This document shows, in pieces, positions 1 through 64,000 of a stretch of DNA of 64,000 nt. This DNA is from Escherichia virus TH57. The stretch lies in the sequence record MT446422.1. One strand, given 5' to 3'. The notes under the pieces were generated by a model. The model made no database searches. It was not told where the DNA came from and was given only the letters and a program-made list of their open reading frames with translations. Each line of letters begins with the position of its first letter. Positions within the stretch are counted from its first letter, which is position 1. The translations under genes and the position numbers were made by a program.

Positions 1-164
1 AAATTGAAGTTGGCCGCCACAAAGGTCGTTTAATTGAACATTCACTTTACGAATTGTCGGATTCTCGTAAGTTACCCGATGAAGAATCTGCTTTAATTTT
101 TGCCGCGGCGGATTATATCCATTGGCTTGAAGCACAACTTCGCTTTTCTGATGAGGTCTTTTAA
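1..164 (+). CDS. hypothetical protein, 3' end only (start lies upstream of window)
   Basis: Open frame from window edge to TAA 162-164; stop overlaps the next ATG (TAATG). Confidence 0.3.
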   Translation, partial: IEVGRHKGRLIEHSLYELSDSRKLPDEESALIFAAADYIHWLEAQLRFSDEVF

Positions 165-433
165 TGTTTTTAGAAATTGTTAATATTCATGCTGCTCAAT
201 CAGGTTTTATGAAAGAGCTTCAAGACGCAGGATTTAAAAATGGCGATGTTATCCAGGCGTTAAGACAACGTTTTGACCCTGATGTTGAATGTAATGTTTG
301 GGACGTTGTTGAAACAGATGAATACCTTTTTGATACCATAGAAATTGAAGGGTCATGGACTTGTATCACTGAGTATATGATAATTGATAATGGTAACGTT
401 GAATGCCATTATCCTTGTTTTAGGATTGTTTAA
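164..433 (+). CDS. hypothetical protein (89 aa)
   Basis: ORF on the early strand; start overlaps upstream stop. Confidence 0.4.
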   Translation: MFLEIVNIHAAQSGFMKELQDAGFKNGDVIQALRQRFDPDVECNVWDVVETDEYLFDTIEIEGSWTCITEYMIIDNGNVECHYPCFRIV

Positions 434-609
434 TGAAAACTAAATTAGTCTATACTGAAAAGTTAAATGGTGCCAAGGTCTGGAAACTTCTTATCAAAGG
501 AAGTCCTACTGACCAGTTTATGGCCACCTGTGTGGGATTGTATACTCGCCCTACCAAAAAGATGATTCGTCAATTTAAACGGTTGCATCGCTCGTTCTAT
601 AATATTTAA
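433..609 (+). CDS. small basic protein (58 aa), paralog of ORF 24041-24262
   Basis: ATG overlaps upstream stop; C-terminal motif RPTKKMIRQFKRLHRS resembles RPTKRQIRKLKKAHRQ in ORF 24041-24262; followed by hairpin and T-run. Confidence 0.4.
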   Translation: MKTKLVYTEKLNGAKVWKLLIKGSPTDQFMATCVGLYTRPTKKMIRQFKRLHRSFYNI

Positions 610-615
610 TAAATA

Positions 616-644
616 CCCTTATCTAATAATGGTAAGGGTTTATT
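616..644 (+). terminator. hairpin plus T-run upstream of gene 49
   Basis: CCCTTA..TAAGGG inverted repeat followed by TTTATT. Confidence 0.35.
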
Positions 645-1118
645 ATGTTGTTGACTGGCAAATTATACAAAGAAGAAAAACAAAAACTTTATGATGCACA
701 AGCTGGTAAGTGTCCAATTTGCCACCGTGATTTGGACTCTGATGTTCAGGCCAACCATCTTGACCATGACCACGAATTGAACGGGCCAAAAGCCGGTAAG
801 GTTCGCGGGTTACTATGCAATCTGTGCAATGGAACAGAAGGGCAAATGAAGCATAAGTTCAGCCGTTCGGGTCTGAAAGGTCGTGATGTTGACTACCTGG
901 AATGGTTGGAGAGTTTGCTTGTCTATCTGAAATCTGATTATACCGAAAACAATATTCACCCCAATTTTGTAACAGACAAAGCCAAAGAGTTTGGCCGCCT
1001 GGGGAAAGAAGAAATGATTCGGGAAATGCTTTTGAATGGTATGACTTATAATGAATCTGACACCAAAACACAATTAATGGCTTCATTTAAGAAGCAGCTT
1101 AGAAAGAGTTTAAAATGA
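645..1118 (+). CDS. 49: recombination endonuclease VII (Holliday junction resolvase)
   Basis: 157 aa; N-terminus MLLTGKLYKEEKQK and Cys/His zinc core (CPICHRDL...HDHELNG...CNLCN) as recalled for T4 gp49; canonical position upstream of nrdD. Confidence 0.9.
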   Translation: MLLTGKLYKEEKQKLYDAQAGKCPICHRDLDSDVQANHLDHDHELNGPKAGKVRGLLCNLCNGTEGQMKHKFSRSGLKGRDVDYLEWLESLLVYLKSDYTENNIHPNFVTDKAKEFGRLGKEEMIREMLLNGMTYNESDTKTQLMASFKKQLRKSLK

Positions 1119-2932
1119 CAATTGAAAACGAAATTGAAGGATTGATTCATAAAACTAATAAAGACCTTTTAAACGAGAATGCTAATAAAGATTCTCGTGT
1201 TTTTCCAACTCAACGTGACCTTATGGCTGGTATTGTATCTAAACACATTGCCAAAAATATGGTCGCGTCTTTTATTATGAAAGCACATGAAAGCGGAATT
1301 ATTCATTTCCATGATATTGATTATTCCCCTGCTCTTCCATTTACTAATTGCTGTTTAGTAGATTTAAAAGGAATGCTTGAGAACGGATTTAAGCTTGGTA
1401 ACGCACAGATTGAAACTCCTAAATCAATTGGTGTTGCTACTGCAATTATGGCACAAATTACTGCACAGGTTGCTTCTCACCAATATGGTGGAACGACTTT
1501 TGCTAATGTAGACAAAGTATTTTCTCCTTATGTTAAACGTACATACGCAAAACATATTGAAGACGCAGAAAAATGGCAAATCACTGATGCATTGAATTAT
1601 GCCCAATCTAAAACAGAAAAAGACGTATACGATGCATTCCAAGCTTATGAATACGAAGTAAATACTCTCTTTAGTTCAAACGGACAAACGCCTTTTGTAA
1701 CCATTACATTTGGTACGGGAACTGACTGGACTGAACGAATGATTCAGAAAGCAATTCTGAAAAATCGTATCAAAGGTCTTGGTCGCGATGGGATAACTCC
1801 TATTTTCCCTAAACTTGTTATGTTCGTTGAAGAAGGTGTTAATCTTTATAAAGACGACCCGAACTATGATATTAAGCAGCTTGCTCTAGAGTGTGCAAGC
1901 AAAAGAATGTATCCTGATATTATTTCAGTTAAGAATAATAAAGCTATCACCGGTTCATCTATTCCTGTTTCTCCAATGGGTTGCCGTAGTTTCTTGAGCG
2001 TATGGAAAGATTCGACTGGTAATGAAATTCTTGATGGACGTAATAATCTTGGCGTTGTAACACTGAATCTTCCTCGTATTGCATTAGATTCTTATATTGG
2101 AACACAGTTCAATGAACAGAAATTTATCGAATTGTTTAATGAGCGAATGGATTTATGTTTTGAAGCATTGATGTGCAGAATTAGTTCCTTAAAAGGAATT
2201 AAAGCGACTGTTGCTCCTATTCTTTACCAAGAAGGTGCGTTCGGGGTTCGTCTTAAACCTGATGATGATATAATTGAGTTATTTAAAAACGGTAGAAGTT
2301 CAGTGTCTTTGGGATACATTGGTATTCACGAATTGAATATTCTTGTCGGTCGTGATATTGGGCAGGAAATTTTAACTAAAATGAATGCTCGTCTTAAGCA
2401 GTGGACCGAAAGAACCGGTTTTGCTTTTAGCTTGTATTCTACTCCCGCTGAAAACCTTTGTTATCGATTCTGTAAACTTGATACTGAAAAATATGGAAGT
2501 GTAAAAGATGTTACCGATAAAGGATGGTACACTAACAGTTTCCATGTTTCAGTAGAAGAAAATATTACTCCGTTTGAAAAGATTTCTCGCGAAGCACCAT
2601 ATCATTTCATTGCGACAGGTGGTCACATTTCTTATGTTGAACTTCCTGATATGAAAAATAACTTAAAAGGTCTTGAGGCTGTATGGGATTATGCTGCACA
2701 ACATTTAGATTATTTTGGTGTTAATATGCCAGTAGATAAATGTTTTACGTGTGGAAGTACCCATGAGATGACTCCTACTGAAAACGGATTTGTTTGTTCT
2801 ATTTGTGGAGAAACTGACCCTAAAAAGATGAACACAATAAGAAGAACATGCGGCTATCTTGGAAACCCGAACGAACGCGGATTTAATCTCGGCAAAAATA
2901 AAGAAATCATGCATAGGGTTAAACACCAATGA
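1115..2932 (+). CDS. nrdD: anaerobic ribonucleoside-triphosphate reductase (class III)
   Basis: 605 aa; C-terminal glycyl-radical motif RRTCGYLG and CxxC zinc ribbon (CFTCGS...CSICGE); uninterrupted ORF. Confidence 0.95.
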   Translation: MTIENEIEGLIHKTNKDLLNENANKDSRVFPTQRDLMAGIVSKHIAKNMVASFIMKAHESGIIHFHDIDYSPALPFTNCCLVDLKGMLENGFKLGNAQIETPKSIGVATAIMAQITAQVASHQYGGTTFANVDKVFSPYVKRTYAKHIEDAEKWQITDALNYAQSKTEKDVYDAFQAYEYEVNTLFSSNGQTPFVTITFGTGTDWTERMIQKAILKNRIKGLGRDGITPIFPKLVMFVEEGVNLYKDDPNYDIKQLALECASKRMYPDIISVKNNKAITGSSIPVSPMGCRSFLSVWKDSTGNEILDGRNNLGVVTLNLPRIALDSYIGTQFNEQKFIELFNERMDLCFEALMCRISSLKGIKATVAPILYQEGAFGVRLKPDDDIIELFKNGRSSVSLGYIGIHELNILVGRDIGQEILTKMNARLKQWTERTGFAFSLYSTPAENLCYRFCKLDTEKYGSVKDVTDKGWYTNSFHVSVEENITPFEKISREAPYHFIATGGHISYVELPDMKNNLKGLEAVWDYAAQHLDYFGVNMPVDKCFTCGSTHEMTPTENGFVCSICGETDPKKMNTIRRTCGYLGNPNERGFNLGKNKEIMHRVKHQ

Positions 2933-3399
2933 ATTACGATAGAATATATCCTTGCGATTTTATTAATGGTCCTGGCTGCAGGGCCGTTCTTTTCGTTACA
3001 GGTTGTTTGCATAAATGCGAAGGGTGTTATAATAAATCAACATGGAATGCTAGAAATGGTGTTCCATTCACTGGTGAAACACTAGAACAATTAATTGAAT
3101 GTTTGAATAATGATTATATAGAAGGATTGACTATAACTGGAGGAGACCCTCTCTATCCCGATAACCGAGATGTTATTCACTCTGTGGTTCAAACTATTAA
3201 AAATCTTTATCCCAATAAAAGCATTTGGTTGTGGACCGGATATAAGTTTGAAGATATTAAACAACTAGAAATGCTTAAATATGTTGATGTTATTATTGAT
3301 GGGAAGTATGAGAAAAATCTTCCGACCAAAAAACTGTGGCGAGGGTCAGATAATCAGCGACTTTGGTCAAATACCGATGGGGTGTGGAAACATGATTAA
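2929..3399 (+). CDS. nrdG: anaerobic RNR activating protein (radical SAM)
   Basis: 156 aa; CxxxCxxC cluster motif (CLHKCEGC); start overlaps nrdD stop. Confidence 0.9.
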   Translation: MNYDRIYPCDFINGPGCRAVLFVTGCLHKCEGCYNKSTWNARNGVPFTGETLEQLIECLNNDYIEGLTITGGDPLYPDNRDVIHSVVQTIKNLYPNKSIWLWTGYKFEDIKQLEMLKYVDVIIDGKYEKNLPTKKLWRGSDNQRLWSNTDGVWKHD

Positions 3400-3513
3400 A
3401 TTTAATTATATTATGGACACTATAAATGATATGATTTTTCATTTTGGTCCAGAATTTTATTCGCAGTATAGTTTAGTGTTTATCAATGCTTGGTTAATCA
3501 ATTAAGGGTAAAT

Positions 3514-3729
3514 ATGAATAAATTTCGTAATGCTACAGCAGATATTCTGGCAAACATAACGCTTGTGTTGTTCATCGTTTGTCTGCTTATTCTGGCTATC
3601 CCGTTTGGTTTACTGTTTGTTATCATCGGTTGGTTAAGCACCAATCCTGGCCTAGAAAGCTCTGAATTCAACAAACGAATCCAGGCTATTCATAGTACCA
3701 TTGCAAAAATGATGAAGGTGAAAGAATGA
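3514..3729 (+). CDS. small membrane protein
   Basis: Hydrophobic core LVLFIVCLLILAIPFGLLFVIIGWL; start chosen at internal ATG 3514. Confidence 0.35.
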   Translation: MNKFRNATADILANITLVLFIVCLLILAIPFGLLFVIIGWLSTNPGLESSEFNKRIQAIHSTIAKMMKVKE

Positions 3730-4025
3730 AACGTTTTGAAGAATATGTAGCTACTAATTGGACCGCGTGGGACAAATTCGGTGATGAATGGTACTTCCAC
3801 GACTGTGACCTGGACCCGAAATTCTTTGCTGATAAAGAAGAAGACCTTAAAGATATCTATGCTCTATCTGAGATTCATGGAATCAAACCGACGGTTTATT
3901 TCTCTTTCAATGACACAGGTTTCCTTATTCAGGTTTATGTCCCGTATGCAACCGCCAGCGATGAAGAAGTTATTAAAACCTGGAACTACCAAGGAGTGAT
4001 TTCCTGTGGGCCAAAACTCGACTAA
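3726..4025 (+). CDS. hypothetical protein (99 aa)
   Basis: ORF with start overlapping upstream stop. Confidence 0.4.
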   Translation: MKRFEEYVATNWTAWDKFGDEWYFHDCDLDPKFFADKEEDLKDIYALSEIHGIKPTVYFSFNDTGFLIQVYVPYATASDEEVIKTWNYQGVISCGPKLD

Positions 4026-4323
4026 GATTGAAATTTATGGTATCCCCGAAGAAGTCGGTCGATGCCCTGGTTGTATGCACGTAAGGAGCCTTCTGGGCTC
4101 CTTAAACCTTCCTTATACATTCTATTCAGTCCTTAACAAACAAGGCTCTGAAATCGCTTATGACAGGCCTTTAATCATGTCTTTGGCTAAGCGTGCTGGA
4201 TATCCTACCCTTAACATTCGTTACCCAGTGATTTTTGTCAATGATGAAAAAATGACAAATATTCCTGCCTTTAAAACAAAACTGATATCCCTGGGGTACG
4301 ACCAGGACTTAATTGAAGATTAA
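4006..4323 (+). CDS. glutaredoxin/thioredoxin-like redox protein
   Basis: CPGC active-site-like motif after a beta-strand (IEIYGIPEEVGRCPGC); start codon uncertain (GTG at 4006). Confidence 0.45.
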   Translation: MGQNSTKIEIYGIPEEVGRCPGCMHVRSLLGSLNLPYTFYSVLNKQGSEIAYDRPLIMSLAKRAGYPTLNIRYPVIFVNDEKMTNIPAFKTKLISLGYDQDLIED

Positions 4324-4346
4324 AAAGGGGTGTACAAGCCCCTTTG
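4324..4346 (+). terminator. hairpin with T-run
   Basis: AAAGGGG tgtacaa GCCCCTTT. Confidence 0.4.
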
Positions 4347-4359
4347 AACGGTGTATCAT
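4330..4359 (+). promoter_or_regulatory. early-type promoter cassette (GTGTACA, 18 nt, TATCAT) plus conserved leader
   Basis: -35-like GTGTACA inside GGGG..CCCC hairpin; downstream leader CCATCAACTACTGATGAGGA then ATG 4391. Confidence 0.45.
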
Positions 4360-4390
4360 TATCCCATCAACTACTGATGAGGAAAACAAA

Positions 4391-4573
4391 ATGGTTATTG
4401 AAGATAAAGAAATTAAACTTGACCATTATTATTCTGTAAATGGTTATCCTATACAAGTAACCAAAGTGACTGACCAAGATGTATGGTATCGTCCTTTGAA
4501 ATGGCCAGACGCTCCGTTGATGGTGTGCGACCGTAGCTTGTTCAATACAGTTGCGAAAGGACCTAAATTATGA
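4391..4573 (+). CDS. hypothetical protein (60 aa)
   Basis: ATG 4391 directly after conserved leader ATCAACTACTGATGAGGA downstream of promoter cassette. Confidence 0.35.
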   Translation: MVIEDKEIKLDHYYSVNGYPIQVTKVTDQDVWYRPLKWPDAPLMVCDRSLFNTVAKGPKL

Positions 4574-4824
4574 GCCTGAAATTACACTCAATGAAAAATA
4601 TCATTACCCTTAATCTGGATGATGAGCGCCTGATTTTTCTCACCGTCACTGATAAGAATATTGAAATTGCAAATGGTCCTAAGACTTATTGTTGCCCAGT
4701 GAAGAATTGGAAACATGTAACCTTTTTGACCCTGGGTGAACGCCTGAAAGACCTTAAGTTGGATTTGGATGTCAAAGATATCCAGTACATTAAAAATCTT
4801 ATTGGATACAAACTGTTGAGGTAA
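4570..4824 (+). CDS. hypothetical protein (84 aa)
   Basis: ORF with stop/start overlap. Confidence 0.4.
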   Translation: MSLKLHSMKNIITLNLDDERLIFLTVTDKNIEIANGPKTYCCPVKNWKHVTFLTLGERLKDLKLDLDVKDIQYIKNLIGYKLLR

Positions 4825-4826
4825 CT

Positions 4827-5120
4827 ATGGGTAAAACTATCCGTCGTAAAGAATTGTCTGTAAAAGATTTTTATTATTCCGGACGTCGTAAAGCACCAGA
4901 CGGTGTAAGTCAGGAACAAGTTGAAGAAAATATTTTCCGTTCAGACAAATGGAAGCGTATGCGTGGCGTTGATTCAGAAGTCAAGAATGAAATGAATCGT
5001 CAACTGCGCAAAGAAGTTCGCCAGTTGAAAAAAGATGTATACGTTGAGGATGATTTTGATTATAATACTTCTCACCGTGTTGCAAAGCGTAAATCAAATG
5101 AATGTTATCGTTACAGTTGA
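4827..5120 (+). CDS. hypothetical basic protein (97 aa)
   Basis: ORF rich in Lys/Arg. Confidence 0.4.
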   Translation: MGKTIRRKELSVKDFYYSGRRKAPDGVSQEQVEENIFRSDKWKRMRGVDSEVKNEMNRQLRKEVRQLKKDVYVEDDFDYNTSHRVAKRKSNECYRYS

Positions 5121-5259
5121 GGAAAATATGAATATCAAACGTATGCTTTTTAAACAAGGGTTATACACTTTAAATTCTGCTCCAAAAGGCGATACAACCA
5201 AGTGGTCAGTAAATGACTGGATTGAATTTATTGATGAAAACGGTAACTGGAAAATTTAA

Positions 5260-5457
5260 ATGAACCCTGAATCTAAATTATCACAGCGAATTGCTGAAGC
5301 TCGTCGCCAGTTTTTTGAAAATATGATAGCTCAAGGTATCGATGACGAAGTTTTTCTAAACTGGTTTTGGAATCACAAGTATTCAAGTTGTTCAGGAGCG
5401 ATATTCATATCAGCCGCAATGATGTATGAAGGCTGGAAAGCGGCTAAAGCGCAATAA
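5260..5457 (+). CDS. hypothetical protein (65 aa)
   Basis: ORF on early strand. Confidence 0.35.
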   Translation: MNPESKLSQRIAEARRQFFENMIAQGIDDEVFLNWFWNHKYSSCSGAIFISAAMMYEGWKAAKAQ

Positions 5458-5463
5458 AAACCA

Positions 5464-5486
5464 ACGGGGTCATGGTATAATGACCC
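5464..5486 (+). promoter_or_regulatory. stem-loop with embedded TATAAT (-10) upstream of ORF 5530
   Basis: GGGTCAT..TATAAT..ATGACCC inverted repeat. Confidence 0.35.
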
Positions 5487-5529
5487 TAGGATAATAAAAT
5501 TTTAATTTAATGAGACTGAGGAATATATC

Positions 5530-5856
5530 ATGACTGCATCTATCACTAACATCATCGCTAATTTCGCATTTACTAAAGTTAACACTCTGATGAAATCTGG
5601 TTTTGTTACTCCTGAGATTCTGGACCAGTGGGAAGGCGATGTACAGAAACTGATTATTGCAGAAGGTCAGACAATGGGTAAAGCGCGTATTCGTGAAAGC
5701 CTTGTCCAGTATATCCTGAATGAATTTGATGTAGTAGCGTTTGGTTTACCGCTTCTGCGTGAAAACAAAGAAGTTTCTGATAAAGCTATCAAGCGTATGA
5801 AGTCCCAACGCAAGAAGGGGTTTGTTGACCTGAAAATTGTTAAGGGTGCAAAATGA
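5530..5856 (+). CDS. hypothetical protein (108 aa)
   Basis: ORF preceded by stem-loop promoter element and GAGGAA RBS. Confidence 0.45.
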   Translation: MTASITNIIANFAFTKVNTLMKSGFVTPEILDQWEGDVQKLIIAEGQTMGKARIRESLVQYILNEFDVVAFGLPLLRENKEVSDKAIKRMKSQRKKGFVDLKIVKGAK

Positions 5857-6116
5857 TGTGCCCTGCTATTGAATTACCTGAAGGTGTTGCGGTAATAGTA
5901 TCCTACAAACATACGTATGCTAATGGAATTCGCCGAGCTCATAAAATTAGTCACGGTTACTATTTACAAAGGACTTTAAATTATTTCATTTCAATGGGAT
6001 ATGAATTCAGAATCTATCCTATGTGTACTAAAACCAAGTACACTAAAATCGATGCTTGGGAAGCTTGGGCGGAAGGCATGACATTAGACGAATTCCTGGA
6101 CTACTTAAATGATTAA
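5853..6116 (+). CDS. hypothetical protein (87 aa)
   Basis: ORF with stop/start overlap. Confidence 0.4.
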   Translation: MMCPAIELPEGVAVIVSYKHTYANGIRRAHKISHGYYLQRTLNYFISMGYEFRIYPMCTKTKYTKIDAWEAWAEGMTLDEFLDYLND

Positions 6117-6375
6117 AATAAAACTCTCTAATTACGATAAAAACCTGGAAATGATTACTATGAAAGAAGAACTCCTGAATGATGTCCGCTTGACGGGTTA
6201 TGCAGTTCAATTTAATGATGTTGGTGTCCTCCAGATTGAAGGCGACCACTTTATTATTGAATATGAATTCCATCAGTATTGGTTGTATGCCAAAGATGAA
6301 GTAGGTGGGATTGATTATGTTGACCAGTTTGATAAGCTTGACGATGTTTTAGAAGCTGCCCAGATGGTTTACTGA
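6109..6375 (+). CDS. hypothetical protein (88 aa or shorter)
   Basis: ORF; true start may be a downstream ATG. Confidence 0.35.
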   Translation: MIKIKLSNYDKNLEMITMKEELLNDVRLTGYAVQFNDVGVLQIEGDHFIIEYEFHQYWLYAKDEVGGIDYVDQFDKLDDVLEAAQMVY

Positions 6376-6641
6376 TGCACATCAATCATACAATGATATC
6401 CGTCCAGGACCTGGGAACGTTTTGGGTGGATGAATTTATGAAAATAACATTCTTCCCGCATGCAGAAGGGTATGGCTCTTGGGAGTCTCATATCGGTATG
6501 CTGAATGAAGGACAATACCGCAACGAGCATGACCGTTTGATGGAATTCATTAGCGATGCCGAGGTTATTCCTTATATTGACATCCATGAATTTAAGGCAA
6601 TTATGGAGAAGGTCTTTCAGGCTTACTGTTTACTTCGCTAA
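6375..6641 (+). CDS. hypothetical protein (88 aa)
   Basis: ORF with stop/start overlap. Confidence 0.4.
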   Translation: MHINHTMISVQDLGTFWVDEFMKITFFPHAEGYGSWESHIGMLNEGQYRNEHDRLMEFISDAEVIPYIDIHEFKAIMEKVFQAYCLLR

Positions 6642-6666
6642 TGCTTTGTATTAAGGATGATATAAT
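6642..6666 (+). promoter_or_regulatory. candidate middle promoter (MotA box plus -10) for gene 55
   Basis: aaTGCTTTg then 12 nt then TATAAT. Confidence 0.4.
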
Positions 6667-6689
6667 ATTCATATACTAAGTGAGGCGAT

Positions 6690-7247
6690 ATGAACGAAAT
6701 TAAATTAACCAAGAATAACTATGTAAATAATAAAGAGCTTTTGAAAGCTATTTCGGAGTGGAAACAGAAGCTGAATGCGAACACCGACCCGAACAAAATT
6801 ATTCGCCAGAACGATGTTATTGGTCTGGCGATTATGCTTATAGCCGAAGGTCTTAGCAAACGTTTCAACTTCTCCGGATATACCCAATCCTGGAAGCAAG
6901 AAATGATAGCAGACGGAATTGAGGCCGCAATAAAAGGTCTTCATAACTTCGACGAAACAAAATACGATAATCCACATGCTTACATAACAATGGCTTGCTT
7001 CAATGCTTTCGTTCAGCGTATCAAAAAAGAACGTAAAGAAATGGCAAAGAAATATAGCTACTTCGTCCATAACGTATATGATTCACGTGACGACGATATG
7101 GTGGCTCTGGCTGATGAAACATTTATCCAGGACATCTACGACAAAATGACACAGTACGAATCCTCTTTAGTTAAAGCGCCAGGGTCTGATAAGAGCGCCA
7201 AAGATAAAGAAGGTGATTTGGATTTTTTATATGGAACATCAATTTGA
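6690..7247 (+). CDS. 55: late-transcription sigma factor gp55
   Basis: 185 aa, the T4 gp55 size; sequence matches recalled T4 gp55 along its length. Confidence 0.9.
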
Positions 7248-7464
7248 TATTACCGATTTTTTAGATAAAATCGAGGAAGACTTTACTGCGCTCCCATATT
7301 TCATTAAACTTTATCTGCGAGACATAAAAGGTCTTCCAATTGATATCGACCCTTTAAACGTCCGGAATCTGGAATTTACTTCACCGGATAATAACGTTGA
7401 TTACCGTTATCATGTGGATAATGCTAATCTATATTTTACAATTGAGTTAACTCCCAAGGATTAA
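7231..7464 (+). CDS. hypothetical protein (77 aa)
   Basis: ORF overlapping the end of gene 55. Confidence 0.35.
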
Positions 7465-7465
7465 T

Positions 7466-7777
7466 ATGCAAGCTCCAGATATTTCTCAACTGACCGATAA
7501 GCAGATTGAAGAAGCACAGGAACGTCTCGAAGAAGCGAACGCACTCGAAGCGCAGAGTCAAGCAGCAAAGATTCTGAAAAAGAATGCTCGTGAAATTGCA
7601 CGACTGAATAAGCATGCTCAAGGGGCAGTGCTGGAAAACAATTTTGAAGCATACAAATATGCTTTAGTTAAACTGCGTGGAATTTACCGCCAACCAGTTA
7701 CGGAAGACCTGATTAAGTTGATGTGGGAAACTACTCGCAAACAAATTTGGGAAATCGTAAATGGCATTAGTAAATAA
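7466..7777 (+). CDS. hypothetical protein (103 aa)
   Basis: ORF, helical/charged composition. Confidence 0.45.
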   Translation: MQAPDISQLTDKQIEEAQERLEEANALEAQSQAAKILKKNAREIARLNKHAQGAVLENNFEAYKYALVKLRGIYRQPVTEDLIKLMWETTRKQIWEIVNGISK

Positions 7778-7964
7778 ACCTTTTAAACGGCTTCTTGTTG
7801 GAGCCGCTTTCAGACTTCGCTCATACGGTAATATCTGTATCAAGCAGACCGAAACCGAATATAAAATGGTTGGTCAGTATTCTGATGGTATTTTTCAGAT
7901 TGAGCCTGTGGCCAAGGTTTGGGTGGATTCACACCAACTTAAGAAATGGTGGCAACGATGGTAG
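7761..7964 (+). CDS. hypothetical protein (67 aa)
   Basis: ORF only. Confidence 0.3.
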   Translation: MALVNKPFKRLLVGAAFRLRSYGNICIKQTETEYKMVGQYSDGIFQIEPVAKVWVDSHQLKKWWQRW

Positions 7965-8054
7965 GATTTTATGAAAGCGGATGTAACGAAGACGAACATC
8001 CGGATTTTTAAGCTTATGAACGACGAATAAGAAAAAGTTTAAGAGGTTTTATGA

Positions 8055-8228
8055 ATGACGAATTCGACGGATTTTGATAAGATTAAATCTGGCAAAAATG
8101 AGATGATACTTCAATTTGAAGCCGCTCGTATTAAAGCAGAAAATGAAGGCACTATTACCCATAAGAAAATCAAGTTCAAGTCTAATCGCGAACCTCTGTA
8201 TGGTGTATTAATTGGAAAGGAAGCCTAG
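8055..8228 (+). CDS. hypothetical protein (57 aa)
   Basis: ATG 8055 preceded by AAGAGG RBS; below the ORF-track size cut-off. Confidence 0.3.
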   Translation: MTNSTDFDKIKSGKNEMILQFEAARIKAENEGTITHKKIKFKSNREPLYGVLIGKEA

Positions 8229-8240
8229 TGCTTCCTTTTT
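8219..8240 (+). terminator. rho-independent terminator
   Basis: GGAAGC ctagt GCTTCC followed by TTTTT. Confidence 0.5.
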
Positions 8241-8262
8241 GCTTTATATTCGGGATGATAAA
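8240..8262 (+). promoter_or_regulatory. candidate middle promoter
   Basis: TGCTTTA then about 11 nt then GATAAA; weak -10. Confidence 0.3.
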
Positions 8263-8284
8263 ATGAACCAACTGAGGAGAACAT

Positions 8285-8428
8285 ATGGAATTATTTTTAG
8301 GATATGTTGTGTTATTCATGGCATTCTACACATTCACACGAGCTTGTTGGATAGGATTCTTTTCTACTCCTGACGGGTTCATTTCAATAATTTTATTTTG
8401 CACTGCGATAACGGCGCTTGGCTTATGA
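8285..8428 (+). CDS. small membrane protein (47 aa)
   Basis: GAGGAG RBS 6 nt upstream; hydrophobic; stop overlaps gene 47 start. Confidence 0.3.
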   Translation: MELFLGYVVLFMAFYTFTRACWIGFFSTPDGFISIILFCTAITALGL

Positions 8429-9444
8429 AAATTTTAAATTTAGGTGATTGGCACTTGGGTGTCAAAGCTGACGACCCATGGGCTCAAAACATTCAACGTG
8501 ATGGTATTTTACAGGCGATTGCATATTCCAAAGCGAATGGAATTAAAGTTTGGATTCAATATGGTGATATTTTTGACGTCCGTAAGGCCGTAACGCATAA
8601 GACAATGGAATTCAGCCGCGAGATTATGGAACTCCTTCGTGAAGCAGGAATTACTATGCACACGATAGTCGGGAACCATGACATGAATCTGAAGAATAAG
8701 ATTCATCCTAATGCTATCACCGAACTCCTGAATAAGTATGACCATGTTAAAATCTACGACAAGCCAACGACTGTTGATTTTGACGGTTGTCAGATTGATA
8801 TGATTCCATGGATGTGTGACGAGAACGCGACTGACATTCATCAACACATCAAAACTTCTGGTGCCGAATATTGCATCGGTCACTGGGAATTAACCGGGTT
8901 TTATTTCTATAAAGGATTGAAATCCCACGGGCTTGAGCCTGATTTCCTTAAGAAGTACAAGCAAGTTTGGTCTGGGCACTTCCATACCATTTCAGAAGCT
9001 GCGAACGTTAAGTACATAGGAACGCCATGGACATTAACAGCAGGTGATGAGAATGACCCGCGCGGATTCTGGGAATTTGATACAGAAACCGAAGAGATGA
9101 AATTTATTCCGAATGAAACCACCTGGCATCGGAAGATTTTTTATCCAAACGAAACTATTAACTACGACGACTTCAAAGACTTATCAGTCCGTGTTATTGT
9201 AGAAAAAGTCGATAAAGACCTGACCAAGTTCGAATCTGAATTAGAAAAGCGTGTACATGAATTGCGTGTTGTCAATAAGGTTGATAACAGTGTTGATACG
9301 ACTGACTCCGAAGAAGAGTTAGACATAAAACGCTTAACTGATATGATGGCAGAATATATTGATGCATTACCTGACACCAATGAGAAAGAATCAAAAGCTC
9401 TTAAAGCATTGGCCAACAAATTATATCTTGAGGTGCAACCGTGA
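8425..9444 (+). CDS. 47: recombination endonuclease subunit gp47 (Mre11-like)
   Basis: Phosphoesterase motifs GDWHLG and GNHD; N-terminus MKILNLGDWHLGVKADD as recalled for T4 gp47; start taken at ATG 8425. Confidence 0.9.
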   Translation: MKILNLGDWHLGVKADDPWAQNIQRDGILQAIAYSKANGIKVWIQYGDIFDVRKAVTHKTMEFSREIMELLREAGITMHTIVGNHDMNLKNKIHPNAITELLNKYDHVKIYDKPTTVDFDGCQIDMIPWMCDENATDIHQHIKTSGAEYCIGHWELTGFYFYKGLKSHGLEPDFLKKYKQVWSGHFHTISEAANVKYIGTPWTLTAGDENDPRGFWEFDTETEEMKFIPNETTWHRKIFYPNETINYDDFKDLSVRVIVEKVDKDLTKFESELEKRVHELRVVNKVDNSVDTTDSEEELDIKRLTDMMAEYIDALPDTNEKESKALKALANKLYLEVQP

Positions 9445-19009: not shown

Positions 19010-20188
19010 ATGTCTATTGCAGATTTGAAATCCCGTTTGATTAAAGCTTCTACATCCAAAATGACTGCGACTCTTACTAAGTCCAAGTTTTTTAATGATA
19101 AAGATGTAGTTCGTACAAAAATCCCGATGCTGAACATTGCAATCAGCGGTGCACTAGATGGTGGTATGCAGTCAGGTTTGACTATTTTTGCTGGTCCGTC
19201 AAAACACTTTAAATCCAATATGGGTTTAACGATGGTCTCTGCATATATGAACAAATACCCCGAAGCAATCTGTTTGTTCTATGATTCAGAATTTGGTATC
19301 ACAGAAGCCTATCTGCGTGCAATGAAAGTAGACCCGGAGCGTGTTATCCACACACCAATCCAGTCGGTTGAACAATTGAAAGTTGATATGGTTAACCAGC
19401 TTGAAGCAATTGAGCGTGGTGAAAAAGTCATTATCTTTATTGACTCAATCGGTAACATGGCGTCAAAAAAAGAAACAGAAGATGCGATGAACGAAAAAGT
19501 CGTTGGCGATATGACTCGTGCTAAATCCCTGAAATCTCTGTTCCGTATTGTTACCCCATATTTTAGTATCAAGGATATTCCTTGTGTCGCGGTTAACCAT
19601 ACAATCGAGACGATTGAGATGTATAGCAAAACCGTTATGACCGGTGGTACAGGTGTTATGTATTCTGCGGACACCGTATTCATTATCGGCAAACGCCAGA
19701 TTAAAGAAACTGGTAAAGAACTTGAAGGTTTCCAATTTGTTCTGAATGCCGAAAAATCTCGTATGGTCAAAGAGAAAAGTAAATTCTTCATTGATGTAAA
19801 ATTCGATGGTGGTATTGACCCGTATTCTGGCCTGCTTGATATGGCAATGGAAATCGGATTTGTAGTGAAACCGAAAGTTGGTTGGTATAACCGTGAATAT
19901 CTTGATGTTGAGACCGGTGAAATGGTCCGCGAAGAAAAATCATGGCGTGCAAAAGATACTAACTGTACTGAATTCTGGGGCCCGTTGTTTAAGCACGAAC
20001 CTTTCCGTGACGCAATCAAACGCCATTACCAACTGGGTGCAATCGATAGCAATGCTGTTGTTGATGCCGAAGTTGATGCGCTTATTGCCTCCAAGGTTGA
20101 AAAATACTCTGCCCCTGAAGGTAAGGCAAAACCATCTGCGGCAGATATCGAAAACGATTTAGATATGATGGAAGACCTTGATGAATGA
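19010..20188 (+). CDS. uvsX: RecA-like recombinase UvsX
   Basis: 392 aa; Walker A GPSKHFKS; matches recalled T4 UvsX. Confidence 0.95.
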   Translation: MSIADLKSRLIKASTSKMTATLTKSKFFNDKDVVRTKIPMLNIAISGALDGGMQSGLTIFAGPSKHFKSNMGLTMVSAYMNKYPEAICLFYDSEFGITEAYLRAMKVDPERVIHTPIQSVEQLKVDMVNQLEAIERGEKVIIFIDSIGNMASKKETEDAMNEKVVGDMTRAKSLKSLFRIVTPYFSIKDIPCVAVNHTIETIEMYSKTVMTGGTGVMYSADTVFIIGKRQIKETGKELEGFQFVLNAEKSRMVKEKSKFFIDVKFDGGIDPYSGLLDMAMEIGFVVKPKVGWYNREYLDVETGEMVREEKSWRAKDTNCTEFWGPLFKHEPFRDAIKRHYQLGAIDSNAVVDAEVDALIASKVEKYSAPEGKAKPSAADIENDLDMMEDLDE

Positions 20189-20522
20189 TATCGATTTATC
20201 TGATTTAGATAATTTCGAGAAAGATGCGGAGGGAGCTAAGGCTCCTTCTGTGCCTTACTACGAAAAAAGTTTGGAGATTATCCGGCAATCCATGGGAACC
20301 GTACGACAGGAAATTCTGTTATCACTCCCTGATGGGTCCAATCACATTGTGTACGTAACCGGAATTAAAATTGAACCATCTGGAAAAGTTTCCGTTGATT
20401 TCGGCACCCCTTCTGAAGACCGCAAAGCGGAGCTTGCAGTGCATGTAGAAAAGTGTGTTACAATGCAAATACAAGATGAAATTGATAAGATTAAAATGAA
20501 AAAGAGGTGGTGGAAGTGGTAG
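20178..20522 (+). CDS. 40: gp40-like protein (head vertex assembly chaperone position)
   Basis: 114 aa ORF between uvsX and 41; assignment by position and size. Confidence 0.45.
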   Translation: MMNDIDLSDLDNFEKDAEGAKAPSVPYYEKSLEIIRQSMGTVRQEILLSLPDGSNHIVYVTGIKIEPSGKVSVDFGTPSEDRKAELAVHVEKCVTMQIQDEIDKIKMKKRWWKW

Positions 20523-21946
20523 AAACTATTTTATCCCAGCTACTCTTTAACAAGGAATATTTTGTTAAAGTCTGGCCATATCTTAATAACACATATTTTG
20601 AAAAGGGTCCAGCAAAGACCCTTTTTAATACGATTAACGAACACGTAAAAGAATATCAAGCGGTACCAACTAAGACTGCACTTGATATCGCGCTCGACAG
20701 TTCTGACCTTTCTGAAGTCGAATATGAAGGCACAAAGAAACTCTTAGGAGTCCTGGCCGATACTCCAGAAGACCAGGAATGGTTGGTCAAAGAAACCGAG
20801 AAGTATGTACAGAAGTCTGCGATGTTCAATGCCACATCCAGGATTATCGAAATCCAGAGTAATGCCGAACTTCCAAAAGATAAACGTGATAAACGAATCC
20901 CAGATATTGGGGCTATCCCTGACATCATGCGCGATGCATTGTCCATCTGTTTTGACTCTGCTCTGGGGCATGACTGGTTAAACGATTACGAAGCTCGATT
21001 CCAGACTTATCTGAACAAATCGAAGAAGGTTCCGTTCCGTATTAACATCCTGAATAAAATCACGAAGGGTGGAGTTGAGTACGGCACAGAGAACGTTTTA
21101 CTGGCCGGGACAAACGTCGGCAAATCCCTTGGACTTTGTTCGTTAGCGGCTGACTATCTTCAGACTGGTCATAACGTGCTTTATATAAGCATGGAAATGG
21201 CTGAAGAAGTATGTGCCAAACGTATTGATGCCAACTTGTTGGATGTATCTCTGGATGATATTGATGAAGGTCATGTGTCATGGGCAGAATACAAAAGTAA
21301 GATGGAAAAATGGCGTGCTTCCGGGACTCTCGGGACTCTGAAGATAAAACAATATCCAACTGGGGGCGCGCATGCGGATACCTTCCGTGCATTACTGAAC
21401 GAGTACAAACTGAAGCAAGGATTTGTACCGGATGTGATTATTGTTGACTACCTGGCAATCTGCGCAAGCTCAAGACTGAAAACGTTTACCGAAAACAGTT
21501 ACGGCCTGATTAAGATGGTTGCAGAAGAACTTCGTGGTCTGGCGGTCGAGAAAAATGTGGTCCTGTGGACTGCAGCACAGACAACCAGGGGCGCAAACGT
21601 TGCAGCTGAGATTGACATGGCTGACATCGCAGAATCCTTTGGTATTGCTCACACGGCTGACTTTATGTTGGGTGTTGTTGAGACCGAAGAATTCGCTCAA
21701 ATGGGACTGCAGTTAATCAAACAGCTTAAGTCTCGTTATGGCGATAAGAACTACTATAATAAATTCAAGATGGGTGTTAAGAAAGGTAATCAACGCTGGT
21801 ATGAGGTTGATGATGATTCAGCTCCTAAACAAGGCCCTACGGTGAAAGAAGCCACTGGTGAGATGAATCGTCAGGCTGAAATGAATAGACAAACCAGGGT
21901 CAACAGGAGCGACCTGGATGACCTTGCCGCTCAAATGAAATTTTAA
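20507..21946 (+). CDS. 41: replicative DNA helicase gp41 (DnaB-like)
   Basis: 479 aa; Walker A GTNVGKS; hexameric-helicase motifs. Confidence 0.95.
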   Translation: MVEVVETILSQLLFNKEYFVKVWPYLNNTYFEKGPAKTLFNTINEHVKEYQAVPTKTALDIALDSSDLSEVEYEGTKKLLGVLADTPEDQEWLVKETEKYVQKSAMFNATSRIIEIQSNAELPKDKRDKRIPDIGAIPDIMRDALSICFDSALGHDWLNDYEARFQTYLNKSKKVPFRINILNKITKGGVEYGTENVLLAGTNVGKSLGLCSLAADYLQTGHNVLYISMEMAEEVCAKRIDANLLDVSLDDIDEGHVSWAEYKSKMEKWRASGTLGTLKIKQYPTGGAHADTFRALLNEYKLKQGFVPDVIIVDYLAICASSRLKTFTENSYGLIKMVAEELRGLAVEKNVVLWTAAQTTRGANVAAEIDMADIAESFGIAHTADFMLGVVETEEFAQMGLQLIKQLKSRYGDKNYYNKFKMGVKKGNQRWYEVDDDSAPKQGPTVKEATGEMNRQAEMNRQTRVNRSDLDDLAAQMKF

Positions 21947-21958
21947 AATATTTTAAAA

Positions 21959-21978
21959 GGGGCTTACAGCCCCTTTTT
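21959..21978 (+). terminator. rho-independent terminator after gene 41
   Basis: GGGGC ttaca GCCCC followed by TTTTT. Confidence 0.55.
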
Positions 21979-21980
21979 CT

Positions 21981-21991
21981 TATGTTATAAT
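21981..21991 (+). promoter_or_regulatory. -10 element (TATAAT) with conserved leader upstream of ORF 22018
   Basis: TTATAATGACCCTATCAACTACTGGAGAATAAAATG, same leader family as the other cassettes. Confidence 0.4.
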
Positions 21992-22017
21992 GACCCTATC
22001 AACTACTGGAGAATAAA

Positions 22018-22335
22018 ATGAAAACTATTGATTGCAAAGCGGAATACAAAGTTTATTATCATGGCTCAAGCTCTAATGCTGGAATCCAAAATATGCTTTG
22101 CCCTCCTGATGCAACTGGTGTTCTGTCAGAAGTTGGGCGCAAGAAAAATTTAGGGCGTGTGTTTTTTACTGAAGATATTGGTTTGGCCCGTATCTATGCA
22201 GGAAGAGCAGCTCGCTCGTATGGAGGAGAACCCCGTCTTTATCGTGTGATTGCACCTGTTGACGTGGTTTGTTTAAATGATACTAAAGGTGCTACAGTTT
22301 ATCACGCTGACTGGGCCTTCTGTGAGGAAATCTAA
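22018..22335 (+). CDS. hypothetical protein (105 aa) with possible ADP-ribosyltransferase-like signature
   Basis: YHGSSS ... GRVFFTEDIGLARIYA ... CEE pattern is reminiscent of H-Y-E type ART cores; speculative. Confidence 0.45.
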   Translation: MKTIDCKAEYKVYYHGSSSNAGIQNMLCPPDATGVLSEVGRKKNLGRVFFTEDIGLARIYAGRAARSYGGEPRLYRVIAPVDVVCLNDTKGATVYHADWAFCEEI

Positions 22336-22338
22336 ATG
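22323..22338 (+). repeat. 16-nt junction repeat TGAGGAAATCTAAATG (second copy at 22536-22551)
   Basis: Identical 16-mer forms C-terminus (..EEI), stop, RBS and start at two consecutive gene boundaries. Confidence 0.7.
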
Positions 22339-22548
22339 TATAAATTAGAGAACGTAGTGTTTATTGGTTGGTTTGAAAATGGTAATATGTTTACCAAAGA
22401 AACTGCACTAGATGTTAGCGACCAAAATATGATTGAATGGGTCACAGTGCAGTATGCAGAAGTGAATAATGCGCTGGTGAAAGCCTTTGTTAATGACAAT
22501 AAAGTTTTTGAATATGATTATCGTATCCACTTATCTGAGGAAATCTAA
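22336..22548 (+). CDS. hypothetical protein (70 aa), paralog of 22549-22890
   Basis: Shares NALVKAFVNDNK motif with neighbour (NALVEAFVDDK); identical TGAGGAAATCTAAATG junction at both starts. Confidence 0.4.
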   Translation: MYKLENVVFIGWFENGNMFTKETALDVSDQNMIEWVTVQYAEVNNALVKAFVNDNKVFEYDYRIHLSEEI

Positions 22549-22890
22549 ATGGCTTTTAATCCAGAAGACCGCGTAAAAGTAACAATCAAAGTGAGTGCTG
22601 TTGGTGTACCATCTTTTGAACGTTCTAGCATGTTCCACCCAGCAGGTATTCACTGGTATGTCCAGAAGACTGCTGATAACTATAATGCACTGGTTGAAGC
22701 TTTTGTTGATGACAAGCTAATTCATAAAGTAGACATGCGTAAGGGTACTGCATTGCGTAATCTGATTTTGACCGTTGAAGCTCAACTGGTAAATGAAGAA
22801 ATCTGCCTTACTGATATTGAAGCAGCTCTTCATATTGCGCGTGCTGAATATTACAACTTGACTGGTTTTTCAGTTGAAGGCGAAAAATAA
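22549..22890 (+). CDS. hypothetical protein (113 aa)
   Basis: ORF; paralogous segment to 22336-22548. Confidence 0.45.
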   Translation: MAFNPEDRVKVTIKVSAVGVPSFERSSMFHPAGIHWYVQKTADNYNALVEAFVDDKLIHKVDMRKGTALRNLILTVEAQLVNEEICLTDIEAALHIARAEYYNLTGFSVEGEK

Positions 22891-22920
22891 GTGTACAACA
22901 AAGGGATAATGCTGTATATT
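22891..22920 (+). promoter_or_regulatory. early-type promoter cassette (GTGTACA, 18 nt, TATATT) with stem-loop
   Basis: AGGGATA..TATCCCT inverted repeat brackets the -10; leader CTATCAACTACTGAGGAGA then ATG 22949. Confidence 0.5.
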
Positions 22921-22948
22921 ATCCCTATCAACTACTGAGGAGATTGAA

Positions 22949-23242
22949 ATGAAAAAGTTATTAATTGCAGCAATTCTTACCGTAGCATCATGTGGTACAG
23001 CTCCAGTTACTGCTGGGCTTGATAAAGACCTTTGTGAGTGGTCTATGACCGCTGACCAGACTGATGTTGAACATCAGATTTATGCTGATATCATGAACAT
23101 AACTAAACGTGACCGTCCTGATATGGTTAAAGAAGTGTCTGACCAACTGGCTTCTGGTGACGTTATGCAGTATAACTATGTTCTGTATTGCGATGCTTCA
23201 TTCGACAACAGCAAAATTGTTCAATGGGTTACAGGTGAATAA
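22949..23242 (+). CDS. secreted/periplasmic small protein (97 aa), spackle-like candidate
   Basis: Cleavable signal peptide (MKKLLIAAILTVASCG), two Cys; size and topology match my recollection of T4 Sp; tentative. Confidence 0.45.
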   Translation: MKKLLIAAILTVASCGTAPVTAGLDKDLCEWSMTADQTDVEHQIYADIMNITKRDRPDMVKEVSDQLASGDVMQYNYVLYCDASFDNSKIVQWVTGE

Positions 23243-23243
23243 A

Positions 23244-23681
23244 ATGATTAACAGAAATTTGGTTATCAAAAAACTTCGCTGTAAAAATCCAAATGCGCAA
23301 GCATACAGAGTGTTTTGGAGCGACGAGATTCAATATCTGGGTTATTTTCTTGTTGACAGTGATAATAGAATTACGTTTGCTCATAAGCTTCTTAACAAAG
23401 AATTAAACCATTGGCAAGAACTTATTGCAGTCAAGTCTAAATTATTTTCATGCAATGCAATGCACCAATTGGTTTATTTTTTCGCTGATGGTATTCCTGA
23501 CAAGGTTGAGTTTGAAGGGTTTGAATTTAAAGACATCAATCCAGACAATGAATTGAATAATGATGTTGTTAATATGGGTATCCCTGGTAAGTACATCAAA
23601 AACAGTCTTTTGAAAATTCTGGAAAATCCTGTTTATTCAGTTGACGACCAAATTTTTAATGCCTTTATGAAGCGAGATTAA
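23244..23681 (+). CDS. hypothetical protein (145 aa)
   Basis: Start at ATG 23244 just after upstream stop; C-terminus DDQIFNAFMKRD shared with next ORF. Confidence 0.45.
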   Translation: MINRNLVIKKLRCKNPNAQAYRVFWSDEIQYLGYFLVDSDNRITFAHKLLNKELNHWQELIAVKSKLFSCNAMHQLVYFFADGIPDKVEFEGFEFKDINPDNELNNDVVNMGIPGKYIKNSLLKILENPVYSVDDQIFNAFMKRD

Positions 23682-23685
23682 TATG
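23643..23685 (+). repeat. 43-nt gene-end/gene-start junction repeat (second copy at 24001-24043)
   Basis: 39 of 43 nt identical; both encode DDQIFNAFMKR(D/G), stop, TAATATG start. Confidence 0.7.
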
Positions 23686-24039
23686 AGTTATTATAATTTT
23701 CTGAATTTTGAACTGGCCAGCAATAATGATGGTAATGCTCGTTATGAATTTCGTGAGCCTCGGTTTAATCAGGCGATTGGTTATATTATCGTTAAAGATG
23801 ATGTTATCATAAAGGCTCGCTCATTTATGGTAATGGATGGACCTTATGAAGATACTCGTGGATACCCATTTGATAAAAAGAATGTGCGCGATTGCGCAAT
23901 CTGGATAACTGGGAACCCTGAAATTGGGGTCATGATATCTACTGAAGCGAATGACATTCTGGAAGGGGTAGCCAAAGCTCAAGAACCGCCTACTGATATT
24001 GATGACCAGATTTTTAATGCCTTCATGAAGCGAGGTTAA
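23683..24039 (+). CDS. hypothetical protein (118 aa)
   Basis: C-terminus DDQIFNAFMKRG; 3' 43 nt nearly identical to the end of the preceding gene. Confidence 0.45.
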   Translation: MSYYNFLNFELASNNDGNARYEFREPRFNQAIGYIIVKDDVIIKARSFMVMDGPYEDTRGYPFDKKNVRDCAIWITGNPEIGVMISTEANDILEGVAKAQEPPTDIDDQIFNAFMKRG

Positions 24040-24040
24040 T

Positions 24041-24262
24041 ATGTTTGTTTTGACCCAATTCTCTAAAGCAATATATAGTTACTCTTGCCAGTGGGAAGTC
24101 TTTATTGATACTCCTTCGCCTAAGTATGGTGTTTTTGGACGAGTAACTACTCAAGCTTATGTTGCACGACCGACTAAACGTCAGATTCGTAAACTTAAAA
24201 AGGCACATCGTCAATTGATTAAAAGAAGGGAACAATATGAGTGCAATGTGTACGGGCTCTAA
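24041..24262 (+). CDS. small basic protein (73 aa), paralog of ORF 433-609
   Basis: Motif ARPTKRQIRKLKKAHRQ shared with ORF 433-609. Confidence 0.4.
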   Translation: MFVLTQFSKAIYSYSCQWEVFIDTPSPKYGVFGRVTTQAYVARPTKRQIRKLKKAHRQLIKRREQYECNVYGL

Positions 24263-24428
24263 GATTTCGGTCTTCCAGATTTTTGAAGAATATGAAATCG
24301 TGTCGCAAGACCAAGAAGCAATCCATGTTATCGCTGATGATGGTGTTACCTGGATTATTCCGTTGTATCATGAAGACACTTATGAAGTGACTGATGCAAA
24401 TGGTGATAAAGCTATCTTCGTTGTATAA
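24237..24428 (+). CDS. hypothetical protein (63 aa)
   Basis: ORF overlapping the preceding gene by 26 nt. Confidence 0.3.
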   Translation: MSAMCTGSKISVFQIFEEYEIVSQDQEAIHVIADDGVTWIIPLYHEDTYEVTDANGDKAIFVV

Positions 24429-24431
24429 ATA
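24424..24431 (+). promoter_or_regulatory. late promoter TATAAATA
   Basis: Exact TATAAATA 17 nt upstream of ATG 24448. Confidence 0.55.
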
Positions 24432-24447
24432 GCGGAAAGGGGGTGTT

Positions 24448-24615
24448 ATGAAAACATTCAAAGATTTTATAAACGAAGATATGGTTGCCGGTGATGCAGG
24501 TGGAAACCCAACTAATATCGCAACAGGTACCACTTCCGGGGCAGTTGTCAATAAAGGCCCTGAACAAATCCCATCAAAAAAGCGTAAGAACAAAGACGAT
24601 AAACCTACAGTATAA
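24448..24615 (+). CDS. candidate capsid-targeted internal protein (55 aa precursor)
   Basis: N-terminus MKTFKDFINE resembles the recalled T4 internal-protein capsid targeting sequence MKTYQEFIAE, with an I-x-E cleavage context; TATAAATA 17 nt upstream; AAAGGGGG RBS. Confidence 0.5.
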   Translation: MKTFKDFINEDMVAGDAGGNPTNIATGTTSGAVVNKGPEQIPSKKRKNKDDKPTV

Positions 24616-24632
24616 TGGTCCCCCGGGACCAT
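24615..24632 (+). promoter_or_regulatory. palindromic hairpin upstream of gene 61 RBS
   Basis: ATGGTCCC cc GGGACCAT perfect palindrome. Confidence 0.35.
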
Positions 24633-24647
24633 TGAAATGAGGAAACT

Positions 24648-25676
24648 ATGTCATATATTGATAAAGAATTTGCGGTCAGAGCTTTATCGTATCAACCACG
24701 TTATAGAGAAGTCACCGGGAGCACATTTAAAGCAAACTGTCGTTGTAAGGTTTGCGGGGACTCCCAGAAAGATTCACATAAGGCTCGATTCTGGGCGTAT
24801 ACCAATCCGTCTGATGGTGCGGTTTACGTGAAATGTTTTAACTGTGACTACTCCACGCATATAAGCAAATACATAAAAGAGTTTGAGCCGGATTTGCACC
24901 GGGAATATATGGTTGAGAAGTACAAGGAAAATGCCTTCGGTCGACAACGTAATGAAGTTGCAGAAACTCCGAAAGAACCAGAAAAAACTCCGGTTATTGA
25001 AGAGCTTGCTTTTTGCGAAAGAATCGATACTTTACCAGAAGCACATCCGATAGTTAAGTATGTGAAAAGTCGGTGTATTCCGAGCAATGTTTGGAACCGG
25101 TTATGGTTTACAAACAAATGGCCTGCATTAGTTAACTCCGTTAATCCTGGGACGTATAAGAATGAAACGAATGAACCACGCTTGGTTATTCCTATCTTCA
25201 ACGGCAAAAAAGAAATCGAATCTTTCCAAGGACGAGCTCTTCGCAAAGATGCACCACAAAAATATATCACAATCAAAGCTCACCCAGAAGCTTCCAAAGT
25301 CTATGGCGTAGACAAGATTGATGAGCGCAAGCGCGTGTGGGTAATGGAAGGTCCGATTGATAGTTTGTTTATCCCTAACAGCATTGCGATAACCGGTGGA
25401 ACATTAGCATTGGAAGCCGTTCCTTATGCTGAAACCCGAGTATGGGTAATGGACAACGAGCCAAGACATCCGGATACGATTAAACGTATGAAGAAACTCG
25501 TTGAAGCTGGCGAAGCTGTTATGTTCTGGGACAATGCACCATGGCATACGAAAGACATAAATGAGATGGTTAAATCGGAGGGTGCAACCCCTGAACAAAT
25601 CGAATCATATATGGCCGATAACGTTGCTCAAGGGCTGATGGCGAGAATGCGACTTTCGAAGTACGCAAAAGTTTAG
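24648..25676 (+). CDS. 61: DNA primase gp61
   Basis: 342 aa; N-terminal zinc ribbon (CRCKVCGDS ... CFNC); canonical position after 41. Confidence 0.92.
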   Translation: MSYIDKEFAVRALSYQPRYREVTGSTFKANCRCKVCGDSQKDSHKARFWAYTNPSDGAVYVKCFNCDYSTHISKYIKEFEPDLHREYMVEKYKENAFGRQRNEVAETPKEPEKTPVIEELAFCERIDTLPEAHPIVKYVKSRCIPSNVWNRLWFTNKWPALVNSVNPGTYKNETNEPRLVIPIFNGKKEIESFQGRALRKDAPQKYITIKAHPEASKVYGVDKIDERKRVWVMEGPIDSLFIPNSIAITGGTLALEAVPYAETRVWVMDNEPRHPDTIKRMKKLVEAGEAVMFWDNAPWHTKDINEMVKSEGATPEQIESYMADNVAQGLMARMRLSKYAKV

Positions 25677-25784
25677 GAAGGGATTCCGGTAAAGTAACCG
25701 ATGATGGAATGGATATGTTCCATTGTGACCTGAGGTAAGTGTACCCCTTGTGATGCAGCGATAGGCATAACCAGTAAGTTCTAC

Positions 25785-25982
25785 CTATATAAGGCCGATT
25801 AATGCCAGTGAAACATCTACAACTGATTCGAGTGCGATGACTGGCAATATAACGCCATGTGCCAATGCAACAGGGGCAACAATGAAATTCCAGAGTAGAA
25901 CTAAACAGAGTATCGAAAGGACTAGAATCGTTCGCTTACGACTGCCTTTGATGGCTTGAATTAGACTAGATAGTTTTAGCAT
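25785..25982 (-). CDS. small membrane protein (65 aa) on the late strand
   Basis: Only minus-strand ORF inside the early block; AAGGAGGA RBS upstream of ATG 25982 (alternative TTG start at 26012); two hydrophobic helices. Confidence 0.4.
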   Translation of the reverse strand: MLKLSSLIQAIKGSRKRTILVLSILCLVLLWNFIVAPVALAHGVILPVIALESVVDVSLALIGLI

Positions 25983-26066
25983 ATATCCTCCTTTCTTGTA
26001 TTTATGCTTCAAACCAATATGATATAATTAACATACAAACAACATGAATTGATAAGGAAAAATATA

Positions 26067-26585
26067 ATGGCTCATTTTAATGAATGTTCACAACTGATTG
26101 CTGGTGTTGACAAAGCTGAAGAAGCTTATGACAATGCAATTATCGAAGGCACTGACCCGCTGCAGATTATGCTTGATATGCAGAAATCATTGCAGGTCCG
26201 TTTGGCTACTGAAAAACCAGAATACAACTCACATCCAGACGAATTGGCTACCGCCGGCGATGTTGTTGCATGGCTTCGTAACCAGAAAGATTATGTTGAT
26301 GATGAATTCCGTGAACTTCTAACTTCTCTCGGTGGTATGTCTAATGGCGAGAAAGCTGCATCTAGTGTATGGAAGCCTTGGAAAGCCCAACATGCTGAAT
26401 TCCGTAATCGTCGTATTGATGAGTTGTCTCCTGAAGACCAGCTCGAAATTAAATTTGAGATGATTGACATCCTGCACTTTGTTCTGAACATGTTCCATGG
26501 TCTTGGCCTGTCGGCAGAAGAAATCTTTAAATTGTATTACCTGAAAAATGCTGAAAACTTTGCTCGTCAAGACCGAGGTTATTAA
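26067..26585 (+). CDS. 56: gp56-like dCTP/dUTP pyrophosphatase (MazG-like all-alpha NTP pyrophosphatase)
   Basis: 172 aa from ATG 26067; acidic metal-binding helices (DDEFRELL, EIKFEMIDILHF); position between 61 and soc as in T4. Confidence 0.6.
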   Translation: MAHFNECSQLIAGVDKAEEAYDNAIIEGTDPLQIMLDMQKSLQVRLATEKPEYNSHPDELATAGDVVAWLRNQKDYVDDEFRELLTSLGGMSNGEKAASSVWKPWKAQHAEFRNRRIDELSPEDQLEIKFEMIDILHFVLNMFHGLGLSAEEIFKLYYLKNAENFARQDRGY

Positions 26586-26866
26586 TGGCTCGTTTAAATA
26601 AACGACAGCTTAAGAAAGCTCGTAAGAAGCATATTAATGATATAATTGAAAACGCTAATGTTGAAATCTTTGTAGAACTTTTAGCCAATCAACTAAAAAA
26701 TTTATCTAAACAAGAAATTGCTATGAATACTGAAAATGCTAAAAATGTAATCGAAACTCATAATGTTTTTGCCCAAGCTACTGCTGAATACATTGCTAAT
26801 CCTACTGCTGAAAATCTAGCTAAAATGACCGAAGCCAATAAAGCAGTCCAAGCCGCCAAATTGTAA
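26585..26866 (+). CDS. hypothetical protein (93 aa)
   Basis: ORF; basic N-terminus, helical. Confidence 0.45.
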   Translation: MARLNKRQLKKARKKHINDIIENANVEIFVELLANQLKNLSKQEIAMNTENAKNVIETHNVFAQATAEYIANPTAENLAKMTEANKAVQAAKL

Positions 26867-26868
26867 GT

Positions 26869-26876
26869 TATAAATA
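26869..26876 (+). promoter_or_regulatory. late promoter TATAAATA for soc
   Basis: Exact TATAAATA about 32 nt upstream of soc ATG. Confidence 0.6.
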
Positions 26877-26907
26877 CACCTGTAATTAAACATCAAAGGA
26901 GTTTATT

Positions 26908-27141
26908 ATGGGTGGTTTCGTTAATATCAAAACCTTCACGCATGCAGCTGGTGAAGGTAAAGAAGTTAAAGGTACTGAGGTTTCAGTTCCATTTGAAATC
27001 TATTCTGATGCGCATCGTATTGCTAATGCTCATTATCAGACTTTCCCTTCGGCCGTTGCAGCCTATTCTACCGTAGTGACTGATGCTGCTGACTGGAAGA
27101 CCAAGAACGAGGCAATGTTTACGCCGACCGATATTGTTTAA
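26908..27141 (+). CDS. soc: small outer capsid protein Soc
   Basis: 77 aa; motifs FVNIKTF and AHYQTFPS..AAYSTV as recalled for T4 Soc; late promoter TATAAATA upstream. Confidence 0.8.
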   Translation: MGGFVNIKTFTHAAGEGKEVKGTEVSVPFEIYSDAHRIANAHYQTFPSAVAAYSTVVTDAADWKTKNEAMFTPTDIV

Positions 27142-27147
27142 TTATAG

Positions 27148-27170
27148 GGAACCTTCGGGTTCCCTTTTTG
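27148..27170 (+). terminator. rho-independent terminator after soc
   Basis: GGGAACC ttcg GGTTCCC followed by TTTTT. Confidence 0.6.
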
Positions 27171-27192
27171 CTTTTAATAGAAGCGGTATAAT
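27169..27192 (+). promoter_or_regulatory. candidate middle promoter (MotA box plus -10)
   Basis: tTGCTTTt then 11 nt then TATAAT, directly after soc terminator. Confidence 0.4.
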
Positions 27193-27217
27193 TATTTCAA
27201 TTACAGAGGAGAATACT

Positions 27218-27415
27218 ATGTTAAACCGTTGGATTAAACCAAATAAAGCTTTAGATGAAATTATTGCTCATGATGTCCATTTTAAGTACGGATTGGGTGT
27301 GTTTGATGAGGTTATCGTACATTCATTCATGATGCATGACGATGACTCTTTAGAATTCAATATTGAAATCCGTTATGATGATGGTCAAGTTGAATTTAAA
27401 CGAGGTTTCCTATGA
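27218..27415 (+). CDS. hypothetical protein (65 aa)
   Basis: ATG with AGAGGAGAA RBS downstream of a MotA-box-type promoter. Confidence 0.35.
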   Translation: MLNRWIKPNKALDEIIAHDVHFKYGLGVFDEVIVHSFMMHDDDSLEFNIEIRYDDGQVEFKRGFL

Positions 27416-27771
27416 TTAGTTGGCTCAAGAATTTGTTCAAGACCAAACCAAACGAGGGTGTGGTTCCGGTTAGCCTGCCGGATGTTAAGCTAAGAGAATA
27501 TGTTTACATGGGTGACGGCATGATGGAAGAAGTTCGTCGACGTCCAGAAAAAGCCGGTAATGTCGGGCCAGGTGCATTACCATTGAATTCGAAAAAGTTA
27601 AAAGAGCATCTGGATTCAAGACGTCCTGCAAACCATATTAATACCACTCCAGTTATCGATACTACTTCGATTGTGGTTACGGCCGCTGCAGTCAGTTCCT
27701 GGACCGGTGATTCGTCTTATTCCTCCTATGATTCGGGAAGCTGTGATTCGTCTTCCAGCTCGTGTGATTAA
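27412..27771 (+). CDS. hypothetical protein (119 aa) with Ser/Cys-rich C-terminal tail
   Basis: C-terminus SSWTGDSSYSSYDSGSCDSSSSSCD. Confidence 0.45.
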   Translation: MISWLKNLFKTKPNEGVVPVSLPDVKLREYVYMGDGMMEEVRRRPEKAGNVGPGALPLNSKKLKEHLDSRRPANHINTTPVIDTTSIVVTAAAVSSWTGDSSYSSYDSGSCDSSSSSCD

Positions 27772-27966
27772 ATGAGAATTACAAGTTGGCTTAAAGATTG
27801 GTTGGTTACTCCAGGGATTGATGATTCCTGGGTGGCCAGAGCCGAGGAAGAAATGCAACGCGAAGCCGAAGAATGGGCTGTTAACGGGCTTAAAGCCATG
27901 CAGGAAAAGAAGACTGAACGAGCAGCGCTTAAACTGATGCGTGATATCTACGGAGATAAATCATGA
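27772..27966 (+). CDS. hypothetical protein (64 aa)
   Basis: ORF only. Confidence 0.35.
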
Positions 27967-28112
27967 CACAAGAAGATGCTGAACGCCGAGCAAAAGAAGC
28001 ACTGGATTTGCTTTTGAAAATTGGCAGTAAAATGATGGAAGAAAACGAAAAGTACATCAAGGAAAATAAAGTTCCTGATGGTCCATTAGTCGGTAAGAGG
28101 AAAACATTATGA
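27963..28112 (+). CDS. hypothetical protein (49 aa)
   Basis: ATG overlaps upstream stop (ATGA); stop overlaps next start. Confidence 0.3.
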
Positions 28113-28597
28113 AAGTATATGAATTAGAATTCTATGTCCGTGATTCGGCAGGTCAAACACGACCTTACGATGCTACCGCATGCCTTATCATGGTTTACAA
28201 TGGCATGGATTCGGTTACTGAGTTAGAAACAAAATTAATGAACCTGACGATGCCAGAAAATGTCATGATGAAGGTATTTCATAACAAAAACGTTAATGTG
28301 GCTGAAGGGTGTCCGTTTACTGTTTCTGAAGCTCTGCACATCAAAGGCTATCGTCACCCGGACCCTTATGCAGAAGGTACTGCGGATATTTTCTATAAAG
28401 ATACCGATAGAATTTCAGAAGAACGCCTTAAAGGTCGCACATATCTGATTTCCACTACCGACGACCTTGCTGAAGTTGAACGTCAGATTTGGAAGCACTT
28501 TGATATTGGCTTACGCTTTACTTTAACAGAAGAAGCTATTCAAGATACTAAAATGCGTGCTCATATGTATGGTTACGGTCCGATTGGTGGTTACTAA
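28109..28597 (+). CDS. hypothetical protein (162 aa), Mrh-position
   Basis: ORF between soc and the Mod ADP-ribosyltransferases; size matches T4 mrh; by position only. Confidence 0.4.
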
Positions 28598-28776
28598 TGG
28601 ATTTATTTGAACTTTTTGAAGAGCCTAAAGCTCATACGGAAGCCCGTGTGGACCTAGTTGACGAACTTGATGCGATTATACAGAAGCACGGTTTTAGTCT
28701 CCCAATGGAAGTTCTACGCGACCTGGCCTCATATTACGACGACCCACCTCCATGGGCACCATGGGTGAAACAATGA
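28597..28776 (+). CDS. hypothetical protein (59 aa)
   Basis: ATG overlaps upstream stop (TAATG). Confidence 0.3.
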   Translation: MDLFELFEEPKAHTEARVDLVDELDAIIQKHGFSLPMEVLRDLASYYDDPPPWAPWVKQ

Positions 28777-29006
28777 ACTGGTTAACAAATATCCCCACAT
28801 CGGCACTGGATATCGACCGTAAACATGCTCATAAGGAAATTGAGCAACAAAAAATTAATCGTTTACAAAGGCTTAAGACTGAATCCGAGACAATTAAAGT
28901 CAAACGCCCGACAGAATCGAAAAGTTCTTACTCATCATATCAATCTCCGATTGGCATGGCCGTAGACATTGCAGTCTTTGGCACCCCACTTGGAGTATTT
29001 AAGTAG
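28773..29006 (+). CDS. hypothetical protein (77 aa)
   Basis: ATG overlaps upstream stop (ATGA). Confidence 0.35.
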   Translation: MNWLTNIPTSALDIDRKHAHKEIEQQKINRLQRLKTESETIKVKRPTESKSSYSSYQSPIGMAVDIAVFGTPLGVFK

Positions 29007-29062
29007 TTTACTTACTCCCCTCCTAATGACATAATGGTCTTTCTTACAACAGAGAGGCCATT

Positions 29063-29623
29063 ATGAACATCATCAAATCTGATACCGAACCCAACCAGTT
29101 AAAATTTAGTGAAATGGAGATAGCTTCATTATTTGAGTGCCGTACAGCAAAGGTTGATAAGACCTTGCATTCAAATGTCAACTCAATCATCAAGTCAAGG
29201 TTATCTATACCCGATACAGTCTTGTATCGTGGGGTAACCCAGCAAGAGATTGATTTATTAGATGAAGCAAAAGAATCAATGCAACCTTTTGAATTTGGAA
29301 GGATAACCTCCTTTACAGAAGACTATGGTATTGCCAGGGATTTTGCTGCAATGGAATATGTATCAAGGACTATCATCAGATTGAATCATACAAAAGCTTT
29401 TTGTTACCATGATGCGATGCGCAAAATTGCGCTTGATGTTCCACTGGAATTCTTCAATACTGCTTCTGGTTCCGAACAGGCGGCAACGTTAAGACGTGAA
29501 GAATATATGGACATGATTGATTCTGAGCTTGAATGGTTTGTTCCAGCTGACCAGAAATTCGTGATAGTTGATGCTGGATTTGTTGGTGATTATTATGTTC
29601 TTGACTGTGTACAAGAGCAATAA
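29063..29623 (+). CDS. ADP-ribosyltransferase, ModA/ModB family
   Basis: R-S-E type ART signature (LYRGV, ITSFTED, SELEWF); canonical position between soc and dda. Confidence 0.55.
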   Translation: MNIIKSDTEPNQLKFSEMEIASLFECRTAKVDKTLHSNVNSIIKSRLSIPDTVLYRGVTQQEIDLLDEAKESMQPFEFGRITSFTEDYGIARDFAAMEYVSRTIIRLNHTKAFCYHDAMRKIALDVPLEFFNTASGSEQAATLRREEYMDMIDSELEWFVPADQKFVIVDAGFVGDYYVLDCVQEQ

Positions 29624-29636
29624 GACACGTTAATAT
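29607..29636 (+). promoter_or_regulatory. early-type promoter cassette (GTGTACA, 18 nt, TAATAT)
   Basis: -35-like element lies in the 3' end of the upstream ART gene; leader CCTATCAACTACTGATGAGGA then ATG 29668. Confidence 0.45.
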
Positions 29637-29667
29637 GTTCCTATCAACTACTGATGAGGATAATAAA

Positions 29668-30282
29668 ATGCTGTACACTGATGATGTTTTGAATGGAATT
29701 ATTGACACTGCTGCTTCTAGTGAGTCTTTTCGTGACCAATGTCAAGCGGAGATTGATGCTCTTTATACAGATGAAGAGCAATCGGTACTCTGGCAGTGTA
29801 TGGAAAATAAACCCGACTTGATTCAAGAAGACTTAACCAGGATTATCCGCAACAATCTGAATACTGCACCGCCTGCGGCATTGTTCCGTGGTATATCAAA
29901 GAAAACTATGGAATACCTGGAAGATTTAAGATATGTTGGTGCGACAATTGAGTTCAACCGTGTAATGAGTTTTTCCAGGGACTGGCAGGTTGCAAGAAAT
30001 TTTGCATCATACAGTTTCTATGGCACAAGGAACATTTTCTGTATAAACAATGCACCATATGCGTATAACTATCAGGAAGCAATCTTCAAAATGATTTGCG
30101 GTGCTCCTCCTGAAGAGTTCAATGGTGCATATCCAGAAGCAACCAGGAAGTCAAACTTGCACCTGGTTAATGATGAAGATGAGTTTATGTTTCCCGCTGG
30201 GACTACGCTCCGCGTAGACTTGATTGAAACACACCCATTGAATAACCTGTATACTGTTTGGCATTTAACTGTTTTGAACTAA
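29668..30282 (+). CDS. ADP-ribosyltransferase, ModA/ModB family (second paralog)
   Basis: ART signature (LFRGI, MSFSRD, DEDEFMF); start at ATG 29668 after the conserved leader. Confidence 0.55.
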   Translation: MLYTDDVLNGIIDTAASSESFRDQCQAEIDALYTDEEQSVLWQCMENKPDLIQEDLTRIIRNNLNTAPPAALFRGISKKTMEYLEDLRYVGATIEFNRVMSFSRDWQVARNFASYSFYGTRNIFCINNAPYAYNYQEAIFKMICGAPPEEFNGAYPEATRKSNLHLVNDEDEFMFPAGTTLRVDLIETHPLNNLYTVWHLTVLN

Positions 30283-30341
30283 CCAAAGACCTTAGAACCA
30301 TTATACACAGTAAAAATAAAAGCGTTAAAGGTGAAAAAGTA

Positions 30342-30370
30342 GTGTACATAAAAGATGAATAGTATATAAT
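30342..30370 (+). promoter_or_regulatory. early-type promoter cassette (GTGTACA, 17 nt, TATAAT)
   Basis: Followed by GATTCCGTACTGAGTTA leader variant; upstream of ORF 30416. Confidence 0.5.
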
Positions 30371-30415
30371 GATTCCGTACTGAGTTATTCACGTCCGTAA
30401 GATGAGAAAAATATC

Positions 30416-31162
30416 ATGACTTTATCAAAAACCAAAACACTGAAAGTTAAACGTCGTCTGGAACACACTCAAGCTTCTGCTAAACGTCGTGGTAAGGACT
30501 TTAACCTGGATTTCAATTACCTGGTTAACATTCTTGACCAAAAAGTTTGTGCTTATTCTGGTGAAGCATTTAATAACTCTGTTGAAGACGAGAAGTTATC
30601 ATTAGAACGTTTTAACAATGATATTGGTTATATCAAGGGTAATGTTATTCCTGTTAAAAAGAAATACAACACCATGCGTTCTGATTGGTCCCTGGATGAG
30701 CTTAAACAACGTCGTGATGATGTTGCTGTAAAAATTGCTCGCCCGTCCGCCAAGAAGATTGAAAAGTTAAATCTGACTTCAGAGAAATGGGAACAGATTA
30801 AAAAGGCATATAACCATATAAAGAACATTCAGCACAAACGTGAGAATCGCGTTAAGCATTATGCTCAAATGAGTAAATCAGAACAGTCCAAAGAAAACCA
30901 ATTAAAAATGGTTGCTTTGAAGGCTCGCATTGATGGTTCCCGTGTTGCGGAAGGTCATGAGCTTACTAAATTGAATGTTTTGCTCAAAGGCAATGACTGG
31001 AAAGTTACCAAGAAATTAACTGATGCTGAAACGCTTTTTGATTGCTATGATAAAATCATTCAAGGTCTTGAGCGTTTTGAGAAGATTGGTTTTATTGGTA
31101 AATTAAAACTGAAACGTGGTTTGCCTTTGAACGCGTCAATTTTTAAACTGATTAGAGGTTAA
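30416..31162 (+). CDS. hypothetical protein (248 aa), Srd-position
   Basis: ORF preceded by early promoter cassette; position and size as T4 srd; not verified. Confidence 0.4.
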   Translation: MTLSKTKTLKVKRRLEHTQASAKRRGKDFNLDFNYLVNILDQKVCAYSGEAFNNSVEDEKLSLERFNNDIGYIKGNVIPVKKKYNTMRSDWSLDELKQRRDDVAVKIARPSAKKIEKLNLTSEKWEQIKKAYNHIKNIQHKRENRVKHYAQMSKSEQSKENQLKMVALKARIDGSRVAEGHELTKLNVLLKGNDWKVTKKLTDAETLFDCYDKIIQGLERFEKIGFIGKLKLKRGLPLNASIFKLIRG

Positions 31163-31163
31163 T

Positions 31164-31463
31164 GTGATGTACTACGCATATGTGCTGGTCCACAAAGATA
31201 AAGATGGTTTTGAACACCCATTGGAGTATGATGGAAAGGTGACCTTATACACCACAAAAGCTGGCGCAGATTATGAACTTGCCAACTATTCATATACTAC
31301 AAACCGCTATTTACGCATGGGACGTATTGAAACACGGTATATTCCCAGGAAGTGGTGGTTTGATAAGCGTGAAACAAAAACTGTTTTTCCTACTGAAGAA
31401 CGCGCACGAGAATTGAAATTAGTTTTAGATACTTTATATGTTAAGCGAGTAAAATTGGCATGA
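31164..31463 (+). CDS. hypothetical protein (99 aa)
   Basis: ORF immediately upstream of dda. Confidence 0.4.
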   Translation: MMYYAYVLVHKDKDGFEHPLEYDGKVTLYTTKAGADYELANYSYTTNRYLRMGRIETRYIPRKWWFDKRETKTVFPTEERARELKLVLDTLYVKRVKLA

Positions 31464-32788
31464 TTAAATTTGAAGACTTGAACACAGGACAAAAAGAAGC
31501 TTTTGATTATATCACTGAAGCTATTCAGCGACGTTCAGGGGAATGTATCACTCTGAATGGCCCAGCTGGCACAGGTAAGACCACTCTGACAAAATTTGTC
31601 ATTGACCACTTAGTGCGTAATGGAGTTATGGGAATTGTGCTCGCTGCACCAACTCACCAGGCGAAAAAAGTTTTATCTAAATTGTCTGGTCAAACAGCGA
31701 ATACAATCCATAGTATCCTGAAGATTAACCCGACCACATATGAAGACCAAAACGTTTTTGAACAGCGCGAAATGCCTGACATGTCAAAATGTAATGTTCT
31801 GGTTTGTGATGAAGCAAGTATGTATGACGGGTCTCTGTTTAAGATTATTCTTAACTCTGTTCCCGAATGGTGTACTATTCTTGGGATTGGTGATATGCAC
31901 CAGCTGCAGCCAGTTGACCCAGGAAGCACACAACAAAAGATAAGCCCATTCTTTACGCATCCTAAGTTCAAACAGATTCATCTGACTGAGGTCATGCGAA
32001 GTAATGCTCCTATCATTGAAGTGGCGACAGAAATTCGCAATGGTGGTTGGTTCCGTGACTGCATGTATGAAGGCCATGGCGTGCAAGGTTTCACCTCACA
32101 AACCGCTTTAAAGGATTTCATGATAAACTATTTCAGTATTGTAAAAGATGCTGATATGTTGATGGAAAACAGGATGTATGCATACACGAATAAATCAGTT
32201 GAAAAACTGAACAATATTATTCGTCGCAAGCTATATGAAACGGACAAAGCATTTTTACCGTATGAAGTCCTGGTTATGCAAGAGCCACACATGAAAGAGC
32301 TGGAATTTGAAGGTAAGAAATTCAGCGAAATTATTTTTAACAATGGTCAGTTAGTTCGCATCAAGGATTGCAAATACACTTCCACCATTCTCCGCTGTAA
32401 AGGCGAATCGCACCAGTTAGTGATTAATTACTGGGACCTGGAAGTTGAGTCAATTGATGAAGATGAAGAATATCAGGTTGACCGCATTAAAGTTTTACCA
32501 GAAGACCAGCAACCAAAATTCCAGGCATATCTGGCGAAAGTTGCTGACACATACAAACAGATGAAAGCCGCTGGTAAACGTCCAGAGTGGAAAGACTTCT
32601 GGAAAGCGCGCAGGACCTTCTTGAAAGTTCGTGCTCTTCCGGTCAGTACAATCCATAAGGCACAGGGCGTTTCAGTGGACAAAGCATTCATCTATACTCC
32701 ATGCATCCATATGGCCGAAGCTTCATTAGCGAGCCAGTTGGCTTATGTAGGAATCACACGAGCGAGGTACGACGCATATTATGTATAA
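31460..32788 (+). CDS. dda: DNA helicase Dda (SF1B)
   Basis: 442 aa; Walker A GPAGTGKTT; matches recalled T4 Dda. Confidence 0.92.
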   Translation: MIKFEDLNTGQKEAFDYITEAIQRRSGECITLNGPAGTGKTTLTKFVIDHLVRNGVMGIVLAAPTHQAKKVLSKLSGQTANTIHSILKINPTTYEDQNVFEQREMPDMSKCNVLVCDEASMYDGSLFKIILNSVPEWCTILGIGDMHQLQPVDPGSTQQKISPFFTHPKFKQIHLTEVMRSNAPIIEVATEIRNGGWFRDCMYEGHGVQGFTSQTALKDFMINYFSIVKDADMLMENRMYAYTNKSVEKLNNIIRRKLYETDKAFLPYEVLVMQEPHMKELEFEGKKFSEIIFNNGQLVRIKDCKYTSTILRCKGESHQLVINYWDLEVESIDEDEEYQVDRIKVLPEDQQPKFQAYLAKVADTYKQMKAAGKRPEWKDFWKARRTFLKVRALPVSTIHKAQGVSVDKAFIYTPCIHMAEASLASQLAYVGITRARYDAYYV

Positions 32789-33026
32789 GGTACATAAAGA
32801 AGATTTAGATAATCTTATCTATGGTATTCAGGACGCGGTTGAATTTTTCGAAGATAATCCAACTATCGTCGTGCAGGGTAATTACGTTTTGCTGGAACTG
32901 AATCTTATTCGGAAACGTATGGCCGCGATTGAATATTTTAACAATGAAGAGCCAGGGATTTTTATCTCCGACTATGTTGCTGGTGAAATTCAGAAATTAA
33001 AAGAGATGTGCGATGGTTGCTGGTGA
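32781..33026 (+). CDS. hypothetical protein (81 aa); C-terminus altered by the 40-bp tandem duplication
   Basis: Ends ...KLKEMCDGCW inside copy 2 of the duplication; copy 2 alone would encode ...KLKEMCDD overlapping the dexA start. Confidence 0.45.
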   Translation: MYKVHKEDLDNLIYGIQDAVEFFEDNPTIVVQGNYVLLELNLIRKRMAAIEYFNNEEPGIFISDYVAGEIQKLKEMCDGCW

Positions 33027-33055
33027 AATTCAAAAATTAAAAGAGATGTGCGATG
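32976..33055 (+). repeat. tandem direct duplication, 2 x 40 bp, at the dexA start
   Basis: GTTGCTGGTGAAATTCA(G/A)AAATTAAAAGAGATGTGCGATG repeated head to tail with one mismatch; copy 2 contains the dexA ATG. Confidence 0.8.
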
Positions 33056-33736
33056 ATTGATGCTATTATTGACTTTGAAACTCTAGGAAACGGCTCGAAG
33101 GGAGCCGTTATTGACCTGGCTCTGATTACATTCGAATCTGACCCTGCTATTGTGGAATCATTCGAAACTCTGGTTAATCGCGGCAAACGTATTAAGTTCA
33201 GCCTCGAATACCAAAAAGGTAAGCGGTTGTTCGACACAACAACCATGGGTTGGTGGAAAAAACAATCACCAGAAGCTCGTGTTAACCTGACTCCTTCTGC
33301 GCATGATGTTGATACTCTGACCGGTATCCAACAGGCGATTGACTATCTGAATGGCAATGGAATTAACAAATACGAAAGCCTTATGTGGTGCCGTGGAATG
33401 TCTTTTGACTTCCCGTTGTTTGTCGACCTTATCCGCGACCTACAGCGCAATGAGGGGATTCCTGAGCGTGAATTGAATACCTACGGTCTGGAGCCGGTTG
33501 TATTCTGGAATCAGCGAGATATCAGGACAGCCATCGAAGCCTTATCACTCGTCCGTAAGATGTGTGAAACCCCATTACCGAAAGGGACTTTAGATGGATT
33601 TGTGGCGCACGATTCGGTACATGACTGCGCGAAAGATATTTTGATGTTGAAGTACGCCCAACGCTATGCTCTTGGTTTGGATGAAGTTCCTTCCGAAGAA
33701 GATGCAGACCCGTTATCTTTACCGAAAAAACGATAA
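33053..33736 (+). CDS. dexA: exonuclease A DexA (DnaQ-like)
   Basis: 227 aa; exonuclease motif IDFETLG near N-terminus. Confidence 0.85.
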   Translation: MIDAIIDFETLGNGSKGAVIDLALITFESDPAIVESFETLVNRGKRIKFSLEYQKGKRLFDTTTMGWWKKQSPEARVNLTPSAHDVDTLTGIQQAIDYLNGNGINKYESLMWCRGMSFDFPLFVDLIRDLQRNEGIPERELNTYGLEPVVFWNQRDIRTAIEALSLVRKMCETPLPKGTLDGFVAHDSVHDCAKDILMLKYAQRYALGLDEVPSEEDADPLSLPKKR

Positions 33737-33743
33737 AAAGTAG

Positions 33744-33772
33744 TGTACAAGGCCAATAGAAAGAGACATAAT
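33744..33772 (+). promoter_or_regulatory. early-type promoter cassette (GTGTACA, 17 nt, CATAAT)
   Basis: Leader CATCAACTACTGATGAGGA then ATG 33804. Confidence 0.5.
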
Positions 33773-33803
33773 CATCTCATCAACTACTGATGAGGATAAC
33801 AAA

Positions 33804-34061
33804 ATGATTACTTCTTTTGAAATTGGCCAACAATATGAAATGTCTGCTCTTCAAGCTGCTGAAGCAGGTCTGACTAAAGCGTTTGAATGTGCATTTGCAA
33901 ATATTCGTGGTAAAATCTTTACTGTCAATAAAATTGCGGTATATGATAAAGAAACAGACATGAACAAAGGCATCTACCTGAACGTGTCAAATGCAAAAGG
34001 CCGTCGTGAAATTATGGTTGTACAACCTAATCAACTGGCGATGTTCAATAAGGTTGCATAA
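33804..34061 (+). CDS. hypothetical protein (85 aa)
   Basis: ORF after early promoter cassette. Confidence 0.45.
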   Translation: MITSFEIGQQYEMSALQAAEAGLTKAFECAFANIRGKIFTVNKIAVYDKETDMNKGIYLNVSNAKGRREIMVVQPNQLAMFNKVA

Positions 34062-34816
34062 TGAAACCAGAATTTATTGACTTTGATGTTGTAAGCACTT
34101 ATGTGTGTCCAATTAAACCATTAAAACTTGAGAAACAAAATATGACTATTGAAATTAACAAAACTTATCAACTGATTGAACCTATTATTCAAAACGCAGC
34201 TATGATTTCTGGGTATAATACTTTGACTGATGCTTTAGGTGAAGGTGAATTTGTTGTTGAAACTTTTGTAAAAAGTAACTGGTTTGATAAAGCATATATT
34301 TTGCATGCCCGTCGTCTGGATACTAATGAAGTGGAAAAAATTATGGTTTATGAAGCTGAGATTGAACTTTTCAAAGAAGTTGAAGAAACTCCTATCAAAG
34401 TTGGTAAAACATATCAGCTTATTGAAGATGGTAGTCAGTTTGATAATGCTATCGCACTGCATGCAGGCTGGCGTGTGCTGAAAGGTATTTTTGGCTTTGC
34501 TCCATTTACCGTTGAAACAGTTAAGTACCACAATCACTTAAATATCTTTGAATTTACTGCAATTAATGAATCAGGTGACAATCTTGAAGCTATCCTTTAT
34601 CCGCGTGAATCTGTACTGTTGGAAGAAGTTAACGAACTGGGTGACCCTATTGACTTGTTATGTAAACCAGTTCAAATCAAACGCCCATTTAACAGTTCCA
34701 TTTGTGGTTGGGTAACAGACCAGTGGATTGAAGATGGGGTTGAACTCCTGAACGTCGTCCATGCTGGTGAATTTACTGTTGTCCCACGTTCCATGGTTGT
34801 TCAAATTTTTAATTAA
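34061..34816 (+). CDS. hypothetical protein (251 aa) with internally repeated domain
   Basis: Two copies of a KTYQLIE.. domain; C-terminal segment WVTDQWIEDGVELLNVVHAGEFTVVPRS shared with ORF 34894. Confidence 0.5.
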   Translation: MKPEFIDFDVVSTYVCPIKPLKLEKQNMTIEINKTYQLIEPIIQNAAMISGYNTLTDALGEGEFVVETFVKSNWFDKAYILHARRLDTNEVEKIMVYEAEIELFKEVEETPIKVGKTYQLIEDGSQFDNAIALHAGWRVLKGIFGFAPFTVETVKYHNHLNIFEFTAINESGDNLEAILYPRESVLLEEVNELGDPIDLLCKPVQIKRPFNSSICGWVTDQWIEDGVELLNVVHAGEFTVVPRSMVVQIFN

Positions 34817-34821
34817 GTTTA

Positions 34822-34851
34822 GTGTACAAACTCTTGGGGTCGGAGTATAAT
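34822..34851 (+). promoter_or_regulatory. early-type promoter cassette (GTGTACA, 18 nt, TATAAT) with stem-loop
   Basis: TGGGGTC..TATAAT..GACCCCA stem-loop; upstream of ORF 34894. Confidence 0.5.
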
Positions 34852-34893
34852 GACCCCACTGGAGAATAAACTTATTAACCAAGAGAGAAAATT

Positions 34894-35385
34894 ATGAAAG
34901 TTGAAGCTGGTGATATTGTACGTGTTTCTAAAGAATCTCGTTCCAAAGCTGCTGGTCGTTTTGTTGAGGTTGTGGGTCTTCGCACTAATTTAGCAGGTGG
35001 AATTAAAGAAGTTAAAGTGCGCATCATTCCTAAAAATGGTCAGACTGAAACTCAATTGGCTTATGTGCATCCTAAATTCCTGGAATCAACCGAATTTACT
35101 GGGTACATCGCTCCTGTGGCCGAAGAAGTTGAAACTATTGACCAGTCTCATGTTGGGGTTGATTTTAAATGGAAATTGGGCAAAGGTGTCTTTTTTGTTT
35201 CACCTAAACCGTTTGAATATAATTGTCAGTATGGTCCGACTTATGAAACCACTAGCATGTCTGGTTATATCACAGACCAATGGGTTGAAGAAGGTGTCAA
35301 ACTGTATAATATCGTGTTCCTTGGAACCTTTAAGGTTGTTCCTGAGAGCTTTATTGTCGAGTATGCTGATATTCATTTTGCCTAA
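34894..35385 (+). CDS. hypothetical protein (163 aa), possible MotB-like
   Basis: N-terminal KOW/Tudor-like segment (GDIVRVSKESRSKAAGRFVEVVG); C-terminal domain paralogous to ORF 34061; MotB assignment by size, position and recalled domain organisation only. Confidence 0.45.
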   Translation: MKVEAGDIVRVSKESRSKAAGRFVEVVGLRTNLAGGIKEVKVRIIPKNGQTETQLAYVHPKFLESTEFTGYIAPVAEEVETIDQSHVGVDFKWKLGKGVFFVSPKPFEYNCQYGPTYETTSMSGYITDQWVEEGVKLYNIVFLGTFKVVPESFIVEYADIHFA

Positions 35386-35432
35386 ATTATAAAAATGATA
35401 GGGTAATTTGCCCTATCAATGAGGAGAATATT

Positions 35433-35657
35433 ATGTTTAATGAAGATTGTGTGACCACTTCCCTGACTGCTGAAGAGTTTTGGGATACTGCTGAAAGTGA
35501 TAAAGTGATTGTGAAGAAAAACATCAATGAATTTCTTTGCACCACTGATATCATTTATGTGTATGCAGACAAAGACGCAGAACTACCTAGCTATGCGTTG
35601 TTCCGTGAAGAATCAGAAGATGGTACAGATTTTTGGAAGGAGATTTATAATGTCTAA
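35433..35657 (+). CDS. hypothetical protein (74 aa)
   Basis: ATG with GAGGAGAA RBS after hairpin. Confidence 0.4.
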   Translation: MFNEDCVTTSLTAEEFWDTAESDKVIVKKNINEFLCTTDIIYVYADKDAELPSYALFREESEDGTDFWKEIYNV

Positions 35658-36009
35658 ATTTGAAACTGATAAGTGGTATTATTTTAAAGATAATGTTGCT
35701 GAAAGCAGATTCCGTTTGTTATGCACAGATAATGATAATATAGCCAATGCTATAATCAATGGCGAGGGATTTAGACCAGTCAGAATTGAAGATGGTGATG
35801 TGTGTAAAATGGAATTATCAACTGGTGAATTTGTGAGCCTATTCATAAAGGAAGATGAATTCCGTTTCTTTGAAGAAGAAAAAGATGACGGCGATGAAGA
35901 AACTGAAGCTCCAGAAATCACTGCATTCCCATTGACTAAAATCACCATTAGTAATAATGAAGAAGCCTGGTCAGTTTTCCAGATGTTGAAAGCACACTTT
36001 AAGGAATAA
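35650..36009 (+). CDS. hypothetical acidic protein (119 aa)
   Basis: ATG 35650 overlapping upstream stop; acidic C-terminal stretch. Confidence 0.4.
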   Translation: MSKFETDKWYYFKDNVAESRFRLLCTDNDNIANAIINGEGFRPVRIEDGDVCKMELSTGEFVSLFIKEDEFRFFEEEKDDGDEETEAPEITAFPLTKITISNNEEAWSVFQMLKAHFKE

Positions 36010-36016
36010 TTTAGAG

Positions 36017-36190
36017 ATGCCACTTTATGATTACAAATGCCAATCTGAAGACTGCGCAAAAGAATACGAAAAAATCAAGAAAATCTCTGAAAGAGATAAT
36101 GATGTTTGTCCTGATTGTCATCGGCTGGCTGTTCGGCTAGTCTCGGCCCCCAAACATGTTAATGGTGGGGTTTACGACCTGCTTAAATGA
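36017..36190 (+). CDS. small zinc-ribbon protein (57 aa)
   Basis: CxxC...CPxC arrangement (YDYKCQSEDC ... CPDCHR); below ORF-track size cut-off. Confidence 0.45.
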   Translation: MPLYDYKCQSEDCAKEYEKIKKISERDNDVCPDCHRLAVRLVSAPKHVNGGVYDLLK

Positions 36191-36196
36191 GGAAAT

Positions 36197-36457
36197 ATGA
36201 AATATATTAATCGTTCTATTGCCGCGCTGGTTTTGGCAGTTTCATTGACTGGTTGTACTGATGCAGATAATGCTGTTCGCGTATTAGATGCAAACGGCTA
36301 TGAGCAAATCCAAATCACCGGATATAACTGGTTTGGATGCTCTAAAGATGATTTCCAGCATACTGGTTTTACAGCAGTGGGTTCAACTGGTAAGAAAGTT
36401 GAAGGAACTGTTTGTTCTGGATTGTTGTTCAAGAATTCAACCATCCGATTTGAATAA
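36197..36457 (+). CDS. putative lipoprotein (86 aa)
   Basis: Signal peptide with lipobox LTGC; followed by hairpin terminator. Confidence 0.5.
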   Translation: MKYINRSIAALVLAVSLTGCTDADNAVRVLDANGYEQIQITGYNWFGCSKDDFQHTGFTAVGSTGKKVEGTVCSGLLFKNSTIRFE

Positions 36458-36474
36458 GGCCTTCGGGCCTTTTT
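36457..36474 (+). terminator. rho-independent terminator before gene 39
   Basis: AGGCC ttcg GGCCT followed by TTTTT. Confidence 0.55.
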
Positions 36475-36498
36475 GCTTTAAAATATGTGACTTATAAT
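36474..36498 (+). promoter_or_regulatory. candidate middle promoter (MotA box plus -10) for gene 39
   Basis: TGCTTTA then 12 nt then TATAAT directly after terminator. Confidence 0.45.
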
Positions 36499-36520
36499 AC
36501 CTCCATACACAAGAGGAAAG

Positions 36521-38353
36521 ATGATGATTAATAATGAAATTAAAGTACTCTCGGACGTCGAGCATATCAAAAAACGTTCCGGGATGTATATTGGTTCCAG
36601 TTCAAATGAAGCGCATGAGCGATTCTTGTTTGGTGAATATAAGTCCGTAAGCTATGTTCCTGGTATTGTAAAACTGATTGATGAAATTATTGATAACTCT
36701 GTTGATGAAGCAATTCGCACCAGTTTTAAATTTGCCAATAAAATTGATGTCCAAATTAAAGATAATCAGATTTCGGTTTCTGATAATGGCCGTGGTATTC
36801 CACAGGCAATGGTTACAGACCAAAACGGTGAACAAATCCCTGGCCCTGTTGCAGCATGGACTATTCCAAAAGCAGGTGGCAACTTCGGCGATGATGCTGA
36901 ACGTAAAACTGGCGGGATGAATGGCGTCGGGTCTTCTCTGACCAATATTTTCTCCGTATTGTTCACCGGGATTACCGCTGATGGGGCGAACGAAATTACT
37001 GTTAACTGCTCCAACGGTATGGAAAACAAATGTTGGTCGACTAAGAAATCAAAGGGTAAAGGTACGACTGTTATATTTATTCCAGATTTTAGTCACTTTG
37101 AAGAAAATAGTCTGTCCCAGATTTATCTGGATATTACATTGGACCGTCTGCAGACTCTTGCTGTTGTTTATCCGGATATTCAGTTCACCTTTAATGGTAA
37201 AAAGGTTGATGGCAACTTCAAGAAGTTCTCCAAGCAATTCGGAACCGAAGTTGTTATTCAGGAAACTGATACAGTATCGATGGCCTTTACGACCAGCCCA
37301 GACGGTTTCCGTCAGTTGACTTATGTCAACAACATTCATACAAAGAATGGCGGACACCACGTTGAATGTGTTATGGATGATATCTGTGAACACCTTCAGC
37401 CGGCGATTAAGCGCAAATATAAAGGCATTGAGGTGACCAAGGCACGAGTTAAAGAATGTCTCACCATGCTTATGTTCATCCGCGATATGAGCAACATGCG
37501 ATTTGATTCCCAAACCAAGGAGCGATTGACTTCTCCGGCTGGTGAAATCCGAAATCACATTAAGATTGATGCTAAGAAAATCGCGCAAGCTATTCTGAAA
37601 AATGAACCGCTGATTATGCCGATTGTTGAAGCTGCATTAGCCCGTAAATTGGCTGCAGAGAAAGCAGCAGAGACTAAGGCAAATAAGAAAGCTTCAAAGG
37701 CCAAGGTACAAAAGCATATCAAGGCCAACGAATGGGGCAATGATAAGTTGGAAACGACTCTATTCCTGACCGAAGGGGATTCTGCAACTGGCCCATTTAT
37801 CAAGGTTCGCGACCGTGAATTGCAGGGTGCTTATCCATTACGGGGCAAGTTTAAAAACACATGGGGCCTGAAAGCTATTGACGTTATGAAGAACGCTGAA
37901 GCCTTTGATGTGTGTGCAATTACTGGATTAACGATTGGACAACCGGCCGAGAATATGAATTACCGAAACATTGCTATCATGACAGATGCGGATGTGGATG
38001 GTGTCGGTAGTATCTATCCATCGTTATTGGCGTTTTTCAGTAACTGGCCAGAGCTGTTCCATGAAGGACGAATTCGCTTTGTGAAAACTCCTGTTATTAT
38101 TGCGCAGCTCAAAGATAAACAAGAATGGTTCTATTCTCTTCCTGACTATGAAGAAGCTAAGGATAAACTTCCGAAGCACACCATCCGATACATCAAGGGA
38201 CTTGGTTCTCTGGAAGATGCCGAGTACAAACGCGTATTGCTCGAACCGGTATTCGAAGTTGTTCAATTGCCTGACAACTGGAAAGAACTGTTTGAAATGT
38301 TATTCGGTAAAGATTCCCAGCAGCGCAAAGATTGGATGAATGCGACGCTATAA
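36521..38353 (+). CDS. 39: DNA topoisomerase II large subunit (GyrB-like ATPase; genes 39 and 60 as one ORF)
   Basis: 610 aa continuous ORF; GHKL ATPase N-terminus and TOPRIM region; no internal stop or bypass. Confidence 0.9.
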   Translation: MMINNEIKVLSDVEHIKKRSGMYIGSSSNEAHERFLFGEYKSVSYVPGIVKLIDEIIDNSVDEAIRTSFKFANKIDVQIKDNQISVSDNGRGIPQAMVTDQNGEQIPGPVAAWTIPKAGGNFGDDAERKTGGMNGVGSSLTNIFSVLFTGITADGANEITVNCSNGMENKCWSTKKSKGKGTTVIFIPDFSHFEENSLSQIYLDITLDRLQTLAVVYPDIQFTFNGKKVDGNFKKFSKQFGTEVVIQETDTVSMAFTTSPDGFRQLTYVNNIHTKNGGHHVECVMDDICEHLQPAIKRKYKGIEVTKARVKECLTMLMFIRDMSNMRFDSQTKERLTSPAGEIRNHIKIDAKKIAQAILKNEPLIMPIVEAALARKLAAEKAAETKANKKASKAKVQKHIKANEWGNDKLETTLFLTEGDSATGPFIKVRDRELQGAYPLRGKFKNTWGLKAIDVMKNAEAFDVCAITGLTIGQPAENMNYRNIAIMTDADVDGVGSIYPSLLAFFSNWPELFHEGRIRFVKTPVIIAQLKDKQEWFYSLPDYEEAKDKLPKHTIRYIKGLGSLEDAEYKRVLLEPVFEVVQLPDNWKELFEMLFGKDSQQRKDWMNATL

Positions 38354-38356
38354 ATA
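38349..38356 (+). promoter_or_regulatory. late-promoter-like TATAAATA overlapping gene 39 stop
   Basis: Exact TATAAATA; 38 nt upstream of ORF 38394. Confidence 0.35.
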
Positions 38357-38393
38357 GATGTGGGAGAATATTCTCCCGCTACTAGGAGACAAT

Positions 38394-38546
38394 ATGACTA
38401 AATACTGGATTACACTCGCTACCGGTGAATATGGTTTTCTCTGGGCAGAGAAAAAGCCTTTGTTTGCAGAATTTGTAACAATCACGTGCGAAACCTGGGA
38501 AGGTGAAACTTTCATGGCGTATGGTCAAGTCTATAAAGTAGAATAA
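38394..38546 (+). CDS. hypothetical protein (50 aa)
   Basis: ATG with AGGAGA RBS; TATAAATA overlaps gene 39 stop 38 nt upstream. Confidence 0.35.
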   Translation: MTKYWITLATGEYGFLWAEKKPLFAEFVTITCETWEGETFMAYGQVYKVE

Positions 38547-38551
38547 AATTT

Positions 38552-38575
38552 GGTCTCCTTCGGGAGACCTTTTTA
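38552..38575 (+). terminator. rho-independent terminator
   Basis: GGTCTCC ttcg GGAGACC followed by TTTTT. Confidence 0.6.
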
Positions 38576-38578
38576 TTA

Positions 38579-38607
38579 TGTACAAGCCACAAAAATTGTG
38601 TTAAGAT
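38579..38607 (+). promoter_or_regulatory. early-type promoter (TGTACA, 17 nt, TAAGAT)
   Basis: Immediately after terminator hairpin; upstream of ORF 38625. Confidence 0.35.
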
Positions 38608-38624
38608 GTCTTTGAGGTGAAAAT

Positions 38625-38909
38625 ATGATTATGTCTGACGGAAGTTTAGTTAATCTGCAAAATGTTGCACGGTGTATTATGGAAGCAGGTCTAAGGAAGG
38701 TGCAGGGGCTCCCAGATAACGACAGGAAGCGAAGTTACTTGTTAGCTGTAAGAACAACAGCCATGAGCATTAAGGCTGGCCAGAAGGTCCCTGAGGAGCG
38801 AATTGAAGCACTCCTTGCATTGATATACCATGACCAAGAACATAAAGCTACCATGCGTAGTATGAGAAAAATATTACAGGAGATTGGAAATGACGAACTT
38901 CAAAGTTAA
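38625..38909 (+). CDS. hypothetical protein (94 aa)
   Basis: ORF after terminator and early-type promoter. Confidence 0.45.
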   Translation: MIMSDGSLVNLQNVARCIMEAGLRKVQGLPDNDRKRSYLLAVRTTAMSIKAGQKVPEERIEALLALIYHDQEHKATMRSMRKILQEIGNDELQS

Positions 38910-39093
38910 TATGGAACTGTTTGATAAGGCTATCCATAAAGAGTACCGTGTTATCCAACGATTTTTTGATATAAGAGAAGCTGAAGAGTTTAAAGAACGC
39001 TTCAAAGAAATCCGTATTAAAATAGCTTCTGACGCCGCAACAAAGGATGAACTTCTTGAAGTTGCAGAATTAATCAAACGTAACATAAAGTGA
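38884..39093 (+). CDS. hypothetical protein (69 aa)
   Basis: ORF immediately upstream of rIIA. Confidence 0.4.
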   Translation: MEMTNFKVNMELFDKAIHKEYRVIQRFFDIREAEEFKERFKEIRIKIASDAATKDELLEVAELIKRNIK

Positions 39094-39100
39094 GAAAAAC

Positions 39101-41335
39101 ATGATTTTAGAAACTGAAAAGGAAACAATCCTTGGTAATGGTGCCAAGGCATCAGCATTCACAATCCAGGCATCTCCAAAGGTGTTTAAGATTCTGACCA
39201 GCGACCTTTATACAAACAAGGTGCGCGCGGTTGTTCGTGAGCTGATTACCAATATGATTGATGCTCATATGCTCAATGGTTGTCAGGATAAATTCATTGT
39301 GCAAGCTCCTGGTGAACTGGACCCACGTTTTGTATGTCGTGACTTTGGTCCGGGTATGAGTGATTTCCAGATTCGTGGTGATGAAAATACTCCAGGTCTG
39401 TATAACAGTTTCTTTGCATCATCCAAGGCTGAATCCAACGATTTTATTGGTGGCTTTGGCCTGGGTTCTAAATCTCCGTTCAGTTATACCGAGACGTTTA
39501 GCCTGATTTCATATCATGATGGTCAAGTTAACGGTTATGTCGCTTATATGGATGGCGATGGCCCACAGATTAAGCCAACCTTTAGCGAACCAATGAAACC
39601 TGGTGACCGCACAGGGATTGAAGTTGTTGTCCCGGTTGATAGTAATGATTTTGGTAAGTTCCGCTACGAGATTGCGTATATCATGCGTCCATTTGCTGGA
39701 CTGGCTGAAGTGCAAGGCGTAGGCGAAATTAATTACTTCCCAGAATTTGATGATTATTATGCTCCAGCGCGTATTGATTATAGCAGCCCAGAACGTTATG
39801 GACTTTATGCAATTTACGGCGGTATTGTTTATCCGATTGGTGACGGTTATACAAAGAAAACCTGGATGACTGCCAAAAATGATGTTGTCTTTATTAAGTT
39901 CCCGATGGGTTCGTTGGATATTGCACCTTCTCGCGAAGCATTATCACTGGACAAACGTACGGTCGCAAATATCGTTGAACGTATTGAATCGCTTGATAAG
40001 AAGGTCATGGAAGATGATTGTAAGAAATGGCAGGAATCAGAATGTATCCGCCATACGTATCGCGAATTGCAGAGTCTGAGTTATGAAGCTCGTAATTTTC
40101 TGAAAGCTCGTAATGCTGAAACGAAATTTACAAAATCACAATTGACTTTTAACCAGATGTACGAAATGTTCGAGCTGGACAAAGACCTTATTAATGCCGG
40201 GGTTGTCTATGATATCTATAGCACCACCCGTCTGAAACGTCTGCGTAACTCAAGCTCGAACACGAATACTGCAAGCCTGACAAGCATGTTTGGTATTCAT
40301 AATGATACCTTGAATATTGTTATTGACGATGCTAAAGGGCGAATTGCGATGATTCGTGGTATCAGTTCAATGCTGTATGACACCAGCGCGAAAGCCAAAA
40401 AGCTCAAAGCATCTGGTAAAGTTCCGACTGTGCAGGGTAGTAGTCTATTGTTCGTTGACCCAACCAGCGAAATTCAAACACGTCTGATGGTTCAACTTCA
40501 AGAACGATTTAAAGGCGATACAGTTAATATCTATCGTACGTCTGAACTGACCGCCCTTGTAAAAGACTGGATTCCGGTTGCGGACCCGAAAGAGCGTGTT
40601 AAGTCAAAGACTCCATCGGTGATTCGTTGGACTAAAACCAATGGTCGATGGCAGGCTGTTGAAGAATTTACATGCGCTGCTGATGCAGAGGAAATCGATG
40701 GTTATGCTGTATTCATTAACCGTAGCAACATTTCCCCGTTGAATCAGGATTATGGCGTCACGAACTTCGGGACCCAGACATTGTGCAAACTGGCAAACCT
40801 GTTGGAAATCAATGAATTCTGTGTTATTCGTCCACAGCTTCAGAAAAAGGTTACCAAGCTGGCGCAGTGTGATTGTCTGATTGAAGCTGCAGTCAATCGT
40901 TATGTGGAATTGATTGATTCAGTTGATGCGGACCAGTACATTGCCGCTTCAAGCCGTTCGCGTTATTATATTCCTATCCTGTCTGAATATGCAGAACTGA
41001 ATTTTATGTTCAAGTATTTTTATGCAAAAGATGTTCAGAAAGATGTGAACACTGACTATGCCGAACTAATGCAGTTCAATAAGTTCTTTGCTTATAACGC
41101 ATATAACAGTGGAACAGTTGATAAGACCATGCAGGAAACTCTGGTCCTTTGTAATAAGATTTATGACGACCTGACCAAAAACGCTTCGGTAACAAGCGAT
41201 AAAATGGTTTTTGAATTTGAAAAGAATCACCCGATTGTTTCACACTTTTTATATAACCGTAACGCCATGTCAACTGAACAAGTACAGAACGTTGCTCAAA
41301 TCATGAAGGCCGTGGAAGCGGCCAATAAGGAATAA
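39101..41335 (+). CDS. rIIA: rIIA protein
   Basis: 744 aa; N-terminal region matches recalled T4 rIIA (KETILGNG..KVFKILTSDLYTNK..RELITNMIDAH). Confidence 0.92.
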   Translation: MILETEKETILGNGAKASAFTIQASPKVFKILTSDLYTNKVRAVVRELITNMIDAHMLNGCQDKFIVQAPGELDPRFVCRDFGPGMSDFQIRGDENTPGLYNSFFASSKAESNDFIGGFGLGSKSPFSYTETFSLISYHDGQVNGYVAYMDGDGPQIKPTFSEPMKPGDRTGIEVVVPVDSNDFGKFRYEIAYIMRPFAGLAEVQGVGEINYFPEFDDYYAPARIDYSSPERYGLYAIYGGIVYPIGDGYTKKTWMTAKNDVVFIKFPMGSLDIAPSREALSLDKRTVANIVERIESLDKKVMEDDCKKWQESECIRHTYRELQSLSYEARNFLKARNAETKFTKSQLTFNQMYEMFELDKDLINAGVVYDIYSTTRLKRLRNSSSNTNTASLTSMFGIHNDTLNIVIDDAKGRIAMIRGISSMLYDTSAKAKKLKASGKVPTVQGSSLLFVDPTSEIQTRLMVQLQERFKGDTVNIYRTSELTALVKDWIPVADPKERVKSKTPSVIRWTKTNGRWQAVEEFTCAADAEEIDGYAVFINRSNISPLNQDYGVTNFGTQTLCKLANLLEINEFCVIRPQLQKKVTKLAQCDCLIEAAVNRYVELIDSVDADQYIAASSRSRYYIPILSEYAELNFMFKYFYAKDVQKDVNTDYAELMQFNKFFAYNAYNSGTVDKTMQETLVLCNKIYDDLTKNASVTSDKMVFEFEKNHPIVSHFLYNRNAMSTEQVQNVAQIMKAVEAANKE

Positions 41336-41336
41336 T

Positions 41337-42311
41337 ATGTTTAATATTAAAGCTTTATCCAAATTTGACCAAAACCAGGTAGTTTCTCTTTATAAAACTG
41401 GTAATTATACCCAACAGGAACTAGCAGATAATTTCGGTGTATCGGTTGACACCATTCGCCGTGTTTTGAAAAATGATAAAGAATCAAAATTATCTAAAAC
41501 CATTTCTGCATCACTGAAAGCAGCTGTTGGTGTGGCGATTAATGCTCCGGTGACAGTAACGGTTGAAGTCCCGGTTGTTGAAGATACAATCGGCGGGAGC
41601 CGCCCGGAAATCGTATGGAATGCATCAAGCAAATTCGTTTCCATCACCGAAGGTCGTACGGTCTGGAACGCAACAAAAGACCATAAACACTTTAATGATA
41701 TTATTCAGGCATTGATTGAATCTCGTTTTGATGATGCTATCGAGTTTATCTCAATCAAAGCTGCAGTACAAAAATATGTGAAAGGCGATGTGCGTATTGA
41801 AGGTGGTAGTTTGTTCTATCAGGGAATTGAACTGCGCTCTGGCCTGGTTACTCGTATCATTGATTCAATGCAAAATGGCGAAGACTTTGAATTCTATCTG
41901 CCGTTCCTTGAGAATCTCCTTGAGAACCCGAGTGAGAAAGCTGTACAGCGTTTGTTTGACTTCCTGGTTGCAAACGATATCGAAATCACCGAAGATGGCC
42001 ATTTCATCGCCTGGAAAATGGTTCGTTCAACCTACAAAGATTGCCACTCAAACACATTCGACAACAGCCCTGGCCAATATGTTAAAATGCCGCGCTCTCG
42101 TGTGAATGACAATGACGAACAGACCTGTTCAACTGGGCTGCACGTTTGTTCTAAAGGTTATATCGGAAGTGGCTTTGGTCATGGTGATGGGCGCATCGTA
42201 TCCTGTAAAGTTCACCCGCGCGATGTTGTAAGCATCCCGGTGGATTATAATGATTCCAAAATGAGGGTATGTGGTTATCTGGTCCTTGATGATGTAACTG
42301 AACAATTCTAA
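41337..42311 (+). CDS. rIIB: rIIB protein
   Basis: 324 aa; motifs NYTQQELAD..GVSVDTIRRVLKN and C-terminal LHVCSK..HPRDVVSIP as recalled for T4 rIIB. Confidence 0.92.
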   Translation: MFNIKALSKFDQNQVVSLYKTGNYTQQELADNFGVSVDTIRRVLKNDKESKLSKTISASLKAAVGVAINAPVTVTVEVPVVEDTIGGSRPEIVWNASSKFVSITEGRTVWNATKDHKHFNDIIQALIESRFDDAIEFISIKAAVQKYVKGDVRIEGGSLFYQGIELRSGLVTRIIDSMQNGEDFEFYLPFLENLLENPSEKAVQRLFDFLVANDIEITEDGHFIAWKMVRSTYKDCHSNTFDNSPGQYVKMPRSRVNDNDEQTCSTGLHVCSKGYIGSGFGHGDGRIVSCKVHPRDVVSIPVDYNDSKMRVCGYLVLDDVTEQF

Positions 42312-42318
42312 ATGAATC

Positions 42319-42332
42319 GGGGCTTCGGCCCC
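42319..42332 (+). promoter_or_regulatory. RNA hairpin GGGGCUUCGGCCCC after rIIB
   Basis: Identical 14-mer to that at 12972; 8 nt after rIIB stop, before the next RBS. Confidence 0.4.
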
Positions 42333-42344
42333 TAATGAGGCTTT

Positions 42345-42542
42345 ATGTTAGGTTTCCAAGCACGTGTAGTTGAAGAATATGACCAGCTGGTTTTGAAAAT
42401 CAATGCTCTTGAAGAATTTATTAAGGGCGGTGTTTTTGAAACTCTCGATGCTCGTCAACAAGGTCTTTTGATTGCCCAGTTAGATGCAATGGGTGCTTAT
42501 GCTCATGTACTGGCAATTCGTATCTCTTATTTTGGTGAATAA
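42345..42542 (+). CDS. hypothetical protein (65 aa)
   Basis: ORF preceded by GGGGCTTCGGCCCC hairpin and GAGG RBS. Confidence 0.4.
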   Translation: MLGFQARVVEEYDQLVLKINALEEFIKGGVFETLDARQQGLLIAQLDAMGAYAHVLAIRISYFGE

Positions 42543-42545
42543 ATT

Positions 42546-42815
42546 ATGATTAAGCATTTCAATGTGTCAGACCGTGACATCAAAGTTTCAAATCTCCGGG
42601 GTCACCATTACGCAGGAATAGTTTACTGTGGCAAGCTCATCAAGCATGAAGGTGATGTTCACTATGGCTGGTTGGAATGTGATGAAGTAGTTGTTGGGGA
42701 ATTCCCTGACCCGGATTCTGATACATTTGATGCTAATGACCGTTTGTATTATGGCGAGCTTCATATCCGGGGAATCGTCGGTATCGATGAGGTAAAAGAT
42801 GATTCAGAAGAGTAA
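42546..42815 (+). CDS. hypothetical protein (89 aa)
   Basis: ORF only. Confidence 0.4.
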   Translation: MIKHFNVSDRDIKVSNLRGHHYAGIVYCGKLIKHEGDVHYGWLECDEVVVGEFPDPDSDTFDANDRLYYGELHIRGIVGIDEVKDDSEE

Positions 42816-43392
42816 AACATGGGAGCATCTGAAAAAGATGCCCTCCTTTCTTTATACAAAGGAAGACTTAACACCTGAATCCCTACAAAAGATTGTAGAC
42901 ACGGCCAGGTATTCATTGCGTAAAGACCCAGGTCAAGACCGTGAGCAAGTCATGCAAAGATGTATGGTGGCTACAATGGCAGAACAAGCTATTGCTAAAT
43001 GGACCTCCGGCTTTTTATGCGGCGGTGATGAAGATTACGATAATCCTTATTCCTTTGCATTTGATGTAGTTTCGAAGGAAGGGGTAAGAATCGAAGTCAA
43101 GACCCACCAGTCTGGTTCCAAATGGATATCCGTGCATACTGGTAGTCAGGGCGATTATCCACATGGTTACGGGATTAATCTTGGTCCTTTTATGCAACAC
43201 AAGCTTGCTGACCTTATGATTATGTTTAATGTAAAAGAGACTATCAAAGGTTATAGATTTAAACCAAAATTCCTTGCTGGGCCTGGGGCTTTTGTTCCTG
43301 AGTCCGGTCTTGTGCAGAAGTCACAAGGGGATGGCTGGTACCTCCGTTCTTGTTCAGAAGAAAAATTCCCCTATCACCGGTTTACAAGCTGA
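42799..43392 (+). CDS. hypothetical protein (197 aa), possible PD-(D/E)xK nuclease at the denB position
   Basis: FDVV...RIEVKT resembles a D...ExK nuclease motif; occupies the post-rIIB slot where T4 has denB; speculative. Confidence 0.4.
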   Translation: MIQKSKTWEHLKKMPSFLYTKEDLTPESLQKIVDTARYSLRKDPGQDREQVMQRCMVATMAEQAIAKWTSGFLCGGDEDYDNPYSFAFDVVSKEGVRIEVKTHQSGSKWISVHTGSQGDYPHGYGINLGPFMQHKLADLMIMFNVKETIKGYRFKPKFLAGPGAFVPESGLVQKSQGDGWYLRSCSEEKFPYHRFTS

Positions 43393-43439
43393 ACCAACCA
43401 TGTAATAATGTCCTCACACCAACAAATGAGGACATTATC

Positions 43440-43715
43440 ATGGACCACGTTACTACTCACAACATTAAACAAATTCTTATTCAAGCACTCAAAAACAACA
43501 ACATCAATTTTCCAACCCATGAAATTTTTGATGTGGTATTCAACGAAGTCCAGGGTCAAGTTGCATATTATGACGTTATCGTTTATCTTTCAGAATTTGA
43601 AGTCTACCACCTGACTGAAATCGCTTTCTATCTCTATCGTGGAACAGCAGATTTTACTGGTGTCGTGAATGCAGTTGGCGCATATAAAGAAGTTAAAGAA
43701 CAAATGCACAATTAA
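43440..43715 (+). CDS. hypothetical protein (91 aa)
   Basis: ATG 43440 with GAGGA RBS. Confidence 0.4.
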   Translation: MDHVTTHNIKQILIQALKNNNINFPTHEIFDVVFNEVQGQVAYYDVIVYLSEFEVYHLTEIAFYLYRGTADFTGVVNAVGAYKEVKEQMHN

Positions 43716-43725
43716 TTAAAAAGTA

Positions 43726-43755
43726 GTGTACATCAGTATGGAGTCTATGTATAAT
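43726..43755 (+). promoter_or_regulatory. early-type promoter cassette (GTGTAC, 18 nt, TATAAT) with stem-loop
   Basis: ATGGAGTC..GATTCCAT imperfect inverted repeat around -10; leader CATACTGAGTTA. Confidence 0.5.
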
Positions 43756-43789
43756 GATTCCATACTGAGTTACCAAACTGGAGAATAAA

Positions 43790-43945
43790 ATGAAACCTGC
43801 TCAATATGCAATGACTTTATACCTTGAAGTTAATGGCGATATTACTGAATTTTTTAAATTAATGCAACAGCGTGGAAAAAGTTTTGCAGTTACTGAGCGT
43901 CAATTTTACGCTTGCCGTAAAAATACATACAATCGTTATGCATGA
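43790..43945 (+). CDS. hypothetical protein (51 aa)
   Basis: ATG directly after promoter cassette leader CTGGAGAATAAA. Confidence 0.3.
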   Translation: MKPAQYAMTLYLEVNGDITEFFKLMQQRGKSFAVTERQFYACRKNTYNRYA

Positions 43946-43955
43946 GGAAAATAAA

Positions 43956-44222
43956 ATGGATATTAAATTATACTACGCCAAACACAAAGTTACAGGTATG
44001 GTTGTTGCCGCTATGTATGATGCGTCAGGTGATGGTGATGATGTTACCACAGAATTGTCTCTTTCTGATTGTAAATTTCTTCGTCCATTGATTGCATCAA
44101 AGGAAGATTTGGAAAAGCTTATTGATGGAAAACTGGATAATGTTGATGGCATAGATATTCTTTATGACCTTCGCACCGCATTGCACAGGGGTCTGATTGA
44201 AATAAAAGAGGTGATATTTTGA
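43956..44222 (+). CDS. hypothetical protein (88 aa)
   Basis: ATG with GAGGAAAA RBS. Confidence 0.4.
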   Translation: MDIKLYYAKHKVTGMVVAAMYDASGDGDDVTTELSLSDCKFLRPLIASKEDLEKLIDGKLDNVDGIDILYDLRTALHRGLIEIKEVIF

Positions 44223-44312
44223 GCAGCAAAACCTGGTGTCTTATCTGGATGCTGTGTATCCCAGTAATTTGCGTTTGTTTTAGTTTATTATTAATGAAAC
44301 TTGCATAAAAGA

Positions 44313-44341
44313 GTGTACATCTCCGGTGGTTGTAGTATAAT
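44313..44341 (+). promoter_or_regulatory. early-type promoter cassette (GTGTAC, 17 nt, TATAAT)
   Basis: Leader GAACCTATCAACTACTGGAGA then ATG. Confidence 0.5.
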
Positions 44342-44367
44342 GAACCTATCAACTACTGGAGATGATT

Positions 44368-44484
44368 ATGAAAAAGTTACTTAAAGCCATTTGGAACATG
44401 TTTGTATTGTTTGTTGTCCTGAGCATTTTCCCAATTGTTTTTATGATTGACCATGTGCGCGTTTACTTTAACTATTTCTTTTGA
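44368..44484 (+). CDS. small membrane peptide (38 aa)
   Basis: ATG after promoter cassette leader; hydrophobic. Confidence 0.3.
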   Translation: MKKLLKAIWNMFVLFVVLSIFPIVFMIDHVRVYFNYFF

Positions 44485-44494
44485 GGATAATATT

Positions 44495-44701
44495 ATGAAT
44501 TACAATTCACAATTTCAGAAATCCAATCGTCGCTTTGACTTTATGTTCAAGTTTATTGTGGCGATGATTATCCTGATTTTCATTGGTGCCATTGCAATGA
44601 TTAGTTTCCAGCTCTGGATTGCTGCTGAAGTGTTCACACAAATCCAGGATAATGGTTTGAAGTCTGTTGTTGATGTAATTTGGAATGGAGCTAAGCAATG
44701 A
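44495..44701 (+). CDS. small membrane protein (68 aa)
   Basis: ATG with GAGGA RBS; hydrophobic helix IVAMIILIFIGAIAMISF. Confidence 0.4.
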   Translation: MNYNSQFQKSNRRFDFMFKFIVAMIILIFIGAIAMISFQLWIAAEVFTQIQDNGLKSVVDVIWNGAKQ

Positions 44702-44943
44702 AACTTTTTAAAGACATTGCAGTTGGTGAAAAATTTGTCCTGGGTAATGGTCAACAACTGATTCGCATTTCGCCTTTAATGGATAACAGCGAGCGCCCCG
44801 TGCGCACTGAAAACTGTTTGGATTATCCTTTTTATCAGAAGCGTTTTGCAATTGAAAATAATACTGAGTGCTTCACAGTTGATGAACTGATGGAATCATC
44901 AGAAGAAGTTGACTTGTGGGATGGCGCAGTAGACCCTGAATAA
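44698..44943 (+). CDS. hypothetical protein (81 aa)
   Basis: ORF with stop/start overlap. Confidence 0.4.
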   Translation: MKLFKDIAVGEKFVLGNGQQLIRISPLMDNSERPVRTENCLDYPFYQKRFAIENNTECFTVDELMESSEEVDLWDGAVDPE

Positions 44944-44958
44944 ATTGAGGAAATCATT

Positions 44959-45300
44959 ATGTCTAAATTATTTTTTGGTAATGCCAATGTTATGTTCTTT
45001 AAGAACCTTAGTCTCCAAGATGCAGCTTTATGTAATCAAGGGCAGATTCCAGGGTTACATTTAAAAACTGTAATGAGCACAGATTTTGTTTTTGTTCAAG
45101 ACCCTGATACAGGTTTTTACAGATTTATTAAATTCCGTATGTGCATGGACCCCGACTATCGCAATGCTTACTATGTAAGTTATGAAAATGTTATTAAAGA
45201 ATTACGTAATACCTATGGATATGCTTTGATAAACCTGAATAAGGTGTATAACGCTACTTGTTACACCCCCGAATTTATTTTAGAACAACTTCAAAAATAG
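44959..45300 (+). CDS. hypothetical protein (113 aa)
   Basis: ORF with GAGGAAA RBS. Confidence 0.45.
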   Translation: MSKLFFGNANVMFFKNLSLQDAALCNQGQIPGLHLKTVMSTDFVFVQDPDTGFYRFIKFRMCMDPDYRNAYYVSYENVIKELRNTYGYALINLNKVYNATCYTPEFILEQLQK

Positions 45301-45329
45301 TGTACAAACTCATGGGGTCAGAGTATAAT
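45300..45329 (+). promoter_or_regulatory. early-type promoter cassette (GTGTACA, 18 nt, TATAAT) with stem-loop, upstream of ndd
   Basis: TGGGGTC..TATAAT..GACCCCA; nearly identical to cassette at 34822. Confidence 0.5.
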
Positions 45330-45373
45330 GACCCCACTGGAGCACAAAACTTTAACTTACTGAGGAAATTAAT

Positions 45374-45823
45374 ATGACTACTTACATGACCCGTCGTGAC
45401 GTACTGAATGCTGGCGCTACCACTGTTGCTCACATCCATAATGGCAATTATGTTGTAGGGCGTCCAACTAAAGAAGCTATCACCCAACCAGGTTTTTATT
45501 TCGTGGTTAAAGGTGAAGGCGAATCACGTATTGTTGCTGCACGTTTTTACGTTGGTAACCAACGTTCACAACAAGGGTTTGACACTGTATTAAGTCACAT
45601 CCGCAAACAGCGTTCACAACTGTCGCGCACAATGGCGAACAATGGTGTTATCTATGAAGTCCTGTTTGTTCCAGTTTCTAAAATGAAACCTTTGACAACT
45701 GGTTATGGTAAAGGTCAAATTGCGATGGCGTTCACACGCTCACATAGTTCTGATTGTCAGACCCTTTCAGAAATGAATCGCATGCTTGCTGATAACTTTA
45801 AATTCATTTTGCAGAGCTATTAA
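45374..45823 (+). CDS. ndd: nucleoid disruption protein Ndd
   Basis: 149 aa; matches recalled T4 Ndd ([30 protein letters not shown]); canonical position upstream of stp/ac/52. Confidence 0.8.
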
Positions 45824-45824
45824 T

Positions 45825-45905
45825 ATGAGTAATTTCCATAATGAACATGTGATGCAATGGCATCGTCATAATCTGAAATTAACCGGCGTCTTTGGGCGCC
45901 CTTGA
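45825..45905 (+). CDS. stp: Stp peptide (26 aa; activator of host PrrC anticodon nuclease in T4)
   Basis: Peptide [26 protein letters not shown] closely matches recalled T4 Stp; immediately after ndd. Confidence 0.75.
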
Positions 45906-45912
45906 GGAAAAT

Positions 45913-46068
45913 ATGAATAAATTTGTTTATAGTGTAGCTTTTTTCTGTTGGTCATTTGTATTTGTTGGAACATTATTAACTGGAGAAACTTCAGTATTTT
46001 CACAGGCGATTGCTCAAGGTACCGTAGCGGTTTTATCACTATTTAAATTATTGGATAAAAATGATTAA
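45913..46068 (+). CDS. ac: small membrane protein (51 aa), ac position
   Basis: ATG with GAGGAAAA RBS; hydrophobic; between stp and 52 as T4 ac; by position and size. Confidence 0.45.
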   Translation: MNKFVYSVAFFCWSFVFVGTLLTGETSVFSQAIAQGTVAVLSLFKLLDKND

Positions 46069-46201
46069 GAAAATCTTGGGCTACTCATTAGCCCTTGCTA
46101 CCTTATTGGTGGCGCTGTATTATGGAGTTGTATTTGCATTAGTGCAGGTTGTGCTTTTTATTTCTGATGCTATAATGGCAGTACATTCGTTAATCTGGTA
46201 A
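46061..46201 (+). CDS. small membrane protein (46 aa)
   Basis: ATG overlapping upstream gene end; hydrophobic. Confidence 0.3.
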   Translation: MIKKILGYSLALATLLVALYYGVVFALVQVVLFISDAIMAVHSLIW

Positions 46202-46209
46202 GGTGATAT

Positions 46210-47589
46210 ATGTCTGACGTTTTAAGTATGATGTCCAAACAGTTCAGTGATTCCATGGGGTCCCTTAACCCACGCAGTCTAAAAGACATTATTGATGTGG
46301 AAGCATTGTCATATGCTATCTACACTGTGGAAGGTCGTGCCATCCCAAACATGATTGATGGTTTTAAACCAGTTCACAGATTTGTTATGGCGAGAGCATT
46401 AGACCTGGCTCGTGGCGATAAGAATAAATTCCATAAGGTTGCCTCCATTGCAGGTGGCGTAGCTGATTATGGTTATCACCATGGCGAAGCATCAGCGGAA
46501 GAAGCAACTTCTGGTCTGGTCGCAACATATAAAAATGAATACCCCATGTTTGATGGGCAAGGCAACTTTGGTTCCAGAATGGTGCCAGAAGCATCATCAG
46601 CTCGTTATGTATTCGCAAGGGTTTCAAAGAACTTTTATAACTTGTTTAAGGATACAGAATATGCTCCGGTCCATCCTGATGAAGAACATAAGCCTCCTGC
46701 TTTTTATCTTCCTGTTATTCCTACTGTATTACTTAACGCCACTTCTGGGATTGCTGTTGGCTTCGCTACTGATATTCTTCCTCATTCGTTCCAGGACGTC
46801 AAGGAAGCTGTTAAAGCTATCGTGGAAGGTCGTGAGCCGGTTGCTCCGAAAGTAAAATATCCAGAATTCCGTGGTGAAGTTGTTGAGCTGGAAGAGCCTG
46901 GTAAGTATGAGCTTCATGGCACGTACAAAATGACTTCCAGGACTCAAATGGAAATTACTGAAATCCCGGTCCAATGGAACCTGGAAAAGTATACAAGTAA
47001 AATCCTGGACCCACTGGAAGAGAAAGGTTTTATCACCTGGAAAGATAACTGTGGCGAGCATGGTTTTGGGTTTAAGATTAAATTCCGTAAGGAATACAAG
47101 CTGGATGGCACTGAAGAAGAAAATCATGAGAAAATCATGAAAGACTTTGGTCTGATTGAGAAGCTCTCCCAGAACTTAACTGTACTTAATCACAAAGGCA
47201 AATTGGCTGAATACACCAACACGCTTGACCTGATTCGCGATTTCGTTGATGTCCGTAAGACTTATGTCCAAGTGCGAATTGACAGTAAGATTAAAGAAAC
47301 TGAAGCCGCGTTTAAACTGGCCCGAGCAAAAGTCTTCTTTATTAAAGAAGTGATTGATGGTAAGGTTGTTATCCAGGGGAAACCTCGTAAGAAGTTGATT
47401 GAGGAGCTCCAGGCGAGTGAAATATATGGCGATTATGCAGAGAAGTTAGTGGCGATGAACATCTACCATATGACCTCTGATGAAGCCAAGAAGCTTGCAG
47501 ACGAAGCAAAGGCTAAGAAAGCCGAGCATGAGTACTGGAAGACAACTGATGTTAAAACTGAATACCTTAATGATTTGGAGGCTCTATGA
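46210..47589 (+). CDS. 52: DNA topoisomerase II medium subunit gp52 (GyrA-like)
   Basis: 459 aa; GyrA-type breakage-reunion N-terminal region. Confidence 0.92.
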   Translation: MSDVLSMMSKQFSDSMGSLNPRSLKDIIDVEALSYAIYTVEGRAIPNMIDGFKPVHRFVMARALDLARGDKNKFHKVASIAGGVADYGYHHGEASAEEATSGLVATYKNEYPMFDGQGNFGSRMVPEASSARYVFARVSKNFYNLFKDTEYAPVHPDEEHKPPAFYLPVIPTVLLNATSGIAVGFATDILPHSFQDVKEAVKAIVEGREPVAPKVKYPEFRGEVVELEEPGKYELHGTYKMTSRTQMEITEIPVQWNLEKYTSKILDPLEEKGFITWKDNCGEHGFGFKIKFRKEYKLDGTEEENHEKIMKDFGLIEKLSQNLTVLNHKGKLAEYTNTLDLIRDFVDVRKTYVQVRIDSKIKETEAAFKLARAKVFFIKEVIDGKVVIQGKPRKKLIEELQASEIYGDYAEKLVAMNIYHMTSDEAKKLADEAKAKKAEHEYWKTTDVKTEYLNDLEAL

Positions 47590-47684
47590 GTTTTGGAGTT
47601 GAGTTTGCATTGCTTTGTATTTTCGCGGCAATCGCGGGTGTGATTGTTGGTATGTTTATTGGTAATAAGATAGATAAAGACTAG
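47586..47684 (+). CDS. small membrane peptide (32 aa)
   Basis: ATG overlaps gp52 stop (ATGA); followed by terminator. Confidence 0.3.
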   Translation: MSFGVEFALLCIFAAIAGVIVGMFIGNKIDKD

Positions 47685-47706
47685 GGCCCTTCGGGGTCCT
47701 TTTTTA
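47684..47706 (+). terminator. rho-independent terminator after gene 52 region
   Basis: GGGCCC ttcg GGGTCC (imperfect) followed by TTTTTT. Confidence 0.5.
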
Positions 47707-47718
47707 TTTTAAAAAGTA

Positions 47719-47748
47719 GTGTACAAGTCCCTTGACCCGATGCATAAT
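47719..47748 (+). promoter_or_regulatory. early-type promoter cassette (GTGTACA, 18 nt, CATAAT)
   Basis: Follows terminator; leader GATTCCATACTGAGTTA; upstream of ORF 47798 and motA. Confidence 0.5.
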
Positions 47749-47797
47749 GATTCCATACTGAGTTACACACTGAATCATAAAAATTTTGGAGAATAAA

Positions 47798-48013
47798 ATG
47801 TTTACTGCACAACAGAATGAAGGTCAAGAATACATCAACGCCAAATTCAAATCTAACAAAGAAGCTTGTTATTACTACTTTGACATGTTCAAACTGGCAA
47901 ACTCTAAAGAAGAACGTAAACAAGCGATTGATGTTATTGTTTCTACTTCCCATATGAAACGTACTGTGGTACAATCATATGCATCAAATTATATGAAATC
48001 TATTAAGGGATAA
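47798..48013 (+). CDS. hypothetical protein (71 aa)
   Basis: ATG directly after promoter cassette leader TGGAGAATAAA. Confidence 0.4.
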   Translation: MFTAQQNEGQEYINAKFKSNKEACYYYFDMFKLANSKEERKQAIDVIVSTSHMKRTVVQSYASNYMKSIKG

Positions 48014-48015
48014 TT

Positions 48016-48624
48016 GTGAACAAGTTAAATTATATCGTTAAATGCTCCCAGAACGCCTTACATGAGACTGATGTCAATGCCCTGGTGTTTGTATACAAAA
48101 ACAACTTTGTGCGTCCAGAGGTTGTTTTAAACCAGCAGAACACATCAATTGATAGTGTGCAGACATTGTTGAATAACAACTATGTTGAAGCTTCTGGTGA
48201 TGGTTTGATGGTTACAGAAAAAGGTGTTGACCTTATTCTGGATGCAGCTGAACTTTGGGCAAATGAAAATAATCCTGACCTTCTGGAAGTGAAGAAGACA
48301 AGAACAAAACGCGGTGTGACTGATGAAATGGAAGCGACTGCAGAATATATCAAAGAGCAATTGTTGTCTATTGGTATTGACTTTAAGAGCATTTCAGAAG
48401 ACCGCAGCAATCTGATTGTGAAGTTCAAGCGTGTCAAGACATTAAAACAGATTGATGTACGTCGTGATGGTCAGATTCGCGTGCATGCGTATAATACTGA
48501 ACAAAAGATAGTAAAACAGTTTACAGACGTGGGATTTAGCGTTAAAGTGGGTGGATTAAATACCTACATTGACAACGTTATGTCAACTGAAAACATTCAA
48601 CATGTTATTAACATCTTAAAGTGA
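48016..48624 (+). CDS. motA: middle transcription activator MotA
   Basis: 202 aa; N-terminal and central motifs (YI.K.S...L.E, EKSGDGL, NPDLLEVKK) match recalled T4 MotA; T4 position. Confidence 0.8.
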   Translation: MNKLNYIVKCSQNALHETDVNALVFVYKNNFVRPEVVLNQQNTSIDSVQTLLNNNYVEASGDGLMVTEKGVDLILDAAELWANENNPDLLEVKKTRTKRGVTDEMEATAEYIKEQLLSIGIDFKSISEDRSNLIVKFKRVKTLKQIDVRRDGQIRVHAYNTEQKIVKQFTDVGFSVKVGGLNTYIDNVMSTENIQHVINILK

Positions 48625-48634
48625 GGAAATTGTT

Positions 48635-48811
48635 ATGAACATCTATCTGATTAAGTACCTAAAAGATGGTAAAGAACGTGATTACCAAATCCCCGCAAAA
48701 AATGAATATGATGCGTGTGTTCGCCTTGGTCAGATTCATGGTGATGACCGTGAATATCGCAATGATGTTGAAATTGAAATCCAATCTGTAACTTTGAAAG
48801 TGAGAGGCTAA
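48635..48811 (+). CDS. hypothetical protein (58 aa)
   Basis: ATG with GAGGAAA RBS; below ORF-track size cut-off. Confidence 0.35.
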   Translation: MNIYLIKYLKDGKERDYQIPAKNEYDACVRLGQIHGDDREYRNDVEIEIQSVTLKVRG

Positions 48812-48813
48812 TC

Positions 48814-49146
48814 ATGAATAAGCTGAATATTGTTAATGAATTGCGTGCTTGCGTAGAACCTACTCAAGAGGGTTGGGATGTTTGGTATCATGGCGCTTAC
48901 CTTGGGACTATTGTCAAGGTCAAAGCTGGTCAGTATCTTATTCACCGCCAGGATGATGCAACAGCACCGTTTGGCGTCCGCAAGAACTTCATGGCAGCGA
49001 TTGGCGCCTTTGTTCCAGCAGCATATGAAGTCTATAAAGCTGACTATAAGGAATACCAGGAATCACAACCAGTTATTCGCTCAATTGGTGTCAATAAAGC
49101 TCAACAGAAAAGTCTGTGGCAACGTGTTAAAGGTTGGTTCAAATGA
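48814..49146 (+). CDS. hypothetical protein (110 aa)
   Basis: ORF only. Confidence 0.4.
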   Translation: MNKLNIVNELRACVEPTQEGWDVWYHGAYLGTIVKVKAGQYLIHRQDDATAPFGVRKNFMAAIGAFVPAAYEVYKADYKEYQESQPVIRSIGVNKAQQKSLWQRVKGWFK

Positions 49147-49481
49147 TTCCTATGGAGCTAAATTGGGATGGCGAAGGTCATTCCCTTAAATTGATTGAAG
49201 AGCAACGTAACGCTTGGGATGAGCGTTGTGCCCTGGTGAATGGTATTAAGGTAATTTATAACCTTCATCTCCAAATTGATAATATTCCTCTTGAGTTTGG
49301 TATGCAGTTATCACGTTTTCTTGAGATTATTACTATAGAAAAAGTATCCATAACTTCATTTGGTGTATGTCAAACAGTTGATATCAAATTGGCTTCTTCT
49401 GATAAAGGCGAGTTGATTGGTATTGGTGATAAAATTCATGAATTCGTGAAATATAATGGTTATAAGGTGATTATCAAATGA
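49143..49481 (+). CDS. hypothetical protein (112 aa)
   Basis: ATG overlapping upstream stop (ATGA). Confidence 0.4.
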
Positions 49482-49966
49482 ATCCATTAAAAGGTAAAGA
49501 ATTATCTTTTAAAGACCGTATGGCTTTATTGGATAAAGCTCTTTCTCGTGAGACACCTGAAAGTCTAGCGGCTAAATTACAGGCATCCGGTGACTATACA
49601 GAATATACAGAAGAAGATGTTTTAGAAGAAGTCCCAGAAATCTGTTGGCAGATTGCTCATTGGAACAACAATGAAAAATATCAGCGACGAATTGTATGCG
49701 CTGCCAACCGCTTTAGATTAAAAGATGGCGGGACTTTGGTTATTCCTGGCGCCAGACATTATTCAAAAGATATGGCAGAAGTGCTTGACCAGGTAAGTGA
49801 TAAACTTGTATCAGACCATGTTTGTGGTGATAATCAAGGATTCATTGACCAATACAGCAATTACTGGACCCGTGAAGAAGCAATGATTATTGCGACTTAT
49901 GCAAATCAAGTGCGTATTGAACGTGGTGGTAGTGAAAAAGAACTTTACTCTGAGGACCTTTACTAA
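49478..49966 (+). CDS. hypothetical protein (162 aa)
   Basis: ORF with stop/start overlap. Confidence 0.45.
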
Positions 49967-50247
49967 TGAATCTTAAACAACTCCAGATTGATGCAATCGA
50001 AGCCCATATTAACCATATTAAACGTCTGAATGTTATGCTGGAAGACAACTGGGGAACTTATGTCAACCAACCGGCCTGGGATGCATTAGACCATGAATAT
50101 ATAAAGAATATTAGTTCCAAGACAATTCATGGAAATATGGAAGGCCTAAAGCCATTCTTGCGTGATATGTATATTGCTACTAATAAAGAAATTATTGGCT
50201 CTTTGGAATATCAATTAAGGAAATTGCATGAACAATCTGGTAGCTAA
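49966..50247 (+). CDS. hypothetical protein (93 aa)
   Basis: ORF with stop/start overlap. Confidence 0.4.
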   Translation: MNLKQLQIDAIEAHINHIKRLNVMLEDNWGTYVNQPAWDALDHEYIKNISSKTIHGNMEGLKPFLRDMYIATNKEIIGSLEYQLRKLHEQSGS

Positions 50248-50336
50248 ACACGATTTCAATAAGGCATCTGTCCATAAGGACAAGAAGAAAAATTTTAAAG
50301 AGTCCAATCGCAAACAGAAACATAAGGGTAAAGGCT

Positions 50337-50627
50337 ATGATTACTAAACTCCATACATATCAAGCAACTGAATTGGTTATTCTTATTGATGAGCTTTTTA
50401 AAATCCATGCTTCAGTTCCAGCCGAAATCTATGCAGAAATTCTTTGTGATTTGGATAGCAGCTTTGGCTATATTCAACCGGAATATACAATTAGATTCTC
50501 TAGTGAACGACCTGGCTACGCTAAAGTGGTTTTTGGTCCTGGATTAGATGAAGAACAAGTATTAAGAGAAATTCAAGAAGAAATTGATGATTTTGGTTTA
50601 GAAGATTACATCGAGGAATCACTATGA
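50337..50627 (+). CDS. acidic protein (96 aa), Arn-like candidate
   Basis: Strongly acidic C-terminus (EEQVLREIQEEIDDFGLEDYIEESL); near asiA where T4 has arn; speculative. Confidence 0.35.
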   Translation: MITKLHTYQATELVILIDELFKIHASVPAEIYAEILCDLDSSFGYIQPEYTIRFSSERPGYAKVVFGPGLDEEQVLREIQEEIDDFGLEDYIEESL

Positions 50628-50788
50628 GTCATAACTTAGAGAACACCATCACTGGCCAACGTACACACGAATCGACTTGCTTTGATGAATTCCTGGGAGC
50701 CGATTTTAAGTTCCAGGAACCAGTTGAACAGATGTATCAGGAATATGTTGTACAGATGGAAAATCATGTGTACAACCCAGAGGAATAA
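50624..50788 (+). CDS. hypothetical protein (54 aa)
   Basis: ATG overlapping upstream stop. Confidence 0.3.
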   Translation: MSHNLENTITGQRTHESTCFDEFLGADFKFQEPVEQMYQEYVVQMENHVYNPEE

Positions 50789-50846
50789 TAGTACAATATC
50801 CTTACTGAATAATTGAATGTCTTATTGAATACTTGAGTAAATTAAA

Positions 50847-51122
50847 ATGACTAAATTTGAAATTGTTTCTGAAATTGTTACTATAACTTCAATTTTGATT
50901 AAAACCGACCGGGAAGATATTACGATGAAGCGTGATGTGTTTATCGCGTTTTTGAATGAGTTGGGATTAAGGAATGAGAATGGTAATGAGTTAAACAATG
51001 TATCGTTTAACAAGTTGTTTAAAAGTTTATCTGAAGATGAAATTGAACAAATCATTGAACAATTTAACGAAGGATTCGAAGATATACACCGATATCTGAT
51101 GATGTATACCTCCGGATTCTAA
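50847..51122 (+). CDS. asiA: anti-sigma-70 factor AsiA
   Basis: 91 aa; matches recalled T4 AsiA (ILIK..REDI, FIAFLNE, EQFNEGFE..YRYLMMYT). Confidence 0.85.
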   Translation: MTKFEIVSEIVTITSILIKTDREDITMKRDVFIAFLNELGLRNENGNELNNVSFNKLFKSLSEDEIEQIIEQFNEGFEDIHRYLMMYTSGF

Positions 51123-51772
51123 CGTGTACGCCCGAGCGTACGACCTGCTTGCCCACACATAGCAGAAAGCCTATCAAAACTAAGGTCGGGTTTTTGCTTA
51201 TACCAGTACAGCGAGACTGTACCTGCATAAACGTTTTCCAAATTAAAGAATGGGCAGCTGAACATATATTCGAAGCTGCTTTTTTTCTTTGTTGGTAAGA
51301 ATACAGATTCCGTGCCGGATTCAAAATAATTACCATTAACCCCCGCCAAATATTCCGCTGAAGTTTTATCTATTGGAAACCCACCCAAGTTTTTTTCGTC
51401 GACTGTATCAGGTAATATCCCCTCATAACCCACCATATCCACGAAGTAGTTAAGGTTAGTTGGTCTAAAAGAATATATTGCTGTAAAGTCTGCCCCACTT
51501 GATGAGTGAACTATCTGGATTTGCTCGATAGCTGCAATTTTAAATCTGTTATCCTGGTCTTGCCTTATCATTTCTGTGTACGAGGCATATGAAGCATCCC
51601 TATACGCATCTAAAATTGCATCACCTTTATACCAGATTACCGCCATTAAAAATAATAGAACAATAACTAGTACCCGGGAAAAAACAACTTTCCCGGTTGC
51701 ATTATCTTTAAAAATTCTATCAAGAAGTCCAAAAAGTAGGTCGGGTATTGAGATTCCTACTTTTGGTTCCAT
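51119..51772 (-). CDS. t: holin T
   Basis: 217 aa; matches recalled T4 holin (DLLFGLLDRIFKDNATGKV, N-terminal TM segment, C-terminal SAMCGQAGRTLGR); late promoter upstream. Confidence 0.9.
   Translation of the reverse strand: MEPKVGISIPDLLFGLLDRIFKDNATGKVVFSRVLVIVLLFLMAVIWYKGDAILDAYRDASYASYTEMIRQDQDNRFKIAAIEQIQIVHSSSGADFTAIYSFRPTNLNYFVDMVGYEGILPDTVDEKNLGGFPIDKTSAEYLAGVNGNYFESGTESVFLPTKKKSSFEYMFSCPFFNLENVYAGTVSLYWYKQKPDLSFDRLSAMCGQAGRTLGRTR
51126..51141. promoter_or_regulatory. palindromic hairpin at the convergent asiA/t junction
   Basis: GTACGC ccga GCGTAC just past the overlapping stop codons of asiA and t. Confidence 0.35.
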
Positions 51773-51790
51773 ACTTTTCTCCTTTAAAGA

Positions 51791-51798
51791 TATTTATA
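51791..51798 (-). promoter_or_regulatory. late promoter TATAAATA for holin gene t
   Basis: TATTTATA on plus strand (TATAAATA on minus) 19 nt upstream of t start; AAAGGAG RBS. Confidence 0.55.
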
Positions 51799-51812
51799 AT
51801 GCTTTTGCGTTA

Positions 51813-52358
51813 TTATTTTTTAAACAATCCTTTGAAGAATGATTTTTTCTCTTTCTCTGGCCAAGCCGGGAATTCACCACCAAGGTGTTCGTGTTTTTCT
51901 AAAAGAGCAAAGAAACGTTTAAGATTCTGGTGATAGAATTTTTCTTTCTTATCGGCGACTGAGGCTTCAACCATATTACTTAATACCTGGAATTCTTTAT
52001 ACAAATCGTCAATTTTTCGATTACGAATTAAAACGCGTTTATAGGTTTCGTCTTCTTTCCAGCCATCGTCGGTCCACACATCAAATTCACCAGGCTCGTC
52101 AAAAGATATACCGACTGGGCTTCCTATGTCATTTATTAAGATTTCTTCTTTATTAAAAGTCCATGCACGTTTGCCTCGATGGTCTTCTTCATAAATCCAA
52201 TCTTGAACGCGTTCATCAAATACAACGGCGAAACCTTCTTTAGGTTCCAATGGTTCCTTTGTGGTTGAGTGAGCCGGGAGACCAAGACCTTTAATGGGTT
52301 TATAATTTTCTTCTTTGTAAAATTCTTTTGTGTCAAAATAAAAATGATAAATTTTCAT
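51813..52358 (-). CDS. 38: gp38, T4-type tail fibre assembly protein
   Basis: Matches recalled T4 gp38 from MKIYH..YFDTKEFYKEENYKP; start taken at ATG 52358. Confidence 0.85.
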   Translation of the reverse strand: MKIYHFYFDTKEFYKEENYKPIKGLGLPAHSTTKEPLEPKEGFAVVFDERVQDWIYEEDHRGKRAWTFNKEEILINDIGSPVGISFDEPGEFDVWTDDGWKEDETYKRVLIRNRKIDDLYKEFQVLSNMVEASVADKKEKFYHQNLKRFFALLEKHEHLGGEFPAWPEKEKKSFFKGLFKK

Positions 52359-52389
52359 ATTCAAAAGGGGCCGAAGCCCCCTCTCCTTA
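52358..52389 (-). promoter_or_regulatory. gene 38 translation initiation region with SD and AUG separated by a hairpin
   Basis: Minus strand reads TAAGGAGAG, GGGGCTTCGGCCCC hairpin, UUUUGAAU, AUG; SD-to-AUG spacing about 22 nt. Confidence 0.55.
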
Positions 52390-55300
52390 TGCTAAACGAA
52401 CGATATAGTTAAAAGCAATGTTTTTAACCGTGTTTTCTGTATTACCTGTACTATTTACAGTGATAGTATGACCGTGCGAACCAATTGCTACCGAGTGGGT
52501 ATGAGCACCAATACCTACAGTATGTGTATGGGCACCAATACCTACAGTATGCGCGTGGTTACCTGTGGTACTTGTGGTTCCTGACCAAGAGTGGGTATGA
52601 GCACCATCATTTGATGTTTTACCAATAGAGCTACTAATACCGATAACACTGGTTGAATTAAATCCAGTCATACCAGACGAGGCAGATACTGAATTAACAC
52701 CGTCTGGAAATAACCCGTTTGGATTATTTCCACTCGAATATCTAGGACCTGAACGAGCGTGCTGGTGAGCACCGGCTGAACTGGTAGTACCACTTACTGT
52801 ATGGTTATGGTTGCCAGTAGTATTACTGGTTTTAGTACCATAGTCAAAACTTGAAGAGGTCTTAGTGCCATAATCAAAGCTTGATGTAGTTTTAGTACCT
52901 AAATCAGTATTAGATGCTGAAGCACTATGGTTATGAGCCTTAACACCATCAGCTTCGGCACTCAACACCGCACGTCCACTTGGTTTACCTTTAATAGTCT
53001 GCCCGCGCATATCCGGAATAGTACCTGTAGGATATGCAACAGCAAGCTTAGGATAAGCACCTGTATCAAAGGTCTGACCTTCCATCAAAGCAAATCCAGC
53101 AGGAACTGAATCACTTGGCCACGGAATCGGAGCGCCAACAGGATAAGGTATCTGAGCATCGGAGTACATCATATACACTTGTCCACGCAGATGACCGGTA
53201 GGTAATTCTGTCACAGGTGTTTGATATCCACCATTAAGTCCAATTACCGAAATATAACGGGTATTTTCCGTGGCGTCATATTCAACTATAAGTTTGTCTG
53301 CATAAGTCCCGGCATACAGATAAACATCATAATCATCACCGGAGGTATTAATTGTTGCTATATTAGTAAATCCATTACCCGTGCGCCCCCATAAGGTAGC
53401 GTTAATACCTTTAGGATTGTCATTACTGGTACGAAGAACTACTTCAGTAATTGTAGCCTGTTCCGGTGAATTTACATTGTATCCATTACCACCTATAATC
53501 TTAAATTGAGCAGTTGATACCGACTGTGGCATAGTTACAGTAGCAAATTTATACCAACCTGCAGTTGAACTACCAGACCAAGTGCCAACATTAACTTTAC
53601 GGTCTAAAGTAGTGTTCAGGTTTTTAAAGTTTTCTAATGCAGTGCTGCCTGTAATATTACCGTCAGGACCAATACGAACATCGGAACCAATTTTAAGTGC
53701 CTTGGTTATATCAACAGTATCAGAGTTTAATGCAATACCATGGGAGTAGGTATAGTTATGTAAACGAACAACGTTGCCGCCGTCGCCGATACCGAGATAC
53801 CATTTTGTAACATCTGCTTTACGACCCTGGATAAAGTTGGATGACGCCTGAGAAGAAGCATTTACCACAATGGCGTCGGAATCCATATTAACACGCAATC
53901 TACAGTCGGTCTGAACAAATTTACTTACGTTGTCTACTGTAAAAAGTGGACCGCCTGTAGAAGTTTTATTACCCATTATAACCGTGCCATTAGCCAAATT
54001 AATGGAAAGCGGGCGAAGGTCGCTTATTCCACCGTTTTCACCGGCATTCTGAAGAGTAGGAATAAGATGGAATGAAGCAGAAGAACCTGTTTCTGAACGA
54101 CGGAAAATCATACCATATTCAGCGTTCCAAATTCTTAATGCATCTGCGGTACCGCCCATTTTAACTTGGCCGTTAATTGAGGCCCCACCTTGGACAAACA
54201 AACCGTTAGACATAGTAACATTGCCACCAAAAGAACCCTTACCTGAAGCGGTAATATCACCAAGACCAACGATATGACCTGTTTCAACAGTTCCATTAAA
54301 CTTAAAGTTGACAGGGCCAACACCATCTGCAACGGCAGGGTTTGTACGTTGGGCATAAAAATAATAACCTTGTGAATCTGAAACTTCCCATACTGTTTCA
54401 CGATTACCTTTTTCGGCGTTAAATGAGTTACCCCATGCCTTAATTGTAACTGTATTTTTGTTCTGGCCATTTCGGGTACCAGCGTCCCAGTTAATTGTTT
54501 TAGTACCATCTACACCGGAAGGAGCTTTAAATGATAATGCATTGGTATTGTCATCACCGTTTAAAAATAAACCAGTACGCATAGAAATGCGATTGGTAGA
54601 GTCAAATGTACCATCTGCTCTAATAGCAACTCTATTGGACCCGGTTTTAACATCTAAAATACCTGGCTCAACAAGAAGCCCGTCGCCCATACTAACAGAC
54701 ATACGACCTTGGCCACGGAAATAGTGATACATCTTTGCATTGCTGCTATAACCGATATGAGTCTGACCATCACCATTATTATTACCGTCGACATCAGTGC
54801 GCGCGGTAAACATTGCCTGATTGCTATTAGGGAAATCCCATGTAGTACCAGAATCACGGCTATAACCAACCATCAATTTCTTAGTGCTGTTAATACCGTT
54901 GTTCAAAACGGTAGCAGATGAAATACCGTTGGCCATCAGGTCATAAACGCCATCACGAACCCATTTAATACCGGTGTCATTATCACCAATTGCAATACCG
55001 ATAGAAATGGCAGAATCTAAAGGATAGCGTCCATTTGTACCATTATCCGGAAGACCTACAGAAATTGATTTACCCGCAGTAATACGTCCGGAGTTATCAA
55101 ACGCCCATTGGAAAGATGAAGGACCCACACCAGTCCACCAAGAAATTTCTTGTGGTTTACCTTTGCGACAATCAGCAATTTCATGGAAAATACTTGATGC
55201 ACTTGATGCACGCAATTTACGCAAATAGTTTAAACCATTAGTAGTATCATCAGAACCATCGGCAGGCGGGTTATAAACCCAAGTAGGTAAAGAAACCCAG

Positions 55301-55947
55301 TCGTATCCTATATTTGCATTAGCTACAAATGATTTTGTACTGAAATTAATATTTTTGGTAACAATTTCAGGACCGGTGATAATACCATTAGCCGAATTTA
55401 TGTTGCCTGATGCAGAAATATTACCTGCTGATACCATTAAACTACCGGTATCAACTTGAAAATTACCATTACGATTAAAGGTCCAATATTTTGAATCACC
55501 AGCTTCATTAATATAGTGGAATTTAAAACTACCTTCCGAAACTAATGTGCCTGCTGAAAATGTTCCATCTTTAAAGCGTTGTTTAATCAGTGGGTTGTAT
55601 TCTGAAGTAGATGCAGCCGCACTTAAATCAGCAAAAATAGGAGCTTTGGCACTGTGCTGGCCTGCCCAAGAGCCACTACCTGTCGTACGATAGTTAAATT
55701 CTATATAACCACCAGAGGCAACAATTTCAGGACCGTTTAAATTCAGGGTCCCGTTAATAGTTACATTTCCATCAACCTGTCCACCCTTTGCAAAGCCTAA
55801 ATCAATAATCTGTCCTTGGTCTGACTTAGTAAAAATGGTACGGTCACGCAAGTTAATAGCCAGTTCACCTTCATCTAACTGGGCTGCAGTAGGCTTGGCT
55901 CCTGCTATTTTACTTCTTTTAAATTGTATCGATTTTAAAGTAGCCAT
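52387..55947 (-). CDS. 37: long tail fibre distal subunit gp37
   Basis: 1186 aa; C-terminal HxH repeats (GNHNH, GAHQH, GAHTH x3, GSHGH) and terminal NYIVRLA as recalled for T4 gp37. Confidence 0.9.
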
Positions 55948-55955
55948 AATGCCTC

Positions 55956-56615
55956 TTAATAATATCCAAAATCTTCAGATGTGCCTCTAAGAACAACCTG
56001 GTCGATACGAGGAACGTGTTCGTTCAATGTACCTGGGTTCCTAGATATGAAATTCGGGGCTGAAAGAACGCCAGCCATAGATTGTATGCTACTATTATTT
56101 ATTTGGACCTGTTTTGCGTTATCCACATCACTTAATCCAACTTGTGCTTTTGACGGAGTATTCCCTGGAGAAAACACTCGACCTGATTCGTCTTTAATTT
56201 GACGACCAAGGATATCACCCATTACAGTAAGACGGTTTGCACCTACAACAGTAGTCGGGTCGAAAATTACAAACGGTGTTCCATCCGATGTCTCAAGACC
56301 CAGACCTTTGCTCATTCTAAATGAGAAAGAATATGTAGCAGACATTGGGGATGTATTGGTTTTTCTACCCAATTTAACCCAATACCCATCGGAATCTTTA
56401 AATTGTAAGTCTTTATCAAAGTTTACTGTACTTAAATAATTCCCACCATTAGCTTTAGAAACAAAGTCGTTATCTGCTGCTTGCGGTTTATTGAATTCTG
56501 TATATACTTTATATGTTTTGTAAAATAAATCATTGCTTACTGGCGTCAACGGAAAGTTGCCCTGGTGCCAGATAACTGAGCCCCCAGTCGTTGAGCCTAC
56601 TCTTAAATCGGCCAT
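55956..56615 (-). CDS. 36: long tail fibre distal connector gp36
   Basis: 219 aa; position between 35 and 37; late promoter and RBS upstream. Confidence 0.8.
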
Positions 56616-56640
56616 AATATTCCCCTTTATTAGATAAGAG

Positions 56641-56648
56641 TATTTATA
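56641..56648 (-). promoter_or_regulatory. late promoter TATAAATA for gene 36
   Basis: TATAAATA on minus strand between terminator hairpin and gene 36 RBS. Confidence 0.55.
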
Positions 56649-56657
56649 ATGAAAAAA

Positions 56658-56671
56658 GGACCCGAAGGTCC
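56658..56671 (-). terminator. hairpin terminator between genes 35 and 36
   Basis: GGACC cgaa GGTCC with T-runs on both strands. Confidence 0.5.
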
Positions 56672-57808
56672 TTATTCTTTTTCACGGAATTCTGCAGCAA
56701 ATACAAATCCAGATTGACTGGACCTTGTTGCATTTTTATCATTCAATTGTGCAATGACATTACCAAGATTTCCCGGTTCTCCAGCTACAACCATTCTTAT
56801 GCCGTTGACACCGATTTCTGCAGATTTAGCTTGTGTTTCTTGTCGAGCGATTTCTGTAAAGAAAATATTCCTTACTCCACCTTGCCCTGCAGCAGCGGTC
56901 TTCCTTGCGTACAGTGTAAATCCATCGGCATTCGGTGGAACAACTACATAACGTTCAAACGTCATCCATGCACCAGCCGGTGGGCTTGCTTGACCCGTAG
57001 CAGGAATATCATAATCGTTTGACTGAATCATAGTCTGTCCATTAAAGAATCGAACAGACATCTGAGTTGTTCCAAGGTCTTTAAGTGCCTGGTCATATGT
57101 CAGTTGAAACTTCAGGTAAAAAGTATCACCCGGAGCCATATTATAATCGGCCGCAGGAGTGATGGGAGAGTCTGTGGGGAAACGTTTTATTTCTTGTGTA
57201 CTATTACTGTAATATGTGTTTTCGTCTTCCACGACGCGCAGAGGGAATCCTGTGCCGCCCACATCAGCAAAGTCGTCATACACCATTTCCAATGGAGTCA
57301 ATACATCCTCAACAGTTACCCCGTCATTATACAACACATGCTCTTTAACGATTGCATTTCGACCAGTTATATAAAAAGCCGAATACGAAGTATCAACTTG
57401 GTCAATCAACCACTTATCCGGAAATGCAGTCGAGCCGTGTGTTCTGAACCAATCAATTAAAGTTTGAGAAGCATTCAATTTCCCCTGTGATATCAAACAA
57501 ACAATCCTACCCGCTGGAATGGAATTAATATAAGTCACAAATGCCTGTGAAATGACATCATAGTCTTTTGTGAAGCCATAGTTTTTAGTTGCAGTGATTG
57601 TATTTGTTACTGGGTCAATCTCAATAAGGTTTAATCCATTTTGGAAGTTCTGAGGCCCGAAGGCCTCATCTTGAAACTTAACGTAGGGATAGTTTGGCGA
57701 TTTGGTACAAGTCCCTGCAATCGACAATTTATATCTTACTGCGTTATTTTCAGAAAGCACGGGAACTTGGACATATCCCTGTCCAAATTCTGCCATCAAT
57801 CTTTCCAT
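56672..57808 (-). CDS. 35: long tail fibre hinge protein gp35
   Basis: 378 aa; position between 34 and 36. Confidence 0.8.
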   Translation of the reverse strand: MERLMAEFGQGYVQVPVLSENNAVRYKLSIAGTCTKSPNYPYVKFQDEAFGPQNFQNGLNLIEIDPVTNTITATKNYGFTKDYDVISQAFVTYINSIPAGRIVCLISQGKLNASQTLIDWFRTHGSTAFPDKWLIDQVDTSYSAFYITGRNAIVKEHVLYNDGVTVEDVLTPLEMVYDDFADVGGTGFPLRVVEDENTYYSNSTQEIKRFPTDSPITPAADYNMAPGDTFYLKFQLTYDQALKDLGTTQMSVRFFNGQTMIQSNDYDIPATGQASPPAGAWMTFERYVVVPPNADGFTLYARKTAAAGQGGVRNIFFTEIARQETQAKSAEIGVNGIRMVVAGEPGNLGNVIAQLNDKNATRSSQSGFVFAAEFREKE

Positions 57809-57816
57809 AATACCTC

Positions 57817-60800
57817 TTATGGTGTATCAATCCATTCGAATTTAACGGATTTGGTTACTGGGTCCGGAACAATACGTACATTACCGATTCTTAACCAATC
57901 TCTGATAGTCAGGTTACTCATCGATGCATTATCAGAAGGCAATGCACCGATATCCGAAGGCTGAGGAGGGTTACCACCATCAAATACCTGAACAAAACCT
58001 GACCATGCGTTTTTGTTCTGCTGCCATGTACGAGTCCAGCGAGTAGTGCTTCCATCTGCTGTGTTTGGATAGGTAATCCAATCCTGGTAAAGTGAATTCA
58101 GCGTGTTACCAAACTGGGTCAAAGTACCCGGAGACTTAACTTCTTCACCACGAACCAGATAAGGCAGACCAGTTACTTCGTTGGTCTTTTCAACCATTTT
58201 GAAATAACCTGGGAACTGATTATATGTGGCTGAATCGTTAATGTCGATAGACCAAAAACCTGCATTATCCATTGTAGGTTTTCTGCTATAGATGTCAGAA
58301 GTCTTATCTCCTGTAACCCTTGCATATTTCTGAACAGCTAAGCCGTTGTTAAGTGTAGCTTTGTTGCTTACCGTAAGGAAGTTGTTAATAGTAACAGCGC
58401 CTTCGAATCTAGATTCACTATTAGCAACTAGCCCTGTGGTTGTGATACCAGAAGCTTTAGTAACACTAAGACCGCCGTTAATTATAGCAGACCCATTACC
58501 AAGAACAAAATTACCTGCAGTTATTTCTAAATCACCATTCCGTCTAAAGGTCCATTTGCGCTGGGGTTTTACCGAATCTATATAATGAAGAATAAAAGCA
58601 CCTTCATCATTTGAGGTGGGTTCATTTATCAATGTGCCAAAGGTAAATGTCCCATCTTTATAACGTTGCTTAATTAAAGGAACGTATCTAGATGAGCCAG
58701 ACGGAGTAGTTATATTTAAAAATACAGGAGCTTTAACATTACTATCGTGTTGAGAGTTCCAAGTACCCGAGCCTTGAGATTCTGAAGTGAACTCAATGTA
58801 ATTCAGAGCACCTACTGTAGAATTGCTATTGATTGTAGTAGCACCAGTTAATGTGGTATTATTTGAAGTAACAGAACCACTCAAATTAACTACGCCAGTA
58901 ACTGTCAAAGTACTTTCAATTCTTACAGGCTGTTTAAATGTCATAGTAGCGTTAATATCCTGGGCTACATCACGACGAATAAACTGGGTTGAATCCAGGT
59001 TGTCCAATTTATCAGAGTCTACCGCTTTAGCCAAACGCGGCAGGAAGTTACCAAGGGTTTTGTTTAACTCATACGGAGAGATAGCATAGCTATTTTTCTC
59101 GTACAGGTCAAGAGCCTGAGTAGAACCTGCAGTTGCATTACCGACAAAAGTAATTGCGCCTTCAGACATCTTAGCAAAGCCGCGGGTCGTCGTGGTTGCT
59201 GCCCATGTTGGTTCGGACTGCGCAATCCATTTCAGACTAACAGGAGAAACAGCCAGAACAGAACTTGTTCCTGCGATAGTTTCTGCACGAGTAGCGATGC
59301 GAACAATACCTTCGGTGTCTTCTGTAGCTTTTTTCGACATCAACTTAAGCGGAGTAACGATAGTTTTATCATCAGTACCCGTGTTTACTTCCAACTGAGT
59401 AGCCAGTCTTGCGGTGCCACGTTGAGTCTCATTTGCTTCAAGAATATTCAGCGTATAATGGTCCCAGAGCGTCCCTGTTTCTACTAAACCACTTGCTGCA
59501 ATAACAGAAGTACGAGCAGTATTATTAAATCTAGTTTTAATTTTTAATGGCGTTGCAATACGAGTATCATCTGTACCAGTATCAAATTCTGATTGCGTAG
59601 CAATCTCGGCTATGCCGGATAATGATTCTGTTGCTTTACGGTCATTCAACGTTTTAGGAGTTACAGCTCTGGTATAATCAGTACCGGCATTAGTTTCAAC
59701 CTGAGTTGCAATCTCGATTAAACCGTGGTTTGAATCTGTTGCTCTGCGGGCACCTAATGTTTCAGGAGTCACGACCGAGTTACTGAATCCTATATTTGTT
59801 GCACCAGCGTTAACTTCTGACTGAGTTGCTAGATATACAGCACCTTGGTTATTCTGGTCAGCTTTATATTGGTCTAAAGCTTTAGGAGAAATAACTAAAT
59901 TAGTTGTATTTTTGTTATAAACGTTGGTACCAACAGTTATACGGCTTGCCGCTGGAGTAGTCCCGGTAGTAGGAACATACTTAACGATACCAGATAGGCT
60001 TTCTGAGCCCTGACGAGCTTGTAGCTTACGCGGAGTGATGATGGTAGTATCATCAGTGCCTGCATCAGTTTCTTGTTGTGTGGCGATTTCTGCAAGCCCA
60101 CGTCTTGTTTCTGTGGCTGTACGTTCGTTTAACTTTTTCGGAGAGACGATGATGTCGTCCTGGAAAGCAAAAGTCGTATCCTGATTCACCTGGGCAGTGT
60201 TAGCAATTCGCGCAATACCACGACGTGATTCAGTGGCCACACGGTTAGCTAAAGTCTGCGGGGTAATCGCTAATTCTTTTTCAGGGTTATTTTCATGGTC
60301 AACGTTAGCCTGAGCCTGGTTGGCCAGTGCAATAACACCCAAACGAGCACGAGTCAAATCATCTTTCGAGTCAACACGTTCAACAGTCGGAACGTTCTGA
60401 GCAACAACCCAGTAGTTAATGTTATTATCTGTATCTTCAAGATAACTTAATTCGATAACCGGAGTATAGCTTATATTGCCATTGAAAGTCAGAGAGTCAA
60501 CCAGTACCCATTCAGTATCAGGTGGATATTCCGAACGTTTCGGGAACTGAAGCAGTTGAACAGAAGACGCGATTTTATCAGTAGCCGAAGCTTTAATATT
60601 AACAGTCTGTGCCTTGCGAAGATAGTTCAGAGCAATCTTAACTACGTCCCCAGAACGAACCCCCGTCGGAAGGTCGATGTTAATTGTCTGTGAAGTGTTG
60701 TTATCATTACCAAACACGATGATACTTTCATTTGGCAGCAATTTCACACTGTCACGAATTACGCGCAAGCGAGTTTTATTATCACCGTCCCAGGGTACCC

Positions 60801-61692
60801 ACAGTTTTTCAGTGGCATTATAAACGAAGAAACCATCACCAGTAGTACGGAATTCCATACTGTGCTGGCCCTGTTTACCCAGAGAGCTTGACTCGTCAAA
60901 CGTTTCAACATCCAGGTGGTATAATGGCCCTAATCCATCTATATCTACTGATTTGACAATATCGCCTTGGTTAGCATACTTAGGAAGAATAAATGTAATT
61001 TTTTCTGCAGTCGTATAATGACGCATAATAAAATCTGATGCTTGAGTTCGATATTTACCAGAGCTTGGTTCAATTCTTATTCCGCGTTCTTCGTTACCTG
61101 CTTCCCAGAACTGCCATAAACGGTTAGAGAAAATAAGCATATTATAAGAGAACGGCTTACTGATTAATACTTCAGTAAATTGGTTACCGAAACGGACAAT
61201 CTTTTGGTTACCTTGACCAGGCACATTGCTCGATTGAACTTTGATTTCATTATAACCGGTATTACCGCCGATATCTTTAATAACGATGGTATCACCATCA
61301 GTCGGGTTCGGAGGCAATGTAAATGTGGTAAAGCTTGCAGCTGAGTCGACTGCGATAAATTCCCCGGAGCGAAGCTGACGAGTTGGTGATGCAACAGTTT
61401 CCCATTTCGGGTCAGTACGGGTTGCGGTCCAATATTGCTGAACAAACGGGCCAGCTGGTTCTGCGATTTCACGTTGGGAAACCCAAATACGGTTATCATA
61501 GATAACTGCAAAATCTTTCTTATATCCGCGTGTTGCATCATATTGTTGAATTGTGTTTTCTTCTATAAAGAAGTCTACGTTTACGCCGTCTGACAAAACT
61601 GAGAAATCAGCTTTCGCGACATTAATGACTTTCTCACCAGCAGCATCGAGACCGGATGTTGCTCTGAATGCTGGTTTTAAAATATCGGCCAT
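57817..61692 (-). CDS. 34: long tail fibre proximal subunit gp34
   Basis: 1291 aa; internal ...ATQxExxxGTDDT..xTP.KL repeat series; late promoter upstream. Confidence 0.9.
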   Translation of the reverse strand: MADILKPAFRATSGLDAAGEKVINVAKADFSVLSDGVNVDFFIEENTIQQYDATRGYKKDFAVIYDNRIWVSQREIAEPAGPFVQQYWTATRTDPKWETVASPTRQLRSGEFIAVDSAASFTTFTLPPNPTDGDTIVIKDIGGNTGYNEIKVQSSNVPGQGNQKIVRFGNQFTEVLISKPFSYNMLIFSNRLWQFWEAGNEERGIRIEPSSGKYRTQASDFIMRHYTTAEKITFILPKYANQGDIVKSVDIDGLGPLYHLDVETFDESSSLGKQGQHSMEFRTTGDGFFVYNATEKLWVPWDGDNKTRLRVIRDSVKLLPNESIIVFGNDNNTSQTINIDLPTGVRSGDVVKIALNYLRKAQTVNIKASATDKIASSVQLLQFPKRSEYPPDTEWVLVDSLTFNGNISYTPVIELSYLEDTDNNINYWVVAQNVPTVERVDSKDDLTRARLGVIALANQAQANVDHENNPEKELAITPQTLANRVATESRRGIARIANTAQVNQDTTFAFQDDIIVSPKKLNERTATETRRGLAEIATQQETDAGTDDTTIITPRKLQARQGSESLSGIVKYVPTTGTTPAASRITVGTNVYNKNTTNLVISPKALDQYKADQNNQGAVYLATQSEVNAGATNIGFSNSVVTPETLGARRATDSNHGLIEIATQVETNAGTDYTRAVTPKTLNDRKATESLSGIAEIATQSEFDTGTDDTRIATPLKIKTRFNNTARTSVIAASGLVETGTLWDHYTLNILEANETQRGTARLATQLEVNTGTDDKTIVTPLKLMSKKATEDTEGIVRIATRAETIAGTSSVLAVSPVSLKWIAQSEPTWAATTTTRGFAKMSEGAITFVGNATAGSTQALDLYEKNSYAISPYELNKTLGNFLPRLAKAVDSDKLDNLDSTQFIRRDVAQDINATMTFKQPVRIESTLTVTGVVNLSGSVTSNNTTLTGATTINSNSTVGALNYIEFTSESQGSGTWNSQHDSNVKAPVFLNITTPSGSSRYVPLIKQRYKDGTFTFGTLINEPTSNDEGAFILHYIDSVKPQRKWTFRRNGDLEITAGNFVLGNGSAIINGGLSVTKASGITTTGLVANSESRFEGAVTINNFLTVSNKATLNNGLAVQKYARVTGDKTSDIYSRKPTMDNAGFWSIDINDSATYNQFPGYFKMVEKTNEVTGLPYLVRGEEVKSPGTLTQFGNTLNSLYQDWITYPNTADGSTTRWTRTWQQNKNAWSGFVQVFDGGNPPQPSDIGALPSDNASMSNLTIRDWLRIGNVRIVPDPVTKSVKFEWIDTP

Positions 61693-61722
61693 GTGCTTTA
61701 TCCTTATTGATTGGTATACGTG

Positions 61723-61730
61723 TATTTATA
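61723..61730 (-). promoter_or_regulatory. late promoter TATAAATA for gene 34
   Basis: TATAAATA on minus strand about 30 nt upstream of gene 34 ATG. Confidence 0.55.
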
Positions 61731-61731
61731 T

Positions 61732-61759
61732 TGCTTTAAAAATTTTATGCTAATATAAT
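61732..61759 (+). promoter_or_regulatory. candidate middle promoter (MotA box plus -10) for rnh
   Basis: TGCTTTA then about 15 nt then TATAAT; divergent from gene 34 late promoter. Confidence 0.35.
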
Positions 61760-61787
61760 CGAGTCAACTAATTGAACAGAGGTTCAT

Positions 61788-62732
61788 ATGAATTTAGATT
61801 TTTTACTCCCTGAAGAAGACCGTCAAAAAGATGGTTTTCTGTTACTCGATTTTAGCCAGCTTATCATGGCAGCAGCCTTCCAGGAATTCGGTAAAGACGC
61901 AGGCTTCCCTAAGGTGACAACCGCAATGACCAGACATCTGGTTCTGAACTCTATCAGAAAAAACATTGTACAGTTTAAAAAGCTCGGTTATACAATCCCA
62001 ATTATTTGTGTTGATAATTCAAAGAATGGTTATTGGCGCCGCACGAAATCTTATTATTATAAGAAAAACCGTGCAAAAGCCCGTGAAGAGTCACAATTTG
62101 ATTGGGAAGGCCTACATGCTGCCATGCACATCATCATTGATGAAATGGAAAAACACATGCCTTACATCGTGATGAATATGGATAAAATTGAGGCTGATGA
62201 CCATATTGCGGTATTAACGAAGTTGCTCACCGGTCTCGGGCATCCGGTTATGATTGTTTCTTCGGATGGTGACTTTACCCAGCTGCATAAATTCCCTGGG
62301 GTAAAACAATGGTCTCCGATGCAGAAAAAATATGTCAAAACCAAATCAGGCGATGCCCTTATGGATTGCGTGACCAAGGTTGTTAAAGGTGACAAAAAAG
62401 ATAACGTGTCGAGCATCAAAGTTCGTGGTGATTTTTATTACACTCATGAAGAAGGTGAACGTACTCCACCGACCCGCGCAGCTGAACTTGAACAAATTGC
62501 ACTCAACTATTACGACCATGACGTTTTGAAAACGCTTTTAACAGAAGAGCAATATAATAGATTCTGTGAAAACCAATTGTTGATTGATATGGACTTTATT
62601 CCAACGGAAATATCCGCTTCAATCTTAGAACGATATAATAACTACACTATCCCAGCCAAAAGTAAAGTTTATCCTTACTTTGTTAAGTCTGGTCTGTCTA
62701 AACTAACTGCAAATATTGCTGAATTTTATTAA
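61788..62732 (+). CDS. rnh: RNase H (FEN-1 family 5'-3' exonuclease)
   Basis: 314 aa; motifs GYWRR..YYKKNR.KAREES.WDWEG and SSDGDFTQLHK as recalled for T4 RNase H. Confidence 0.9.
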   Translation: MNLDFLLPEEDRQKDGFLLLDFSQLIMAAAFQEFGKDAGFPKVTTAMTRHLVLNSIRKNIVQFKKLGYTIPIICVDNSKNGYWRRTKSYYYKKNRAKAREESQFDWEGLHAAMHIIIDEMEKHMPYIVMNMDKIEADDHIAVLTKLLTGLGHPVMIVSSDGDFTQLHKFPGVKQWSPMQKKYVKTKSGDALMDCVTKVVKGDKKDNVSSIKVRGDFYYTHEEGERTPPTRAAELEQIALNYYDHDVLKTLLTEEQYNRFCENQLLIDMDFIPTEISASILERYNNYTIPAKSKVYPYFVKSGLSKLTANIAEFY

Positions 62733-62740
62733 GGTATATT

Positions 62741-63010
62741 ATGAAAGAGAAAAAAGTGAAAGTTGAATTTTGTCCTGATACTCATGGCGCTGAACTGGCC
62801 AAGCTGATTAAAGCTGCTTCCGATACCAAATTAAAAATGGAAGCATATGCAGACGAAATTAAAGACCTTAAAGATAAGGCAAAAACTGAATTAGGCGTTG
62901 ACGGTAAGATGTTCAATACACAGCTCGGCCTGTATCATAAAGGCACTCGTGAACGTTTTGAAGATGAAAAAACCGAAGCTGTGGAGCTCTATGATGTCCT
63001 CTTTAGTTAA
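62741..63010 (+). CDS. dsbA: dsDNA-binding protein DsbA
   Basis: 89 aa; KVEFCPDTHG N-terminus; position between rnh and 33. Confidence 0.75.
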   Translation: MKEKKVKVEFCPDTHGAELAKLIKAASDTKLKMEAYADEIKDLKDKAKTELGVDGKMFNTQLGLYHKGTRERFEDEKTEAVELYDVLFS

Positions 63011-63284
63011 TTTCGATACACAGAAAACTGAATCGCCTTCCGGGGCGATTAGTAAGCAGCAAAACGGGCTTGATATTGAAGCCATGGTTGAGTCAACTGA
63101 AATGTCTTATCTGGAAGCTGCGACTGCCTGGTTGGAAGAACGTGGAATTCCTGAAGGTAATTTTGCGCGATACATTCCTGCGGGAATCATTGATAAGATT
63201 ATGAACGAAGCCTATGATGATAACCTGCTTCGTCCGAGTATGTCTCGTACACAGAAAACTAATACGCTGGACTTTTTGTTATGA
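62991..63284 (+). CDS. 33: late transcription co-activator gp33
   Basis: C-terminus LLRPS..R..KTNTLDFLL and MSYLEA motif as recalled for T4 gp33; start at ATG 62991 (GGAG RBS) overlapping dsbA end. Confidence 0.8.
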   Translation: MMSSLVNFDTQKTESPSGAISKQQNGLDIEAMVESTEMSYLEAATAWLEERGIPEGNFARYIPAGIIDKIMNEAYDDNLLRPSMSRTQKTNTLDFLL

Positions 63285-63948
63285 TTACGATTCGCATGCC
63301 TCCAAATAACAACCGATACATAAATGGTAAATCAGTATATCAACTGTACTTATCCATCAAACAGCATTTTTCGGGTCGTTATGATATTATCAAATATAAC
63401 TGGACCATGCGAATCTCCGATAGTGCTTATCAAAAACGTCGTGATAAGTATTTTTTCGAAAAGCTTAGTGATAAGTACACTCTCAAAGAATTAACGTTAA
63501 TATTCATGTCAAACCTGGTCGCGAACCAGGATGCATGGATAGGCGATATAAGTGATGCCGATGCTCTGATATTTTATAGGGAATACATCGGCAGACTTAA
63601 AAGAATTAGACAAGTATACGAAGATGATATAAAGAATATCTATTACTTCAGTAAGAAAGTCGAAGTCAAATCGCTTCAAGAGATTTTCGAGATAATACTA
63701 AAGTGAATACAAGTTATATTTTCAAACTTCTCCAATCGAATGTTATCTCATTTGAAACGTTTTGTTTGCTTGATTCATTTTTAGATATTATAAATAAACA
63801 TGATGAACAGACTAACGACTTGGTTTGGGAAAAGTATTCAACCAAACTAAATGCCTATAAGAAAATCTTAAATATCGATTCTCTTGAAGCTCGTAAATTG
63901 TTCATCGAGACCGTTAAAAACTGTCAAATAACGCTTCAAGCACTTTGA
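63281..63948 (+). CDS. 59: helicase loader gp59, interrupted by an apparent frameshift (ORFs 63281-63706 and 63703-63948)
   Basis: N-terminal part (GKSVYQLYL..KQH..G.YD.IKYNW) and C-terminal part (SYIFKLLQSN.ISFETF) lie in different frames; restoring one A near 63692-63695 gives EINTKVNTSYIF, matching recalled T4 EYNPKVQSSYIF. Confidence 0.75.
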
Positions 63949-64000
63949 AGTATAATTAATACGTAATCAAAACAACTGCTAAAAATCAAATAATCTAAGG

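Follow-up and report, generated by a model that had tools for sequence, protein, structure and literature searches.

Similar short segments recur in front of genes along the genome of Escherichia virus TH57, raising the question of whether they are promoters of one kind, mobile recombination modules or something else. The window analyzed, 64,000 nucleotides of record MT446422.1, comes from a Gaprivervirus (a T4-like coliphage) whose nearest relative is TH54. An earlier note had described at least eleven cassettes sharing GTGTACA, TATAAT, a stem-loop and a conserved leader, and had likened them to the promoter-early-stem-loop (PeSL) elements proposed to mediate modular gene shuffling in T4-type phages.

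A family of cassettes on one strand

All 12 sites quoted in that note were present where it had placed them. A profile search built from the copies, as the note had suggested, recovered 14 members with E-values from 3e-14 to 7e-3, including two that had been overlooked (at 17961 and 50768). The family in the window comprises these 14 copies, each of about 75 nt, together with 2 weaker relatives. Every copy lies on the + strand and immediately precedes a start codon, within an intergenic gap or bordering on one, with a 5' UTR of 20-43 nt (14 of 14 copies). Exact matches to GTGTACA-N16-19-TATAAT numbered five, all on the + strand, compared with 0.04 expected from shuffles. In 11 related genomes the profile matched 10-17 times per ~50 kb and never on the - strand, and conservation of the cassettes extends from these relatives to one Dhakavirus and to T4.

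A coincidence, due to chance or to the base composition of AT-rich phage DNA, would fit one result: generic sigma-70 hexamer pairs were not enriched in window DNA relative to shuffled sequence (50 vs 53, 32 vs 31 and 48 vs 53). What carries the argument for promoters is the pattern specific to this family, together with orthology, and not the generic consensus. Coincidence is already refuted by the excess of the exact pattern, the profile hits and the conservation in related genomes; the complete strand and position bias also argues against it, and we regard its probability as negligible.

The elements of a cassette are ordered as an A-tract (TAAAAAGTA) that lies directly 5' of the -35 and resembles an UP element, the -35 GTGTACA, a spacer of 16-17 nt (rather than the 17-18 nt first reported), a -10 fitting TAnnnT, a C-rich stretch, a probable +1 A and a short leader. 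The proposed sharing of GTGTACA and TATAAT held for the five exact matches, but most -10 elements deviate: TATAAT is exact in only 5 full copies, the other forms being TATCAT, TATGAT, TATATT, TAATAT, CATAAT (twice) and TACAAT, and the copy at 17961 has GTTTACA as its -35. The hexamer TGTACA itself agrees with TTGACA at only 4 of 6 positions. Two copies had been taken for leader-only variants. The one at 5464 is indeed without a -35, though its -10 is extended (TGn). The one at 21981 is no leader-only variant: it reads CTTACA-N17-TATAAT, its -10 is extended by TG, and the terminator of gene 41 holds its -35 in the loop. The sites are as follows, where E is the profile E-value and z refers to folding energy.

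4324-4390, +: cassette before a 55.6-like ORF; E 3e-14; -35 GTGTACA 4330-4336 in the loop of hairpin AAAGGGG/CCCCTTT 4324-4345 (z -2.3); -10 TATCAT 4354-4359; leader ATCAACTACTGATGAGGA. The T4 nrdH/55.6 junction carries a GTTTACA promoter in the same place.
5458-5529, +: cassette before a 55.2-like ORF; E 7e-3; z -2.5; no recognizable -35; extended -10 TGGTATAAT ending 5481; hairpin GGGGTC/GACCCT 5466-5487 around the -10, then directly RegB-type site GGATAATAAAA 5489-5499. At the corresponding junction, Dhakavirus CLB_P2 carries a complete GTTTACA copy.
17959-18027, +: cassette between gene 43 and imm; E 9e-10; z -2.1; -35 GTTTACA 17961-17967; spacer hairpin CGGCA/TGCCG 17969-17984; -10 TATGAT 17985-17990; leader ATCAACTGATGA. 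T4 P-imm.1 occupies this junction too; its leader is CTATCAACTACTGATACGG.
21947-22017, +: terminator and promoter composite after gene 41, before an ORF044c-like gene and dmd; z -3.2; terminator AAAAGGGGC-TTACA-GCCCCTTTT 21955-21977 with -35 CTTACA in its loop; extended -10 TGTTATAAT ending 21991; leader ATCAACTACTGGAGAATAAA; RegB-type site 22008-22018; a multi-allelic indel hot spot.
22880-22948, +: cassette before sp (spackle); -35 GTGTACA 22891-22897; z -3.0; hairpin GGGATAAT/ATTATCCC 22903-22925 overlapping -10 TATATT 22915-22920; leader ATCAACTACTGAGGAG; bounds a variable ORF on its right. T4 P-sp shares this junction; its leader is AAACTACTGAGGAG.
29003-29062, +: probable extra early promoter before modB, of the plain T4 type, GTTTACT (29007)-N17-CATAAT, outside the family profile. 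T4 P-modB shares this junction.
29596-29667, +: cassette before modA; -35 GTGTACA 29607-29613 within the modB 3' end; -10 TAATAT ending 29636; leader ATCAACTACTGATGAGGATAATAAA; RegB-type site 29658-29668. T4 has no counterpart, because modB and modA overlap there.
30330-30415, +: cassette before srd; A-tract AAAAAGTA; -35 GTGTACA 30342-30348; 16-nt spacer; -10 TATAAT ending 30370; class B leader (GTACTGAGTTA); hairpin absent (z -0.25). T4 P-srd shares this junction, and both have leader CCGTCCGTAAGATG.
33733-33803, +: cassette after dexA, before ORF013c and motB.1; -35 GTGTACA 33743-33749; -10 CATAAT ending 33772; leader ATCAACTACTGATGAGGATAACAAA; RegB-type site 33794-33804. T4 P-motB.2 occupies this junction too; its leader is CTACTGAGGATAATAAAATG.
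34811-34893, +: cassette before motB; -35 GTGTACA 34822-34828; hairpin GGGGTC 34836-34841 / GACCCC 34852-34857 with -10 TATAAT 34846-34851 in its loop, then ACTGGAGAATAAAC. Orthologue of T4 P-motB (GTTTACAAACTCTTGGGACCAGAGTATAATGGTCCCGTGGAG), a hairpin promoter in both phages.
38547-38624, +: weak relative before the ORF upstream of rIIA.1; E 3, not significant; terminator GGTCTCCTTCGGGAGACC 38552-38569, then ATGTACA (38579)-N17-TAAGAT.
43716-43789, +: cassette after denB; -35 GTGTACA 43726-43732; z -3.1; hairpin ATGGAGTC/GATTCCAT 43738-43763 around the -10 (ending 43755); leader class B, then ACTGGAGAATAAA; RegB-type site 43780-43790; left boundary of variable ORF 43790-43945. T4 P-ndd.6 is at the matching junction.
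44300-44367, +: cassette before an ndd.4-like 38-aa membrane ORF; -35 GTGTACA 44313-44319; 16-nt spacer; -10 TATAAT ending 44341; leader ATCAACTACTGGAGATGATT. Orthologue of T4 P-ndd.4, with both leader and ORF N-terminus conserved.
45289-45373, +: cassette before ndd; -35 GTGTACA 45300-45306; z -3.3; hairpin GGGGTC 45314-45319 / GACCCC 45330-45335 around the -10 (ending 45329), then ACTGGAGC. T4 has only a hairpin and then TTGGAG at this junction, with no promoter.
47683-47797, +: terminator (47683-47700) then cassette, before a motA.1-like ORF and motA; -35 GTGTACA 47719-47725; -10 CATAAT ending 47748; leader class B; RegB-type Shine-Dalgarno GGAGAATAAAA 47788-47798. T4 has a terminator and P-motA nearby, with leader CTATCAACTACTGATACAG.
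50757-50846, +: cassette before asiA; E 2e-7; -35 GTGTACA 50768-50774 within the 3' end of the upstream ORF; -10 TACAAT ending 50797; leader TTACTGAATAA. T4 P-asiA is at the same junction.

Correspondence with T4 early promoters

Downstream of most cassettes are orthologues of named T4 early genes, including imm, the dmd operon, sp, modA, srd, motB, ndd, motA and asiA, which contradicts the earlier statement that cassettes bound almost all groups of unknown ORFs. In addition, the unknown ORFs of the a-gt.x, mrh/modA.x, 39.x/goF/cef and arn.x clusters are either without a cassette or begin at a middle promoter instead. Among the 15 clearer promoters, 11-12 occupy the same gene junction as a T4 GTTTAC-type promoter; the T4 promoters of the form GTTTAC[AT]-N17-TAnnnT precede imm.1, dmd, sp, modB, srd, motB.2, motB, ndd.6, ndd.4, motA, asiA and 55.6. 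The T4 counterpart of the phage -35 GTGTACA is GTTTACA. Several T4 copies share leader CTATCAACTACTGA or the hairpin around the -10, and further leaders are common to both phages, for example those listed above for T4 P-imm.1 and P-motB.2. Given these shared junctions, leaders and hairpins, the cassettes are inherited T4-type early promoters, and most have kept their position since the split from T4.

The cassettes also match published early-promoter logos of T4-like phages, in which GTTTAC occupies -36 to -31, positions -40 to -44 are rich in A and positions -3 to -1 are C (PMC1524935); the early promoters of T4 itself have been assigned to the UP/-35/TGn/-10 type (PMC2988021). PeSLs have been described as a sigma-70-like promoter with an AT-rich upstream region, a variably placed stem-loop, a Shine-Dalgarno sequence and ATG (PMC2839356, PMC4122927). 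The cassettes have the full T4-type early-promoter anatomy, and the likeness to PeSLs drawn in the earlier note is supported.

We put at roughly 85% the probability that the cassettes are immediate-early promoters, the Gaprivervirus form of T4 Pe, read by unmodified host sigma-70 RNA polymerase. By analogy with T4, they would be active early, with transcription probably starting at the A seven nucleotides past the -10, after the C-rich stretch; the A-tract directly upstream of the -35 is probably UP-element-like. The sites might instead be MotA/AsiA-dependent middle promoters or gp55 late promoters, as a sigma-70-type -10 is common to cassettes and middle promoters, and true middle promoters do lie in neighboring gaps at 6642, 8229, 27142 and 36458. 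The latter carry a TGCTT box ~12 nt upstream of the -10, the published MotA box being TGCTTtA centered at -30 (PMC2988021, PMC1524935). However, the MotA box is found in no cassette, which has GTGTACA at -35 instead; the late motif TATAAATA is likewise in none; and the cassettes precede T4 early-gene orthologues, motA and asiA included. A middle or late identity is therefore barely credible.

The conserved leader was confirmed: the leader classes are real and specific to promoter-adjacent genes, with ATCAACTACTGA or ATACTGAGTTA as the 5' part. GGAKRAYARAA, the consensus for strong RegB/S1 cleavage sites (PMC3014915), occurred seven times, always on the + strand, compared with 0.77 expected, and six of the seven occurrences were in cassette leaders. 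These six leaders carry predicted cleavage sites, and a RegB homologue is encoded by TH54 and by VR25. In the immediate-early promoter model, the 3' part of the 20-43 nt leader would be a Shine-Dalgarno sequence doubling as the RegB/S1 consensus match, at which the phage endoribonuclease RegB would switch off early mRNAs.

The hairpin around the -10

The -10 had been described as often inside a stem-loop. A stem-loop encloses or overlaps it in 5 of 14 copies (5464, 22891, 34822, 43726 and 45300), but three further copies (4330, 17961 and 21981) have a hairpin elsewhere in the cassette and others have none. Folding energy reached z <= -2 in 8 of 14 cassettes, and five or six of the 14 had no significant hairpin by this measure. 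Only 2 of 12 T4 counterparts have a hairpin. Since it is missing from some cassettes and from most T4 counterparts, the hairpin is not an obligatory part. A retrieval in which the arms of the 6-bp hairpin around the -10 were masked as N yielded 28 distinct sequences, and 100% of their 168 cells pair. Changes were compensatory (on both sides) at 4 of 6 pairs, and the observed score was reached in 0 of 500 shuffles.

The inverted repeat could in principle be an operator, bound by a dimeric phage or host protein that shuts the promoter off, with no RNA or single-strand structure involved. Its arms are symmetric about the -10, so placed that a protein bound to them would obstruct RNA polymerase, and shut-off of T4 early promoters is reported as not fully understood (PMC3014915). 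However, arm sequence is free to vary while complementarity is kept (at least 8 different arm pairs, in addition to the compensatory positions), and 11 G-U wobble cells, valid on the sense strand only, are tolerated; such a pattern is what base pairing leaves, and not a protein site recognized by its sequence. Hairpin position also differs among cassettes. An operator is thus very unlikely.

As part of an immediate-early promoter, the hairpin would lie upstream of the start site and so be absent from the cassette's own transcripts, with only read-through RNA carrying it. There it most likely marks a transcription-unit boundary, by attenuation or as a protective 3' end. No U-tract follows the hairpins that enclose the -10, which are therefore not canonical intrinsic terminators. 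In the class with the -10 in the loop, GGA(G/U) occurs within 2-3 nt after the hairpin.

Gene shuffling at cassettes

The cassettes could also be PeSLs in a stronger sense, mobile recombination modules whose main part in evolution is to move, insert or delete the ORFs they flank, for example via mini-circles, and that resemble one another through mobility and not common promoter function. Modular shuffling was borne out at three multi-allelic hot spots with breakpoints inside cassette sequence, which are convincing PeSL-type hot spots. After gene 41, at least five alleles were found, including tandem modules of 315-394 bp, each a cassette plus an ORF; in the window the cassette is a chimera with its junction (relative to MN01) in the AAAGGGG stem, and TH54 has a replacement allele with GTTTAC-type promoters and its right-hand junction in the leader. 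Three alleles exist before sp, and at 43.79 kb an ORF has been gained or lost at GA(A)AATAAAATG microhomology. In PSD2001, ectopic conversion has occurred between two cassettes that lie 26 kb from each other and share an identical stretch of 52 nt.

Shuffling was nevertheless not enriched near cassettes overall. In the synteny comparison that the earlier note had proposed, made with 11 Gaprivervirus genomes, presence-variable genes made up 5 of 26 cassette-adjacent genes and 15 of 76 others (odds ratio 0.97, P = 1). Among 44 distinct indel or replacement events, 10 touched a cassette, clustered at only 3 sites, and 34 had a cassette at neither breakpoint. The cassette-flanked ORF after gene 41 is confined to Gaprivervirus and always to that locus (22 records), and the promoters at T4's own junctions point to positional stability across genera. 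Mobility as the primary role is thus unlikely. Because they have about 50-75 nt of sequence in common, the cassettes do occasionally act as crossover points for deletion, insertion or ectopic conversion. Shuffling at cassettes is occasional and not the main signature here.

Precedent for PeSL-type shuffling exists in phi1/RB49, T4/PST and KVP40/nt-1 (PMC2839356, PMC4122927). The cassettes themselves are of an already known kind, the Gaprivervirus form of the familiar early promoters of T4.

Predicted promoter cassettes of the early region

The family of repeated early-promoter cassettes that an earlier note had described in this DNA is real and was correctly recognised there in outline. All 12 of the sites quoted in that note were present. 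The exact pattern GTGTACA-N16-19-TATAAT was matched five times in the window, always on the + strand, against 0.04 matches expected. The motif search that the note had proposed, run with a profile built from the copies, returned 14 members with E values of 3e-14 to 7e-3, and 14/14 lay on the + strand. These comprised the copies already listed and two that had been overlooked, 17961 (gene 43/imm) and 50768 (before asiA). There were also two weaker relatives, 38579 and 29007, the latter a plain T4-type promoter (GTTTACT-N17-CATAAT) before modB. Two sites had been described as leader-only. One of them, 21981, is actually a complete promoter, with CTTACA 17 nt before TGTTATAAT; the terminator of gene 41 carries this -35 in its loop. 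The other, 5464, does lack a -35, yet has a TGn extended -10. The copies and the parts of the cassette are as follows.

Cassette copies and anatomy (copies named by approximate position; parts in 5' to 3' order)
Copies, + strand: 4330, 5464, 17961, 21981, 22891, 29607, 30342, 33744, 34822, 43726, 44313, 45300, 47719, 50768
Weaker relatives: 29007, 38579
Part 1: A-tract, typically TAAAAAGTA
Part 2: -35 GTGTACA, then a spacer of 16-17 nt
Part 3: -10 TAnnnT, then a pyrimidine-rich, mostly C-rich stretch
Part 4: presumed +1, an A seven nt after the -10
Part 5: leader of one of three types, ATCAACTACTGA(T)GAGGA, ATACTGAGTTAC or ACTGGAG

Every copy is located within, or borders on, the intergenic gap that leads to a start codon (ATG), with an inferred 5' UTR of 20-43 nt and an upstream stop codon usually 0-11 nt before the -35. 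Among the 14 copies the -35 heptamer is GTGTACA in 11, GTTTACA in one and CTTACA in one, and one copy has none; the spacer is 16-17 nt wherever a -35 exists. The sequence (T)AAAAAGTA or a near variant stands immediately 5' of the -35 in at least eight copies. The -10 takes the forms TATAAT, TATCAT, TATGAT, TATATT, TAATAT, CATAAT and TACAAT, and 13 of the 14 have YCC(Y) ahead of the presumed +1 A. The leader motifs are almost confined to the first gene after the promoter and do not mark other genes. When the profile was applied to the matching 44-50 kb regions of eleven other Gaprivervirus genomes, 10-17 copies were found on the + strand of each and none on the - strand.

Matches to generic sigma-70 hexamers were no commoner in the window than in shuffled DNA, a result that neither supports nor refutes the family; the signal is the extended family pattern, not the two hexamers. 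No Rfam family matched the window, which was searched in full with the gathering thresholds. Readings of the cassettes as middle promoters, late promoters, protein operators or chance matches were rejected.

By megablast, the window belongs to the genus Gaprivervirus (Straboviridae, Tevenvirinae), with Escherichia virus TH54 as the nearest record (97-98% identity), followed by UPEC07, VR20, VR7, VR25, VR26 and SP18. Its + strand corresponds to the early-gene direction of T4. Along this strand the order is nrdD/nrdG, the 55.x cluster, 55, 47, 46, 45, 44, 62, regA, 43, imm, uvsX, 40, 41, dmd and sp; then 61, 56, soc, mrh/modA.x, modB, modA, srd, dda, dexA, motB.1, motB and cef; and finally goF, 39, rIIA, rIIB, denB, ndd.x, ndd, 52, motA, arn.x and asiA. 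Tail-fibre genes follow asiA on the - strand.

Several stretches of this region vary among relatives or depart from T4. The genes for the anaerobic ribonucleotide reductase, nrdD and nrdG (approximately 2.4 kb, window 1105-3514), are missing from MN01, TH44 and VR7, and neither breakpoint carries a cassette. Between gene 46 and 45.2 (window 11580-11626), PSD2001 and MN01 have a 773-nt insertion, not found in the window, that holds a homing endonuclease gene on the opposite strand. Upstream of gene 43 is a 302-nt gap (14942-15243) with a terminator followed by TTTTGTAGTATAAT; five relatives lack approximately 200 nt of this gap, and a small ORF (ORF053c) is annotated there in VR7. The 390 nt between genes 61 and 56 (25677-26066) hold no + strand gene; a 75-aa ORF lies on the - strand at 25785-26012 and is annotated in some relatives as a hypothetical or holin-family protein. 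The T4 counterpart of this neighbourhood contains dam and oriA.

Conserved positions, altered -35 and leaders

T4-like early promoters have been described in several genera, with GTTTAC at -36 to -31, an A-rich segment at -40 to -44 and C at -3 to -1 (Nolan et al. 2006, PMC1524935), and the T4 early promoters (Pe) are UP/-35/TGn/-10 promoters (Hinton 2010, PMC2988021). Since the T4 GenBank record contains no promoter features, T4 promoters were located by pattern in the matching parts of the T4 genome. The pattern GTTTAC[AT]-N17-TAnnnT was found before imm.1, dmd, sp, modB, srd, motB.2, motB, ndd.6, ndd.4, motA, asiA and 55.6, and 11-12 of the 15 clearer promoters of the window share a gene junction with a T4 GTTTAC promoter. 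Leaders could also be compared, each T4 promoter being named for the gene that it precedes. The leader CTATCAACTACTGATAC(G/A)G is present at P-imm.1, P-ndd.6 and P-motA, CTACTGAGGATAATAAAATG at P-motB.2 and AAACTACTGAGGAG at P-sp. That of P-srd, CCGTCCGTAAGATG, is common to the srd cassette of the window, and P-motB, GTTTACAAACTCTTGGGACCAGAGTATAATGGTCCCGTGGAG, is a clear orthologue of the motB cassette, hairpin included. All the sequence-level features of a T4-type early promoter are found in the cassettes, namely the -35 heptamer, the -10 with its spacing, the UP-like and C-rich parts, and the location. Because they occupy the same junctions as in T4 and resemble the T4 promoters beyond the hexamers, the cassettes are very probably inherited early promoters that have kept their positions since the split of Tequatrovirus and Gaprivervirus. 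No promoter analysis of Gaprivervirus was found in the searchable literature.

All twelve Gaprivervirus genomes carry GTGTACA in 8-12 copies each and GTTTACA in only 1-3, whereas the -35 of T4 and of Dhakavirus CLB_P2 is GTTTACA. The Gaprivervirus heptamer is that of T4 with one base changed, T to G at -34. Given this one-base difference in the -35, the cassettes appear to be a genus-specific variant of the T4-type early promoter. The bases just upstream of the -35 differ as well, being AAAAAGTA in the window and AAAAAGTT or TTTCACAAAAC in T4. Both changes are seen throughout the genus as a joint shift of the promoter consensus, which reads AAAAAGTT-GTTTACA in T4 and Dhakavirus versus AAAAAGTA-GTGTACA in Gaprivervirus; the TGTACA core is a perfect 6-bp palindrome and matches TTGACA at only 4/6 positions. 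The shift could stem from gene conversion, or the promoters may have co-evolved with a factor of the phage. One possibility is that the lineage-wide TGTACA arose in step with a phage protein by which RNA polymerase is modified or assisted.

Cleavage by RegB occurs at GGAG/U, for the most part where translation of early genes is initiated, and the consensus of strong RegB/S1 cleavage sites is GG*AGRAYARAA (Uzan and Miller 2010, PMC3014915). The pattern GGAKRAYARAA was matched seven times in the window, 7/7 on the + strand, compared with 0.77 expected. Six of the seven matches fell in cassette leaders (5489, 22008, 29658, 33794, 43780 and 47788); as at T4 RegB/S1 sites, GGA(G/U)RAYARAA in these six leaders coincides with, or is close to, the Shine-Dalgarno sequence of the gene that opens an early unit. 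The lineage also resembles T4 in having a regB homologue: tblastn with T4 RegB as query detected one in TH54 and VR25 (59.7% identical residues across 97% of the protein, E 1e-49), annotated as regB in VR25, the gene lying outside the window. Thus, the 3' half of the leader is best explained as a Shine-Dalgarno sequence and predicted RegB target, a reading in keeping with the speed at which early mRNAs of T4 are known to be inactivated. In contrast to the T4 sites, the GGA(G/U) of copies 5464, 34822 and 45300 is not the Shine-Dalgarno sequence and lies 1-3 nt after the hairpin, at approximately +3 to +7 on transcripts that start at the cassette.

The 5' half of the leader (ATCAACTACTGA or ATACTGAGTTA) is kept between genera at orthologous sites. 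A scan of IMG/VR with the 14-mer leader CTATCAACTACTGA gave at least approximately 120 loci and is not informative on how widespread the leader is; among the approximately 120 matches listed, three had a clear T4-like promoter context and a fourth is a likely chance match.

The hairpin at the -10

Folding was assessed for the 50 nt ending just after the -10 of each of the 14 cassettes. A folding z of -2 or below was obtained in 8/14. In five copies (5464, 22891, 34822, 43726 and 45300) the hairpin surrounds the -10 or overlaps it, in two (4330 and 21981) it surrounds the -35, and in one (17961) it lies in the spacer; copy 47719 has a canonical terminator immediately upstream. By this test a significant hairpin was absent or weak in about 5-6 of the 14 copies. 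A strong hairpin is present in only 2/12 of the T4 counterparts; therefore, the hairpin is an optional part of the cassette, commoner in Gaprivervirus.

A scan of IMG/VR with the full class-C pattern recovered seven loci on four contigs, too few for a covariation test. In the scan that replaced it, both arms of the class-C pattern were set to N, and 28 distinct hairpin-type sequences were obtained from Gaprivervirus, Dhakavirus, T4-type and other contigs. All 168 cells of the 6-bp stem were paired (100%), with changes on both sides at 4/6 pairs, and the observed covariation was reached by 0/500 shuffles. When the 3' partners were displaced by one to three columns, pairing fell to 44-60%. The arm pairs include GGGGTC/GACCCC, GGGACC/GGTCCC, GGGAGC/GCTCCC, GAGAGC/GCTCTC, GAGGAC/GTCCTC and GAGAGA/TCTCTC, and covariation of the -10 hairpin spans at least three genera. 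The wobble cells, eleven in number, read G-U in the sense direction, whereas the opposite strand would have A-C mismatches there; since G-U is valid on the sense strand alone, these cells point to pairing in the sense-strand RNA. GGA(G/U) follows the hairpin within 2-3 nt in 28/28 sequences, across a linker that varies.

As the 3' arm ends immediately before the presumed start site, the hairpin can be present only in read-through RNA of the upstream unit. A role for the -10 hairpins as canonical intrinsic terminators was rejected, as they have no U-tract; the only hairpins with the appearance of canonical intrinsic terminators are 21955-21977 and 47683-47700. We infer that the -10 hairpin may act at transcript boundaries, through attenuation or as a processed and protected 3' end, possibly coupled to RegB.

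At the ndd.1/ndd junction of T4 (166040-166115) there is no early promoter, and a hairpin (GGCCG...CGGCC) is followed by TTGGAGTAGAAAA. It sits where the window has cassette 45300, with its hairpin plus GGAG, and resembles half a PeSL (promoter-early stem-loop) element. Hairpin and TTGGAG are kept at this T4 junction, where no promoter is left.

For the class with the -10 in the loop, the 6-bp hairpin and the GGA(G/U) within 2-3 nt of it may constitute an RNA element, in which case the cassette would combine a promoter with a module for processing transcript boundaries. We regard this as a tentative proposal with roughly one chance in five of being correct. Because the start site is just after the hairpin, the element would be borne only by RNA reading through from the upstream unit. 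On such RNA it could direct cleavage by RegB, leaving the upstream message with a protective 3' hairpin. The cassette's own transcripts would carry only a GGAG near the 5' end, a possible trigger of decay. The RNA-element proposal is consistent with the covariation, with the GGA(G/U) in 28/28 sequences and with the hairpin and GGAG without a promoter at T4 ndd.

A related arrangement is known at T4 e, soc, 49 and I-TevI, where a promoter lies inside an RNA hairpin and read-through and promoter-initiated transcripts differ in structure (PMC3014915). At those genes the internal promoter is late, and the Shine-Dalgarno sequence or AUG is itself locked up in the hairpin (PMC3014915). The cassettes are similar in that the start site is downstream of the 5' arm and read-through RNA alone forms the hairpin. 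They differ in that the promoter is early and the hairpin ends at -1, excluding the Shine-Dalgarno sequence.

On the - strand, the cassette hairpins at 4324-4345, 5467-5486 and 22902-22926 are followed by a T-run, owing to the A-tract 5' of the hairpin on the + strand, and were scored as terminators by the scan. These terminator-like hairpins might stop antisense (late) transcription from entering the early region.

Gene turnover and relation to known elements

The window was aligned with the eleven other Gaprivervirus genomes and every unaligned block of at least 60 nt was listed, giving 113 events that reduced to 44 distinct ones. A cassette stood at the breakpoint in 10/44 events, which are confined to three sites: one following gene 41, one preceding sp and one at 43.79 kb. 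No cassette was present in the remaining 34/44; they include the loss of nrdD/nrdG, the insertion of a homing endonuclease after gene 46 and numerous indels of single ORFs where stop and start codons overlap. In the synteny comparison that the earlier note had proposed, 5/26 cassette-adjacent genes were absent from at least one relative versus 15/76 other genes (odds ratio 0.97, P = 1). Thus, the suggestion that cassettes mediate gene shuffling holds for three junction sites of the PeSL type and fails as a general association with gene turnover.

The site after gene 41 has at least five alleles. MN01 reads AAAAAAGGGG-TGTACAA-GCCCC ... ORF ... AAAGGGG-CTTACA-GCCCCTTTTT, and relative to it the window has a chimera, AAAAGGGG-CTTACA-GCCCC, with the junction within the stem. 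PSD2001, P896 and TH41 have two tandem cassette-plus-ORF modules, and chain analysis grouped TH44 with this allele. TH54 (its DNA, L002, 20647-21217) has a different ORF with GTTTACA and GTTTACT promoters of the T4/Dhakavirus type, and the right-hand junction of the replacement lies in the common leader CCTATCAACTACTGGAGAATAAAATG; this arrangement suggests a recent import from another genus. The cassette-flanked ORF after gene 41 was found only in Gaprivervirus and always at the gene 41 locus; therefore, it gives no sign of movement between loci. At 43.79 kb, gain or loss of the ORF 43790-43945 took place at a microhomology, GA(A)AATAAAATG. In PSD2001, two cassettes separated by 26 kb share a stretch of 52 nt without a difference, spacer included, and their orthologues elsewhere differ, which indicates ectopic conversion.

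PeSL cassettes, proposed mediators of modular gene shuffling in T4-type phages, were described in phi1/RB49 (Arbiol et al. 2010, PMC2839356) and in T4/PST and KVP40/nt-1 (Comeau et al. 2014, PMC4122927). Their promoter consensus is TTGACA in RB49 and TTTACW in T4/PST, and their stem-loops fall into five positional subclasses (PMC2839356, PMC4122927). The structural resemblance to PeSL elements claimed in the earlier note was borne out, a promoter with an AT-rich upstream region lying between the upstream stop and the downstream Shine-Dalgarno sequence and ATG. Like PeSL elements, the window cassettes run from a stop codon through an AT-rich region, a sigma-70-like promoter and, in part of the copies, a stem-loop to a Shine-Dalgarno sequence and ATG. 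Where present, the stem-loop shows the positional range of PeSL elements, covering the -35 or the -10 or lying in the spacer or upstream, and tandem cassette-plus-ORF modules and chimeric cassettes at deletion junctions occur. Unlike PeSL elements, they have the consensus GTGTACA and stems that are not simple G-run/C-run, and most precede conserved orthologues of named T4 early genes rather than ORFans. The stem-loop is missing from about 5-6/14 copies: z is -2 or below in 8/14, one more (47719) has an upstream terminator, and in five the structure is absent or weak. There was no statistical association with indels in the window, nor any preferential association with ORFans or indels in the comparison with the eleven relatives. 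The cassettes appear to fit the structural definition of PeSL elements without the association with gene turnover behind that name, approximately one-third of them having no stem-loop.

Terminator and middle-promoter composites are also present. At 27146-27200, 36456-36505, 6642-6689 and 8229-8290, the U-tract of an intrinsic terminator runs straight into a MotA box, as in GGGAACCTTCGGGTTCCC-TTTTTGCTTTT...TATAAT and GGCCTTCGGGCC-TTTTTGCTTTAA...TATAAT. These composites resemble the published 'PmSL' elements described for nt-1. At 36459, six relatives have an insertion of approximately 395 nt exactly at the terminator/MotA-box element.

To the earlier description this analysis adds positional orthology with T4, leaders with the RegB consensus, covariation of the -10 hairpin, the lineage-wide GTGTACA and the null result for a general association with indels. 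It provides a predicted promoter map for the early region of a Gaprivervirus; some phages of this genus were isolated for use in therapy and biocontrol. The idea of PeSL elements as mobile cassettes is qualified: in the genomes compared, the cassettes are crossover points at a few hot spots and do not generally predict gene turnover. The covariation and the RegB-consensus leaders yield hypotheses, cheap to test, on how early mRNAs are bounded and inactivated.

Among the closest known systems is the T4 early promoter. Besides the -35 and the bases just upstream of it, two differences were found: the modA promoter of the window has no T4 counterpart, and promoter hairpins are commoner in the window (8/14 with z of -2 or below, versus 2/12 in T4). 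The two sets are alike in their A-rich UP-like element, phage-type -35 heptamer, spacer of 17 +/- 1 nt, TAnnnT -10 and C-rich -3 to -1, in having the orientation of the early genes, and in common leaders (CTATCAACTACTGA...). They are alike also in the junctions that they occupy, at imm, dmd, sp, modB, srd, motB.2/motB.1, motB, ndd.6, ndd.4, motA, asiA and 55.6. The T4 early-promoter family, with its transcribed leader and, at one -10, its hairpin, is thus kept by position across genera.

Follow-up and report, generated by a model that had tools for sequence, protein, structure and literature searches.

A T4-type gene block without alpha-glucosyltransferase between genes 55 and 47 of Escherichia virus TH57

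In phage T4 the gene for alpha-glucosyltransferase (a-gt) is located between genes 55 and 47. The same interval in Escherichia virus TH57 (MT446422.1) was described in the initial annotation as lacking this gene and holding only five ORFs of 46 to 103 aa, two of them membrane-like, together with a terminator and a MotA-box-type promoter, and this was taken as consistent with the absence of the glucosylation system. What occupies the site, and does the missing gene say that the DNA of the phage is unglycosylated? We have analyzed a stretch of 64 kb of a genome of about 170 kb (hereafter, the window) and have searched the complete genome of the related phage SP18 with T4, RB69 and JS98 queries. 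A tblastn search with T4 alpha-gt gave no match in the window at E<=0.01, and the interval indeed contains five small genes, the shortest being 47 aa rather than 46 (actual range 47–103 aa). The genes of the block are as follows.

6690–7247, + strand: gene 55, late sigma factor (80% identity to T4 gp55; phrog_234, E 4e-68)
7231–7464, + strand: a-gt.5 homologue, 77 aa, acidic and soluble (39% identity to T4 a-gt.5, E 7e-13)
7466–7777, + strand: a-gt.4 homologue, 103 aa, all-helical (43% identity to T4 a-gt.4)
7761–7964, + strand: a-gt.3 homologue, 67 aa, basic (42% identity to T4 a-gt.3, E 1e-13; phrog_1648, E 6e-29)
7946–8011, + strand: 21-aa ORF, MVATMVGFYESGCNEDEHPDF, detached N-terminus of a-gt.2 by comparison with T4 a-gt.2
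8055–8228, + strand: a-gt.2 homologue, 57 aa (57% identity to T4 a-gt.2 residues 11–63)
8285–8428, + strand: 47.1 homologue, 47 aa, two hydrophobic segments (78% identity to T4 gp47.1, E 4e-26; phrog_6693, E 1e-30)
8425–9444, + strand: gene 47, SbcD/Mre11-like nuclease subunit (72% identity to T4 gp47; Pfam Metallophos; phrog_100, E 2e-133)

The identities come from tblastn with the T4 proteins, apart from that of 47.1, which was obtained by BLASTP. All five interval ORFs matched PHROG families (E about 1e-29 to 4e-40), and three of them were Pfam DUFs above the gathering score: DUF5491 for a-gt.5 (48.1 bits, cut-off 27; phrog_1169, E 5e-29), DUF2654 for a-gt.4 (87.1 bits, cut-off 25) and DUF5486 for a-gt.2 (68.9 bits, cut-off 27; phrog_2140, E 9e-30). 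These three are placed in their families by the Pfam score together with the T4 synteny after gene 55, and a-gt.3 and 47.1 by homology together with the same position as in T4. The counterpart of 7231–7464 in SP18 is annotated as a-gt.5. The differences from SP18 and JS98 fell mostly at third codon positions in a-gt.4, a-gt.3, gp55 and gp47 (for a-gt.3 against SP18, 4, 0 and 13 at codon positions 1, 2 and 3); in a-gt.2 and 47.1 the differences were too few for codon positions to show purifying selection. The five interval ORFs are real genes.

The first part of the block is very compact. The start of a-gt.5 lies inside the end of gene 55 with a 17-nt overlap, as it does in T4, a-gt.4 begins after a gap of 1 nt, and a-gt.3 overlaps a-gt.4 by another 17 nt, a packing that suggests that gene 55 and the four a-gt.x genes would be expressed as one transcription unit. 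The a-gt.2 homologue has its own Shine-Dalgarno sequence (AAGAGG, 8041–8046). The spacer that separates it from a-gt.3 (7965–8054) is hypervariable, with 53% identity to SP18, which has 64 additional bases there. A sixth ORF, beyond the five described initially, sits in this spacer: the 21-aa frame at 7946–8011. The N-terminus of T4 a-gt.2 reads MVATVKDEHP..., and the TH57 frame ends after DEHPDF, so that, unlike in T4, this part of the protein is split off as a separate ORF. Only short, chance-like repeats were found between 6600 and 9500, and no Rfam family reached its gathering score over the whole window.

Of the two membrane-like products claimed, hydropathy upheld one. The 47.1 protein had a Kyte-Doolittle 19-residue maximum of 1.74 and a GRAVY of +1.46, while the other four were hydrophilic, and the second candidate was accordingly rejected. 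The stop codon of 47.1 overlaps the start of gene 47 (ATGA), and this one of the five would be a small membrane protein whose translation is coupled to that of gp47. A full-text literature search found no published function for a-gt.2, a-gt.3, a-gt.4, a-gt.5 or 47.1, and NCBIfam gave no match for any of the five proteins. Probably, they are non-essential early or middle accessory factors.

Could one of these small genes replace the missing transferase? HMM searches of the five ORFs returned phage DUF and PHROG families and, across Pfam, PHROG and NCBIfam, no transferase; the sequences of a-gt.4 and a-gt.5 matched PDB entries at chance level only. As a check on fold we modelled a-gt.4, the largest of them, with AlphaFold2. 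The model consisted of three helices (pLDDT 86) with no Rossmann-type fold, and the best match of a Foldseek search of the PDB with it had an E of 0.75, transferases not being among the results. A three-helix model without a fold match indicates that a-gt.4 is not a glycosyltransferase, and the glycosyltransferase fold that would have overturned the initial reading of the interval did not appear in this model or in the HMM searches. That the small ORFs, singly or jointly, constitute a new miniature or split glycosyltransferase standing in for alpha-gt has practically no credibility for us. Four of the five proteins have no known function, and we found nothing else in favor of such an enzyme. 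Against it, the beta- and alpha-glucosyltransferases of T4, at 351–400 aa, are far larger than these proteins of 47–103 aa, none of the five has a Pfam, NCBIfam or PDB sequence match to transferases, and the DNA of the related phage VR7 is unglycosylated. T4, RB27 and Mineola have all five genes beside alpha-gt, and therefore these are no substitute for it; in T4 they even stand in the same order, and cannot be fillers of the vacated place.

The terminator and the MotA-box-type promoter were both recovered, the latter as a sequence match, and they make up a single composite element between a-gt.2 and 47.1.

8214–8240, + strand: hairpin followed by a U-run, intrinsic-terminator-like, from a terminator scan and folding; first half of the PmSL module
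8237–8264, + strand: MotA-box middle-promoter-like site, from a pattern match; second half of the PmSL module

The hairpin folds with -13.2 kcal/mol (z = -3.4), none of 200 shuffles being as good, and has the a-gt.2 stop codon within its loop. Its stem is preserved through compensatory changes in JS98, RB69, T4 and Mineola, i.e., in four genera. Directly behind comes tttTGCTTTA (8237–8246, the box itself at 8240–8246), a 12-bp spacer and the -10 sequence TAAAAT (8259–8264). This combination of MotA box and -10 was found five times in the window against 1.7 expected, and both elements are unchanged across SP18, JS98 and RB69; a sigma-70 promoter scan found 9 sites, no more than the 10.3 expected from shuffles. 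The whole a-gt.2/47.1 spacer, 56 bp long, is 100% identical in SP18. By these features the element at 8214–8264 is predicted to have terminator and promoter activity. The hairpin would end the unit of gene 55 and the a-gt.x genes, and the MotA-box promoter would restart middle transcription into 47.1-47-46, which includes the recombination nuclease genes.

This arrangement is that of the PmSL elements described by Comeau 2014 (PMC4122927): a stem-loop, a TGCTT Mot box directly 3' and a -10 box 11–13 bp downstream. The resemblance to the PeSL/PmSL systems (Arbiol 2010, PMC2839356; Comeau 2014, PMC4122927) extends to the location, an intergenic site at which the presence of a cassette distinguishes related genomes, with two copies of the element flanking that cassette. 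The PmSLs of those papers are from vibriophage nt-1, and the a-gt site is unmentioned in Comeau 2014 (PMC4122927).

The comparison with other T4-like phages, which the initial annotation had proposed as a check, recovered the same block in T4, RB27, Mineola, RB69 and JS98. The gene order in T4 (NC_000866) is 55, a-gt.5,.4,.3,.2, mobB, a-gt, 47.1 and 47, with the same five genes as in the window in the same order, between the same flanks and with the same overlaps (17 nt for 55/a-gt.5 and 4 nt for 47.1/47), at 39–78% protein identity. What T4 has in addition is mobB and a-gt between a-gt.2 and 47.1, and a second hairpin plus MotA module. RB27 has the T4 order minus mobB, and Mineola, a Klebsiella Jiaodavirus, has 55, a-gt.5 to.2, a-gt, a terminator and 47. 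The block recurs, minus a-gt, in RB69 (Mosigvirus) and JS98 (Dhakavirus). The architecture of SP18, VR7 and JS98 is identical to that of the window, with the genes annotated a-gt.5 to a-gt.2; 47.1 is present in SP18 but unannotated in its RefSeq entry, and is annotated in JS98. By its identity of 96–98% the window belongs to the SP18/VR7 group of Gaprivervirus; over the 55–47 interval the identity was 96.7% to SP18 and 94.5% to VR7. Records that cover at least 80% of the 55–47 query in one piece numbered 57, from Gapriverviruses and Dhakaviruses. Homologues of alpha-gt were found in 657 phage records, mostly from Escherichia/Shigella and Klebsiella phages, and the matches that we sampled belonged without exception to coliphages of the Tequatrovirus type or to phages of Klebsiella/Raoultella, the Jiaodavirus Mineola being one of the latter. 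Taken together, we are highly confident that the block is the conserved T4-type set of a-gt.5 to.2, terminator/middle-promoter module, 47.1 and 47 in a Gaprivervirus phage.

The copy number of the module follows the presence of the gene. A hairpin with TGCTTTA and -10 is present on either side of a-gt in T4, in RB27 and in Mineola. Where a-gt is absent, namely in the window and in JS98 and RB69, there is a single hairpin and MotA module. This distribution is the pattern of a PmSL cassette insertion or deletion. Alpha-gt is a cassette of a single gene (accompanied in T4 by the homing endonuclease gene mobB), and its absence is no deletion from a region that differs in other ways. The cassette is located exactly at the module in Tequatrovirus and Jiaodavirus, between two copies of it, and in the window, Mosigvirus and Dhakavirus the site is vacant, with one copy. 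The gene was probably gained or lost by recombination between the two module copies, as in the mini-circle model for PeSL/PmSL. In T4 the two copies have only short exact stretches in common (GCTTCGGC and GCTTTATA), so that recombination between them is no more than plausible. The change may have been a loss or a gain of a-gt.

A deletion between two flanking modules is mechanistically easy, and the absence might therefore be thought a recent event confined to this isolate, such as an artefact of the laboratory or of assembly. We regard this as extremely improbable. The same arrangement is found in SP18, in all 32 Gaprivervirus records, in Dhakavirus and in Mosigvirus, tblastn detected no remnant of alpha-gt in the window, and the enzyme that forms its substrate is likewise missing throughout the lineage. 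The a-gt cassette is absent from the whole Gaprivervirus lineage.

The a-gt-less interval alone is not diagnostic of unglycosylated DNA, because RB69 and JS98 share it and yet carry an arabinosylation cassette. The DNA of RB69 is arabinosylated (PMC13326640), and in JS98 the base-modification cassette is elsewhere in the genome. The question is decided at two other loci, both of them inside the window and both empty.

17955–19010, + strand: empty slot between gene 43/imm and uvsX, by layout comparison with T4, RB69 and JS98
38354–39100, + strand: empty slot between gene 39 and rIIA, by tblastn with RB69p003

At imm-uvsX, T4 has gene 42 and beta-gt, and in RB69 and JS98 the place is taken by a cassette for base synthesis and arabinosylation. 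All that the window contains there is imm (18028–18267), a membrane ORF of ~47 aa and a 176-aa ORF similar to JS98 gp043 (18394–18924), about 4.4 kb of the JS98 sequence being absent by blastn, and the locus was compact in 32 of 32 Gaprivervirus records. RB69 carries its second arabinosyltransferase (RB69p003) between 39 and rIIA; only three small ORFs are found there in the window, which gave no tblastn match to RB69p003. By tblastn, T4 alpha-gt (E<=0.01), beta-gt and gp42, the dCMP hydroxymethylase, matched nothing in the window and nothing in the complete genome of SP18. Ten other ORFs of the window, among them the 176-aa one at the empty 42 slot, were scanned with Pfam, and no base-modifying enzyme was found. 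The absence of the glucosylation system is thus supported.

Could the DNA still be glycosylated by enzymes encoded elsewhere, as in RB69, with arabinose on 5-hydroxycytosine? RB69 and JS98 do combine the same interval with a cassette at imm-uvsX, and only 64 kb of the TH57 genome were visible to us. We nevertheless consider this very unlikely. Both alternative slots are in the window and empty, and of the RB69 and JS98 cassette proteins all except JS98 gp043 lack a homologue in the window and in the whole SP18 genome. In contrast to the RB69 system (PMC13326640), with which they have the a-gt-less interval in common, the window and SP18 have no 5hodCMP synthase (gp48), extra nucleotide kinase, arabinosyltransferases (gp46:47 and gp3) or UDP-arabinose genes. 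Furthermore, the DNA of VR7, a member of the genus, was found to be unglycosylated by restriction analysis, being cut by a glycosylation-sensitive enzyme, and its cytosines were reported to be modified (PMC6326788). The phage lacks every known T-even gene for hydroxylating and glycosylating bases, which argues that its DNA is unglycosylated, unless a glycosyltransferase of an unrecognised family is encoded outside the window.

Other parts of the T-even hydroxymethylcytosine (hmC) system have been kept, and both of the following are full length, while gene 42 and beta-gt are missing.

26067–26585, + strand: gene 56, dCTPase/dUTPase (69% identity to T4 gp56 over 171 aa; Pfam dUTPase_2)
42823–43344, + strand: denB, endonuclease IV homologue (47% identity to T4 DenB over 178 aa, E 3e-52)

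That Gaprivervirus lacks the hmC synthase has been published (PMC8056088, PMC12115623), and the retention of dCTPase, DenB and Alc without gene 42 is a paradox to which two papers have drawn attention. Which base, then, do these phages use? As sources of modification, a Dam or cytosine methyltransferase was discarded (no Dam homologue in the window or SP18, and no methyltransferase annotated in SP18), and so was another thymidylate synthase homologue hidden in SP18, where a profile of gp42, RB69 gp48 and JS98 gp039 matched td only.

The td gene is outside the window, about 5 kb past its end, and for TH57 what follows rests on its relatives. In all five Gapriverviruses checked (SP18, TH54, VR7, CJ20 and YenP8) td has Asp at the position of Asn177 of thymidylate synthase, where JS98, RB69, Tequatrovirus G4498, T4 (PDB 1tis) and E. 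coli have Asn. The change from Asn177 to Asp is a known switch of specificity from dUMP to dCMP (residue code in PMC8670742 and PMC13326640), and dCMP 5-methyltransferase activity belongs to thymidylate synthase N177D of E. coli, to N229D of L. casei and to the enzyme of phage XP12. Otherwise the active site is thymidylate-synthase-like, with the catalytic Cys146, the hydrophobic L143 and D169; the D169N signature is seen in JS98 gp039 and RB69 gp48 and not in SP18 td. By residue code, then, Cys146, Asp177 and a hydrophobic residue at 143 would make the td of these relatives a candidate dCMP 5-methyltransferase. Gaprivervirus td has also diverged faster than the td of other genera.

On these grounds we incline slightly to the reading that Gapriverviruses, TH57 included, may have dropped the hydroxylated-cytosine and sugar chemistry and replace dC with 5-methyl-dC by means of their own td. 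The empty state of all three glycosyltransferase slots would follow from the methyl group, which offers no hydroxyl for a sugar, and the reading would also explain why dCTPase, DenB and Alc are kept despite the missing gene 42, and why VR7 DNA behaves as modified and yet unglycosylated. Our literature search found no published link between Gaprivervirus td and 5-methyl-dC. Plain unmodified cytosine, with the retained dCTPase, DenB and Alc homologues having changed or lost their T4 roles, seems unlikely to us, though it deserves to be taken seriously: no dedicated dCMP-modifying enzyme is annotated, and the RefSeq name of gp56 is dUTPase. It is at odds with the reported modification of VR7 cytosines, with a full-length gp56 at 69% identity to the T4 dCTPase and an intact DenB, and with the dCMP-specificity Asp in td of all five Gapriverviruses.

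The interval itself is of little import: both the gene block and the genus are known, and earlier publications have described Gaprivervirus as lacking genes for glucosyltransferase and hmC synthase. However, the a-gt site is a clean example of a single-gene cassette bounded by duplicated terminator and middle-promoter modules, which supports modular exchange of the PeSL/PmSL type. The absence of glucosylation has moreover led to a concrete and cheap test of which base Gapriverviruses use, a property that influences how sensitive they are to restriction, BREX and type IV systems, and that bears on the assessment of these phages for therapy and on the risk of transduction (PMC12115623).

The stretch from gene 55 to gene 47 (6690-9444) matched 613 phage records, and the best matches were Gapriverviruses: TH54 (98.4% identity), vB_YenM_P8 (97.2%), RZ (97.0%), SP18 (96.7%) and VR7 (94.5%). 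The first 25 kb of the window gave the same lineage answer (TH54 97.6%, SP18 95.8%). Given these closest matches, and as no record was identical, the window represents a new isolate of Gaprivervirus, a known genus of T4-type coliphages.

The initial annotation had reported that the 55-47 interval lacks the alpha-glucosyltransferase gene (a-gt) of T4 and holds five small ORFs, and this was borne out. All five (77, 103, 67, 57 and 47 aa) are homologues of T4 genes and keep the T4 order:

6690-7247, gp55
following gp55, a-gt.5 homologue, 39% identity to T4, Pfam DUF5491
following a-gt.5, a-gt.4 homologue, 43% identity to T4, DUF2654
following a-gt.4, a-gt.3 homologue, 42% identity to T4
8055-8228, a-gt.2 homologue, 57% identity to T4, DUF5486
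8285-8428, 47.1 homologue, 78% identity to T4
8425-9444, gp47

The T4 order is 55, a-gt.5, a-gt.4, a-gt.3, a-gt.2, mobB, a-gt, 47.1, 47. Since every small ORF has its T4 counterpart in the same order, the window is the T4 interval minus a 2.1-kb segment containing mobB and a-gt; the small ORFs are not substitutes for a-gt. The same gene names are used in the annotations of SP18, VR7 and the Dhakavirus JS98. In SP18, 47.1 (NC_014595, about 33420-33560; 82% identical to T4 gp47.1) is unannotated in the RefSeq record, and the gene is missing from the Mosigvirus RB69. Substitutions are biased to the third codon position in a-gt.4, a-gt.3, 55 and 47, supporting that they are coding; in a-gt.2 and 47.1 the changes are too few for such a judgement. 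Two of the ORFs had been described as membrane-like, but hydropathy gives 47.1 alone as hydrophobic.

The spacer between a-gt.3 and a-gt.2 (7946-8054) is hypervariable, with 53% identity to SP18 and repeated GACGAA... and TTTAAGAGG units. It holds a 21-aa ORF (7946-8011) that starts MVAT and ends DEHPDF and is the detached N-terminus of a-gt.2, because T4 a-gt.2 starts MVATVKDEHP. The SP18 spacer contains an additional 64 bases and includes a 28-aa ORF with the same DEHPDF end. Automated annotation in several public records (PP693301, NC_070780, MW250787) gives these ORFs such names as “anti-restriction nuclease,” “hemolysin” or “head maturation protease,” the last of which probably derives from phrog_17354, a weak PHROG family of 62 positions that overlaps a-gt.2. 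From a-gt.3 to 47.1 (about 7740-8420) the window is 84–96% identical to JS98 at most positions, with the exception of the spacer at about 7920-8000, against 44–89% in the flanks (a-gt.5 about 50%, gp47 about 70%, gp55 about 83%). This mosaic identity suggests a recombinational exchange between Gaprivervirus and Dhakavirus.

The terminator and the MotA-box-type promoter that had been proposed for the interval were also found as sequence features. A hairpin at 8214-8240 (-13.2 kcal/mol, z = -3.4 by folding) ends in a U-run and is directly followed by tttTGCTTTA, a 12-bp spacer and TAAAAT, then by GAGGAG and the start codon of 47.1. The Mot box and -10 are unchanged in SP18, JS98 and RB69, and across relatives the stem pairing is kept despite sequence change (GGAAGC/GCTTCC, GGAGC/GCTCC, GGAACTC/GAGTTCC, GGGC/GCCC). 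The composite matches the elements that Comeau et al. 2014 (PMC4122927) described as “PmSL.” A second such module lies directly upstream of gene 39 (about 36455-36498; AAGGCCTTCGGGCCTTTT TGCTTTA ... TATAAT), and a strong hairpin is absent at the remaining three Mot-box matches of the window. T4 carries the module twice, after a-gt.2 and after a-gt. In RB27, a Tequatrovirus without mobB, only a-gt lies between the two modules, and this order recurs in the Klebsiella Jiaodavirus Mineola, where a hairpin and TGCT box stand on either side of a-gt. In contrast, RB69 and JS98, like the window, have a single module and no a-gt. Homologues of alpha-gt occur in 657 phage records, mostly of Escherichia/Shigella and Klebsiella phages; the matches sampled from them were all Tequatrovirus-type coliphages or Klebsiella/Raoultella phages. 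Recombination between the two modules would be the most economical route of a-gt loss or gain, in either direction, for which the mini-circle model of cassette exchange (PMC2839356, PMC4122927) provides a precedent.

By itself the 55-47 interval cannot tell whether glucosylation is absent: RB69 and JS98 have the same interval but hold a base-modification cassette elsewhere. RB69 DNA carries arabinosylated 5-hydroxycytosine, made via gp48, gp45, gp46:47, gp3 and gp50-55 (PMC13326640). JS98 has a homologous cassette between imm and uvsX; this slot also houses the base-synthase and arabinosylation cassette of RB69, and in T4 it has 42 and beta-gt. Both alternative slots fall within the window:

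17955-19010, gene 43-uvsX slot: only imm, a membrane ORF of ~47 aa and a 176-aa JS98-gp043-like ORF
38354-39100, gene 39-rIIA slot: three small ORFs (50, 94 and about 67 aa) and two hairpins

The 176-aa ORF had no Pfam match. About 4.4 kb of JS98 sequence is missing from the first slot, and the junction sits in an early-promoter -10 region resembling a hybrid of both JS98 promoters. The second has a late-promoter-like TATAAATA at 38349-38356 and no homologue of RB69p003 (arabinosyltransferase gp3), whose place it is in RB69. Neither the window nor the complete SP18 genome matched T4 gp42, alpha-gt or beta-gt, or the RB69 and JS98 cassette proteins, gp043 excepted. The compact imm-uvsX locus was present in 32/32 Gaprivervirus records. 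The predicted structure of a-gt.4, the largest interval ORF, consists of three helices and matched no solved fold. By restriction analysis, the DNA of VR7 has modified cytosines and is unglycosylated, and this phage is restricted by BREX in the same way as non-glucosylated T4 (PMC6326788). Taken together, the three slots without cassette genes, the absent homologues, the a-gt.4 model and the VR7 data support the initial suggestion that glucosylation is absent. This absence is already in the literature for the lineage, and the 55-47 feature is ordinary, already annotated in close relatives and in itself of low interest.

Gapriverviruses have been described as lacking a hydroxymethylcytosine (hmC) synthase but keeping dCTPase, DenA, DenB and Alc, and an unknown base has been suggested for them (both in PMC8056088 and PMC12115623). 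The window itself shows the same paradox: it lacks gene 42 but encodes a full-length gp56, the dCTPase (26067-26585), with 69% identity to its T4 counterpart, and a DenB (42823-43344) with 47%. No Dam methylase homologue was found between 56 and 61, its place in T4. In SP18, a profile search found no thymidylate synthase superfamily gene besides “td,” which lies about 5 kb past the window end:

NC_014595 144065-144925, minus strand, SP18 td, outside the window

Where ThyA of E. coli has Asn177, SP18 td has Asp (LGLPFDIGSYG); td of JS98, RB69, a Tequatrovirus and T4 (PDB 1tis) shares the Asn of E. coli (LGLPFNIASYA). Four further Gapriverviruses share Asp177 with SP18, making five in all: TH54, to which the window is most closely related, VR7, CJ20 and vB_YenM_P8. 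The td of CJ20 and vB_YenM_P8 is just 85% identical to that of SP18. Gaprivervirus td is 66–69% identical to td of the other three genera, which among themselves share 86–89%. An SP18 td megablast retrieved exactly 32 records, the identical set to those with the compact imm-uvsX locus. Position 177 is the dUMP-to-dCMP specificity switch, Leu143 favors a methyl over a hydroxymethyl product, and an Asn in place of Asp169 is the mark of 5-hydroxy-dCMP synthases (PMC8670742, PMC13326640). As Gaprivervirus td has Asp177, Leu143 and Asp169, we predict, with moderate confidence and from these residues, that it would be a dCMP methylase giving 5-methyl-dC DNA. No published link between the td change and 5-methyl-dC in Gaprivervirus was found in the literature searched, and this lead is the part of the analysis worth an experiment. 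No sugar could be attached to 5-methyl-dC because it has no hydroxyl, and such a base would fit both the VR7 restriction data and the kept dCTPase and DenB.

Follow-up and report, generated by a model that had tools for sequence, protein, structure and literature searches.

The genome of Escherichia virus TH57 (MT446422.1) carries a short open reading frame between its gene 41 helicase and dmd, which raises the question of whether such a small protein could be an ADP-ribosyltransferase (ART) and, if so, of what kind. The window analysed here, a stretch of 64,000 nucleotides, belongs to a T4-type phage genome whose nearest relatives are the Gaprivervirus phages EAWsc9, VR20 and SP18, at 95–97% nucleotide identity. 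A first-pass annotation, made from the sequence alone, had proposed a minimal ART with a loose H-Y-E signature at 22018–22335. The reading frame was found at that position and with the length given, encoding 105 residues from an ATG at 22018 to a TAA at 22333–22335 (forward strand, as are the signals around it, dmd, the dmd-like gene, the two Mod-like genes and the reading frame at 23244–23681 described below). The three strings quoted in support of the signature were located at residues 14–19 (YHGSSS), 46–69 (GRVFFTEDIGLARIYAGRAARSYG) and 102–104 (CEE).

The open reading frame is a real, conserved gene and not a chance occurrence, because its whole length is covered by a match to PHROG 2110 (E = 1.3e-58) and it has hundreds of homologues. 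A tblastn search located the gene in 609 phage records, at identities ranging from 100% down to approximately 35%, in phages of Escherichia, Klebsiella, Acinetobacter, Aeromonas, Enterobacter, Vibrio and other hosts. The protein database search returned 115 close clusters, and scanning 1.84 billion representatives exhaustively with HMMER gave 244 cluster representatives at E ≤ 1e-3. Existing annotation of this family is sparse: PHROG 2110 is annotated as ‘unknown function’, and the Pfam models leave the T4-like branch uncovered. GenBank labels are inconsistent. The name ‘clamp loaded subunit DNA polymerase’ in MW233709 (UPEC01) is clearly wrong, while other records, including PP556864 (KLB25) and MN648195 (Konradin), bear ‘rifampin ADP-ribosyl transferase’, ‘putative ADP-ribosyl transferase’ or, mostly, ‘hypothetical protein’. 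A literature search for experimental work on the family yielded nothing relevant, the single HIDEN-SEQ preprint found being concerned with Alt/ModA and dmd only. The prediction of an ART is itself not new, as it appears in some of these GenBank records and in Iyer, Burroughs, Anantharaman & Aravind (2022; PMC9503650).

Single-sequence searches with the TH57 protein gave no match in Pfam or NCBIfam (E ≤ 10), PADLOC (E ≤ 1) or, with phmmer, PDB. The empty Pfam, NCBIfam and PDB searches favour the idea that the motif arose by chance in a protein that is not an ART, but the predicted structure argues otherwise. An AlphaFold2 model built from an alignment of 37 homologues (A1) had a mean pLDDT of 87.5 and a pTM of 0.78. 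It places strands at residues 13–18, 48–51, 72–78, 84–87, 94–97 and 100–104 and a helix at 54–68, and the split beta-sheet ART fold is present. Structural matches to the model include Tpt1, Arr, AcrF11 and diphtheria toxin, with OspC3, Rhs Tre toxins, PARPs, DarT, pertussis-like toxins and RES toxins at lower positions. KptA/Tpt1 and Arr were likewise top-placed in a Foldseek search against PDB. The top match in BFVD beyond the family itself was a phage protein named ‘Rifampin ADP-ribosyl transferase’. An unrelated fold, which the first-pass annotation had named as evidence against its proposal, was not seen; the confident model instead matches ART families.

Profile comparison points in the same direction. 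The A1 profile, which holds close homologues only, gave no match in PDB, and the link to Arr emerged only when the alignment was widened with distant members that the HMMER scan had found. The resulting broad alignment of 47 sequences (A2) matched Arr of M. smegmatis (2HW2) at E = 1.4e-4 and Arr-2 at E = 2.6e-3. Nineteen of the 47 members match Pfam Arr-ms (PF12120), many of them above the gathering score and the best at E = 1.4e-10, and no ART family besides Arr-ms was matched among the 47. Structural and profile evidence, independent of each other, thus agree on both the superfamily and the nearest families, which effectively refutes the chance-motif reading and leaves it with next to no probability. 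The TH57 protein is therefore best described, on its predicted structure and profile matches, as having an ART fold with its closest sequence affinity to Arr. The model and the profile links also support the earlier proposal that it is the third ART-fold gene of the window. The other two, adjacent Mod-like genes at 29063–29623 and 29635–30282, had been placed together at 29063–30282; they are of the R-S-E type, and both match PHROG 832 (‘RNA polymerase ADP-ribosylase’; E = 9e-28 and 2e-38, respectively).

Given this affinity, the protein could be a true Arr orthologue that inactivates rifamycins. In favour of this, T4-type phages rely on the rifampicin-sensitive host RNA polymerase, and both PP556864 and a BFVD entry carry the corresponding name. 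An hhalign comparison of the family with a 141-column Arr profile, built from collected genuine Arr sequences, gave a probability of 96.3% (E = 2e-9) across 73 columns, with TH57 residues 7–85 aligned to Arr 12–84. In this alignment H15 pairs with Arr H19, E38, G40, R41 and N44 pair with Arr E40, G42, R43 and N46, and F49 pairs with Arr Y49. However, the match ends one residue short of the catalytic D84, before the invariant E-D-D-P-N motif of Arr; by extension, D84 would fall on L86 of the TH57 protein. The relatives that match Arr-ms likewise align to model positions 1–67 of 99 only, and neither these matches nor hhalign revealed a counterpart of the Arr C-terminal third, from E-D-D-P-N onward. 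Of the Arr triad H19-Y49-D84, the TH57 protein accordingly retains the histidine, has phenylalanine for the tyrosine and has no counterpart of the aspartate. It is also considerably shorter (105 residues, against 143 in the PDB chains of Arr; 2HW2, 9IAF, 9IBA) and, unlike Arr, it is encoded by a phage under early-type signals, with no hint of a rifamycin substrate.

Because the alignment takes in neither D84 nor the C-terminal third of Arr, the family appears from its sequence to be a relative of Arr and not an orthologue, homologous to it but outside PF12120 as currently modelled. Identity with Arr was rejected on these grounds, and a role in rifamycin inactivation is considered highly improbable. 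For the same reason, the label ‘rifampin ADP-ribosyl transferase’ is unsupported on the genomes of therapeutic phages, where it risks being misread as an antibiotic-resistance gene.

Conservation was counted over 136 homologous domain sequences, comprising 37 T4-like and 99 distant members. The conserved positions are Y14, H15, G16, S/T17, P29, P30, T/S33, S37, E38, G40, R41, K42, K43, N44, L45, K/R47, V48, F49, T51, D53, A57, Y60, A61, R/K63, G69, G70, G91 and V94. The codons for Y14-H15-G16-S17-S18-S19 (22057–22074) encode an H-G-[ST] motif in strand 1, with H15 and G16 present in 136 of 136 sequences, and H15-G16-S17 corresponds by sequence to the NAD motif classically found in strand 1. 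Among the loops, conservation is highest in S37-E38-V39-G40-R41-K42-K43-N44-L45 (22126–22152), which contains E38 (131/136) and R41 (133/136). E38 is the sole acidic residue conserved family-wide, which makes it a candidate catalytic residue.

The segment from V48-F49-F50-T51 in strand 2 to Y60 in the following helix (22159–22197) contains two conserved aromatic residues, F49 and Y60. The F49 position, that of the classical strand-2 Tyr/His, is phenylalanine in 134 of the 136 sequences and tyrosine in the other two, and hence usually an aromatic residue without the hydroxyl of Arr Y49; Y60 is invariant (136/136). In diphtheria toxin and PARP1 the nicotinamide is stacked by pairs of tyrosines 11 residues apart (Y54/Y65 and Y896/Y907, respectively). 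Y60 follows F49 by 11 residues and would fit the second tyrosine of such a pair, suggesting that F49 and Y60 flank the nicotinamide, an assignment made by alignment and topology.

Diphtheria toxin and PARP1 have their catalytic glutamate where the penultimate strand begins. The equivalent slot in the TH57 protein, identified by topology and not by 3D superposition, is T93 (22294–22296). It is threonine or serine in the T4-like group and glutamate in 18 of the 99 distant members, and no conserved Glu, Asp or Gln was found at this slot across the 136 homologues. Position 84, a valine in the TH57 protein (V84), is glutamate in 53 of the 99 distant members. The C-terminal ‘CEE’ (C102-E103-E104; 22321–22329) had been put forward as the site of the catalytic glutamate. 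This was rejected, as it lies in the last strand, is conserved within a subgroup only and overlaps the Shine-Dalgarno sequence of dmd, for which the E103-E104 codons, GAGGAA, double. E103 is present in 35 of the 37 T4-like sequences and is missing or gapped in most distant members, and homologues without a coupled downstream gene end in a C-E-P-I tail. From these comparisons, E103 appears to be a genuine subgroup-specific residue, while E104 can be accounted for by the dmd ribosome-binding site.

The H-Y-E signature thus survives in part. Its H-G-S element stands, with H15 equivalent to Arr H19, while the strand-2 aromatic is F49 and not a tyrosine, although the invariant Y60 does lie within GRVFFTEDIGLARIYAGRAARSYG, and the glutamate assigned to CEE falls away. 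Judged on its conserved residues, the TH57 protein keeps the part of the signature that binds NAD and lacks a classical H-Y-E triad. Its affinities are with Arr and Tpt1 more than with classical H-Y-E enzymes, since there is no conserved acidic residue in the catalytic slot.

The top-placed structural matches to KptA/Tpt1 could mean that the protein is a stand-alone version of the Tpt1 NAD+ lobe, which would ADP-ribosylate 2'-, 3'- or 5'-phosphate ends of nucleic acids and so process or mark RNAs cut by host RNases. Tpt1 has an N-terminal RNA-binding lobe that carries three residues of its catalytic Arg-His-Arg-Arg tetrad. In comparison with the NAD+ C-lobe of Tpt1/KptA (PDB 9LD3, 7KW9, 8TFI), the TH57 protein is without this N-terminal lobe, and hence without the Arg-His-Arg of the tetrad. 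The second histidine of the Tpt1 H-H-h pattern is replaced by phenylalanine, the Pfam Tpt1 model matched none of the 47 A2 members (E ≤ 0.01), and the sequence affinity is to Arr. Fusions and neighbourhoods that would be relevant to such a role are few and may be coincidental. A Tpt1-like function is consequently regarded as unlikely.

The surroundings of the gene are informative about when it would be expressed. The local gene order is uvsX (19010–20188), a gene 40 homologue, the gene 41 helicase (20507–21946), the ART gene, dmd, a 113-residue Dmd-like gene and spackle, with the primase gene 61 farther downstream at 24648–25676. A 145-residue open reading frame follows spackle at 23244–23681, in roughly the position of T4 61.2; it matches PHROG 8539 (unknown function) and is labelled ‘serine/threonine protein kinase’ in the near-identical EAWsc9, which is a database label only. 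A G+C-rich hairpin at 21955–21977, 3' of gene 41, consists of a 10-pair stem with five G-C pairs, a 3-nt loop and a T-rich tail, and looks like an intrinsic terminator. This exact hairpin occurs as a single copy within the window, and its loop holds the −35 element of a sigma-70 early-type promoter at 21963–21991. The promoter (CTTACA-17 nt-TATAAT, with an extended −10 TG) matches 10 of 12 consensus positions and was the top score of the scanned region, and it is predicted to drive the cluster of ART, dmd and dmd-like genes. A Shine-Dalgarno GGAG at 22008–22011, read from the sequence, lies 6 nt 5' of the ART start codon. Together, the hairpin and promoter (21955–21991) resemble the ‘promoter-early stem-loop’ cassettes reported around shuffled accessory genes in T4-type genomes.

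T4 itself has a counterpart of this promoter (GTTTACA-17-TATAGT) immediately 5' of dmd, and no open reading frame was found between gene 41 and dmd in T4, so that the ART is missing at the equivalent site. In TH57 the 105-residue ART gene is situated between the early promoter and dmd. Because T4 lacks the ART at the same site, and because the position and neighbours of the gene differ between genera, the ART gene appears to be accessory and not part of the core genome.

The gene immediately downstream, dmd (22336–22548), encodes the antitoxin against the host RNases RnlA and LsoA (Pfam Dmd, E = 3.3e-20; 57% identity to T4 Dmd). Its ATG abuts the ART stop codon, and the two genes are predicted to be co-transcribed and are probably translationally coupled. 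The third gene of the cluster (22549–22890) encodes a 113-residue Dmd-like protein with a C-terminal extension. It matches PHROG 23762 (E = 1.9e-64; unknown function), and its N-terminal half has weak matches to Dmd (Pfam, E = 1.7e-3; PHROG 2102, E = 8.8e-6). It looks like a tandem diverged paralogue of dmd at the site of T4 61.4, and the host RNase toxin that it counteracts might be another one. A 16-nt junction containing a Shine-Dalgarno sequence, a stop and a start, TGAGGAAATCTAAATG, is identical at the ART/dmd (22323–22338) and dmd/dmd-like (22536–22551) boundaries, with two occurrences against 0.03 expected. The ART and Dmd proteins both end in -EEI because of this identical junction, which may be either a translational-coupling cassette or a recombination scar of gene shuffling.

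Iyer et al. (2022) described a ‘p0068-family’ ART beside Dmd in Escherichia, Shigella and Salmonella phages and suggested a type II toxin-antitoxin system (PMC9503650). Those authors assigned the p0068 family to the H-Y-[EDQ] clade, as a toxin neutralised by Dmd. The TH57 ART almost certainly belongs to this family, as it is matched by the published description of gene order. The name p0068 did not occur in other ART papers, and locus tags of Acj61 and other phages gave no clue to its identity. The features of the TH57 family nonetheless differ from that assignment: it is closest to Arr/Tpt1, has no conserved E, D or Q at the canonical slot and has no conserved linkage to Dmd.

Several details of the TH57 locus agree with a phage-borne type II system in which the ART is the toxin and the adjacent Dmd its antitoxin. 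The gene order is exactly as published, the ART stop abuts the dmd start with the last ART codons serving as the dmd Shine-Dalgarno sequence, and a second Dmd-like gene is next in line. However, dmd also follows gene 41 in T4, where it stands behind a promoter of this kind without an ART, and the established partners of Dmd are the host RNases. A Dmd homologue was present within 3 kb in just 10 of 66 IMG/VR ART loci, all 10 among the closest relatives, and loci at 79–88% identity are already without one. The downstream neighbours are spread over many clusters that are unrelated to one another, with small membrane proteins, lipoproteins and a GIY-YIG-like open reading frame among them, and 11 loci have none. 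The ART gene of RB16, Konradin, phiAS4 and a Vibrio phage lies in entirely different regions of the genome. Nor was any conserved partner, whether an immunity protein, a Macro domain or an ARH domain, found beside the ART in 70 loci. An obligate pairing of ART and Dmd is unsupported by synteny, and we regard the toxin-antitoxin interpretation as very unlikely. Given the T4 arrangement without the ART, the likeliest origin of the adjacency is that the ART gene was inserted into an early, hyperplastic region, ahead of a resident dmd.

A further arrangement was observed in Pseudotevenvirus and Slopekvirus phages, as seen in RB16 (L001, 2501–5231) and Klebsiella phage KLB25 (L076, 1501–3315). There the ART lies approximately 1.4 kb 5' of the RNA ligase 2 gene (rnlB), in the same direction, and a small overlapping transmembrane open reading frame follows it in place of dmd. 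The proximity to rnlB could indicate a connection with RNA repair or could be fortuitous.

The wider family offers a different view of function. Of 147 domain-bearing representatives, 90 are stand-alone proteins (≤160 residues) and 57 are longer, 11 of which exceed 1000 residues and the largest of which has 3924. The domain is frequently at the extreme C-terminus of giant proteins or embedded inside them, with fusion partners that include ART-PolyVal, Nudix, 2H phosphoesterase/Acb1-like, Toprim, GNAT, CHAP, DUF7178 and lambda-type portal domains. For instance, the metagenomic protein P0148 combines it with a lambda-type portal and a 2H/Acb1-like phosphoesterase, and P0145 with ART-PolyVal and Nudix. 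P0130, P0131 and P0193 contain a second, different ART (ART-PolyVal), and it is unusual for one polypeptide to hold two ART modules that are unrelated. Phage polyvalent or virion-packaged effector proteins are built in such ways (PMC9503650), which by analogy suggests that the domain acts on the host as soon as it has been injected. T4-like phages carry this module as an early gene of its own. The polyvalent and virion-type fusions, together with this early separate gene, support by analogy the view that the domain is a host-directed enzymatic effector.

The unusual active site might instead indicate an ART fold that transfers nothing to a target, serving as an NAD+ or ADP-ribose sponge or sensor, or as a plain NAD+ glycohydrolase. 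This would suit a very small protein with little substrate-recognition surface, in which the NAD-site residues are kept while the canonical glutamate and the equivalent of Arr D84 are missing. However, ARTs that lack the glutamate, such as Tpt1 and the H-Y-I PARPs, are active. The conservation of E38 and R41 goes well beyond the needs of binding, and polyvalent proteins carry the domain at their C-termini in the manner of an enzymatic effector. A non-transferring role is accordingly considered quite unlikely.

Overall, we favour, with a probability of roughly 0.6, the reading that the TH57 gene encodes a free-standing minimal ART related to Arr, which is expressed early with dmd, binds NAD+ and would mono-ADP-ribosylate a host or infection-specific target. 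Under this reading, the early sigma-70 promoter would bring about transcription of the ART gene and dmd together at the start of infection. NAD+ would be bound via H15-G16-S17, F49, Y60 of the helix and the loop S37-E38-x-G-R41-K-K-N44, and one ADP-ribose would then be moved onto the target. Because the T93 slot has no acidic residue and Arr D84 is absent, transfer would be expected to proceed without the classical glutamate, either in the manner of Tpt1 (with a phosphate acceptor) or of the H-Y-hydrophobic PARPs (substrate-assisted), or else via E38. The enzyme would presumably have an accessory role, in host takeover or counter-defence.

This putative enzyme was also compared with other known systems. 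T4 Alt, ModA and ModB are likewise ARTs of a T4-type phage and serve in host takeover, but they belong to the R-S-E clade and are much larger, whereas the TH57 ART has a histidine and not an arginine in strand 1; it gave no match to PHROG 832, matching PHROG 2110 only. AcrF11 (PDB 6KYF) is a phage anti-CRISPR protein that ADP-ribosylates Cas8f. No sequence relationship between AcrF11 and the TH57 ART was detected, and neither its target nor its mechanism can be transferred to the latter. By analogy, the TH57 protein resembles the Glu-less ARTs (Tpt1 and the H-Y-hydrophobic PARPs) most in mechanism and the small phage ART AcrF11 most in lifestyle. Features that define Arr, Tpt1, the Mod/Alt R-S-E clade and a conserved toxin-antitoxin pair are each missing from it.

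A more speculative possibility, which we rate as rather improbable, is that this Glu-less, single-lobe ART is in effect a free Tpt1 catalytic lobe that ADP-ribosylates the phosphate ends of RNA. Made early alongside Dmd, it would cap, mark or rescue transcripts or tRNAs hit by host HEPN RNases, RnlA and LsoA for example. If this were true, it would be a novel type of nucleic-acid ADP-ribosylation by phages, shared by hundreds of T4-like members, while other phages would inject the same activity within polyvalent proteins.

T4-type phages are the classic model of viral ADP-ribosylation through Alt, ModA and ModB, to which the 105-residue protein would add a fourth, evolutionarily distinct type of ART. 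Its gene is present in about 600 sequenced relatives of T4, including therapeutic Klebsiella and Acinetobacter phages, and T4 is without it. With 105 residues and an atypical active site, it would rank among the smallest ART domains, and it may provide a tractable route to a new ADP-ribosylation substrate or counter-defence mechanism.

Follow-up and report, generated by a model that had tools for sequence, protein, structure and literature searches.

Why do neighboring small genes in one region of a T4-like phage end in nearly the same DNA, down to the start codon of the gene that follows? The question is raised by the gap between gene 41 and gene 61 of Escherichia virus TH57 (sequence record MT446422.1), which we analyzed within a stretch of 64,000 nucleotides (the window; all coordinates refer to it). 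The window is assigned by sequence to the T4-like Gapriverviruses, and TH15, VR20, and SP18 of this group are its closest genomes (~95% nucleotide identity). Between gene 41 and gene 61, which form the conserved left and right flanks of a variable island, lie in order gene A, dmd, a Dmd-like fusion (gene C), spackle (sp), genes E, F, G, and H, and the 61.1-like gene I (Table 1). We identify this region as the T-even "anti-TA island" of very small early genes, a name given to the region of dmd, tifA (61.4), and adfA (61.2) (Srikant et al., 2022, PMC9391042); the Pfam and PHROG assignments within it are Dmd, Spackle, DUF7279, and the AdfA tail. Gene A, which ends in ...WAFCEEI and stop and stood immediately 5' of dmd in all loci read, had no match in Pfam, PDB, or PADLOC searches.

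Table 1. Features of the gene 41-gene 61 region (SD, Shine-Dalgarno; J1a to J2b, repeated gene junctions)
Feature	Position	Strand	Basis or content
Gene 41, replicative helicase	20507..21946	+	479-aa ORF; gp41 helicase annotation at homologous place in VR20, SP18, VR7
PeSL-type cassette 1	21955..22017	+	Terminator hairpin 21955-21977, -35 CTTACA in loop, -10 TATAAT 21986-21991
Gene A, 105 aa	22018..22335	+	phrog_2110; RB69 ORF040c homologue
J1a linker, CTTCTGTGAGGAAATCTAAATG	22317..22338	+	Final codons of A (C-E-E-I), SD GAGG, stop TAA, dmd ATG
dmd (T4 gene 61.5), 70 aa	22336..22548	+	Pfam Dmd 3.3e-20
J1b linker, CTTATCTGAGGAAATCTAAATG	22530..22551	+	Final codons of dmd (S-E-E-I), SD, stop, gene C ATG
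Gene C, 113 aa	22549..22890	+	Dmd-like N-terminal domain (aa ~15-64) and 48-aa module
PeSL-type cassette 2	22879..22948	+	-35 TGTACA at 22892, stem-loop 22902-22926 over -10 TATATT
sp (spackle, T4 61.3), periplasmic lipoprotein	22949..23242	+	Pfam T4_Spackle 1.4e-43
Gene E, 145 aa	23244..23681	+	phrog_8539
J2a linker	23641..23685	+	E tail codons (V-DDQIFNAFMKRD), SD-like GAGA, stop TAA, TATG start of F
Gene F, 118 aa	23683..24039	+	phrog_4122
J2b linker	23999..24043	+	F tail codons (I-DDQIFNAFMKRG), SD GAGG, stop TAA, TATG start of G
Gene G, 73 aa, TifA homologue	24041..24262	+	Pfam DUF7279 3.3e-20
Gene H, 63 aa	24237..24428	+	RB69 ORF033c homologue
Gene I, 55 aa	24448..24615	+	T4 gp61.1 homologue
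Gene 61, primase	24648..25676	+	ORF; annotated at homologous place in VR20, SP18, VR7

Two repeats stand at these boundaries. The original prediction, made from the letters of the window, was that two consecutive gene boundaries use the same 16-mer, and this was exactly so: the 64 kb contain two exact copies of TGAGGAAATCTAAATG, one at 22323-22338 and the other at 22536-22551. A search allowing up to two mismatches returned three sites versus 0.08 expected from shuffles, the third (two mismatches) being at 4378, and the 15-mer of this junction (J1) has no occurrence elsewhere in the 64 kb. The match widens to 22 nt with two mismatches (22317-22338 vs. 22530-22551), and its core, GAG GAA ATC TAA ATG, found on both sides of dmd, spells the protein ending -EEI and stop. 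J1 is short, 15-22 nt only. The second repeat, J2, spans 45 nt with 91% identity (23641-23685 vs. 23999-24043). Within it, the near-identical 43-nt gene ends that had been noticed at 23643-23685 and 24001-24043 were confirmed; their four mismatches comprise three synonymous changes and one Asp/Gly exchange, and both copies encode DDQIFNAFMKR[D/G] followed by stop and TATG.

As a stricter null for these matches, we considered only real tight gene junctions, all of which are under Shine-Dalgarno, stop, and start constraints. The 39 tight junctions of the window form 741 pairs, with a mean of 5.9 of 19 bases matching upstream of the ATG (sd 2.1). The J1 and J2 pairs each match at 17 of 19 bases, and the best unrelated junction pair at 12 of 19; J1 and J2 are not generic junctions but clear outliers. 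The same arrangement is present in at least nine independently deposited genomes, with 97-100% of the region aligned in one piece, and both repeats were read directly in VR20, EAWsc9, VR7, and others.

Sequence comparison places the two genes joined by J1 in the same family (Dmd and Dmd-like) and marks both genes joined by J2 as bearers of an AdfA tail. The window Dmd scores above the gathering cut-off of Pfam Dmd PF17587 (72.6 bits, cut-off 27, positions 3-59 of 60) and is 56-67% identical to Dmd of T4 and RB69. It is clearly a homologue of the Dmd antitoxin, and its function would be that carried over from T4 Dmd (gp61.5), which acts against the RnlA/LsoA toxins (PMC9391042). Its C-terminal extension (...RIHLSEEI and stop) is lacking in T4 and RB69 Dmd; relative to T4 Dmd, the linker-encoded extension amounts to 7 aa. 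Across the loci, the C-terminus of Dmd tracks the neighboring gene, being -EEI before a coupled gene, -SNEK before the sp promoter, and -RG in T4 and RB69, each followed by stop. The internal motif that the J1-joined genes had been predicted to share turned out to be the Dmd motif (YAEVNNALVKAFVNDNKVFEYD vs. ADNYNALVEAFVDDKLIHKVD; BLASTP 42% over 31 aa). Gene C itself falls below the Pfam Dmd cut-off (19.1 bits vs. 27, E = 0.0017, model positions 29-59 only), matches the PHROG dmd family at 8.8e-6, and finds in the PDB at E ≤ 1 two Dmd chains only (E = 0.055 and 0.31). Its N-terminal half carries the C-terminal motif of Dmd (T4 gp61.5; PDB 5hy3, 5i8j), but unlike Dmd it has a 48-aa module of unrelated sequence fused on, for a total of 113 aa. 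This module resembles a free-standing 50-aa ORF in ESCO10 (BLASTP 65%). Gene C is rare, occurring in 15 of 50,697 phage records.

Genes E and F sit in the AdfA position between sp and 61.1 and end, like AdfA (T4/RB69 gp61.2, PF23813), in the AdfA C-terminal motif, but they are shorter (145 and 118 aa vs. 208-216 aa). AdfA is an anti-DarT factor that binds DarT1 and rescues phage from DarTG1, as known for RB69(R164H) and T4 AdfA, and this rescue goes with His at RB69 position 164. F appears to have a single domain, related to the second, C-terminal half of AdfA (T4 gp61.2). Its own Pfam AdfA score is below the cut-off (20.6 bits vs. 27) and covers the tail only (aa 104-118); the Tequatrovirus F-like proteins, to which it is 47% identical over the full length, pass the cut-off (30.4-31.1 bits, model positions 114-211). 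The F family aligns to AdfA positions about 114-211. With the tail removed, F compared with AdfA gave a Smith-Waterman z of 3.1. The C-terminal ~30 aa of E are conserved and end in DDQIFNAFMKRD and stop. E had no Pfam AdfA match, and its body, tail removed, had no significant similarity to AdfA (Smith-Waterman z ≤ 1.7); HHalign without tails gave E = 0.1, colinear with AdfA 122-184, and the order of predicted secondary-structure elements is the same as in F. In the AlphaFold2 model, the body (pLDDT 75-87; tail <50) is a predicted beta-sheet plus helix, and Foldseek matched E to a 118-aa viral protein (E = 6e-5). That the protein bodies upstream of J2 differ, as had been proposed, is borne out by the comparison of E with F without the tail (Smith-Waterman z = 0.4). 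The product of gene G and T4 gp61.4 both score above the DUF7279 cut-off of 24.5 (72.2 and 72.7 bits, respectively) and are 39% identical by BLASTP; T4 gp61.4 is TifA, a ToxN inhibitor (PMC9391042).

Read codon by codon, J2 is the conserved AdfA-family C-terminal peptide DDQIFNAFM(K/N)R(G/D) together with the ribosome-binding site of the next gene. E and F, the AdfA proteins of T4 and RB69, and the F-like proteins all have the motif [SVI]-[ID]-DDQIFNAFM-x-[RK]-[GD] followed by that site; 5' of it stand AdfA, E, F, or F-like bodies, and 3' of it F, F', G, H, or 61.1. The tail DNA was found at 753 places in 556 phage records, so two copies per genome are common. Substitutions fall mainly at third codon positions, and Tequatro-, Mosig-, Dhaka-, and Gapriverviruses have kept the peptide of the tail. 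The 11 shared codons show 3 differences vs. 5.3 expected under phage codon usage (P(≤3) = 0.11), and most of the nucleotide identity of J2 is about what a conserved peptide plus a ribosome-binding site predict. The two tails of the window differ at 5 of 42 positions, and each differs from the T4 and RB69 AdfA tails, which come from other genera, at 5-6 of 42; they are not unusually close, and purifying selection alone could therefore maintain J2. The two tails of the distant lineage L034 differ at 11 of 42 (71-74% DNA identity).

Other signs are consistent with exchange between the copies. The F tail of VR20 is now E-like (SVDDQ), with 2 of 42 differences left; position -3 is Lys in both E and F of Gapriverviruses and Asn in Dhakavirus E and in AdfA; and in Mosigvirus phage 55 both J1 copies carry the same 1-nt variant, TAAAATG. 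Between the window and L034, the E body retains 22% protein identity and its last 31 codons 87% DNA identity, and codon identity at conserved residues is 81% in the E 3' block vs. 44-64% in sp, F, and the E body. This last contrast is modest (P ~0.01 by our own estimate), and nucleotide-level constraint could also yield it.

We then compared the region with about 20 related genomes, expressing breakpoints in window coordinates. The original prediction had proposed such an alignment as its check, and the outcome was positive: as judged from these alignments, cassettes have been gained, lost, and replaced with one or both ends at the linkers. Cassette F (23686-23998) is absent from the Dhakaviruses ESCO10, KIT01, and IME08, from contig L035, and from the VR7-like contig L031; homology of F-lacking relatives to the window ends at 23685 (J2a end) and restarts at 23998 (J2b start). 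EAWsc9 and MN01 lack gene G from the J2b ATG (24043) to the start of H (24234), and H, whose start overlaps the end of G by 26 nt in the window, is there joined straight to J2b. The gene after J1b varies among relatives: it is C, another copy of dmd, a TifA-like gene, or a gene for a 46-aa zinc-ribbon-like protein. In ESCO10, IME08, and L035 the sequence ceases to be homologous to the window at 22552, immediately beyond the ATG of J1b. KIT01 has an extra 195-nt dmd+J1 unit between two J1 copies, its dmd_b block beginning in J1a at 22325, and in L031 dmd itself is replaced directly 3' of J1a. J1a is conserved as TGTGAGGAAATCTAAATG in every Gaprivervirus and Dhakavirus locus read, and the J1 15-mer recurs in three genera, where no fewer than five different genes stand downstream of it. 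The genes that follow J1 are dmd (the first or a second copy), C, the gene for the 46-aa zinc-ribbon-like protein, and genes of 79 aa (TifA-like) and 188 aa. VR7 and L031 share 98-99% identity in their conserved flanks, which reach up to and include gene A on the left and start with the F tail on the right; what separates the two is that F has been lost inside J2 and that dmd, C', and the 61.4-like gene have been replaced in the stretch from J1 to PeSL-type cassette 2. The Tequatrovirus slot holds zero tail-bearing cassettes in RB5, one in T4 (AdfA) and L029 (F-like), and two in L033 (AdfA plus F-like); the E-F-G tandem is present also in L034.

Not every breakpoint sits on a repeat. Deletion or replacement of C in SP18, UPEC07, and MN01 starts at 22518-22524, 12-18 nt upstream of J1b, and one breakpoint lies inside C at 22795. 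The ends of BLAST alignments tend toward conserved stretches, which somewhat inflates their apparent coincidence with the linkers.

The operons of the island are bounded by two true elements of the PeSL type, the promoter-early stem-loop cassettes of T4-type phages (Arbiol et al., 2010, PMC2839356; Comeau et al., 2014, PMC4122927). Downstream, the first continues with the 5'UTR motif CCCTATCAACTACTG (21994-22008) and the SD and ATG of gene A, and the second with the UTR motif at 22923-22937 and the SD and ATG of sp. The two have a 23-nt repeat in common (second copy 22915-22937), and the UTR motif has six close copies on the + strand. The left edge of the second element, GAAAAATAA-GTGTACAAC, takes in the last codons of the preceding gene; ...GAAAAATAA with the -35 edge follows dmd in SP18 (SNEK), C in the window (GEK), and the 188-aa gene in L031 (NEK), all before a stop. 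A sigma-70 promoter scan found promoters in these intergenic elements (21963-21991 and 22892-22920) and no promoter-like site inside J1a, J2a, or J2b; a weak 9/12 match lies just upstream of J1b (22493-22521). The J1 and J2 contexts have no stem-loop, all four folding worse than shuffles (z +0.8 to +1.7).

The reading that we consider probable is that J1 and J2 are translational-coupling linkers of the anti-TA island, at which recombination shuffles cassettes. Each small gene would be a cassette with a short constant linker at its 3' end, which encodes the C-terminal residues of the product, supplies the following gene with its Shine-Dalgarno sequence, and closes with a stop and next start 0-1 nt apart. 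T4-type recombination acts on short homologies, and unequal exchange between two copies of a linker, located in one genome or in different phages that infect the same cell, could add, delete, duplicate, or swap cassettes; because reading frames and translational coupling would be kept intact, the products would be viable. The linkers would be kept alike by selection, which would act on the ribosome-binding site of both types and in J2 also on a C-terminal peptide with a function, and occasional gene conversion between copies would homogenize them further. The idea that the repeats are substrates for homologous recombination thus fits the breakpoints at the linkers; that recombination takes place there we infer from sequence, and the repeats may be the cause of the rearrangements or merely preserved boundaries, both of which fit the data. 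The predicted duplication and shuffling of cassettes is supported by the paralogy and the linker-bounded differences. It needs correcting in two points: the duplications behind the Dmd/C and E/F pairs are old and not recent, given the highly diverged gene bodies and the E-F tandem in L034, and the DNA identity of J2 mostly reflects conservation of peptide and ribosome-binding site.

It is also conceivable, though we consider it rather unlikely, that constraint alone made the junctions alike: the same selection would act on each of them (SD, spacer, stop, and start; the peptide in J2), the repeats would be survivors and not substrates, and cassette differences would stem from random illegitimate recombination, of which events keeping a working junction survive. 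The codon model for J2 (P = 0.11), the four-genus conservation of its peptide with mainly third-position variation, and the low DNA identity of the L034 tails fit this explanation, as do junction contexts less structured than shuffles, which is expected of open ribosome-binding sites, and the arbitrary 6-10-bp microhomologies used in documented T4 amplifications (PMC9391042). It does not readily explain why the J1 15-mer, not a preferred junction elsewhere in the genome, recurs with so many downstream genes in three genera, why phage 55 has an identical variant in both copies, why KIT01 has gained precisely one dmd+J1 unit with J1 on either side, why the VR20 F tail was converted to the E type, or why synonymous differences are scarcer in the constant 3' block of E than in the sequences beside it.

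Conservation of the repeats through a hidden nucleic-acid element (a MotA-dependent middle promoter serving downstream genes or the primase, a structured RNA, or a protein-binding site) is very unlikely. Against the MotA promoter consensus, TGCTTTT-N12-TAATAT in the T4 tail resembles a MotA box plus -10, and at synonymous sites the tail varies somewhat less between genera than expected from codon usage; but the TGCTT core is kept only in T4, IME08, EAWsc9-F, and L034-F and is TGCCT or TGCAT elsewhere, because the third position of Ala varies freely. The substitution pattern is that of protein-level purifying selection, the J1/J2 contexts have no stable RNA fold and no Rfam match, and the promoter scan left only the weak site near J1b. 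Recent tandem duplication in this phage, with the repeat pairs as fresh, undiverged scars of single events, would agree with direct repeats spaced by one gene unit (213 and 358 nt) and with joined genes of shared families. We regard it as highly improbable: it is contradicted by the diverged bodies (42% over 31 aa only for Dmd and C; no significant similarity for E and F without the tail) and by an arrangement fixed in many Gapriverviruses and conserved, as the E-F-G tandem, in L034. Mis-assembly, the condition under which the original prediction would have fallen, has a negligible chance of being the source, as many genomes, sequenced independently by laboratories in different countries, have the same repeats at the same places, which refutes it. 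In the related record phiD1, an array of four tails is interrupted by Ns, perhaps because of assembly problems in that record.

Among known systems, CDI/Rhs polymorphic toxins with orphan modules may offer one likeness: a short conserved coding motif divides constant from variable parts and gives homology for module swapping, with arrays in conflict systems. Unlike in those toxins, the constant part here is a very short C-terminal stretch, each module is an entire small gene of a phage operon, and there is no dedicated recombinase or delivery machinery. J1 and J2 also resemble PeSLs. Both kinds of element are direct repeats, short and conserved, that mark the boundaries of genes in hyperplastic regions, both bound ORFs present or absent between sister phages (J1/J2 breakpoints 22325, 22552, 23685, 23998, and 24043), both are proposed to recombine between copies so that ORFs are deleted, inserted, or swapped with expression kept, and the PeSL 3' end, too, carries an SD and start codon. 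Mini-circles have been shown for PeSLs. In contrast to PeSLs, J1 and J2 have neither promoter nor stem-loop, lie inside operons and largely in coding sequence, and set the C-terminal residues of the upstream protein; J2 also encodes a peptide that is conserved in one protein family and looks functional. In T4, recombination at microhomologies of 6-10 bp amplifies dmd-tifA (Srikant et al., 2022, PMC9391042), and the parallel extends to the same locus and families (dmd, tifA/61.4, and adfA/61.2), tandem units bounded by short direct repeats, and host toxin-antitoxin defenses as selective driver. In those experiments (PMC9391042), a different arbitrary microhomology was used per population, whereas here the same 15-45-nt linkers, which carry coding and ribosome-binding functions, recur across genera, and the natural copies are diverged paralogues instead of identical repeats. 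The linker system is not a new kind of system but an extension of the short-homology cassette shuffling known in T4-like phages from PeSLs and microhomology amplification.

The 16-mer TGAGGAAATCTAAATG occurs as exact copies at 22323 and 22536, and the pair extends to 22 nt with two mismatches. With up to two mismatches allowed, three sites were found in the window against 0.08 expected from shuffled sequences; the third, at 4378, carries two mismatches. A second repeat pair spans 45 nt with 91% identity, and both pairs are located on gene boundaries, where they form linkers termed J1 and J2 (see the table). Because all tight junctions have Shine-Dalgarno (SD), stop, and start constraints in common, the null was restricted to these: the 19 nt upstream of ATG were compared among the 39 tight junctions in the window (741 pairs). 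The mean was 5.9 matches out of 19 (sd 2.1), and the best unrelated pair reached 12, whereas both flagged pairs have 17. The repeats at gene boundaries reported in the original prediction are therefore real, and their likeness is not a generic junction property. An assembly artefact, the alternative named there, is excluded because at least nine records align in one piece over 97–100% of the region, which is approximately 95% identical to that of other Gapriverviruses (TH15, VR20, SP18, and others).

Features of the region between genes 41 and 61
Feature	Coordinates	Product	Assignment or contents
Helicase gene 41	20507-21946		left flank
PeSL1	21955-22017		promoter-early stem-loop (PeSL)
A	22018-22335	105 aa	phrog_2110, RB69 ORF040c
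J1a (A/dmd)	22317-22338		last codons, stop TAA, next ATG
dmd		70 aa	Dmd (Pfam, 3e-20)
J1b (dmd/C)	22530-22551		last codons, stop TAA, next ATG
C	22549-22890	113 aa	weak Dmd match (aa 34-64) and 48-aa module
PeSL2	22879-22948		promoter-early stem-loop
sp	between C and E		Spackle (Pfam/PHROG)
E		145 aa
J2a (E/F)	23641-23685		last 13 codons, TAA, TATG
F		118 aa
J2b (F/G)	23999-24043		last 13 codons, TAA, TATG
G	24041-24262	73 aa	Pfam DUF7279, family also matching T4 TifA/gp61.4
H		63 aa
61.1-like gene	after H
Primase gene 61	24648-25676		right flank

Genes 41 and 61 flank what Srikant et al. called an anti-toxin–antitoxin (anti-TA) island, in which dmd counters RnlA, tifA counters ToxN, and adfA counters DarT (PMC9391042). 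In the Gapri-, Dhaka-, and Mosigvirus genomes read, gene A immediately precedes dmd; it has no match in Pfam, PDB, or PADLOC, and it is a candidate counter-defence gene because of its location in this island. PADLOC yielded no useful match for C, E, F, G, or H. The original prediction also described an internal motif common to the genes joined by J1; this is the Dmd motif, which C matches weakly. Some 797 phage records carry dmd. Gene C, found in 15 of 50,697 phage records, looks like a fusion of a Dmd-like domain (aa ~15–64) with the 48-aa module, which is 65% identical to a free-standing 50-aa ORF in ESCO10 (L015:3184-3336); instead of the Dmd-like part, ESCO10 has a 46-aa CxxC...CxxC (zinc-ribbon-like) ORF. 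DUF7279 homologues of TifA/gp61.4 (among them window G, L014:2387-2683, and L004:2141-2380) use two slots, one after dmd (T4, UPEC07, MN01, IME08) and one after F (window G), and VR7 has one homologue in each. The start of H lies 26 nt inside the end of G (24237-24262; ATGAGTGCAATGTG...). Word-index searches for homologues returned close relatives only (8, 16, and 36 matches), and few loci were obtained from IMG/VR scans.

The window was then aligned to ten relatives and compared with gene tables of related loci, the presence/absence check proposed originally. Cassette differences begin or end at the linkers, and this coincidence is an observation, as are the anatomy and family assignments of the island. 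F is absent in ESCO10, KIT01, IME08, and the related locus L035, where homology stops at 23685 and resumes at 23998, within the two J2 copies. The IMG/VR locus L031 (UViG_2706795394, reverse strand 693-2564), which matches VR7 at 98–99% identity across the conserved flanks (up to and including gene A, and from the F tail on), also has no F, with the crossover in the last ~8 nt of J2; it has no dmd, and a 188-aa gene directly follows J1a. This gene has a lipoprotein-like signal (MKKLFIIAFALCGL...) and ends in ...NEK* at the edge of PeSL2. G is absent in EAWsc9 and MN01, from 24043 (J2b ATG) to 24234 (H start); there, the start of H is joined to the J2b TATG, with an apparent crossover at a shared AATATG. 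In ESCO10, IME08, and L035, homology stops at 22552, just past the J1b ATG, and a 46-aa zinc-ribbon-like gene takes the place of C, while UPEC07 and MN01 have a TifA-like gene behind a J1 variant. The gene order is A-J1-dmd_a-J1-Zn in IME08 and A-J1-dmd_a-J1-dmd_b in KIT01; since J1a plus dmd of the window match the second KIT01 unit (94.5%), a 195-nt unit of dmd_a plus J1 lies between two J1 copies in KIT01. Tequatroviruses have no gene (RB5), AdfA (T4), an F-like gene (L029), or both (L033) in the sp–61.1 slot, and every cassette there ends in the AdfA-type tail encoded by J2. On its right, the first variable slot is bounded by the PeSL2 edge, GAAAAATAA-GTGTACAAC, and this edge also sets the final codons of whatever gene lies ahead of it. 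Some boundaries are off the repeats: in SP18, UPEC07, and MN01 the break precedes J1b by 12–18 nt, and C itself contains one boundary. The Yersinia phage phiD1 (HE956711, 2363-4065 of locus L039) has four tails, those of AdfA, an F-like gene, a partial F-like gene with many Ns, and another F-like gene, followed by 61.1. Its repeated unit of AdfA-type tail plus F-like gene is 99.5% identical. The array may have arisen by natural tandem amplification or reflect a heterogeneous population; alternatively, the record may be misassembled.

J1 reads GAG GAA ATC TAA ATG, with GAGG seven to eight bases ahead of the ATG, and imposes an -EEI end on the upstream protein. Gene A ends in -CEEI in every relative read, RB69 included. 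The C-terminus of Dmd varies with what comes next: it is -EEI* with J1 before a coupled gene (window, VR20, EAWsc9, UPEC07, MN01, ESCO10, IME08, L035, and phage 55), -SNEK* before the sp promoter (SP18 and KIT01 dmd_b), and -RG* in T4, RB69, and RB5. The stretch linking the conserved D-x-R of Dmd to EEI varies from lineage to lineage (IHLS, I, K, or NKP), so either dmd acquired the J1 15-mer on more than one occasion or their junction was remodelled.

In T4 and RB69, AdfA (gp61.2) ends with the peptide encoded by J2, DDQIFNAFM(N/K)R(G/D), and there, too, GAGGTTAA(T/A)ATG leads into the gene behind it. The tail DNA was found at 753 places in 556 phage records, and two copies per genome are therefore common. 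Among 23 tails from four genera, most variation affects third codon positions and the residue preceding Arg, a pattern characteristic of purifying selection at the protein level, with the last codons also serving as the SD. Over the 11 shared residues, 5.3 codon differences are expected from independent encodings under the codon usage of the window, and E and F differ at 3 in frame (P(≤3) = 0.11); by this codon model, the excess of J2 DNA identity beyond the peptide is not significant. The E and F tails of the window differ at 5/42 positions, each differs from the T4 or RB69 AdfA tails at 5–6/42, and those of a distant contig, L034, differ from each other at 11/42. Since the codon differences are not significantly few, the T4/RB69 tails are about as close, and the L034 tails are further apart, the near-identity of 43 nt noted originally, which is real, is mostly explained by the conserved peptide plus ribosome-binding site (RBS) and not by recent duplication. 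RB5 (L038, 3608-3625) has no AdfA-family gene, and sp is joined to 61.1 by TTAGAGGCTAATATG, which resembles the final bases of J2 (AGAGGTTAATATG in T4) and may be a linker remnant serving as the RBS of 61.1.

We also asked how far the bodies ahead of these tails are related. The match of the Pfam AdfA model to F is confined to the last 15 residues. Along its full length, F shares 47% identity with Tequatrovirus proteins of 118–119 aa, which score above the Pfam AdfA threshold at model positions 114–211; minus the last 16 residues, the F-like proteins still resemble AdfA with z = 4.2–4.8, and window F with z = 3.1. These intermediates and tail-less scores make F a single-domain AdfA relative, corresponding to the C-terminal half of that protein. 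AdfA itself may be an internal duplication, as suggested by a weaker second match, to its residues 34–72. The E body without its tail has no significant similarity to F or AdfA (z at most 1.7). HHalign of the E, F, and AdfA bodies without tails gave E = 0.005–0.1 and aligned an hGYhhV-D-xI motif colinearly. AlphaFold2 models of E (body pLDDT 75–87) and F have identical strand/helix order, the F model being poor (pLDDT 50) and unsuitable for a fold search. Foldseek with E matched a 118-aa viral protein (E = 6e-5), and AdfA was not among the 50 BFVD matches listed. E is a plausible distant paralogue of F/AdfA. The last 45 residues of the E model are low-confidence helices detached from the body, as would fit a peptide that folds on a partner.

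Several features are suggestive, though not decisive, of exchange between linker copies. Mosigvirus phage 55 has the variant TAAAATG in both J1 copies, the F tail of VR20 has turned E-like (SVDDQ) with 2/42 differences left, and the residue at -3 is Lys in Gaprivervirus E and F and Asn in Dhakavirus E and AdfA. When L034 (Logan SRR8048120 contig, 560-991) is compared with the window, the E bodies are 22% identical at the protein level, whereas the neighbours sp and F are 71–76% identical; the last 31 codons of E have 87% DNA identity, with KYIKNSLLKILE identical at 36/36 nt. At this end of E, 21 of 26 conserved residues use the same codon, compared to 44–64% in sp, F, and the E body (P ~0.01, our own estimate). 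The E body either evolves very fast or was replaced. The E/F tail polymorphisms are a suggestive sign of gene conversion: 5/9 variant sites point toward the paralogue state, which is not significant at synonymous sites only (our own estimate).

Overall, the small genes of the island probably form an array of cassettes whose constant 3′ linkers would preserve frame and translational coupling. Unequal recombination of linker copies, within or between co-infecting genomes, would generate duplications, deletions, and swaps, and selection on the RBS and tail peptide, with occasional conversion, would keep the linkers alike. The cassette shuffling originally proposed is accordingly retained in the form of breakpoints at linkers, from which we infer that linkers serve as recombination substrates; recent duplication, an unlikely source of the repeats, is ruled out by the divergence of the gene bodies. 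In the main rival, the likeness of the junctions is due to constraint alone, and rearrangements survive only if they leave a working junction; the part of J2 identity attributable to peptide and RBS speaks for it, and we judge it less probable. A hidden promoter or RNA is unlikely: the TGCTT core that would mark a MotA-box middle promoter within the tail is not conserved, owing to variation at the third position of the Ala codon, and the literature searched gave no support for it; the junctions fold more weakly than shuffles and have no meaningful Rfam match.

Cassettes with reusable ends would explain how T-even phages can rapidly rearrange this store of toxin–antitoxin inhibitors (Dmd against RnlA/LsoA, TifA against ToxN, AdfA against DarT) with expression intact. 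The cassette model predicts where amplifications and swaps occur under selection by a given defence system, and copy-number and content variants would be expected at this locus in phage-therapy strains of the genus. Candidate counter-defence genes are A, C, E, F, H, and the 46-aa zinc-ribbon-like gene, and by-products of the analysis are F as a single-domain AdfA relative, the Dmd-like fusion C, and a second position for TifA paralogues. The tail probably has a function of its own, and its 12 conserved residues are a first target for functional tests of the AdfA family. A more doubtful proposal is that DDQIFNAFM-x-R-G, which in E follows an invariant block, KYIKNSLLKILE-PVYS, is a portable C-terminal adaptor helix that docks N-terminal toxin-binding bodies onto a common partner or oligomerises them, its DNA being a constant region for body exchange by recombination. 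If true, T-even phages would have a built-in means of diversifying anti-toxin specificity, resembling the constant/variable cassette switching of polymorphic toxin loci, and J1 would do likewise at the level of whole genes.

PeSL-type promoter and stem-loop elements open both operons of the island. PeSL1 and PeSL2, each comprising a terminator hairpin, early promoter, and 5′ UTR, are ~80% identical across ~55 nt, a stretch that takes in the opening codons of A and sp, two unrelated genes. The UTR motif CCTATCAACTACTG has eight sites in the window with up to three mismatches (0.94 expected by chance), namely six close plus-strand copies and two weaker ones; PeSL/UTR-motif sites elsewhere lie at 4362, 29639, 33775, and 44344, the first being followed by the J1-like GAGGAAAACAAAATG. 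The SD regions of the operon-first genes A (22008-22011) and sp (22939-22942) contain GGAG, the target motif of the T4 RegB endoribonuclease; the internal J1 and J2 linkers have GAGG or GAGA without GGAG. Cassette shuffling at short repeats in hyperplastic regions of T4-type phages is already established for PeSLs (PMC2839356, PMC4122927), and T4 amplified dmd-tifA at this same locus in experiments via microhomologies of 6–10 bp (PMC9391042). J1 and J2 differ from PeSLs in that they have neither the promoter nor the stem-loop that define those elements and are partly coding, with J2 encoding a family-specific peptide.
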